Assembly: GCA_031406395.1 (NCBI GenBank)
Contig: JANOHH010001131.1
Location: forward strand, 1 to 31,590
Length of the DNA: 31,590 nt
Source: Verrucomicrobiota bacterium
Lineage (GTDB): Bacteria; Verrucomicrobiota; Verrucomicrobiia; Limisphaerales; JADLHS01
Direction of reading: 5' to 3'
Numbering within the stretch: the first letter of the stretch is position 1; each line of letters begins with the position of its first letter. The position numbers and the translations under genes are program-made. Below are positions 1 through 31,590 of the stretch, piece by piece. The notes beneath the pieces were generated by a model. The model ran no database searches. It was not told the origin of the DNA and saw only the letters and a program-made list of their open reading frames with translations.

Positions 1-2
1 CG

Positions 3-98
3 GGCTGGCGGTGGAAAGAAACCGACGCCCAAACCATGCTCAACCTGCGTGTCACCCACGCCAACAAGCTTGGGAACTCCTGCTGGTCAAATGCTTGA
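3..98 (+). mobile_element. Possible C-terminal end of an ISKra4/ISLre2-like transposase (runs off window start)
   Basis: Frame from nt 3 reads GWRWKETDAQTMLNLRVTHANKLGNSCWSNA*, resembling the G-x-R-W-x4-A-x2-[ML]-L-x-L-R tail of these transposases. Only 31 aa are visible. Confidence 0.35.
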
Positions 99-213
99 GC
101 GGCACTTCCAGCCACAACCGGGTGGCGTGACGAGCTTGACACGCCGGTACCATCTGTGGAAATTGTGCGGGAAATTTGTGATAATAATCTGAGGCCAACT
201 GGCTTGAAACACT

Positions 214-582
214 ATGGATGAGGAGCAAAACAAGATTTGCCAGTTTTTGAAAACGTGGCCTGGTCAATATGTGTCGCGGAAGGAAATCTGCCGACGGGCC
301 GGAGGCAAACGGCGATACCGCGAAGATGAAAACTGGGCCGTGCCCATCCTCCAGCGCATGCTCGATATCAAACTCGTCGAAAAAGATAGCGCTGGCCACT
401 TCCGGCTCACGGAACAAAAGTCTGGCGATCAGAAGAAAGGCAAGAAGATGTGGATTTCACCTGCCATAAAGGCAATTCTTCGGAAAAACGGAGGAGATTT
501 CGGACTGATAGACTTGGATAAGGAAGTCGATTCAGCCGATGTGACGCTGAACTCTACCCAATCGAGCGAAGGGCGGGGCTAA
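214..582 (+). CDS. Hypothetical protein, 122 aa, possibly winged-helix-like
   Basis: ATG start, protein-like composition, EICRRAGGKRRY...WAVPILQRM...DSAGHFRL segment. Fold assignment is inference. Confidence 0.7.
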   Translation: MDEEQNKICQFLKTWPGQYVSRKEICRRAGGKRRYREDENWAVPILQRMLDIKLVEKDSAGHFRLTEQKSGDQKKGKKMWISPAIKAILRKNGGDFGLIDLDKEVDSADVTLNSTQSSEGRG

Positions 583-1445
583 CCCAATCGCTCTCCAAGG
601 AGCACCGTTTTCAGTCGGCAGAAGAGCAAAGGCGTGCCAGGCCCCAAAACACGCTGTGGCAGCCGTGCAAAGAATGCAACCTCTGCGGTAGTCAGTTGAA
701 ACACGGGGTTCGGGCGTCGAAGCCTTCTCCGCTATGATGGCTGGCGCAAAGACGGTGAGGATCGCCAAAGCGAACGCCGCGCAGCGGATGAAGTTTTCCG
801 TCTTCATCGGAAGGCCTGGCATCGATGCGTAATCGAATCCCGAGCGGTTCGGCAACTGCCCGCCGCGAATTCCTTCCGTGCCGCCGATGTTCAGCGCCAG
901 TTTTTCCGCTGGGTCTTTCTGCAACGCAATCGCGAGGTCATGGCCCGTGCGAAGGGAGTGGTCCACTTCCGGCCAACTTTCGTCAGCGCGGGCCGGCATT
1001 GTACGCCGCCGTGGGAGTCGCGGTCACACTCGCGCCGAAGTTCGCCAAGGTGACGATGGAGAGAATGTCCGCCCACATGTCCACGGCGAGCTTTGCAGCG
1101 TTCATCGCGCCAAGGCGCACCTCGAAAGTTGCTGGAACTTTCTTCCACCGCCGGATATTGCCGCTCGTCCACCGTGAACTTCTGGCTGCTCGTGTTGCTC
1201 ATTCCGGTGAATACGGAGTCCCCTGGCCTGCAGGTCGTCCGTGCTGGCGGCAGCCCGAACCCGAAGTTGATCTGGTGCGATAATGACCACCCACAGGGGG
1301 AAATTTTGCGTGCCCGAAGTACTGCGTGGCTCAAGCAGCCTCTGAAATAGGTCCGCGTGCCGTCATGGGTCGCGGCCATTTAGCTCAGCTGGACTCCGGG
1401 ATGCGCCAACGTTTCCGACAACTGCCAGTCGAGAAGCTGCGAAGC

Positions 1446-1488
1446 CCTCAAAAACAAAGTATTGTGAACCCAAGGTTCTTCCTATAAT
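1446..1488 (+). promoter_or_regulatory. Shared operator-like box plus sigma70-like promoter for the MFS gene
   Basis: CCTCAAAAACAAAGTA-TTGTGA-N15-TATAAT. Perfect -10 but short spacer. The box matches the 14888-14906 copy at 15/19. Confidence 0.55.
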
Positions 1489-1618
1489 GAGTTGCAATTA
1501 TCCCAAGACCAAATATGTAGAATTCATGAATTTAAACGCACCAAAGCAGCGGCCGCATGGAATCGTTGGTGACGAGTGGCGCGTCCGGCGAACCGCCGTT
1601 TTGCCGTGGGCATAGGTT

Positions 1619-2962
1619 GTGACCATGCCGCTCCAACCACCATCTGAGGCCAAACGCCTCATGCGCAATAAAACCTACGAACGCTGGCGCTGGCAAATCT
1701 TTGGGATCACCTGGCTGGCGTATGCGGGCTTCTACCTTACGCGCAAAAGTTTTTCCGTGGCGAAAAACGAATTGAAAAAGGTGGACGTGATGGGGTTGAC
1801 CAAGGGCGACATGGCCTGGATTGACGGCGCGAACTCGGTCGCCTACGCGCTGGGCCAGTTCTTGTTCGGCTCCTTGGGCGACAAATTCGGCACGCGGACG
1901 ATCATCCTGCTCGGCATGCTCGCGTCCGTTACCACCGCGCTGGCGATGGGTTTCGCCAACAGCGTGCTGATGCTGGGTGTGCTCTTCGGCCTTCAAGGCT
2001 TGTGCCAGGCCAGTGGGTGGGCGCCGCTGGCCAAGAACGTCGGCGAATTCTTCTCGCAACGCGAACGCGGCACGATCATGGGATTCTGGTGCACGAATTA
2101 TGCGCTGGGCGGCTTCCTCGCGACCACGTTGGCGGGCGTCGCCGCGCAGAAGTTTGGCTGGCGCTTCGCTTTCTTTGTGCCGGCGGGCGGCTTGTTGGTC
2201 ATCTGGGTGCTCTTCCTTTTGTTCCAGCGCAACCGGCCCGAGGATGTGGGCTTGCCCCCCATCGAACAATATCACGCCGAGCCGGAAGCTGTGCTCGATG
2301 CACGCGAGACGCCGGCGGAAGAGTTGGAAGGCTCCTGGAAAGTCGTGGGGGAAGTATTGCGCAACCCAATGGTGTGGCTCTTGGCCGCCGTCTATTTTCT
2401 GGTCAAGCCGACGCGGTATCTCATTCTCACCTGGTCACCGGTTTACATCAACGAACTGCTCGGCACGAGCACCGCGAGTTCGGGATTTCTCGGGAGTCTT
2501 TTCGATCTGGCTGGACCGGTCGGGACCCTGGCGGGTGGTATCATTTCGGACCGCCTGTTCAAGTCCAAGCGCATTCCGGTATGCGTAATTGCGTTGTTTT
2601 GCACGGCCCTGGCGATGGTCGCCTTCCGGTTTCTGCCTCATTCCCGCCTGGCCATTGGTGCCGGGATGTTTGTCATCGGCTTTCTGGTCTTCATCCCCGA
2701 CTCGCTCATCAGCGGGGCGGCGACAATTGATTTTGGGACGAAGAAAGGTGCTTCCACCGCCAGCGGGCTGGTTAACGGTTGCGGCTCCATCGGCCAAATT
2801 CTTGGTGTTACCCTTCCCGGTTGGGCGGGAAACATCGTCGGGCAAGGACAGGACATCTGGAACCCAATTTTTCTGTGGCTCGGAGTGGCACTGGCCGTTG
2901 CGGGATTGATTCTTATGCCGCAGTGGAATCGTCTGCCAGCCACCGCGAAAGCCACAACTTAG
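1619..2962 (+). CDS. MFS transporter, GlpT/UhpT (organophosphate:Pi antiporter / SLC37-like) family
   Basis: RWRWQIFGITWLAYAGFYLTRKSFSVAK, GSLGDKFGTR, GLCQASGW, ERGTIMGFW and ~12 hydrophobic segments. Exact start uncertain (1619, 1625 or 1661). Confidence 0.9.
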   Translation: MTMPLQPPSEAKRLMRNKTYERWRWQIFGITWLAYAGFYLTRKSFSVAKNELKKVDVMGLTKGDMAWIDGANSVAYALGQFLFGSLGDKFGTRTIILLGMLASVTTALAMGFANSVLMLGVLFGLQGLCQASGWAPLAKNVGEFFSQRERGTIMGFWCTNYALGGFLATTLAGVAAQKFGWRFAFFVPAGGLLVIWVLFLLFQRNRPEDVGLPPIEQYHAEPEAVLDARETPAEELEGSWKVVGEVLRNPMVWLLAAVYFLVKPTRYLILTWSPVYINELLGTSTASSGFLGSLFDLAGPVGTLAGGIISDRLFKSKRIPVCVIALFCTALAMVAFRFLPHSRLAIGAGMFVIGFLVFIPDSLISGAATIDFGTKKGASTASGLVNGCGSIGQILGVTLPGWAGNIVGQGQDIWNPIFLWLGVALAVAGLILMPQWNRLPATAKATT

Positions 2963-2983
2963 TTTTGCCGGCCACCGGTACGC

Positions 2984-5431
2984 TCAAACCATGATCTTTT
3001 CGTTTTTGGGATCGAACGGTGGTTGCAACATGGCTCGAGCGGGATATTGTTTACCCGCGAAGTCGATGGTGTATTGGCCGCTCGTGACAAACTCCGGCGT
3101 GATGATGTCGTCGCTCTTCACGTAACCGAACGCCAACGCGCGGCCTAGCGTGAACCCGTAGTAGCCTGAAGTGGTCGTGCCCATGAGCTTGCCGTCACGG
3201 AAAATGCGCTCACCGCCCCAGAGCATCGCGTCAGGGTCCTCCACCACGAAGGAGGCGAGGCGACGTTTGACCCCGGTTTCTTTTTGCTTCAGCAAAGCCT
3301 CCTTGCCGATGAAGTTCGTTTTCTTGTCCAGCTTCACCATGAAACCGAGCCCCGCTTCATAGGGGGTATCGCCGGGGGTAATTTCCGCACCCCAGGCGCG
3401 GTAGGCCTTTTCCATGCGAAGCGAATTGATGGGGTAAAAGCCCGCGTGGGTCAGTTCGTACTTTTTCCCCGCCGCTTGCAGGGCGTCGAACACTCCTTGA
3501 ATCTGATCCATGCGCGCGTGCAGTTCCCAGCCAAGTTCACCAACGTACGTGATCCGGATCATAAGGACGTTGGCGTTGGCCAGGCTGTGCCATTGGGTGG
3601 TGCTGAACGGAAAAGCTGTGAGTGAAAGGTCGGCGTCGGTGAGTTCGTTAAGCAACTTGCGGGCGTTCGGTCCCATGACGCCCAACACGCCGTAGGCAGG
3701 AGTCACATCCGTGATCGTAGCCCGCTCTTCCGGAAGGATGTGTTTGTGGATCCAATAAAAATCCCGCGTCGGCTGCCCCGAGCCGGTGATGATGTAGTAT
3801 TGGTCCTCCGCGATCCGGGCGAAACAGAGGTCGGACTCGTAGCCGCCCCGCGCATTCAGCATCCCGCTATAGAGGAATTTGCCGACGGGCATGTCCACGT
3901 GCCCCGGCGAGAGGCGGTCGAGGACGCGAACGGCGTCGCGCCCTTGGAGCATGAACTTGCTGAACGAGGATTGATCCCAGACCGCGACGTGTTCGCGCGC
4001 GGCGCGATGTTCGGCGGCGACGCAATCCCACCAATTCTGGCGGCCGAAAGAGTAAGCCATTCCCGGCTGGGTGCCTGGGCGCGGGAACCAAATAGGGCGT
4101 TCGATGGCCATTTTGCTCCCGTGGAAGGCGCCGAGCAAGTTGAGCCGATCGTACAGCGGGCTTTTGCGCGTGCCGCGGGCGCTCTCCAATTCGTAATTCG
4201 GCCAGGCCATCCGATACTGGAGGCCGGCTGTCTCCGTCACCCGGTGGCGCAGGAAATCGCGGTTGTTTTGGAACGGCGAGAAGCGGCGAATGTCCACGCC
4301 CCACAAATCGTAAGGCTGCTCGCCTGCCAGAATCCATTGCGCCAGCACCTCGCCCGCACCGCCGGCGTAAGCGAGGCTGTGGCCGTTGAAGCCCGCCGCC
4401 ACAAAAAGCTGATCCACCTCCGGCACCTCGCCGATGATGAAGTTTGTGTCGGGCGTGAAGGTTGCCGGGCCGTTGACCATTTTCTCGAAGGGCTCCTGCC
4501 CGAGCGCGGGGACGCGGTGTTGCGCCGCCTTGATCGCGTCGGCAACGTAACTCCGATCTTCCGGCAGTGGTTTGCCGGCGAAATCGGGCGGGATAGGGTC
4601 AACCAAACACGGCTTGCTCTTCTTCGGGAACGTGCCGAGGATAATCTGCCCGCGGTCGTCGGTGCGGAAATAAATCGCCGCGTCCGGATCGCGCACACAG
4701 GACAGATCGGCGCCCGCGCCCGGGACCGTTTTCGAGATGAGGTAGGGATGCTCGACCGGATACACCGGCACGTTGGCGCCGAATTGCAGAGCCAGTTGCC
4801 GGGACCACATCCCGGCACACAGAACAACCTGCTCGGCGGCAATTTCCCCTTGTGCAGTGGCCACACCGACCGCGCGGCCTTCTTTGCGCAGAATGCTCGT
4901 GACGCGTACGCCGGTCACAATGGTCGCCCCGCGTTGTTCCGCGCCTTGGGCGAGCGCGAGCGCGGCTTGCCGTGCGTCCACGCGACCCTCGGCGGGCAAC
5001 CACATGGCGCCGCGAATATCTTGCGTGTCGAGGAGCGGCCATTTTTGCTTTGCCTCATCCGCGGTGATGAGGCTGACATCCAGTCCCGAGGCCTGCGCCA
5101 GCGGCACGGCGCGGCGATACTGAATCATGCGCGCCTCCGTCTGTGCCAACACGAGCGAGCCAACCGGTTTCCAGCCGGTGGCGATGCCGGTTTCCGTTTC
5201 AAGCGCGGCATAGAGTTTGGCGCTGGCGTCGATGAGTTTGCGCAACCCCGCTTGCGGTGCGCCGCCGACCAGACCGGCCGCGAACGAAGTCGCGCCACCG
5301 CCAATTTCACCTGGTTCCAGCAGCACCACCTCGCGACAGCCTTGTTTCGCCAGGTGGTACGCGACACTGCAACCAATGATGCCGCCACCGACGATCACAA
5401 TGCGGGTTTGTTTGGGGAGGGAATGGCTCAT
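2984..5431 (-). CDS. GcvT-family FAD-dependent oxidoreductase (sarcosine/dimethylglycine dehydrogenase-like, 815 aa)
   Basis: N-terminal VIVGGGIIG Rossmann motif, TFTPD, FAO_M-like DIRRF, GcvT-like DQSSFSKF, ITYVGELGWELH, SLRMEKAYRAWG and C-terminal PPFDPKNEK. Confidence 0.92.
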   Translation of the reverse strand: MSHSLPKQTRIVIVGGGIIGCSVAYHLAKQGCREVVLLEPGEIGGGATSFAAGLVGGAPQAGLRKLIDASAKLYAALETETGIATGWKPVGSLVLAQTEARMIQYRRAVPLAQASGLDVSLITADEAKQKWPLLDTQDIRGAMWLPAEGRVDARQAALALAQGAEQRGATIVTGVRVTSILRKEGRAVGVATAQGEIAAEQVVLCAGMWSRQLALQFGANVPVYPVEHPYLISKTVPGAGADLSCVRDPDAAIYFRTDDRGQIILGTFPKKSKPCLVDPIPPDFAGKPLPEDRSYVADAIKAAQHRVPALGQEPFEKMVNGPATFTPDTNFIIGEVPEVDQLFVAAGFNGHSLAYAGGAGEVLAQWILAGEQPYDLWGVDIRRFSPFQNNRDFLRHRVTETAGLQYRMAWPNYELESARGTRKSPLYDRLNLLGAFHGSKMAIERPIWFPRPGTQPGMAYSFGRQNWWDCVAAEHRAAREHVAVWDQSSFSKFMLQGRDAVRVLDRLSPGHVDMPVGKFLYSGMLNARGGYESDLCFARIAEDQYYIITGSGQPTRDFYWIHKHILPEERATITDVTPAYGVLGVMGPNARKLLNELTDADLSLTAFPFSTTQWHSLANANVLMIRITYVGELGWELHARMDQIQGVFDALQAAGKKYELTHAGFYPINSLRMEKAYRAWGAEITPGDTPYEAGLGFMVKLDKKTNFIGKEALLKQKETGVKRRLASFVVEDPDAMLWGGERIFRDGKLMGTTTSGYYGFTLGRALAFGYVKSDDIITPEFVTSGQYTIDFAGKQYPARAMLQPPFDPKNEKIMV

Positions 5432-5480
5432 GGTTTTCCCAATTGAATCAAAGTTGTTTCCTTTTCAACCTCGAGGACGT

Positions 5481-6713
5481 TCAAGGTTTCGTGAGGCCGT
5501 AGTACTCAGCGTAAATGCGCGAAGCGCTGGCTTGGGCGCCGGGCCAGGTCCATTTTGAATCGCTAAAGCGGTTGGGGCTCAGGCTTTGGACGTAGGGCGA
5601 TGGCTTGGGGTCGAGCAGGGATTCGACGACGTGACGGCCGATGCCAGCCGAACCAGAGACCCCGTGGGCGTTGCAGCCGCCCGCCATGACGAAGCCTTTG
5701 ACTTTCTCCGTCGGCCCAATGATAAAGCGGCCATCGGGCGTAAAAGTCGGCCAGCCTTTGAAGACGCTGCGAATGCCGAGGTCCGACGCTTTGGGAAAAT
5801 TCGGGATGAGATCTTCGGCGAATTTGGCCAGGACATCCCAATCCGGCTCGATGCCGGGTGGATTTCCCTGCAACGCATATTTCCGCGGGTCGGTGTGAAG
5901 CGGATTCGACTCCCAACCACCCAGGAGCAGGGCATTGACGTCGGTGCGGATGTAAAGGCTGAGGTCAGGAATGCGGATGACCGGGAAATTCGGCGTCAAC
6001 CCCGCGCACGGGACACTGATAAAATATTCGTGGCGCACCGGAACGATCGGCAATTCCAAACCGACGAGTTTGGCGATGTGAAACGCGTGGGCCCCGGCGG
6101 CATTGATGACGGTGTCGCAGCGGATCGTTCCTTTGTCCGTCACCACGCCCGTGACGCGGCCGTCTTTCGTCAGGATTTGTTCCGCCGCCGTGTTGACACT
6201 GAACTGCACGCCGCGGCGCCCGCTCTGCGAGCAATAACTCGCGGTCAAATCATACGGCTGCAAATAGCCCTCGGTCGGACACCAGAGAATGGATTTGGCC
6301 ATGGAAAAATTCATCCCCGGCCACTTTTCTTCCGCGACTTTCGGTGTGATATACGCCGTTTCCAAACCCGCCTGATCCGCGATCGCCTTCATCCGCTGGA
6401 ATTCTTCCACCCGCGCAGCATTCAATGCCACGCGGAGCGAGCCCACCTGCCGCCAGGTCGGATTGGCCTTCGTGTCCTTTTGCAATTCGGAAAACGTTTT
6501 GACCGACCACATGGCGAGTTGGGTGCGCTCGAGGGTGGCGCGCACCTGGCCGACCAGTCCAGCTGCCTGGGCCGAGGTGGCTGCGGCAACCGATGACTCC
6601 TTTTCAATGAGGAGGATGTCGGTTTCGCCCGCCAGCGCCATTTGATAGGCCGTGCCGCAGCCGACCGCGCCGCCGCCGATAATGACAATTTTTGCGTCTT
6701 TGATCTTGCTCAT
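5481..6713 (-). CDS. FAD-dependent oxidoreductase (DAO family), dehydrogenase module only, no GcvT/folate domain
   Basis: IVIIGGGAVG, AAGLVGQVR, VINAAG, PTFTPDGRFIIG, GCNAHGVSGSAGIG. Collinear with the first ~410 aa of the 815-aa neighbour. Confidence 0.88.
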   Translation of the reverse strand: MSKIKDAKIVIIGGGAVGCGTAYQMALAGETDILLIEKESSVAAATSAQAAGLVGQVRATLERTQLAMWSVKTFSELQKDTKANPTWRQVGSLRVALNAARVEEFQRMKAIADQAGLETAYITPKVAEEKWPGMNFSMAKSILWCPTEGYLQPYDLTASYCSQSGRRGVQFSVNTAAEQILTKDGRVTGVVTDKGTIRCDTVINAAGAHAFHIAKLVGLELPIVPVRHEYFISVPCAGLTPNFPVIRIPDLSLYIRTDVNALLLGGWESNPLHTDPRKYALQGNPPGIEPDWDVLAKFAEDLIPNFPKASDLGIRSVFKGWPTFTPDGRFIIGPTEKVKGFVMAGGCNAHGVSGSAGIGRHVVESLLDPKPSPYVQSLSPNRFSDSKWTWPGAQASASRIYAEYYGLTKP

Positions 6714-6754
6714 GATATTTTATCCTGCGGTCATTGCCTGATTAAAACTTCTGG

Positions 6755-7723
6755 TCACACAGCTCCATTAAGTTTGGTGATCATTTGCGGGACAAGTTCG
6801 TATAGATCGCCGACGAGACCGTAGTCGGCCACTTCGAAAATCGGCGCATCCGGATCGCTGTTGATGGCGACGATGGTCTTGGAATTCTTCATCCCCGCCA
6901 GGTGCTGGACCGCGCCGGAAATACCCAGGGCAATGTACAGTTCAGGCGCAACCACTTTGCCCGTTTGCCCGACTTGAAATGCGTTCGGCGTGATGCCCGC
7001 GTCCACCAAGGCCCGCGAACTGCCCGTCGCCGCGTGCAGTTTGTCCGCCAAGCCACCGACCAGGCGTTCGAAGTCTTCGCTGCTCTTGATGCCGCGCCCG
7101 CCGGAGACGACGATGCGCGCTTCGGTCACGTCGGGGCGGCTGGAAAGCTTGGACTGCAGGGTCTCGAATTCAGTCTTCTTTGGCAAGGTCGCTTCATCCA
7201 TTGCTACGTTCGTGATCGTAGCGCGTTCGGCGCGCGCGCTGGCAGCCGGGTAGGCCGACGGACGAATCGTGACAATCTGCGGATTGCCACAGAGCGCCAC
7301 GGTCGCAACGACGGCTCCGGCGAAGAGCGGTCGGCGAAAACAAAGCTGGCCGTGGCGGAACTCATGTCCAATCACTTCGCTGGCCATCGCGCCCCCAAGC
7401 AATCCGGCGGCCCGCGGCAAAATATCTTTCGCGAAGGGGGTCGCCGCGGCGACCACCAAATCGAAACCGCGTTGCTTGGCCACGTCCGCGATGACCTTCG
7501 CGTAGCGATCGGCCACGGGATTGGCCAGCGCAGGATGGTCAGCAAGCAACACGGGGGCGTACGCCGCCGCATCCTGCGCGACCGCCGCGAGCGAGTGGCC
7601 GAGCAGGAGGCATTCGATGCTGCCTCGGGTCGGCTCCGCGACCGCATTGGCGAAGGCGACTGCCGAGCGGCTGCCGAGGCGGATGCCTTGGCCATCATGT
7701 TCGCAGAGGATCAGGACACGCAT
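6755..7723 (-). CDS. etfA: Electron transfer flavoprotein alpha subunit
   Basis: [50 protein letters not shown]. Start set at ATG 7723 (MRVLILCEH). Confidence 0.95.
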
Positions 7724-7733
7724 GGATTTCACT

Positions 7734-8486
7734 CTAAAGCACTTTTTCCTCGTCACGCAGTCTAACGAGCAATTCATCGAGGTTGCCGACGCGCACGCTT
7801 TTGCGCCGCGAAGGTACGGCCTCGAGGCCGAGCAATTGCAGACGCGGCTCGATCGTCACGCCAAGTTCGGCCACCGGGATGCGTTCGATGCTTTTTTTTC
7901 GCGCTTTCATGATGCTCGTCATGGAGGCGTAGCGCGGTTCGTTGAGGCGGAGGTCGGCGGTGACGACAGCGGGCAGGGGGACGCGAACGATTTCCAGCCC
8001 CGCATCGGTTTCGCGGGTCACGCGCAGGCCACCGTTGAGGAATTCGATCTTCGAGGCGAAGGTCGCCTGGGGCCAGTCGAGGAGCGCGGCGAGCATCTGC
8101 CCGGTCTGATTGAAATCATCGTCCACGCCTTGCTTGCCCATGAGAATCAAATCGGGCTGAAAACGACTGGCAAATGCCCGGAGAACGCAGGCCACGTTCC
8201 AGGAATCGAGCGGTGCGTCGCAGAGAATCAGCGATGCGTTGTCTGCGCCCATCGCCAGTGCGGTGCGGAGCTGCGGCTCGCAGGCCTCCGTGCCGACGGC
8301 CACGGCCAGCACTTCGACCTCGTCGGTGGATTTCTCCCGAATCCGCAATGCCTCTTCCACGGCGATCGCGTCAAAAGGATTCATCACGAACGGCAGTCCG
8401 TCCGTGACGATGCCGGAACCATCGGCTTTGACCTGAATCTTCTGATCCGTGTCAGGGACACGTTTGATGGGGGCGAGGATTTTCAC
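7734..8486 (-). CDS. etfB: Electron transfer flavoprotein beta subunit
   Basis: MKILAPIKRVPD, MNPFDAIAVEEALR, ALAMGAD, GKQGVDDD, LNEPRY. GTG start. Confidence 0.95.
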   Translation of the reverse strand: MKILAPIKRVPDTDQKIQVKADGSGIVTDGLPFVMNPFDAIAVEEALRIREKSTDEVEVLAVAVGTEACEPQLRTALAMGADNASLILCDAPLDSWNVACVLRAFASRFQPDLILMGKQGVDDDFNQTGQMLAALLDWPQATFASKIEFLNGGLRVTRETDAGLEIVRVPLPAVVTADLRLNEPRYASMTSIMKARKKSIERIPVAELGVTIEPRLQLLGLEAVPSRRKSVRVGNLDELLVRLRDEEKVL

Positions 8487-8592
8487 GCGGTTAAGCGTAA
8501 CGCCCCAGCGACCGGCCGTGGCAGCGCGCCTTCAGCGAAGCCGGTGACGTTGTAAAACCAGTAACTCATAAAACTGCAACGCATAGCCCCGC

Positions 8593-8703
8593 TTAGCTGA
8601 GGACGATGACTTGCTGGCGGCGCATGGCCAGTTGCTTGGCGGTGCTCAAGCCCGCGCCGCCACCACCGACGATGAGGACATTCGCGTTGGAGCGTAAATT
8701 CAT
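8593..8703 (-). pseudogene. Remnant of an FAD-dependent oxidoreductase (Rossmann N-terminus only)
   Basis: Translated by hand: MNLRSNANVLIVGGGGAGLSTAKQLAMRRQQVIVLS*. A beta-alpha-beta GxGxxG motif that stops after 36 aa. Confidence 0.7.
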
Positions 8704-8761
8704 TCCGTTGCTTCCGTTTTGTGAATCGAGAAACGAAAACAAACCTTTTCCACCCTGCGCA

Positions 8762-10078
8762 TTACAATCCCTTCCCCTTGAGCATCTCTAGGTACCAGCG
8801 CACAAAACCATCCACGTTGTATTCCTTGTAGGTCGAATACGGCCCGGGCGTAAAGGCGCTGGAATTGACGCCGCGCTGCTGGCGTTCACAAATCTCCCAG
8901 TCCTGTTCAGAGGTGAGCTGCCAGAAGGGCATCAGTTTTTCCAACTGGTAATCGCGCCCGGCCACCGCCTGCGCGTCCACCAGCCACCACACGCGGATGG
9001 CGGTGAGTTGCGGGCCGAGCGGGAGCAGGCGCGTGCTCACGGCGTGGTCGCAACTGGAATGGTTCCAGAAGTTGGGGAGCGTGCGAATCCGCAAGGTGCC
9101 GACATCGGCGTCCTGATAATCCCCCATCAACGGCGCGACACGTTTGCCATCCATGGTTTCGGACAGGTAACCGTCCACGAGCGGCGTGCGATTGGCGGAA
9201 AACCAGATGTTCTTTTCGGCATTGGGAAACGTCGTCATGCCGGTCTGGGTGTGCGTAGGGGCGAGACCCGCGGCCGCCCATTTCTTGTCGCTGCGCGCGA
9301 CCACTCCACTGATTTCCCGCTGGATGCGCGGCGTGGTGTCGTCGGCATTGTAGTGGTCGAAGTTGGCCTTGATGTATTGCGGATGATTGAGGTTGCAATG
9401 GTAGCACTCGCGGTTGTTTTCCCAAACCAGCTTCCAGTTCGCTTTGACCAAGTAATCCGTGGCCTGGGCGACCTTCGCTCGGTCGAATCCCTGCGGCTTC
9501 GCCAGGGGCGCGAGGAGTTCGTGGGCCGGCTCGAAGCTGGGTGGCTCCGCGGCCAGTGACAGGTAAATCAACCCGCCCGCCTCCCGCACGTGGACCTGCT
9601 TCAAGCCGAACTGGGATTTGTCCAGTTCGTGCATCCCGCGGCAGGAGAGCAAGTCGCCGTTCAGTCCATACGTCCATTGATGGTACGGACAAACCAGACG
9701 CGCGACGTGGCCCGCTGCCTCGTGACAAATGGGGGAGCCGCGATGACGACACACATTGTTCAGGGCATGAACCGAGCCGTCTGAACCACGAATCACGATG
9801 AGGGGATCGGCATCCACTTGCAGGGTGAAATAATCGCCCGGCTTGGGAATCTCGCAGGTATGCCCGGCAAAGAGCCAGCCGGTTCGCCAGACCCGGTCAA
9901 GGTCGGCGCGATATACCGTTTCGTCGGAATGAAAGCTTCCGGGTAACGCCCAGCCCGGACGACATTCGGCCAACAATGACTCGACCAAACCCGCCACCGC
10001 GCCGCCGACTTTGCGCCGTGGGCGCGGACGGCTTTCTCGCCGGCCACCTCCTCGCAGTTGATTTCCAGTACGCTGCAT
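8762..10078 (-). CDS. Rieske non-heme iron oxygenase alpha subunit, glycine-betaine demethylase (GbcA/BmoA/Stc2)-like
   Basis: Rieske ligands CRHRG...CPYHQW, iron site ENNRECYHC...HPQY and EQDWEICE...QRG, and WWLVDAQAVAGRDY resembling GbcA-type C-termini. Start may be GTG 9997. Substrate not certain. Confidence 0.88.
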   Translation of the reverse strand: MQRTGNQLRGGGRRESRPRPRRKVGGAVAGLVESLLAECRPGWALPGSFHSDETVYRADLDRVWRTGWLFAGHTCEIPKPGDYFTLQVDADPLIVIRGSDGSVHALNNVCRHRGSPICHEAAGHVARLVCPYHQWTYGLNGDLLSCRGMHELDKSQFGLKQVHVREAGGLIYLSLAAEPPSFEPAHELLAPLAKPQGFDRAKVAQATDYLVKANWKLVWENNRECYHCNLNHPQYIKANFDHYNADDTTPRIQREISGVVARSDKKWAAAGLAPTHTQTGMTTFPNAEKNIWFSANRTPLVDGYLSETMDGKRVAPLMGDYQDADVGTLRIRTLPNFWNHSSCDHAVSTRLLPLGPQLTAIRVWWLVDAQAVAGRDYQLEKLMPFWQLTSEQDWEICERQQRGVNSSAFTPGPYSTYKEYNVDGFVRWYLEMLKGKGL

Positions 10079-10090
10079 ATTTGCCTTTGG

Positions 10091-10135
10091 ATCGTAGGTG
10101 GATAGTTCGCCAGTCTCAATAACCTGTTTGGGGGG
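10091..10135 (-). promoter_or_regulatory. Shared box plus sigma70-like promoter for the Rieske/ETF/dehydrogenase operon
   Basis: Minus strand CCCCCCAAACAGGTTA-TTGAGA-N17-TACGAT. Confidence 0.65.
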
Positions 10136-10200
10136 CGTCGCTGGGTTTCTACATGCCGGCCGATCCCCCTATTTCGAGAGATAACGGCCCTGCGGCTGAC

Positions 10201-13200
10201 TCAGTCGTCATCGTCGTCTTTGGCGTTCTTCACGAGCACCAAGCCGAGTTGCTTTAGCCCCTTCCCATGGCCGCCGACGAACTTGGCGGGGTAGCGGGCC
10301 TCGCCTTTGTTGATGTGCCAGATGTAGCGGTTGAACACGTCGTCGTTGATTCGGTCAGGTTTGCTGAAATCCATCTTCTGAACCTTCTTCGCATAGTAAC
10401 GCTGCTTGGGCGACAGCTGGCTTGCGACGACACTCTCGGTCAGTGGAATGTTGTTGGGCAGCGCGGTGTAGGGGGTGAAATTGGGGACATTGGTGAAACA
10501 TTCGAACATGATCGGGGCCATGGCGTCCTGCTGGTTCATGGGCGGCAGGCCAAGGATGCGCTGCATCGTGTGCAGAACCCCGGCTTGATTGTAGAAAGTG
10601 CTGAGGACTTGGCCGCGCTTCGTGTAGGGGCTGATGACGAGGCAGATTGAGCGGTGACCGTCCACGTGGTCGTAGCCACTCTGTGGATCGTCTTCGATGA
10701 CGAAGATCACAGTGTTGCTGGCGAAGCTGCTTTTGGTAATCGCCTCCACCACCTGGCCAAGCGACAGGTCGTTGTCGGCAACCTGGGCGCGGGGCGAAGG
10801 GTCGCCGCCGGTGTGGTCATTGGGCAGGTAGAGGAGATGGAACGAGGCCCAGACGCCGTTGGATTGCGCGGCATTGAGTTCTTTGATAAAGCCGCGAGCC
10901 CGGACGACATCGGGGATGTTCATGTTCCAACCGGGGACATTCGTCGAACTGTAGGGGCGCAGCGCGGCGATGCCGATGTTCTGGACGTAACGGATCGTGT
11001 CGGTGTTGTTCGTGTAATCCTGGTAGATCTGCAACCAGGTCTTGGCGGGCGACGTGGAGGCGTAATCCATCTCACCGTAGTTCCGGAATGTTAACCCGTG
11101 CTGCAGAACATTGTTCCAAATGAAGCCCGTGGAGGAATACGTGAGCGGGTCGTCGCCGAATGTGTAGCTGCGACTGAAACCGCCAAAGGCTTTTTCCAGA
11201 TGGTCGCCGCTGTTGCCTTCGGTGCTCCAGGAGTGGCCATCCGCCGAGAGAACGCCGTTGCAGTAGAAATTATCGAGCAGGACGTATTGTTCCGCCAACG
11301 CGTGATGATTGGGTGAAACCAGTCGTGGATAAATGCAGAGGCTGGGATCGCCGTTGCCCTGCGGGAGGTCGCCGAAAATTTGATCGTAGGTCTTGTTCTC
11401 CTTCAGGATATAAACCACGTGCTGAAATACGGATGGCTCACCCCGGCGCCGCGGCACCGGCACGGGTAGTTGGCCGGCGAGCGGCCCTTGCTGGGCCTGT
11501 TTGATCTGGGGAACGCGACCGGCCTCAAAGGCCTGCGCGGTGTATTTGCTCAGCGGCTCGGCCGTGGGGATCGGAATTTTGTTGGCGCTGCCGAGGTGCG
11601 CTCCGATCTGCCAGGAGGTGGTGACGGGCTGACCTAAACGGCTGCCCAAGCCTTTCACATTGGCGACATAGACGTGATTGCCGTCCGCCACCACGGCGCC
11701 GGGATACCAGTCAGTGGGGAGAAATCCCTGGATGAGACTGTTGGTGTGTTGCGCGTTGGGGAGCTCGACCACGGCGAGGGCGTTGTTCCCGCCGCTGGCC
11801 ACGAACAACATGGATTCGTCCTTGCTCAGCGCCAGTCCCGTGCTCGCACTGCCATACGGGAACGTGGGATCGGGCCGCACCAGGATGGTTTCCTTCACCG
11901 CCCGCGTCGCGGTGTTGATCACGCTCACGGTGTCGGAGTTCGCGTTGGCTACATAAAGGGTCTGGCCATCAGCGCTCAGTTCGAGATCGCAGGGATGCAA
12001 CCCGGTTGCCGTCTGCGCGGTTTGCAAGCCGGTCAGCAGGTTCACGAAGGACACAACGCCGCTCGCGGCCACACCACGGCTGTCAATTACCACCTGCGTG
12101 CCGGCGGAAGGCGCGGTCAGATCACCGCCCGTGGGGAAGCGACCGCCCCAATCGGAAACGTAGGCGGTGTTACCATCCGGGGCGAGAACCACATCCCACG
12201 GCGCAATACCCACGGTGATCTGCTGCGTGACGGTGCCAGTGGTGAGATTCACGACGGCCAGCTTGTTGGCGATCGAGAGACAGACGTAGGCTTTGGAATC
12301 ATCGGCGGCGATGGCGAGGCCGCAGGGATAAGAGCCGCCGGGCAGGGCGATGGTGCGCGAAAACGTGACGGTGCCATTCGCGGCCACGGCCCATTCGTAG
12401 AGTTCATTCCCGGCGCCGGTCACATAGATATGCGAACCGCTGTGACGCATCGCGATCCCGTGCATCGAAGCGCCGCTGCCAGGGTAACTCGCAGTTTGCA
12501 CCAACGTCCAGGTCGCGGCCTCCACCACGAGCAGGTTGTTGATATTTTTGATATAGATGAATTTCCCGTCGGGCGAGAGCACCAGATCCACGGGCCGGCC
12601 GCCGAACTGAATTTGTTTTCCAGCCGCGCGGAGGATTTGTTTCGACGGAACGGATTGCTCACCGTCAGGCAACTGGCCAACCAAGAAGTCGGGCTTGAGC
12701 TGGCCGACACGATAGAACGTCGGTGTACCGCTGATGGGAACGCTGAGGCTGCGATTGGTGATCGCGCTGGCGACCACCGACCAAGTCGGGGCCAACAAAT
12801 TTGTCATCCGCTCCACAAAACACACGCCGTCGGGCGCCGTCCAATTCAAGGTGACAGACGCCACGCTGGTAGTCAGGTTCGTGATGCGGATCGCGGCGTT
12901 GCCGGGCGGCAGGCCATCGGGCGTCGGCCCGCCAAGCGCAGCGATGGCGGCGGGTGTCATCCAGCCGTTTACGAACTGAATACTGTTCACGAACCCCGAC
13001 TGCGTGAATCCACTGACCCCGGCGGTGAAGAGCTGCGCCGTCGGCCCCAAGGCGTAACGGCCATCCACGCCTCCCGGCAGCGCTTGGCTACCCACGCTCA
13101 CGCCATTCACGTACTTCGTGAGTTGCTGGCCCGCCGGGGCGGTCAGGTCCACCGCAAACGCCAGACGATACCAAGCATCCGGTGCCAAGGGGCCGTTGAA

Positions 13201-14802
13201 CTGGCCATTGGCACCAATGCCGTTCGGATCCGGGAGCGCGCCGAGATTGCCGATGAGATATTCCGCGTCGTTGCCAACGTGATTAAACGGGTCGGTTTGG
13301 AACAACGCCCGCCATTCGTCGCTGCTCGGCGCCGGATACATCACGTCCAGGAGCAAGGTGTATTGATTGACGAACTGGCCGCCGCCGTTGGGTTTGGCCC
13401 CATGGCGCAAATAACAACCCTGGTTGATGGTGTTGCTCCCGAACCCCATCACCTGCGCCGAGTGGCCGATGATCGTCATGCCCGGAAAACTCGTGATCGT
13501 CGCGGTATCCGCGAGATACTCCAGCTCGGCGCCGACCGTCGCCCGCAGATCCCCGAAATCAAAATCCCATTGCCCGGTCACGACTGGCACGTAAACCGTC
13601 AAGCTGGCGCCGCCACTTTCGATGGCGCCGGAACTATTGCTTACCACTACGGTGTAAACTCCCTGATTTGCGCTGCTCACGGTCGCGATGGCATAACTGG
13701 CGTTGGTGGCCCCAGGGATATTGGTGCCATTCAACCGCCATTGATAACTGAGCGGTGGTGCGCCACCGGCAGTGACGGTGAAAGTAGCGGTGGCACCCAC
13801 GCTGACATTCAAGCTGGGCGGCGCATTGGAGATGACCGGGAGGGCGCCGGACGTGATGCTGTAAAGCCCGAAATTATCCACACCGAAGTACCAGCTATCG
13901 GTGCCGGCATGGGCGAAACGGAAGCGGACGGCCGCTTGGTTGTCGGCCGCGGTCAGGCGAAACAATTCCACGCGCTTGGATTCCACCGAGTTATCGTCCA
14001 CCCGCGCGCTGATGTTCGTGGCCAATGATTGCGAGATGGAGGCCCCGATGAAAGCCCCGTAAGATCCGCCATAGGATTTGCCGCCGATGAAGTTGGTGGC
14101 CACATCGGAGTAGCGATTGGTCAACGTTTTGTCGGCATCAACGCCGCCATTGCCGAGCGTGAGCACATCTGGGCCGTCCAACATGTAAACGACGGGCAAC
14201 CACGTGGCGCCGCCGTTCACGGAATATTCCACCGCCCCAAAGCTGTCCTGGTTTTGTTCAAAGAGACTGTGGTACGAGACGTAGATGTTAGTCTGGCCGC
14301 TTAGATTGAAATCGGGCGAAAATAAGTATTGAATCTGACTGCCCTCACGCCAACCGGACGTGCAGAACATGAATCTGCCCTGGGCCAGATTCGTCACCAC
14401 CTGGCCATTCACCACGTTGGCCGGATTGAAAGCCAGGACGCGCGAATAGTCCTGCGGCGTTTGGGTGGTGTAAGTCAAAAAATTCGAAGCGAACCGACTG
14501 CGATCCACCACCAGCCAACCCGCGTACGGGACGGAAGCCAGCTCCAGCAGATTGGAATTCAATTGCGGCAGGGTTGAATAGTTCGTCCGCGACCAACCTG
14601 CCGGCAGGCCGCCTTCAGGGACGGCGTCGAAGGTTTCAAGATGGATTGGCAGCGGCAGGGTGATGGGGACAGCCAGCGCTGGAGCGACCAAGCCCATGCA
14701 GGCGAACGTCAAAAGGCCGAAACCTGCGGGCAGGAGGCCGAAGCCAGAATTCCGACCACTGCTTTCTGCCCTCCGGCTTGGGATACCGCAAAGATATTTC
14801 AT
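10201..14802 (-). CDS. Secreted multidomain protein: unknown beta-sandwich domain B, Ig-like, LamG-like, YncE beta-propeller, PLC/AcpA-type phosphoesterase
   Basis: Signal-like LLTFACMGLVAPALA, Ig motif PLSYQWRLNG...GVYTVVVSN, LamG-like NQYTLLLDV...YVNG, propeller repeats (VGIAPWDV, YVANANSDTVSVI) and phosphoesterase HVVYILKENKTYD / PNHHALAEQYVLLDNFY / DDPQSGYDHVDGHR. ATG 14838 is an alternative start. Confidence 0.88.
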   Translation of the reverse strand: MKYLCGIPSRRAESSGRNSGFGLLPAGFGLLTFACMGLVAPALAVPITLPLPIHLETFDAVPEGGLPAGWSRTNYSTLPQLNSNLLELASVPYAGWLVVDRSRFASNFLTYTTQTPQDYSRVLAFNPANVVNGQVVTNLAQGRFMFCTSGWREGSQIQYLFSPDFNLSGQTNIYVSYHSLFEQNQDSFGAVEYSVNGGATWLPVVYMLDGPDVLTLGNGGVDADKTLTNRYSDVATNFIGGKSYGGSYGAFIGASISQSLATNISARVDDNSVESKRVELFRLTAADNQAAVRFRFAHAGTDSWYFGVDNFGLYSITSGALPVISNAPPSLNVSVGATATFTVTAGGAPPLSYQWRLNGTNIPGATNASYAIATVSSANQGVYTVVVSNSSGAIESGGASLTVYVPVVTGQWDFDFGDLRATVGAELEYLADTATITSFPGMTIIGHSAQVMGFGSNTINQGCYLRHGAKPNGGGQFVNQYTLLLDVMYPAPSSDEWRALFQTDPFNHVGNDAEYLIGNLGALPDPNGIGANGQFNGPLAPDAWYRLAFAVDLTAPAGQQLTKYVNGVSVGSQALPGGVDGRYALGPTAQLFTAGVSGFTQSGFVNSIQFVNGWMTPAAIAALGGPTPDGLPPGNAAIRITNLTTSVASVTLNWTAPDGVCFVERMTNLLAPTWSVVASAITNRSLSVPISGTPTFYRVGQLKPDFLVGQLPDGEQSVPSKQILRAAGKQIQFGGRPVDLVLSPDGKFIYIKNINNLLVVEAATWTLVQTASYPGSGASMHGIAMRHSGSHIYVTGAGNELYEWAVAANGTVTFSRTIALPGGSYPCGLAIAADDSKAYVCLSIANKLAVVNLTTGTVTQQITVGIAPWDVVLAPDGNTAYVSDWGGRFPTGGDLTAPSAGTQVVIDSRGVAASGVVSFVNLLTGLQTAQTATGLHPCDLELSADGQTLYVANANSDTVSVINTATRAVKETILVRPDPTFPYGSASTGLALSKDESMLFVASGGNNALAVVELPNAQHTNSLIQGFLPTDWYPGAVVADGNHVYVANVKGLGSRLGQPVTTSWQIGAHLGSANKIPIPTAEPLSKYTAQAFEAGRVPQIKQAQQGPLAGQLPVPVPRRRGEPSVFQHVVYILKENKTYDQIFGDLPQGNGDPSLCIYPRLVSPNHHALAEQYVLLDNFYCNGVLSADGHSWSTEGNSGDHLEKAFGGFSRSYTFGDDPLTYSSTGFIWNNVLQHGLTFRNYGEMDYASTSPAKTWLQIYQDYTNNTDTIRYVQNIGIAALRPYSSTNVPGWNMNIPDVVRARGFIKELNAAQSNGVWASFHLLYLPNDHTGGDPSPRAQVADNDLSLGQVVEAITKSSFASNTVIFVIEDDPQSGYDHVDGHRSICLVISPYTKRGQVLSTFYNQAGVLHTMQRILGLPPMNQQDAMAPIMFECFTNVPNFTPYTALPNNIPLTESVVASQLSPKQRYYAKKVQKMDFSKPDRINDDVFNRYIWHINKGEARYPAKFVGGHGKGLKQLGLVLVKNAKDDDDD

Positions 14803-14862
14803 AGGTTCAAAGTAAACACAATGGATGCGAGCCGGCACGAACCAGCCCGCCGGTTTGATGCG

Positions 14863-14906
14863 ACATTACGCTGCCACCGCGCTTTCACAATGCCTTGTTT
14901 TGGTGG
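14863..14906 (-). promoter_or_regulatory. Shared box plus sigma70-like promoter for the phosphoesterase gene
   Basis: Minus strand CCACCAAAACAAGGCA-TTGTGA-N16-TAATGT. Confidence 0.65.
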
Positions 14907-14995
14907 GTGGCAAAAGTTCTACGTTTGGAAAGGACCAAATGAATCCAAGTCGCGGCATTTTTAATTTCTCATTTTAAATTCAGAATCGATTGGTT

Positions 14996-16339
14996 TCACT
15001 TTTGCAGGAACTTCACAACCGCTCCGGAGCGACTGTGGACGTTGAGCTTTTCAAAGATGTTTTTGACGTGGCCATGCACCGTCCAAATGCTAATGCCAAG
15101 GGAGTTGGCAATTTCCTTGTCCAGGTAACCCTTGCTCAGTAGCGCCAGAACTTCGTGTTCACGCGGGGTAAGTTTGGCAAGCTTTCCGGAGGAGGGGTCG
15201 GCGGGCAGCGAAGCGGAAAGCCGTTGGAAGTAATCCCGGATGTGGGCGGTAATTTTTTCGCGGGTAACCGGGCCGGACAATTCTGCAATCGGCTCAAACA
15301 GCCGGAGCGCCGGAGTGCGTTTCAACATATATATCCCGGAGCCACCCGGGGTGGCTTTGAAGAGTTGGTCGGTGTCCTCAAAGACGGAATAGAACACCAC
15401 CACCAGACTGGGCCGGAGGTGCTGTAACTCGTTCAGCGAGGCCATGCCGGGCTCAAGGGGCAGATCCTGATTGGCCAGGACAAAACTCACCAGGCGCCGG
15501 GGTATTTCGCGAAGCGCTTCTGCCACGCGGGCGAAGCTGACGGTGCAGCGGAACCCGGCCTGGCCGCTGGCGCACGCTTCCATCGCGGATCGGATGCCCG
15601 CATCCGGCTCCAGCAGCGCAATGCTTTGTTCCAGCGACGGACGTACTGCAACTTTGGGTGGCTGCTTTGCGTGATCACTTCCCGGTGTGTGGATGGTGGT
15701 GTAAGTCCAGGTAAGCGGGTTGTCCTGCCAACGCAGGGCTATGGACAGCTCGCGGGAAAAAGCGGCATTGGCGTAAGTCCAACCTCGGTTGACCACGGCC
15801 TGATGAATCCGCATGGCCTGGTGGGCGGCTTGGGTTTCATCGCGAGTCCCCAAAGGGAAAAAGTGGCTCCTGTTCGCGTGCTCGATGCGAACGTAGAATT
15901 CGCGGTCGCTCTCGGTACGGGATCGTTCGGGGTCCTTCCGAGCGATGAGTCGGCGTCGCCAGTCCTCAACCTCGGTCGCCGTCGAGCCGGGCGAAATCCG
16001 CGCGCCAGTGTGGAGCTTGGTTCGCAGCGCCGATCCGCTGCGGCCTGTCTTCACATTTTCCCAACCGTGTTCAAGAATGTTTTCGTAAATCTGCCACGCT
16101 TCGCGCGCGGCGGTGGACCGGTTCGCGGCGGCCAGCGAGAAAGTGCACCGCCGCCCCTGATGCTGGATTTTGACGGACCACCCTTTTAGCGCGATGCGTT
16201 GGCCGTCTCGCGTAAAACTATTCTTGAAGAGTCGCCGACGCCAATACGCTGCCTGGAAACCGTTCAGTGAAGGTGACCCTGGGCGGGCCGCCTTCCGGGG
16301 CGCGAGCTTGCTTGGACGCTGCTTGGACATCGGAAACAA
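14996..16339 (-). CDS. Atypical LuxR/NarL-family regulator (two N-terminal repeats, pseudo-receiver, LuxR HTH)
   Basis: C-terminal LTPREHEVLALLSKGYLDKEIANSLGISIWTVHGHVKNIFEKLNVHSR. Receiver-like aa ~239-355 with VLANQDLP in place of VLMDxxLP. Start TTG 16339 or ATG 16330. Confidence 0.9.
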   Translation of the reverse strand: MFPMSKQRPSKLAPRKAARPGSPSLNGFQAAYWRRRLFKNSFTRDGQRIALKGWSVKIQHQGRRCTFSLAAANRSTAAREAWQIYENILEHGWENVKTGRSGSALRTKLHTGARISPGSTATEVEDWRRRLIARKDPERSRTESDREFYVRIEHANRSHFFPLGTRDETQAAHQAMRIHQAVVNRGWTYANAAFSRELSIALRWQDNPLTWTYTTIHTPGSDHAKQPPKVAVRPSLEQSIALLEPDAGIRSAMEACASGQAGFRCTVSFARVAEALREIPRRLVSFVLANQDLPLEPGMASLNELQHLRPSLVVVFYSVFEDTDQLFKATPGGSGIYMLKRTPALRLFEPIAELSGPVTREKITAHIRDYFQRLSASLPADPSSGKLAKLTPREHEVLALLSKGYLDKEIANSLGISIWTVHGHVKNIFEKLNVHSRSGAVVKFLQK

Positions 16340-16527
16340 TTAAAGCGGAAGGCTGATCTTCGCAAGTCGGGGTTTCTTCTTGGTCGGCTGACCGACCTGA
16401 ATCCACAATCCTTGAAGCGTCGCAGACGCCAATCCGCCGCTTGGAACCCGGTCAGCCGAGGTTGGATTGGGCCGGCCGGTTTCCGGGGTGCGATCTTGCT
16501 TGGACGCTGCTTGGACACAGGCAACAA
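16219..16527. repeat. Diverged direct duplication (~120 bp, period 188 bp) of the regulator's 5' end
   Basis: 16219-16339 aligns without gaps to 16407-16527. Both copies contain TTGCTTGGACGCTGCTTGGACA (16308 and 16496). Confidence 0.9.
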
Positions 16528-16825
16528 GCAAGGCCGAGAGTTGAGGTTCGCAAGCCCGGGTTTCTCAGCGCCGCGCGCCGGGCCCTGGGATTGCGATCCA
16601 ATTCCGCGGCATCCGGCGCTCCGGGAATGGCTGGAAGGCTCCAACCAACTGTGCTCAGGAGCGAATTCGTCAGTTTCTGCCTGCGAATTCAGCCACCAAC
16701 TGCCGCGCGCCAAAATCGGCCTGCGGCGCATGAATACTGGGGCAATGGTCGAAAAACCGCCAGTTCGTGGTTTTCCCTCACCCGCCCGCCCGCGCTCCCA
16801 CGACAACTGCTACGTGGTATTCCCC

Positions 16826-16869
16826 CTGCCCAAATGGGGGGTTGTATCCCAGGCAAGATCCCTTATGAT
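16826..16869 (+). promoter_or_regulatory. Shared box plus sigma70-like promoter for the PEP-CTERM gene
   Basis: CTGCCCAAATGGGGGG-TTGTAT-N16-TATGAT. Confidence 0.65.
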
Positions 16870-16969
16870 CACCACCAATACAACAGCCATGAATCTCGAA
16901 TAGATTGTGATCATTGGAGGGTTGTAATCAGATGATAATCAAAAACTAGACCATCAACTCGATACGTAT

Positions 16970-17680
16970 ATGCGAAAAAGTTCTGTAATCACACCGGTTT
17001 GTTCAGGGCTGGCGATTCTCGCGGGCTCGTTTTCATTCATGGGTACCGCCCAAGCGGTCACCCTTATTTCCGAAGATTTTGAGGGCGCCGCCAACGTATT
17101 TGGCACGGGCACTTACGCTTATGCTTCTAATTACACCTTGGCCAACTTGCTGACACCCGGGGGTGGACTGCAATACATGAAAGGTGGAGCGGGAACTACC
17201 GGCGCGGTGTCCACGAACATTTTCTCCGCCGGCGGCCCAATCAACTTGCTCACCGGCGGGATTACCGGGGCGCAGATTGATGGCGGGTCTGTCGGCTACA
17301 ACCTTTACGCCCAATTCAGCAGCTATCGAACGCAGGGCGATAATGCGACCCTTTCCGTGCAATTCCTTGACGCGGCGAGCAGTCCGCTTGGCGCCTCCCT
17401 CCAGATTGGCGGAGCCGCGTTTGCGGCCGCTTTGCCCACCGGGGCCATCGGCAATTACACGGATGCAAAGGCTTGGGGTGCGGATTCCCTGGCAGGGATC
17501 GTCCCCTTGGGAGCGCGGTTTGCGAACGTTCAGATCTTTGCGGTCAAGACGGCGGGCGGCACCGCCATTGACGGTTACATGGACAACGTCAGTTTTACTA
17601 TTGCAGTGCCCGAGCCGAGTTCCGTGGCTCTGTTGGCCCTAGGCGGTGGGTTGGCGGCATTAGCGCGCCGCCGTCGCTGA
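16970..17680 (+). CDS. PEP-CTERM sorted surface protein carrying one jelly-roll-like domain A
   Basis: Signal peptide ending TAQA-V. C-terminus VPEPSSVALLALGGGLAALARRRR. Confidence 0.93.
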   Translation: MRKSSVITPVCSGLAILAGSFSFMGTAQAVTLISEDFEGAANVFGTGTYAYASNYTLANLLTPGGGLQYMKGGAGTTGAVSTNIFSAGGPINLLTGGITGAQIDGGSVGYNLYAQFSSYRTQGDNATLSVQFLDAASSPLGASLQIGGAAFAAALPTGAIGNYTDAKAWGADSLAGIVPLGARFANVQIFAVKTAGGTAIDGYMDNVSFTIAVPEPSSVALLALGGGLAALARRRR

Positions 17681-17712
17681 ACTTGCGCGTGGCTAAGGCC
17701 ACGAAATCCTTG

Positions 17713-17747
17713 GCGGCCTCTGCTTGAGCGGAGGCCGCTTTTGTTTT
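17713..17747 (+). terminator. Intrinsic terminator after the PEP-CTERM gene
   Basis: Stem GCGGCCTCTGC / GCGGAGGCCGC (one G-U pair), loop TTGA, then TTTTGTTTT. Confidence 0.85.
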
Positions 17748-17779
17748 CGGGGCGGGAATCCCCCGTAATCCAACGGCTC

Positions 17780-19330
17780 ATGACCTTGAACAAAAAAGAC
17801 CAACAAGACCTGCCCGAGCTGCAGCGGGCCCGCGCCCTGTGGATCGCCAACCGTTTCGATGCTGCCGTGAAGCTCTTCGTCGAAACCGCCGCGCGGCATC
17901 CCCAAAACGTCGCGGCGCTCGTGGACACCGCCCGCGCCTTGGGCCATCGCCACGAAATCAAGCGCGCCGGGGAATATCTGGCTCGCCTCCGCACCATCGC
18001 CGCCGAGCGGAAGGATCTGCCATTCATTGTCGGCCAGACTTTCCGGATGATTCACCGCGAGGAACTTGCCATCCAGTGCTTCGAGGAATACGTGGCGGGG
18101 CGGGGCCGTCGCCATGCCGACGCGCATTTTGAATTGGCCGTGCTCTACGAGCGCCGCCACCGCGTGGCGGACGCGGAAGCGGCGGTGGCCCGCGTGCTGA
18201 AGCTCAACTCGGTTTATCACGAAGCCTCGCTCTTGCAAGCCCGGCTCTGGCGTCGGCGCGGTGAAGTGGGCCAGGCTAAAGCCCGTTTCCGACGACTGGC
18301 GGAACATGCTCAAGTCCATGTCGTCTCCCGCGCCCAAGCCTGGGCGGCACTGGCCGATATCGCGGACAAGGAGGGTGACTATGAACAGGCCGTGGAACTC
18401 ATGGCGCGCTGCAAAGACATCCAAATTGCCCATGCCCAGGTCTTCCAGCGGCATTCCGACGTGGTGCTGGGCAACCTCCAGCGCTTTAGCGAATCCGTGA
18501 CGGCCGAGGATTTTCGACGTTGGCGGGCGCCACAGAATGAGTTCGGCCCGCCCGCCCGCGTCGCGCATCTGACGAGTTTCCCCCGCTCCGGCACCACTTT
18601 GTTGGAGAATATCCTGGACGCCCACTCGGGCGTCGTCAGCAGTGAGGAACTCGCAGTCTTCAGTCGCGATATTCTCGATTCTACCTGGAAGGAGTCGCAC
18701 GAAAACACCCCGCCGACCGTCGAGGCGTTCGACCGCGTCCCGGTGGCGAAACTCAATTCCTTGCGCCGGCGTTATTTGGACGCGATGGAAGAGGCGCTGG
18801 ACGAACCCATTGGCGACCGCGTCCACATCGACAAGAACCCGACGCACACCTTGTTCATCCCGGCCTTGGTGCGCCTGTTTCCAGAATCACAATTCCTCAT
18901 CGCTTTGCGCGATCCGCGCGACGTCGTGGTCAGTTGCTACTTTCAATATCTGCCGCTCAATCCAACGAGTGTGTCCTATCTGCGTTGGGAATCCACGGCG
19001 CGGCGTTATGCCCTGGACATGGGCATCTGGCTGCGAATGCGCGAACGGCTCGATGCCGGCTCCTGGCTGGAAGTTCGCTACGAGGACGTCGTGCAGGATC
19101 TGCCGGCCGCGGCCCGGCGCGCGCTCGCCTTCCTGAAACTGCCGTGGGAGGAGGCCGTACTTGGCTATCGTGAACGCCTCGCGACGAAGACCGTGCATAG
19201 CCCTACCTATCTAGATGTCGCGCAACCCATCAACCGTCGTCCCATCGGCCGCTGGAAAAATTACGCCCGCTGGTTGGAGCCGAACTTGGGAACGCTCGAA
19301 CGGTTCGTGAAGGACTTCGGCTACGCTTGA
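17780..19330 (+). CDS. TPR-repeat plus sulfotransferase domain protein
   Basis: Helical TPR-like N-half, PAPS motifs TSFPRSGTTLL and LRDPRDVVVSCY, DKNP, VRYEDVV. No signal peptide. ATG 17780 preferred over TTG 17741, which lies inside the terminator. Confidence 0.9.
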   Translation: MTLNKKDQQDLPELQRARALWIANRFDAAVKLFVETAARHPQNVAALVDTARALGHRHEIKRAGEYLARLRTIAAERKDLPFIVGQTFRMIHREELAIQCFEEYVAGRGRRHADAHFELAVLYERRHRVADAEAAVARVLKLNSVYHEASLLQARLWRRRGEVGQAKARFRRLAEHAQVHVVSRAQAWAALADIADKEGDYEQAVELMARCKDIQIAHAQVFQRHSDVVLGNLQRFSESVTAEDFRRWRAPQNEFGPPARVAHLTSFPRSGTTLLENILDAHSGVVSSEELAVFSRDILDSTWKESHENTPPTVEAFDRVPVAKLNSLRRRYLDAMEEALDEPIGDRVHIDKNPTHTLFIPALVRLFPESQFLIALRDPRDVVVSCYFQYLPLNPTSVSYLRWESTARRYALDMGIWLRMRERLDAGSWLEVRYEDVVQDLPAAARRALAFLKLPWEEAVLGYRERLATKTVHSPTYLDVAQPINRRPIGRWKNYARWLEPNLGTLERFVKDFGYA

Positions 19331-19338
19331 CCAGGTTG

Positions 19339-20598
19339 CTATCTGGAGCCTCGGTGGGCAAGTTCAGCGGCTTGGTTCAAGCTCTTAATCCATTCGTCCA
19401 AGTTTTCGCAGTAGTCCACCAGTAGTTGGCTTTCGACCGCTTTTCGGGCGGCGGGTGGAAAAATGTCCGTGCCATGCAGTGCCCCGATGAAGGCGCCGGC
19501 AAGTTGGGGGTAAGAGTCGGTATCCTGCCCCCACTCCGTGGTGAGCGCCAGCGTGCCAAGCGGATCCCCATTGCAGAGCCTGGCGCACGCGAACATGACC
19601 ACGAACGGTACCTGCGCTTCCCACGGCCCCGTTTCGGCAAATTCCCGGTCAAACCCGGCGAAGAGTTTGGCCGGGCGACCTTCCGCTTCGCGCGCCAGGC
19701 GCGCGGCCTTGTCCAGGAACCGATCCACCTGGCGCTGGCACCATGGCACTTTGCCGAAGCGCAGCGGATCAGTTTGCCGCAGCGCCGCTTCGATCGCCAG
19801 CCAGCCGGTGAGCGGTGCGGTCTTGCTTTCAGGTTGCGCCAACGCAGCCGCGAGGCCCGCGACCAAGGCGCAATTCATGTCCCGGCCGAAACCGTTGTCA
19901 CCCCAAGCCACTTCCCAAGCTGCACGGTAGGCCTCTGCGGGTTCCTCGGGAAACAACGCCGCCAACGGGAGTAAATTCATCTGACCTACGCAGGTGGGCA
20001 GGCTGTTCCACAAGCGTTCGGGAGGCAAAGCCCGGGCGGGATCGCGTTCGCCCAAAATCCACCGGGCGGCGAGACGTATTTCTGCCAGCCAATCGGCGTT
20101 GAGTTGCGAGTAACCCGGGTGTCGAGTGGTCAACTCCTCGGGTGGCCAGTCGCAGTAAGCTTGCGCCAGATCCCGCCCGGTCAACGGCCAGCGACCGGCT
20201 TCGGTCGTCCGCCGGAGGGCCTGCAGCAGAATGAGCTTGTGCCGGCTGTCGTCCGTGATCGTGCCGGGGACCGCGTTGGTACTCCAATGCGCGTATGGCT
20301 CGGGGAGAGGTCGCAGGTGCTGGTAGGATTGGAGCCGGACCCGCTGGCGCAGTTCCGCCATGGCCCGTGCGTCGAGCCCTTCGTTCCGCTGCCAAATCTT
20401 CGGCGGCTGCGGGAGTTTCGACCATGTTTCCTTCGGCTGAAATTCGAACGGCCCACCCAGCGCATCGCCGATCAGAGTGCCGATGAGCAACCCACGAATT
20501 CGTTCGGGCCGGGCCGTTGCCTCGGCCGCGCAGGCTTCGTTCAATGATGCAGAGCTGATGCTGACCACCAAAAGAACGAGCGAAATGTGCTGGATCAT
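19339..20598 (-). CDS. ADP-ribosylglycohydrolase family protein with signal peptide
   Basis: GTLIGDALG, TITDDS, GQDTDS...LAGAFIGALHG motifs. N-terminus MIQHISLVLLVVSISSASLNEACA. Confidence 0.85.
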   Translation of the reverse strand: MIQHISLVLLVVSISSASLNEACAAEATARPERIRGLLIGTLIGDALGGPFEFQPKETWSKLPQPPKIWQRNEGLDARAMAELRQRVRLQSYQHLRPLPEPYAHWSTNAVPGTITDDSRHKLILLQALRRTTEAGRWPLTGRDLAQAYCDWPPEELTTRHPGYSQLNADWLAEIRLAARWILGERDPARALPPERLWNSLPTCVGQMNLLPLAALFPEEPAEAYRAAWEVAWGDNGFGRDMNCALVAGLAAALAQPESKTAPLTGWLAIEAALRQTDPLRFGKVPWCQRQVDRFLDKAARLAREAEGRPAKLFAGFDREFAETGPWEAQVPFVVMFACARLCNGDPLGTLALTTEWGQDTDSYPQLAGAFIGALHGTDIFPPAARKAVESQLLVDYCENLDEWIKSLNQAAELAHRGSR

Positions 20599-21033
20599 TC
20601 TTCGAGCCTAGCCGTAACGTGCTGGGCGAGACAGCAGATTCTGATAATCCGCCTCACGCAAGCTCGCGGAAATTGGGTTCCGAAAAATCCCGACCGGCTC
20701 GACACCGCCCAAGCCAGCATAAAGGCCAGATTGCAGCACGCAATATTGGAACTTGGCGAACATCCACTGCCCGAAACTGAAAAGAGCGTGGTCGCAAATC
20801 TTTTTGTCCGGCGGACGGCAGACCTTTCCCAATTGACCGCTGGCGATGCAGAACCGGGCGGCACAATCAAAAGTAACTGCAACCTTGGTTGGCCGAGCTC
20901 CAACCATGGCTCAAAGCATACGGTTACGCATAACACCCGCAACGCGGCCGAACCGGAAGATGTCACCCAATCATGACGCGCGCTTCGTCAAACTGTAACA
21001 CGGCTGTTTTATTTTCCCGTCGCAAGTAAAAAG

Positions 21034-21077
21034 CCCCCAAAACAGGGGGTTGTTTTGTTGGGCTGCTGGCGTAATTT
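21034..21077 (+). promoter_or_regulatory. Shared box plus sigma70-like promoter for the prepilin-like gene
   Basis: CCCCCAAAACAGGGGG-TTGTTT-N16-TAATTT. This is the most palindromic copy and could also fold as a terminator-like hairpin. Confidence 0.55.
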
Positions 21078-21114
21078 AGCCGCAACAAACTGAGCGATCG
21101 CACGGAATAATATC

Positions 21115-21930
21115 ATGCCGCAAGTCCGATCTATTCGAGCCCGTCCGCGCCGACGCGAGGTGGGCGCCAAACACTGGCAGCGCACCACTGGTTTTACCCT
21201 CATTGAATTGCTGGTGGTCATTGCCATCATTGCGATCCTCGCCGCCATGTTGTTGCCTGCATTGTCAAAGGCGAAAGGCAAGGCGCAACAAATTTCCTGC
21301 CTTAATAACCTGAGACAGCTCTCGCTCGGTACTCAGCTGTACATAGATGACAGCAACAACTGGTACCCGCCAATCCAGGCCACCGTCAGCGCTGGCTTCG
21401 AGACGAGTTGGCGTTCCTATCTCTTCAACTTGGTTGGAAAGAACGGACAGGTGTACGATTGCCCAACCGAAAAAGAGGAGGTTTACGCCACGGGCTCGCG
21501 TTACAAACTCCCGCCAGCGCCTCAACTCGTCGGCCAGGTGGCCGACGGTGAAATCAAGCTGCTCAGTGGCATCGGCGCGGTGAATGTTCATTGGGAAGGC
21601 GGCGGGGCACCGCCTCCGTTTGGCCGGCCGTACGAGAACAACGTCTGTCGCGCCTCCAAGATCGAGCGACCTGTCAACGTCCTGCTCTTTGGCGACGGCC
21701 ATAGCGACGTGCGCCAGGAGTATCCCAACGACCGGTGGTGGATCTGGAAATATGATGCGGCCAATGCGCCCGGATTCAACCGCGTCGTCCAGGGCGACAA
21801 AGGTGCGGTCCGCCACAGCCGCCGCTCCAATTACGCCAAGGCTGATGGCAGCGCGGCTGCGCTGGATGCCGGTCGCATCCCATGCGACCGCACCGAGTGC
21901 TGGTGGTCGGTGAAAGCCGACCCGCATTGA
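21115..21930 (+). CDS. Prepilin-type N-terminal cleavage/methylation protein with H-X9-DG motif (DUF1559-like)
   Basis: G|[28 protein letters not shown]...SCLNNLRQL and C-terminal [12 protein letters not shown]. Confidence 0.93.
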
Positions 21931-21942
21931 ACCGTTGACCGA

Positions 21943-22434
21943 GTGATGAGGAAATCCCAGCTCCCCCAACTGCTGCTCGCGGTAATCCTGCTGGCCGGCG
22001 CGGGCTTTGGGTTTTACCGCTTTCTCCGCGACGATTCTGGTATATCGGAGCAGACCTTTTTCTACGACCTCAGTGCGGAAAAACTTTTCGCCGCGCCGCG
22101 CGAAGCCCTGCCACCCATTCGCGGAGTAGATAATCCGGAAGCGGACGCCGTCCGGGCCATCGTCATTTGCGTCTCCGGCAACCCCGCGAAGGCGGCGAAC
22201 CAAAGGATTGCCTACCTCGAAAAATACACCCCTGAGTTGAAGCAGAGTCTCGAACTGGTCCGCGCCGGGAAAGCCGAGCCGTTGCCGCGGGGTCAACGCA
22301 AAGGCTTCGTCTTCGTCAAACGCGCCGAGGACAAGGATTGGTTCCGGTCTGACTCGCCGGAGGGCGAGCAGATCATGACCGGCTGGAACGTCCCCGGACC
22401 GGATGGCAAGATGCCCATTGTATGTGTGCCCTGA
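21943..22434 (+). CDS. Hypothetical membrane-anchored/exported protein
   Basis: Single N-terminal hydrophobic helix, 12 bp after the pilin-like gene, FFYDL...VRAIV...IAYLEKYTPE core. ATG 21946 is an alternative start. Confidence 0.8.
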   Translation: MMRKSQLPQLLLAVILLAGAGFGFYRFLRDDSGISEQTFFYDLSAEKLFAAPREALPPIRGVDNPEADAVRAIVICVSGNPAKAANQRIAYLEKYTPELKQSLELVRAGKAEPLPRGQRKGFVFVKRAEDKDWFRSDSPEGEQIMTGWNVPGPDGKMPIVCVP

Positions 22435-22529
22435 CCCCAGGCGGAATACGGATTGGTATTCTCGAATGGTTTGGGAACCACCTCGAGTTGGTGTCCACCC
22501 ACCTCTCACGTATCAACCAATACCTCCAT

Positions 22530-22573
22530 CCCCGAAATGGGGGGGTTGCATCCCGCGGAACATCCATTATGGT
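22530..22573 (+). promoter_or_regulatory. Shared box plus sigma70-like promoter for the 985-aa protein gene
   Basis: CCCCGAAATGGGGGGG-TTGCAT-N16-TATGGT. Homologous to 16826-16869. Confidence 0.65.
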
Positions 22574-22673
22574 ACTTTGCATTACAACCGCCACTCATCT
22601 CAATCTAATAATGAACTTTGGATTCCTGTAATCCAATGACAGCAAAAAACCAGACCATCAACTCAATACGTAT

Positions 22674-25631
22674 ATGCGAAAAAAATCCATCATCACACCG
22701 GTTTGTTCGGGGCTGGCGATTCTCGCGGGCTCATTTTCATTCCTCGGGACCGCCCAAGCGGTCACGCTCCTTTCCGAGGGTTTTGAAGGCCCCAGCAACG
22801 TTTTTGCCGCGCCTACCTACAACTACTCCGCCCTCTACACAACCCCGAACTTGCTGGTGCCTGCGGGTGGGCTCAAATACCTGAATGGCGGAGCGGGAAT
22901 CAGCGGCTCAGTGTCCACCACCAATTATACGGCCGGCTCCCTCAGCCTGCTCACCGGTGGGATCACTGGTGGGCAGATTGATGGTGGACTGGTCAACTAC
23001 AATCTTTACGCCCAGTTCAGCAGTTATCGGCAGCAGAACGACAATGGCACCCTTTCCGTTCAGTTCCTCGACGCCGGCAGCAGTGCGCTCGGTTCAGAGC
23101 TCCTTCTTGGCGGGGAAGCGATTGTAAGCGGGTTGGGCATGGGGATCAGCGGCTATGGTAATCCAGATTATACGGATATGCGCGACTGGGCGGCGGATTC
23201 ATTGACAGGGATCATCCCAGCGGGAGCACGGTTCGCTACCGTTAAGATCATTGAGGTGAAGTCGGCGGGTGGCGGTAACATTGATGGCTACATGGACAAT
23301 GTTAGGGTGGACATTTTTGTGGGACCAACACCCGCCTCCATCTCCTCCGTATCTCCAGCCGATAATGCCACGGGGGTCAGCCCCGGAGTGGCCGTGAGCG
23401 TGGTTCTGCAAGACGGAACGGTCGCCGTAAATAACAGTTCCATCCAATTGAGTTTTGATGGCTCGCTGGTGACCCCGTCCATCCAAAAGGCGGGCAGCCT
23501 GACTACAATCCAGTACGATCCACCGGGACTGCTCCTGCCCCTCTCGCCCCACACCTATAAAATCGCGTTCGGCAACGGTGGCGGCGCTACCCCCAACCAG
23601 ACCAACCAATTCCAGTTCGCCGTTACCGACTGGGTGGACATCGTCCTGCCGGCGCCGATCCATTTCGAGAATTTTGACGCAGTCAGCGAAGGAAGCCTGC
23701 CGGCGGGCTGGACCGCCTCGAATGTCACTACGCCGCAAACTCCTGGTCTCGACTCGCAGGACATCACTTCCGACTTCTACCTGAATTGGGCCGTGATCAA
23801 CAGCAGCACTGCCACCTTCCTTCAGACCAACAATGTCAATTACGGCTCACTCTTCACCGTCCGCCCCGACGTGGTCGTAAATGGATCATCCGTCACAAAT
23901 CTGATCAGCGGCAAGTGTATCTTGGCGGTCTCCGCTGGCCGTCTGGACACGGACATTCAGGTCCAATACTTGTACACCCGCGATTACGACCTGACCGGGC
24001 ACGGTAACATTTTCGCGTCCTTCCACAGTATTTACATCCAGAACCAAGATAGCATCGGAGCGGTGGAGTACTCGATCAACGGCGGGGCCACCTGGCTGCC
24101 CGCTCTCTACCTGCTGGATGGGCCCGATGTCATCCGCGACAGTTCCGGAGGCGTTGATGCCTCGAATACTTTCGCCACCGTTTACGCCGACGTTGCCGAC
24201 CCGGTTACCACCTTGTTTAGTGGGTCCTACGGGCAGGTCATCGGTCTCGCGCAAAACCAATGGGCCACCGCCGCGCCCAACATCAGCGCGCGCGTGAACG
24301 ACAATACCGTTGAATCCAAGCGCGTCGAAGTCGTACGGTTGCCGCAAGCCGACAATCAAGCCGCGGTCAGATTCCGCTTTGCACAATCCGGGAGCGGCAG
24401 TTGGTTCTTTGGCTTGGACGATTTCGGTATTTACAGCCTCGCAAGCACCGCGCGCCCGATCGTGGGCGCCGCCACTCCTCCGAGCCAGATTGTGACGGCG
24501 GGCAACGCGTTGACCGCGCTAACGGTTTCCCCCAGCGGAGCAATGCCCATGACCTATCAGTGGCGGCGCAATGGGGTGAATCTTGCCGACAAGACGAATC
24601 AGGTATTTTCACTGCCGACGAATCTTCAGCCCGGTGACTCCGGTGACTACACCGTGGTGGTGAGCAACCCGGGCAATTCCGCCACCAGCAGCCCGCCGGC
24701 CGTCGTGACGGTTCTGGATTCCGTTCTCGCTTTGGTCTCGGGACAGTGGGACTTCAACCAAGGAGACCTTCGCGCAACTTGTGGCAGTGACTTGGGGTAT
24801 TTTGATAGCTCGGTTCAGGCCAGCACCACGTTCGGCACGACGACCAGCTTTGGTATCCCCGATATCGGCGGGCAAGCCGCCAATGTCATGAAATTCATCC
24901 CAACCAGTGGCAACTCCGGTGGCGGGGGAGGCAATCCCACCTTGGACGCATGGGGTGGATACCGGATGTTTCACGGCACAGCCGCCAATGGCGGCGGAAC
25001 CAACGTCAATCAATACACCCTGATCTTGGATGTCCTCTATCCCTCCGTTTCAGACCTTGCGTGGCGGGCGCTGTTGCAGGCCAGCACCAACGCGACCACG
25101 GGTGGCGATGATAGCGAGTACTACCTCAACAGGGCGAACGCCATCGGGATCAGCAGCATTTACCAGGGCAACGTCACCGCGGATGTTTGGCACCGGATCG
25201 CCGTGGCGGTGGATCTCTCCGGTCCGGGGACTCACCCGGCGGTTGAAAAGTTCATTGATGGTGTCAAGGTGGGCGAACAAACCGGTGGTCTGAGCAGTGT
25301 GGATGGCCGGTTTTCCTTGAATCCAATCCTCGCCCTGCTCTTCGCCGAAAACAACGGCTACAACAGCGACGCCTTCGTGAGCAGCGTTCAGTTTCGCAAT
25401 GGCCGGCTCTCGGACACCGCCATCGCCGCAATGGGCGGGCCCGGGGCGGGTAAGATTCCCGGCGCCATTTGTGCCAGTGTCCAAGCCGGAAACGTGGTGG
25501 TCGCCTGGAGTGGCACCGTTCTCAAATCGGCAACTAGTCTTGCTGGACCTTGGAACCCCATCGTAGGCGCGAGTAAACCTTACGTCGTACCTGGCCCTTT
25601 GGCCGACAAGAAGTTTTTCCGTTCCGAGTAG
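22674..25631 (+). CDS. Secreted modular protein: domain A, SbsA/Big_5-like Ig, domain B, Ig-like, LamG-like, short C-terminal tail; no recognisable catalytic domain
   Basis: N-terminus paralogous to the PEP-CTERM protein, SVSPADNATGV Ig-like start, domain B/Ig/LamG paralogous to the 1.5-kaa protein, tail ...WNPIVGASKPYVVP...KKFFRSE. Confidence 0.88.
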   Translation: MRKKSIITPVCSGLAILAGSFSFLGTAQAVTLLSEGFEGPSNVFAAPTYNYSALYTTPNLLVPAGGLKYLNGGAGISGSVSTTNYTAGSLSLLTGGITGGQIDGGLVNYNLYAQFSSYRQQNDNGTLSVQFLDAGSSALGSELLLGGEAIVSGLGMGISGYGNPDYTDMRDWAADSLTGIIPAGARFATVKIIEVKSAGGGNIDGYMDNVRVDIFVGPTPASISSVSPADNATGVSPGVAVSVVLQDGTVAVNNSSIQLSFDGSLVTPSIQKAGSLTTIQYDPPGLLLPLSPHTYKIAFGNGGGATPNQTNQFQFAVTDWVDIVLPAPIHFENFDAVSEGSLPAGWTASNVTTPQTPGLDSQDITSDFYLNWAVINSSTATFLQTNNVNYGSLFTVRPDVVVNGSSVTNLISGKCILAVSAGRLDTDIQVQYLYTRDYDLTGHGNIFASFHSIYIQNQDSIGAVEYSINGGATWLPALYLLDGPDVIRDSSGGVDASNTFATVYADVADPVTTLFSGSYGQVIGLAQNQWATAAPNISARVNDNTVESKRVEVVRLPQADNQAAVRFRFAQSGSGSWFFGLDDFGIYSLASTARPIVGAATPPSQIVTAGNALTALTVSPSGAMPMTYQWRRNGVNLADKTNQVFSLPTNLQPGDSGDYTVVVSNPGNSATSSPPAVVTVLDSVLALVSGQWDFNQGDLRATCGSDLGYFDSSVQASTTFGTTTSFGIPDIGGQAANVMKFIPTSGNSGGGGGNPTLDAWGGYRMFHGTAANGGGTNVNQYTLILDVLYPSVSDLAWRALLQASTNATTGGDDSEYYLNRANAIGISSIYQGNVTADVWHRIAVAVDLSGPGTHPAVEKFIDGVKVGEQTGGLSSVDGRFSLNPILALLFAENNGYNSDAFVSSVQFRNGRLSDTAIAAMGGPGAGKIPGAICASVQAGNVVVAWSGTVLKSATSLAGPWNPIVGASKPYVVPGPLADKKFFRSE

Positions 25632-26537
25632 GAACTTGGTCGCCTTTGCCGTTCACTCGGCTAACTGATAATAGGGGGCAGGCTGTGGCTCGCATCCTGC
25701 CCCTTCTGGCTATCGAGAGAAAGCTACCGGGCGACTGCCCGGCGGGCTGGGCGGAAAGAGATGTGCGGTTCAGTGCCGCGCCGCGCCAAGATCAAAAAGG
25801 TCTCATGCTTGCCAAGACCATGACGAACATCCAAAGCCGAGCGGCCAAGCCTTTGCATCCCCCATCTCAGCACAGGAACCGGGTCGACTTTACGAATTTT
25901 TGCCGGTGCATCGTTGCGTCGGATGCAGGGGTTGCGGTGAGCGCAGACTCGAAGCGCTTGATTTTTCTGGCCCTGGCTTCTGTGGCTGCGCTGTCCTGCG
26001 AAACAAACTTCCCGGACCAACTCGGACTTCTCATCCGAAAACTGAAACCATCGCATGCAACGCTTCACCACTTTGCTTCAGGATTACCTCGCTCTCCGGG
26101 ACGGTGGTTATCGCATCGAGCTGGAACGCCGCCGTTACGTGGACAGTGGTTCGCGCCGCGAGAAAGTCGGTGCCGGTTAGGCAGTGGCCAGTTCATGCCG
26201 GAGGTCGCGATCAAGAATCCCGAAGCGCTTCGCCGGGTCAACCAGAGCGACCCTGGCTGGGTGCGGCTTCGGTTTCAAGATCGCCGGCTTCACCGGTGTA
26301 GGTCGCAGTTCGTTCTGCGATCAAACTCTCCTCTCGCAGCCATACTTCCGTCCGGCTTCCGCGAGGGGCAGCTCGTTGGACCGGTTCAAAGACCTTCGCC
26401 TTACCCCCAACTGCTGCCTGAGGGTGGCGTGTCGGGGCAGTCTGCGAATGTCATGCCGATCAGGTTTGGAGCTTGGGGCAAATTGCCGGTTTGCTTCGTT
26501 TGTAGCCAAGCTTGGTTAAACCGGATTTGCCGTCACC

Positions 26538-26566
26538 TTGACTTCACCCTGCGCGTTCGGAACACT
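26538..26566 (+). promoter_or_regulatory. Possible sigma70-like promoter of glyQS
   Basis: TTGACT-N17-AACACT ending 9 nt before ATG 26576. The -10 is imperfect. Confidence 0.35.
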
Positions 26567-26575
26567 GACCGCTCT

Positions 26576-28576
26576 ATGGCCGAGCAAAAGGAAAACGTCT
26601 TGATGGAGAAAATCGTGTCGCTGTGCAAACGGCGCGGGTTCATTTACCAGTCTTCCGAAATCTACGGTGGCATCAACGGCTTCTGGGATTATGGCCCGCT
26701 CGGCGCGGAGTTGAAGCGCAACGTCAAGGAACTCTGGTGGACCACTATGACCCGCAAGCGCGAAGATGTGGTCGGGCTCGAAGCCACCATCATCATGTCC
26801 CCCGCAATTTGGAAAGCGAGCGGGCATGTGGATACGTTTGCAGACATGATGGTTGAATGCCCTGTAACGAAGAAAAGATTCCGCGCGGATCAAGTGGACC
26901 CACTCAGCGGCGAAATCTATGAGTTCCCCGGGGCAATTGAGGCAAATGTTGCTCGCAGTTTGGCGGTTGAAGTCATGAATGCTCCAGCTTTTCAGAGCGG
27001 CGAGGGTAAGAAACTGCGAGACGCGTTTTCGGCACAAAACACCGTACCAACAATCGTTGGCCAATTGTTGCCACTTATCGAACAAGTCATTCAAATGCGA
27101 GACCCGGTTGACTTAGCGAAAATGTCCCAACTAGCAGCTCAAGGTAAAAAAGGTGCGCCCTTTATCAGCACGCCAATTAGGGTCTTGATTCACGGAAGGC
27201 TAAAACCGGGGAGTGCCTTCCAAGCTGCTAAGCAGTTCTATAAAATGAATGGAATGGAGGATCCGATTCCTCTCAGACCTAAGGTTTCCATAGTTGATAA
27301 CACTACGCGGTTTAGTCCAGAAAGCGGCTATGAACTCTCGCCTCCCCGCCCGTTCAACCTGATGTTCAAAACCTACGTCGGCCCGGTGGAGAGTGAGGAT
27401 GGCATCGCCTACCTCCGACCCGAAACGGCACAGGCGATTTTCGCGCAGTTCAAGAACGTGCTGGAAACTTCACGGCAACGCGTCCCGTTCGGCATTGCAC
27501 AGGTCGGCAAGGCATTCCGCAACGAAGTCACGCCACGCAACTTCACCTTTCGCTCGCGCGAATTTGAGCAGATGGAGTTGGAGTACTTCATCAAGCCGGA
27601 CGAAGTGGTCGAAGCAATCTGTGGCCAGGTTGCGACCCCAACTCCCAACTCCCAACTCTCAACTCCCCAACCCGATTGGGGCTGGCAGGCGTGGCATCAG
27701 TACTGGGTCGAGGAGCGCGTGGCTTTTTATGAGGGCATTGGACTTTCGCGGAACACGCTCGGCTTCCACATCCAGACACCGGAGGAACTGGCGCATTACG
27801 CCCGTGCCTGCACGGATATTCTGTTCAAGTTCCCATTCAGTAAGCAGGACGAGCAAGGCAACGTGGCCGGGGATGAACTGGAAGGCATCGCCGCCCGCAG
27901 TGATTTTGATTTGAGCCAGCATGCGCGGTTTTCCGGCAAATCCATGGGCGTGTTCGATGAGGAGCTCCGCACCGCGTGGGGCAAACTGGACGACGCCCGC
28001 AAAGCGGAGTTGACCAATCGCTACTACAATGCGCGGCATAAGTATCTCACCAAGTCCGGAGTTCTGCCAGAGCCGGCTGCCAAAAGTGCGAAGGAAGACG
28101 CCGAAGGTCTGGCCAAGGGCCAGTATATCCCCCATGTCATCGAGCCGTCCGCCGGCGTCGATCGCCTCATCCTCGCGCTGCTCGCCAACGCCTATTCGGA
28201 AAGCACGAGCACGGACGAGAAGGGCAAGAGCGAGACCCGCGTGGTGCTGAAGTTTCATCCGCGCGTCGCGCCGATCAAGGTCGGCGTGTTCCCACTGCTC
28301 AAGAACAAACCCGAACTGGTGGCCAAAGCCCGCGAAGTTTACGAACTCCTGCGGCCGCACCTGAAAGCGTTTTATGACGACGCCGGCGCCATCGGCCGCC
28401 GTTACGCACGGCAGGACGAAGCCGGCACGCCGTTCTGCCTGACGATTGACTTCGATACGCTGGGCGAAAAGCCGGAGTTGCTCAACACCGTGACCCTGCG
28501 CCATCGCGACGACGGCCGACAGGAACGACTGGCGATAGGAGAATTGTTGAATTGGTTGCTGCCGAAGATACGCTAG
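26576..28576 (+). CDS. glyQS: Glycine--tRNA ligase, alpha2 (GlyQS/eukaryote-like) type, 666 aa with insertions
   Basis: MEKIVSLCKRRGFIYQSSEIYGG, WDYGPLG, SGHVDTF, FNLMFKT, YLRPETAQ, motif 2 FRNEVTPRNFTFRSREFEQME, motif 3 IEPSAGVDR, anticodon domain IGRRYARQDEAGTPFC. True start 26576, not 25646. Confidence 0.96.
   Translation: MAEQKENVLMEKIVSLCKRRGFIYQSSEIYGGINGFWDYGPLGAELKRNVKELWWTTMTRKREDVVGLEATIIMSPAIWKASGHVDTFADMMVECPVTKKRFRADQVDPLSGEIYEFPGAIEANVARSLAVEVMNAPAFQSGEGKKLRDAFSAQNTVPTIVGQLLPLIEQVIQMRDPVDLAKMSQLAAQGKKGAPFISTPIRVLIHGRLKPGSAFQAAKQFYKMNGMEDPIPLRPKVSIVDNTTRFSPESGYELSPPRPFNLMFKTYVGPVESEDGIAYLRPETAQAIFAQFKNVLETSRQRVPFGIAQVGKAFRNEVTPRNFTFRSREFEQMELEYFIKPDEVVEAICGQVATPTPNSQLSTPQPDWGWQAWHQYWVEERVAFYEGIGLSRNTLGFHIQTPEELAHYARACTDILFKFPFSKQDEQGNVAGDELEGIAARSDFDLSQHARFSGKSMGVFDEELRTAWGKLDDARKAELTNRYYNARHKYLTKSGVLPEPAAKSAKEDAEGLAKGQYIPHVIEPSAGVDRLILALLANAYSESTSTDEKGKSETRVVLKFHPRVAPIKVGVFPLLKNKPELVAKAREVYELLRPHLKAFYDDAGAIGRRYARQDEAGTPFCLTIDFDTLGEKPELLNTVTLRHRDDGRQERLAIGELLNWLLPKIR
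27640..27667 (+). repeat. Heptamer tandem repeat (AACTCCC)4 inside glyQS
   Basis: AACTCCC AACTCCC AACTCTC AACTCCC, encoding ...PTPNSQLSTP... Confidence 0.85.
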
Positions 28577-28584
28577 CCCGGAGA

Positions 28585-29643
28585 ATGAACCTCGAAGTTC
28601 CAACGGGGAAGCCTCCGGAGGCCAAGGCGCTTTCCGCCAAGACGCTCACCACCTCGGCGCGCATTTCCTTCGGCATCATGGCGGTGCTGCTCGTGCTGAT
28701 TGCGTGGTTGCACCTCGGCACGCTGGTGTTGACGGCGATGTTTGGTTACTTCGCGATGCACCTGTTCAGCTTCGGCCGGAGCAAGTCGCTCGGCGTGGTG
28801 GTCTATCTGTTTGCCGTGGTCGCCATCGCCACCGGTTTGTTTTTCTTCTCCAAGCGGGCGTACAGGACGCTGCCGGAAATCGCGGATAAGACCATCCCGG
28901 CCGTGGTGCAGTTCGCGGAGCGCCAGGAAATTGAACTTCCGTTCACCGATTACGCCAGCCTCAAGACGATGGTGCAGCAGGAGGTTGGCGAGCGTCTGAC
29001 CAACGTCGGAACGTACGCGCGCACCGCAGTGTTGCAGCTCGCCATGCTGATCATCGGTGTGGTCGTCGCCGTCAGCCTGTTCATCAACGCGAAGTGGGAG
29101 GTCGAGGAGGAACCGGACATGGTTAAGAACAGCCTCTACGCCACCGTCGTGCGCGAGATTGTGATCCGGTTCGTAACATTTTTTGCCAGTTTCGCCCGGG
29201 TCATCGGCGCGCAGATCATTATCTCGGTCATCAACACCGCCTTGACGGCGATTTTCCTCATCTGGAATCAATTCCCCTACACCTCGGTCATCATCGTGCT
29301 CACTTTTCTGTGCGGCCTGTTGCCCATCATCGGCAACCTCGCCAGCAACACCCTCATCATCGGCGTGGCGTTTACCATCTCACCGAAACTTGCCGGCATC
29401 GCCCTGATCTTTCTCGTGGTGATCCACAAGCTGGAATATTTCCTCAACAGCAAAATCATCGGCGACCGGATCAAAAACCCGATGTGGCTCACCTTGATCG
29501 GCCTGGTGCTGGGCGAAAAGCTCATGGGCATCCCGGGTATGATTCTCGCCCCGGTCGTGTTGCACTACATCAAGGTGGAGGCCTCGCGCAATAAGGCTGA
29601 CGACGAAGGGGCGGACGCGGTCAAGGCGAGCCCCACCAAGTGA
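28585..29643 (+). CDS. AI-2E family transporter (PerM/UPF0118-like)
   Basis: Multiple TM segments, LLPIIGNL, HKLEYFLNSKIIG, GIPGMILAPV. ATG 28585 is 8 nt after the glyQS stop. Confidence 0.88.
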   Translation: MNLEVPTGKPPEAKALSAKTLTTSARISFGIMAVLLVLIAWLHLGTLVLTAMFGYFAMHLFSFGRSKSLGVVVYLFAVVAIATGLFFFSKRAYRTLPEIADKTIPAVVQFAERQEIELPFTDYASLKTMVQQEVGERLTNVGTYARTAVLQLAMLIIGVVVAVSLFINAKWEVEEEPDMVKNSLYATVVREIVIRFVTFFASFARVIGAQIIISVINTALTAIFLIWNQFPYTSVIIVLTFLCGLLPIIGNLASNTLIIGVAFTISPKLAGIALIFLVVIHKLEYFLNSKIIGDRIKNPMWLTLIGLVLGEKLMGIPGMILAPVVLHYIKVEASRNKADDEGADAVKASPTK

Positions 29644-29671
29644 CCTGGAAACGCCGTACCCGGCAGAGTTG

Positions 29672-30157
29672 ATGACCAGCGATCCCCCTATCCTTGAAAA
29701 GCGCGCGCCGACGCTTTACCTCATCATCGGAATCAAGTTGGTCAAGGGCGCCCTATTCGTCACGCTGGCCTTCGTAGCCTACGCCCTTTCCTACAACAAT
29801 CTACCGGAGGAGTATCGGCAAGTGTTGCATTTTCTCCGACTCAACCCGGCGGCGCGGTTCTGGACGGAAGTGGCGACGCAGATTGGGAAGTTGACCGAGG
29901 CCAAAGTGCTGTGGGTGTCGGTTGGCACCTTGATTTACAGCCTGTTCTCCCTGGTGGAAGGCATCGGGCTGATGTTTCGCGTAAGTTGGGCGGGCTGGCT
30001 GGCGATTGGCGAGTCGGCATTCTTTATTCCGATTGAAGTGTTCGAACTCGTTCATCATCCATCATGGACGGTCACCGGCATTCTCGGTTTAAACATCTTC
30101 ATCGTCTGGTATCTGTTCGCCAACCGTCAGCGCTTGTTCCGTCACCATCATCACTGA
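29672..30157 (+). CDS. DUF2127-like membrane protein
   Basis: IIGIKLVKG..., YSLFSLVEGIGL...WAGWLAI...FIPIEVFEL pattern, 4 TM segments. Confidence 0.8.
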   Translation: MTSDPPILEKRAPTLYLIIGIKLVKGALFVTLAFVAYALSYNNLPEEYRQVLHFLRLNPAARFWTEVATQIGKLTEAKVLWVSVGTLIYSLFSLVEGIGLMFRVSWAGWLAIGESAFFIPIEVFELVHHPSWTVTGILGLNIFIVWYLFANRQRLFRHHHH

Positions 30158-30286
30158 AAGCGCGAAACTCAAGCATCTGAGTCTCCGATAATTTCAGAAT
30201 CCCCAATTCCACCACCTTGGTGCCGTTGGCTTGCGGTTTGGAATTTGGAGCTTTTGTGCGGTATACAATCATGGCAACGTCCGCGG

Positions 30287-31045
30287 GTGACGACGGCTGA
30301 AGCCATTCAACTCCTGGATCAATTCCGCGCCGGTGGCGTGGGCCGCGATGAAGTGCTGCACGCATTTCAAGCCGCGCCCGTGGCGGATCTCGGGTTTGCC
30401 CAGGTGGACACGCACCGGGCGCTGCGGAAAGGCTTTCCCGAAGTGATCTTTGGCGCAGGCAAGACAACCGCCCAGGTCGTCAAGATCGCAACCACCCTGG
30501 TGGCGCACGAGCAACGGGTTCTCATCACCCGCATCACCGCCGAACACGCCCGCGCCCTGCGAAAGAAATTCAAGCACGCCGTACATCACGAACCCGCGCG
30601 CTGCGTGACCATCGAGAAAAAGCCTTTACCCCGACGCGCCGGCCGCATCGGCGTCATTTGTGCCGGCACCAGCGATTTGCCGGTGGCGGAAGAAGCCGCC
30701 GTTACCGCCGAGATCATGGGGAATCGCGTTGAGCGGATCGTGGATGTGGGCGTGGCGGGCTTACATCGAATTCTTTCGCGGCTCCCAACGCTTCAAGAGG
30801 CGAACGTGCTGGTGGTCGTGGCGGGCATGGAAGGCGCGCTGCCCAGCGTGGTCGCCGGGCTGGTGAGCAAGCCCGTCATTGCCGTGCCGACCAGCATTGG
30901 TTACGGCGCCAGTTTTGGCGGCGTGGCGGCATTGCTCGGCATGTTGAATAGTTGTGGCAGCGGCGTGACGGTGGTGAACATCGACAATGGCTTCGGCGCC
31001 GGCTTCGCCGCGAGCCAGATCAATGCGTTGGCTGCCGGTTCTTAA
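30287..31045 (+). CDS. larB: Nickel-pincer cofactor biosynthesis protein LarB (PurE-like)
   Basis: [86 protein letters not shown] start 30287. Confidence 0.95.
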
Positions 31046-31122
31046 TCATAATCGTAATCTTATTCTCAATCTCCCTGGAGAATCGCTTCTTGGATTAAGA
31101 TTATGAGAAAGATTACGATTAA
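31042..31122. repeat. Imperfect inverted array of NTAATC hexamers between larB and larC
   Basis: TTAATC ATAATC GTAATC TTATTC TCAATC (31042-31071), then GATTAA GATTAT GAGAAA GATTAC GATTAA (31093-31122). Confidence 0.8.
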
Positions 31123-31134
31123 GCGCGGAACGAA

Positions 31135-31590
31135 ATGAAAACCCTATATCTCGACATTTTTAGCGGCATCAGCGGCGACATGTTCATTGGCGCGCTGATT
31201 GATCTAGGCGTCGACGCGCACAAACTCGAACGCGAACTCAAAAAACTCAAGCTGGACGGCTATCACCTCCACATTGCGCGCCAGCACAAGTCCGCCATCG
31301 AAGGCGTGAAATTTGACGTGCATCTCGCACACGAGCATCACCACGAGCCTGGACATGAGCAGGGTCACAGCCACGACCACCATCATCATCACGGCGAAAC
31401 TGAGCACGGCCACGAGCACACTCACAGTCATGAGCCTCACACGCACGACGATCACAGCCATGACGACCAGCGCAATTTCGCCGAGATCAAGCAGCTCATC
31501 GGCAAGAGCAAGCTCTCGCCGTGGGTGAAAAAGAAATCCGTCGCCGTCTTTGAACGCATCGCGGAGGCGGAGGGAAAAATTCACGGCCTG
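31135..31590 (+). CDS. larC: Nickel-pincer cofactor biosynthesis protein LarC, partial (runs off window)
   Basis: Translated by hand (absent from the ORF track): MKTLYLDIFSGISGDMFIGALIDLG...His-rich linker...RNFAEIKQLI...FERIAEAEGKIHG. Confidence 0.95.
   Translation, partial: MKTLYLDIFSGISGDMFIGALIDLGVDAHKLERELKKLKLDGYHLHIARQHKSAIEGVKFDVHLAHEHHHEPGHEQGHSHDHHHHHGETEHGHEHTHSHEPHTHDDHSHDDQRNFAEIKQLIGKSKLSPWVKKKSVAVFERIAEAEGKIHGL

Follow-up and report, generated by a model that had tools for sequence, protein, structure and literature searches.

Do the genes around position 14996 of this Verrucomicrobiota contig form one regulon, switched through a short box that abuts the −35 elements of their promoters, and is that box read by the regulator encoded among them? 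The window (the whole stretch of DNA analysed, 31,590 nucleotides) had been given a preliminary description, which listed six copies of a near-palindromic box, proposed that a LuxR-type protein encoded at 14996-16339 activates all six units, and left it to matrix scans and to a comparison with housekeeping promoters to separate a regulon from background. All six copies were found at their positions and strands (Table 1), with 13, 15, 15, 14 and 15 of 19 positions identical to the copy at 21034, in agreement with the 13-15/19 described. Every box leads into TTGnnn, a spacer of 15-17 nt and TAnnnT, and is oriented toward the next gene (6/6 sites). A box of about 19-22 bases abutting the −35 element thus recurs as a cis-element ahead of a few adjacent genes, with the consensus CCCCCAAAACAGGnnATTGnGA. 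Its near-palindromic character holds for three copies, and elsewhere the box is no good palindrome; the 21034 copy has perfect CCCCC/GGGGG arms, and the box as such is asymmetric, its C5 tract being confined to one side.

Table 1. Promoters, genes and candidate regulator in the window, with positions counted over the whole stretch
Feature	Position	Strand	Details
MFS promoter	1446..1488	+	box 1446-1461, TTGTGA 1462-1467, 15-nt spacer, TATAAT 1483-1488
MFS transporter, GlpT/PgtP/UhpC-like	1619..2962	+	organophosphate:phosphate antiporter-like; Pfam MFS_1; NCBIfam TIGR00881 245 bits, below cutoff
Catabolic gene string behind Rieske promoter	2984..10078	-	five genes
DMGDH-like DAO-GCV_T protein	2984-5431	-	
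DAO-family oxidoreductase	5481-6713	-	
ETF alpha	6755-7777	-	
ETF beta	7734-8486	-	
GbcA-like Rieske oxygenase	8762-10078	-	
Rieske promoter	10091..10135	-	box 10135-10120, TTGAGA 10119-10114, 17-nt spacer, TACGAT 10096-10091
1545-aa secreted protein	10201..14838	-	Ig, beta-propeller and PF04185 phosphoesterase domains
Phosphoesterase promoter	14863..14906	-	box 14906-14891, TTGTGA 14890-14885, 16-nt spacer, TAATGT 14868-14863
Candidate regulator	14996..16339	-	two N-terminal repeats, receiver with Asn at acceptor position, GerE HTH
PEP-CTERM promoter, weak box	16826..16869	+	box 16826-16841, TTGTAT 16842-16847, 16-nt spacer, TATGAT 16864-16869
PEP-CTERM protein	16970..17680	+	
Pilin-like gene promoter	21034..21077	+	box 21034-21049, TTGTTT 21050-21055, 16-nt spacer, TAATTT 21072-21077
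Prepilin-type N-methyl protein	21115-21930	+	
163-aa protein	21943-22434	+	
985-aa gene promoter, weak box	22530..22573	+	box 22530-22545, TTGCAT 22546-22551, 16-nt spacer, TATGGT 22568-22573
985-aa secreted protein	22674..25631	+	first 224 residues 64% identical to PEP-CTERM protein

The catabolic genes behind the Rieske promoter presumably form a single operon, with a gap of 275 nt following the Rieske gene, whose ATG is 57 nt from the start of the 10135 box. The Rieske protein scored 419 bits against a GbcA cutoff of 670, and so falls below it. The order of the prepilin-type and 163-aa genes (21115..22434) is kept in relatives.

We compared the frequency of box-like sequences in the window with that in the rest of the genome. 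Words of 19 nt with at least 15/19 identity to the 21034 copy numbered 3 in the window versus 0.11 per 31.6 kb elsewhere, those with at least 14/19 numbered 5 versus 0.66, and those with at least 13/19 numbered 11 versus 5.9; because of this last ratio, the 1446 copy is not significant on identity count alone. Across the other 5.34 Mb of the 5.4-Mb genome, a PWM made from the six sites gave 8 matches of at least 16 bits against 9 in a Markov simulation, which is the background rate. In the reciprocal test, a PWM was made from 24 sites of other genomes, themselves first chosen with the window-derived PWM, and was run over ~10.7 million genome positions. Its top four matches were the copies at 14906 (31.8 bits), 10135 (30.2), 21034 (28.8) and 1446 (19.1), followed by a fifth of 18.7 bits, and Markov simulation yields 2 matches of at least 18. 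Of the six sites assigned to one regulon, these four are strong; those at 16826 (11.1 bits) and 22530 (8.9 bits) are weak, each alone at background level. No credible extra regulon member was found outside the contig with the six-site or the refined PWM, which is weak evidence because the assembly is 78% complete and fragmented. The tRNA promoters of the same genome read TTGAC(A)-N16-18-TAnnnT, with unrelated DNA upstream and no box, so that the box is no general promoter feature.

The two weak copies had been attributed to one duplication, correctly: they belong to a duplicated unit of promoter, leader and N-terminal coding sequence, in which homology begins at the box, spans a leader of ~95 nt and extends through 224 codons at 64% amino-acid identity. 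A blastn search of the intergenic regions against the genome gave this known duplication and a partial duplication of the 5' end of the regulator gene, and nothing else; an origin of the box from a repeat or mobile element was rejected on this result. Boxes are present at PEP-CTERM orthologues in the related genomes G002 and L032, and the one in G004 is degenerate, with the TTG lost. At the position equivalent to 22530, G001 has no intergenic promoter, and for the same site a pattern match was recorded in G005, located by coordinates only, between those of the two orthologues.

In a dozen related uncultured Verrucomicrobiota, the box is conserved upstream of the equivalent genes. When 297 kb at the loci of regulator orthologues in other Verrucomicrobiota MAGs were scanned, the six-site PWM had 20 matches of at least 16 bits against 0.45 expected, an enrichment of 44-fold, and 15 of at least 20 bits against 0 expected, counts that come from related genomes and hence not from independent samples. 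Each of these foreign matches points at a gene that starts 42-173 nt further on, an orthologue of the Rieske, phosphoesterase, pilin-like, PEP-CTERM or DAO-MFS gene, and foreign boxes are likewise present ahead of EamA transporters and an EEP phosphatase. At Rieske orthologues the box is 56-57 nt from the ATG, as in the window (G001, G002, G004, G005, G022 and G028); in G001, G004, G005 and L029 the phosphoesterase box follows immediately on the regulator gene, and boxes precede the pilin-like orthologues of G001, G004, G005, G006, G015, G022 and G028. The right half and −35 of the MFS box are identical in G001, and G002 has a similar box upstream of its DAO-MFS operon. In pairwise intergenic alignments, box and −35 appear as a conserved island amid diverged DNA.

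On these comparisons, the box motif is confined to a restricted group of genes and retained ahead of their orthologues, as expected of a regulon, and PWM and orthologue conservation together uphold the proposal that it ties catabolic, transport and secreted-protein genes together. That the resemblance is due to chance, or to a general promoter feature of the genome, is very improbable: although the sites were hand-picked by eye, and the 1446 copy (13/19) and the two duplicated copies are each at background level, the genome-wide background rates, the 44-fold enrichment at orthologous loci, the reciprocal PWM test and the box-free tRNA promoters argue against it. It is scarcely credible that the palindromic copies work as RNA hairpins or intrinsic terminators and not as DNA sites, a reading to which the terminator-like flag of the 21034 copy on both strands would lend itself. 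Terminator-like matches numbered 19 versus 15.6 in shuffles, without enrichment, no conserved gene ends upstream of 21034, the orthologous copies have no T tail and phosphoesterase-class boxes are unable to form a stem; for the 21034 copy, this reading was rejected on the shuffle comparison and the orthologues.

A logo of 30 sites has a sharp left edge at position 1, with nil information upstream, and contains TAAnnT at positions 39-44 and an A at 52, downstream positions that had no part in site selection. If this A, ~8 nt past the TAnnnT hexamer, is taken as the start, the box would span about −51 to −30, and its 3' end therefore coincides with the −35 TTG. By the same geometry, the centre of the box would fall at about −42. 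The −35 hexamers carry a C at the fifth position in 2/30 sites only, compared with TTGAC in the tRNA promoters, and such poor elements are consistent with activator dependence. An alternative-sigma reading (AAAC as an ECF-type −35; no shared downstream motif; two sites compared by eye) was rejected, and the conserved positions downstream of the box agree with a housekeeping −10, against an ECF-type promoter. Related sequence was present in one metatranscriptome run, as short contigs 90-95% alike that had neither 5' ends nor regulator coverage, and a literature search for promoter motifs in Verrucomicrobia found nothing relevant.

A Pfam scan of 19 ORFs of the window gave no further transcription factor and no histidine kinase. 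In relatives, the box occurs less than ~100 nt from the 3' end of the regulator gene or in its divergent upstream region (G001, G004, G005, G006, G015, G028, G034, L029, L032 and L034). Pattern matches with at most 1 mismatch numbered 13 in the 12 genomes with a regulator orthologue and 2 in the 29 without one. The Rieske orthologues of G027 and G031 have no box, and a regulator orthologue was not found in either genome; near the paralogous regulators in G011 and on contig C16 of G006, no box was detectable. To judge from these associations, the box is most likely the binding site of the adjacent regulator. It could instead be read by a protein whose gene lies elsewhere, be it a different transcription factor or an alternative sigma factor, the adjacent regulator being a mere cluster member. 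The asymmetry of the box, unlike typical GerE-dimer sites, would fit such a factor, and in an assembly 78% complete further regulators may be unseen. We regard this as quite improbable, since box and regulator gene stay together through several gene-order rearrangements, their pairing reaches at least one other family of the order (G028), the two Rieske promoters without a box belong to genomes in which the orthologue was not found, and the TAnnnT −10 and 16-17 nt spacing are those of housekeeping promoters.

The regulator, called from 16339 and probably starting at the ATG at 16330, had been taken for a LuxR-type, autoinducer-binding protein. This identity did not hold up: Pfam gives only GerE, at the C-terminus (PF00196, E 4e-17), a weak Response_reg and a weak Sigma70_r4, the autoinducer-binding domain PF03472 is absent, and the N-terminal pieces have no Pfam match. 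The fold of the HTH matches GerE, NarL, TraR and RhlR HTH domains (Z about 10), that of the receiver matches a receiver domain (Z 12.1), and a profile search matched residues 225-431 to VraR, NarL and DesR, the lowest E being 5e-24. The motif VLANQDLP, at the end of strand 3, carries Asn in place of the phospho-acceptor Asp, by our own reading of the motif against the D57/P61 pattern of CheY at a point where the HMMER alignment is uncertain; at least 90% of 37 homologues retain this Asn. The N-terminal module is modelled as ~220 residues in two repeats, each strand-strand-strand-helix. Its top VIA matches were weak, to 6sy0, an AP2 tandem repeat (Z 4.3), and to 3jtz, an integrase arm domain (Z 3.8); lower ones were WRINKLED1, TEM1, ERF and lambda Int, and Foldseek gave no match at E ≤0.001. 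Judged from sequence and predicted fold, the regulator belongs to the NarL/FixJ type and is atypical in its N-terminal repeat module and in the Asn that takes the phospho-acceptor position, and its family has several hundred homologues in metagenomes.

We consider it rather probable that the box is the target of the 14996-16339 regulator, acting as a class-II-type activator on sigma-70-type promoters. The protein would bind at a fixed position over the −35 region and bring RNA polymerase to promoters with poor −35 hexamers of their own; given the Asn at the acceptor position of the receiver, its activity probably answers to a signal other than phosphorylation. The units under its control would be the MFS organophosphate-type transporter, the GbcA-like Rieske/ETF/DAO/DMGDH string, the large phosphoesterase and the pair of pilin-like and 163-aa proteins, and the PEP-CTERM and 985-aa proteins might be reached via the weaker duplicated boxes. 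Their physiological theme may be the release, uptake and demethylation of a phosphocholine- or betaine-like head group. Of the proposal that the regulator activates all six units, the tie of the box to this neighbourhood and to the adjacent GerE-HTH gene has stood, the LuxR identity has not, and four of the six sites are strong.

The same regulator at the same box might act as a repressor that blocks RNA polymerase at the −35 until an inducer releases it, which we hold to be unlikely. A box overlapping the −35 TTG suits a repressor equally well, the fixed geometry becomes trivial if the TTG serves as operator and −35 alike, and a non-phosphorylatable receiver with extra domains could permit release by a ligand. 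In several genomes the box is found in the regulator's own divergent upstream region, the usual place of an operator for autorepression. However, the −35 hexamers are poor in comparison with the tRNA promoters of the same genome, and the box extends for ~16 nt on the upstream side of the −35 and in no case covers the spacer or −10; both features are more typical of class II activators, such as those at CRP, FNR and LuxR-type sites.

A more detailed and speculative model would have the regulator use three kinds of module together on the box: the GerE HTH dimer would contact the CAA-N9-TTG arms, including the −35 TTG, and one of the two AP2/integrase-arm-like repeats would recognise the invariant C5 tract at the upstream side, so accounting for the box's asymmetry. 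If true, this doubtful multi-module arrangement would define a bacterial transcription factor family with AP2-type domains and pseudo-receiver control, with several hundred members in metagenomes.

Box and regulator are, on the comparative evidence, most likely a real and fairly ordinary kind of local gene switch. To our knowledge, almost nothing is known of transcriptional control in free-living, uncultured Verrucomicrobiota, and the locus supplies a concrete candidate operator together with a promoter layout (TTG, 16-17 nt, TAnnnT) and a putative regulator family that counts several hundred homologues. Secreted phosphoesterases and surface proteins are connected here with an organophosphate transporter and a pathway for betaine-type demethylation, a linkage that suggests coordinated harvesting of methylated head groups from sediment lipids. 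The regulator itself is a natural test case for the role of N-terminal repeats and of an Asn-substituted receiver.

Among known systems, the V. fischeri lux box at −42.5 is a class II LuxR-type activator site. The window resembles it and the sites of NarL/FixJ activators in the C-terminal GerE-type HTH of its regulator and in a box of ~20 bp that touches the −35 and would be centred at about −42. It differs in that the regulator has two extra N-terminal repeats and no autoinducer-binding domain, in the one-sided C5 tract as opposed to a 20-bp dyad, and in that activation is here a proposal. With atypical, phosphorylation-independent NarL/FixJ regulators the protein shares the REC and GerE architecture and the Asn at the acceptor position, but it has in addition the N-terminal module of ~220 residues without Pfam match. 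In gene content a close parallel is the GbdR regulon, although GbdR belongs to the AraC family and the window regulator has a GerE HTH. In Pseudomonas aeruginosa, this one regulator joins the secreted phospholipase C PlcH and glycine-betaine catabolism (PMC3572970). The putative regulon of the window differs in adding pilin-like and PEP-CTERM proteins; like the GbdR regulon, it brings together a secreted PF04185-family phosphoesterase, a GbcA-like Rieske oxygenase and a DMGDH-like enzyme.

The six promoters of the window, each with a box of 19-22 nt set against the -35 element (copies are named by their start), were found as the preliminary description had written them, with TTGnnn, a spacer of 15-17 nt and TAnnnT, every one aimed at the next gene, and the identities of the other five copies to the 21034 copy were confirmed as 13, 15, 15, 14 and 15 of 19. 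Three matches of at least 15/19 lie in the window vs 0.11 per window-length elsewhere in the genome; lowering the threshold to 13/19 raises the background to 5.9 per window-length, so that the 1446 copy requires other support. The suspected duplication behind the 16826 and 22530 copies also stood: both belong to a single duplicated unit, with homology running from the left edge of the box, via a leader of about 95 nt, into 224 codons (64% amino acid identity).

Features of the window and classes of box-bearing promoters in related genomes (G) and in loci fetched around regulator orthologues (L)
Feature	Position	Strand	Box	Class boxes elsewhere	Remarks
MFS transporter, GlpT/PgtP/UhpC type	1619-2962	+	1446
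DMGDH-like DAO-GCV_T protein	2984-5431	-
DAO-family oxidoreductase	5481-6713	-
ETF alpha and beta	6755-8486	-
Rieske-ETF-beta gap	8487-8761				275 nt
GbcA-like Rieske oxygenase	8762-10078	-	10135	G001, G002, G004, G005, G022, G028	419 bits, below 670-bit equivalog cutoff
1545-aa protein	10201-14838	-	14906	G001, G004, G005, L029 (directly behind regulator gene)	Ig, beta-propeller and PF04185 phosphoesterase domains
Regulator gene	14996-16339	-
5'-end repeat of regulator gene	16223-16329; 16411-16517				About 105 nt
PEP-CTERM protein	16970-17680	+	16826	G002, L032; degenerate in G004
Terminator-like hairpin	17712-17739				Strong; 12 pairs, 9 G-C, then T run
TPR-sulfotransferase; ADP-ribosylglycohydrolase					Between PEP-CTERM and prepilin-type entries
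Prepilin-type N-methyl (pilin-like) protein	21115-21930	+	21034	G001, G004, G005, G006, G015, G022, G028	With 163-aa partner
985-aa protein	22674-25631	+	22530
Long ORF	25646-28576				tRNA-synthetase domains start only at about residue 588
DAO-MFS class				G002
EamA transporters (new members)				G001, G006	In G001, homocysteine S-methyltransferase-like ORF comes next
EEP-family phosphatase (new member)				G015

The regulator has full-length orthologues (44-72% identity) in about twelve of 40 related genomes, as well as in further MAGs, and 19 loci (297 kb in total) were fetched. In these loci, a PWM built from the six window sites gave 20 matches of at least 16 bits, where the background of the window's own genome predicts 0.45, and 15 of at least 20 bits vs 0 expected, the box-bearing relatives being kin and not independent samples. 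It is very improbable that the boxes resemble one another by chance. The matches are intergenic and point in the same direction as an ORF starting 42-173 nt downstream; gene order varies among the box-bearing genomes, and the box moves together with genes and regulator. In pairwise alignments of the window with G001, box and TTG form an island of identity where the intergenic DNA has otherwise diverged; the positions of TAnnnT are likewise kept, with changes in the middle bases. No separate promoter precedes the 985-aa orthologue of G001, where the intergenic gap is merely about 30 nt. In G015 (locus L020, 8631-9567), the box located behind the regulator drives a protein of the EEP family (Exo_endo_phos) and not a PF04185 phosphoesterase, a different enzyme family occupying the same slot.

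Across the remaining 5.34 Mb of the genome, the six-site PWM gave 8 matches of at least 16 bits vs 9 in a Markov-3 simulation. In a reciprocal test, a PWM of 24 sites, all from other genomes and originally located with a PWM derived from the window, was scanned over the whole genome, and ranked first to fourth the copies 14906 (31.8 bits), 10135 (30.2), 21034 (28.8) and 1446 (19.1), the fifth match (18.7 bits) being at simulation level. The 16826 and 22530 copies scored 11.1 and 8.9 bits, and are credible solely through position and orthology, the latter comprising, for the PEP-CTERM class, G002 and L032 and, for 22530, one G005 pattern match placed by coordinates only between orthologues of the 163-aa and 985-aa-like proteins. 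As for housekeeping promoters, a comparison that had been proposed earlier, a TTGAC(A)/N16-18/TAnnnT promoter is clearly recognisable at about one third of the 28 tRNA genes, with 11-18 nt between its end and the mature tRNA; the 22 nt ahead of its -35 element bear no relation to the box. The organism thus uses ordinary sigma-70-type promoters, with the box added at few of them; the box is not a general promoter feature of the genome.

A logo of 30 sites carries zero information ahead of position 1, reads CCCCCAAAACAGGnnATTGnGA at positions 1-22, and continues with an uninformative 16-nt spacer, TAAnnT at 39-44 and an A at 52. Since the -10 and the A played no part in site selection, they independently support a promoter with its start near position 52, relative to which the box would extend from about -51 to -30, with its centre near -42 if taken as 19 nt. 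A single RNA run yielded only short contigs, from relatives. The distance from box start to Rieske ATG is 56-57 nt in the window (10079-10135) and in all six genomes of that class; about 12 nt separate the -10 hexamer from the start codon, an arrangement kept in these seven genomes, so the Rieske mRNA would carry a leader of about 5 nt, without a Shine-Dalgarno sequence. The C5 tract on the left is more constant than the G-rich part on the right. The box had been called near-palindromic, which holds for some copies; the only inverted repeat in every copy is CAA-N9-TTG, and a role of the box as RNA hairpin or terminator is scarcely credible.

The regulator is the sole transcription factor found among 19 window ORFs scanned with Pfam, and in most loci the box lies at most about 100 nt from its stop codon or within its divergent upstream region. 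A consensus search allowing one mismatch found 13 sites among the 12 genomes that have an orthologue vs 2 among the other 29, counts that exaggerate independence because the genomes are kin; both exceptions (G021, G029) encode more distant regulator relatives. The Rieske orthologues of G027 and G031 have no box, and no regulator orthologue was found in these genomes, both 96% complete. In G025, the Rieske gene lies about 40 nt behind a regulator gene of 40% identity, whose transcript it probably shares. That a different factor binds the box is improbable. Paralogous regulators (51-54% identical) in L024 (G011) and L026 (G006 contig C16) are each paired, tail to tail, with an MFS gene (52-56% identical); no box was detectable near them, and they may recognise a diverged site.

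The box abuts and includes the -35 TTG, reaching upstream only. At no site does the box cover spacer or -10, and the -35 hexamers are poor, the fifth base being C in 2 of 30 sites vs TTGAC at tRNA promoters. This arrangement favours class II activation, and we consider it fairly probable that the regulator is an activator of this kind, bound to the box. Repression by the same protein, the main rival, is unlikely; a different factor, chance, and a hairpin or terminator are all less likely.

Residues 225-444 of the regulator form a NarL/VraR-type receiver and a GerE HTH. The acceptor position holds Asn (VLANQDLP), which hardly varies across 37 homologues, and none of the window ORFs scanned turned out to be a kinase gene. 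Residues 20-220 comprise two repeats of strand-strand-strand-helix topology, for which Pfam gave no match and Foldseek nothing significant. A fold search returned weak matches only, which share an AP2/integrase-arm theme: 6sy0 (tandem AP2 repeat, Z 4.3) and 3jtz (integrase arm domain, Z 3.8) come first, and WRINKLED1, TEM1, ERF and lambda Int follow further down. At least 448 homologues were counted in metagenomes, annotated mostly as NarL/FixJ response regulators. The 5' end of the gene (start codon region and first 35 or so codons) recurs 188 nt further upstream in intergenic DNA at 84-90% identity; ATG reads CTG in this copy, which looks like a relic of tandem duplication.

The window is contig C32 in its entire length of 31.6 kb; the MAG it belongs to is fragmented, with 1370 contigs totalling 5.37 Mb, and 78% complete. 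Related contigs belong to Verrucomicrobiota or Verrucomicrobiia MAGs, and freshwater-sediment metagenomes contain its DNA. The hairpin directly after the PEP-CTERM gene suggests that the sulfotransferase gene forms a unit of its own, and no box precedes this gene or the ADP-ribosylglycohydrolase gene. G001 (contig C67), G022 and G028 have about 3 kb more between Rieske and ETF-beta genes, including a second DAO-family gene, reflecting either a deletion in the window or an insertion in these genomes. Positions 25998-26245, within the long ORF but, from the coordinates, in a different frame, match the homocysteine S-methyltransferase-like ORF behind the box-driven EamA gene of G001 (55-64% amino acid identity) and are possibly a gene remnant; contig C298 of the window's genome holds a closer copy.

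Judged by its sequence conservation, the box is a real operator-promoter module that defines a local regulon of small size; its candidate regulator is an unusual protein. Secreted phosphoesterases (PF04185 or EEP), an organophosphate-type MFS, EamA transporters and the GbcA-like/ETF/DMGDH/DAO pathway would fit a common theme in which a phosphocholine- or betaine-like head group is released, taken up and demethylated. This predicted theme parallels Pseudomonas aeruginosa, where GbdR links PlcH with glycine betaine catabolism (PMC3572970).
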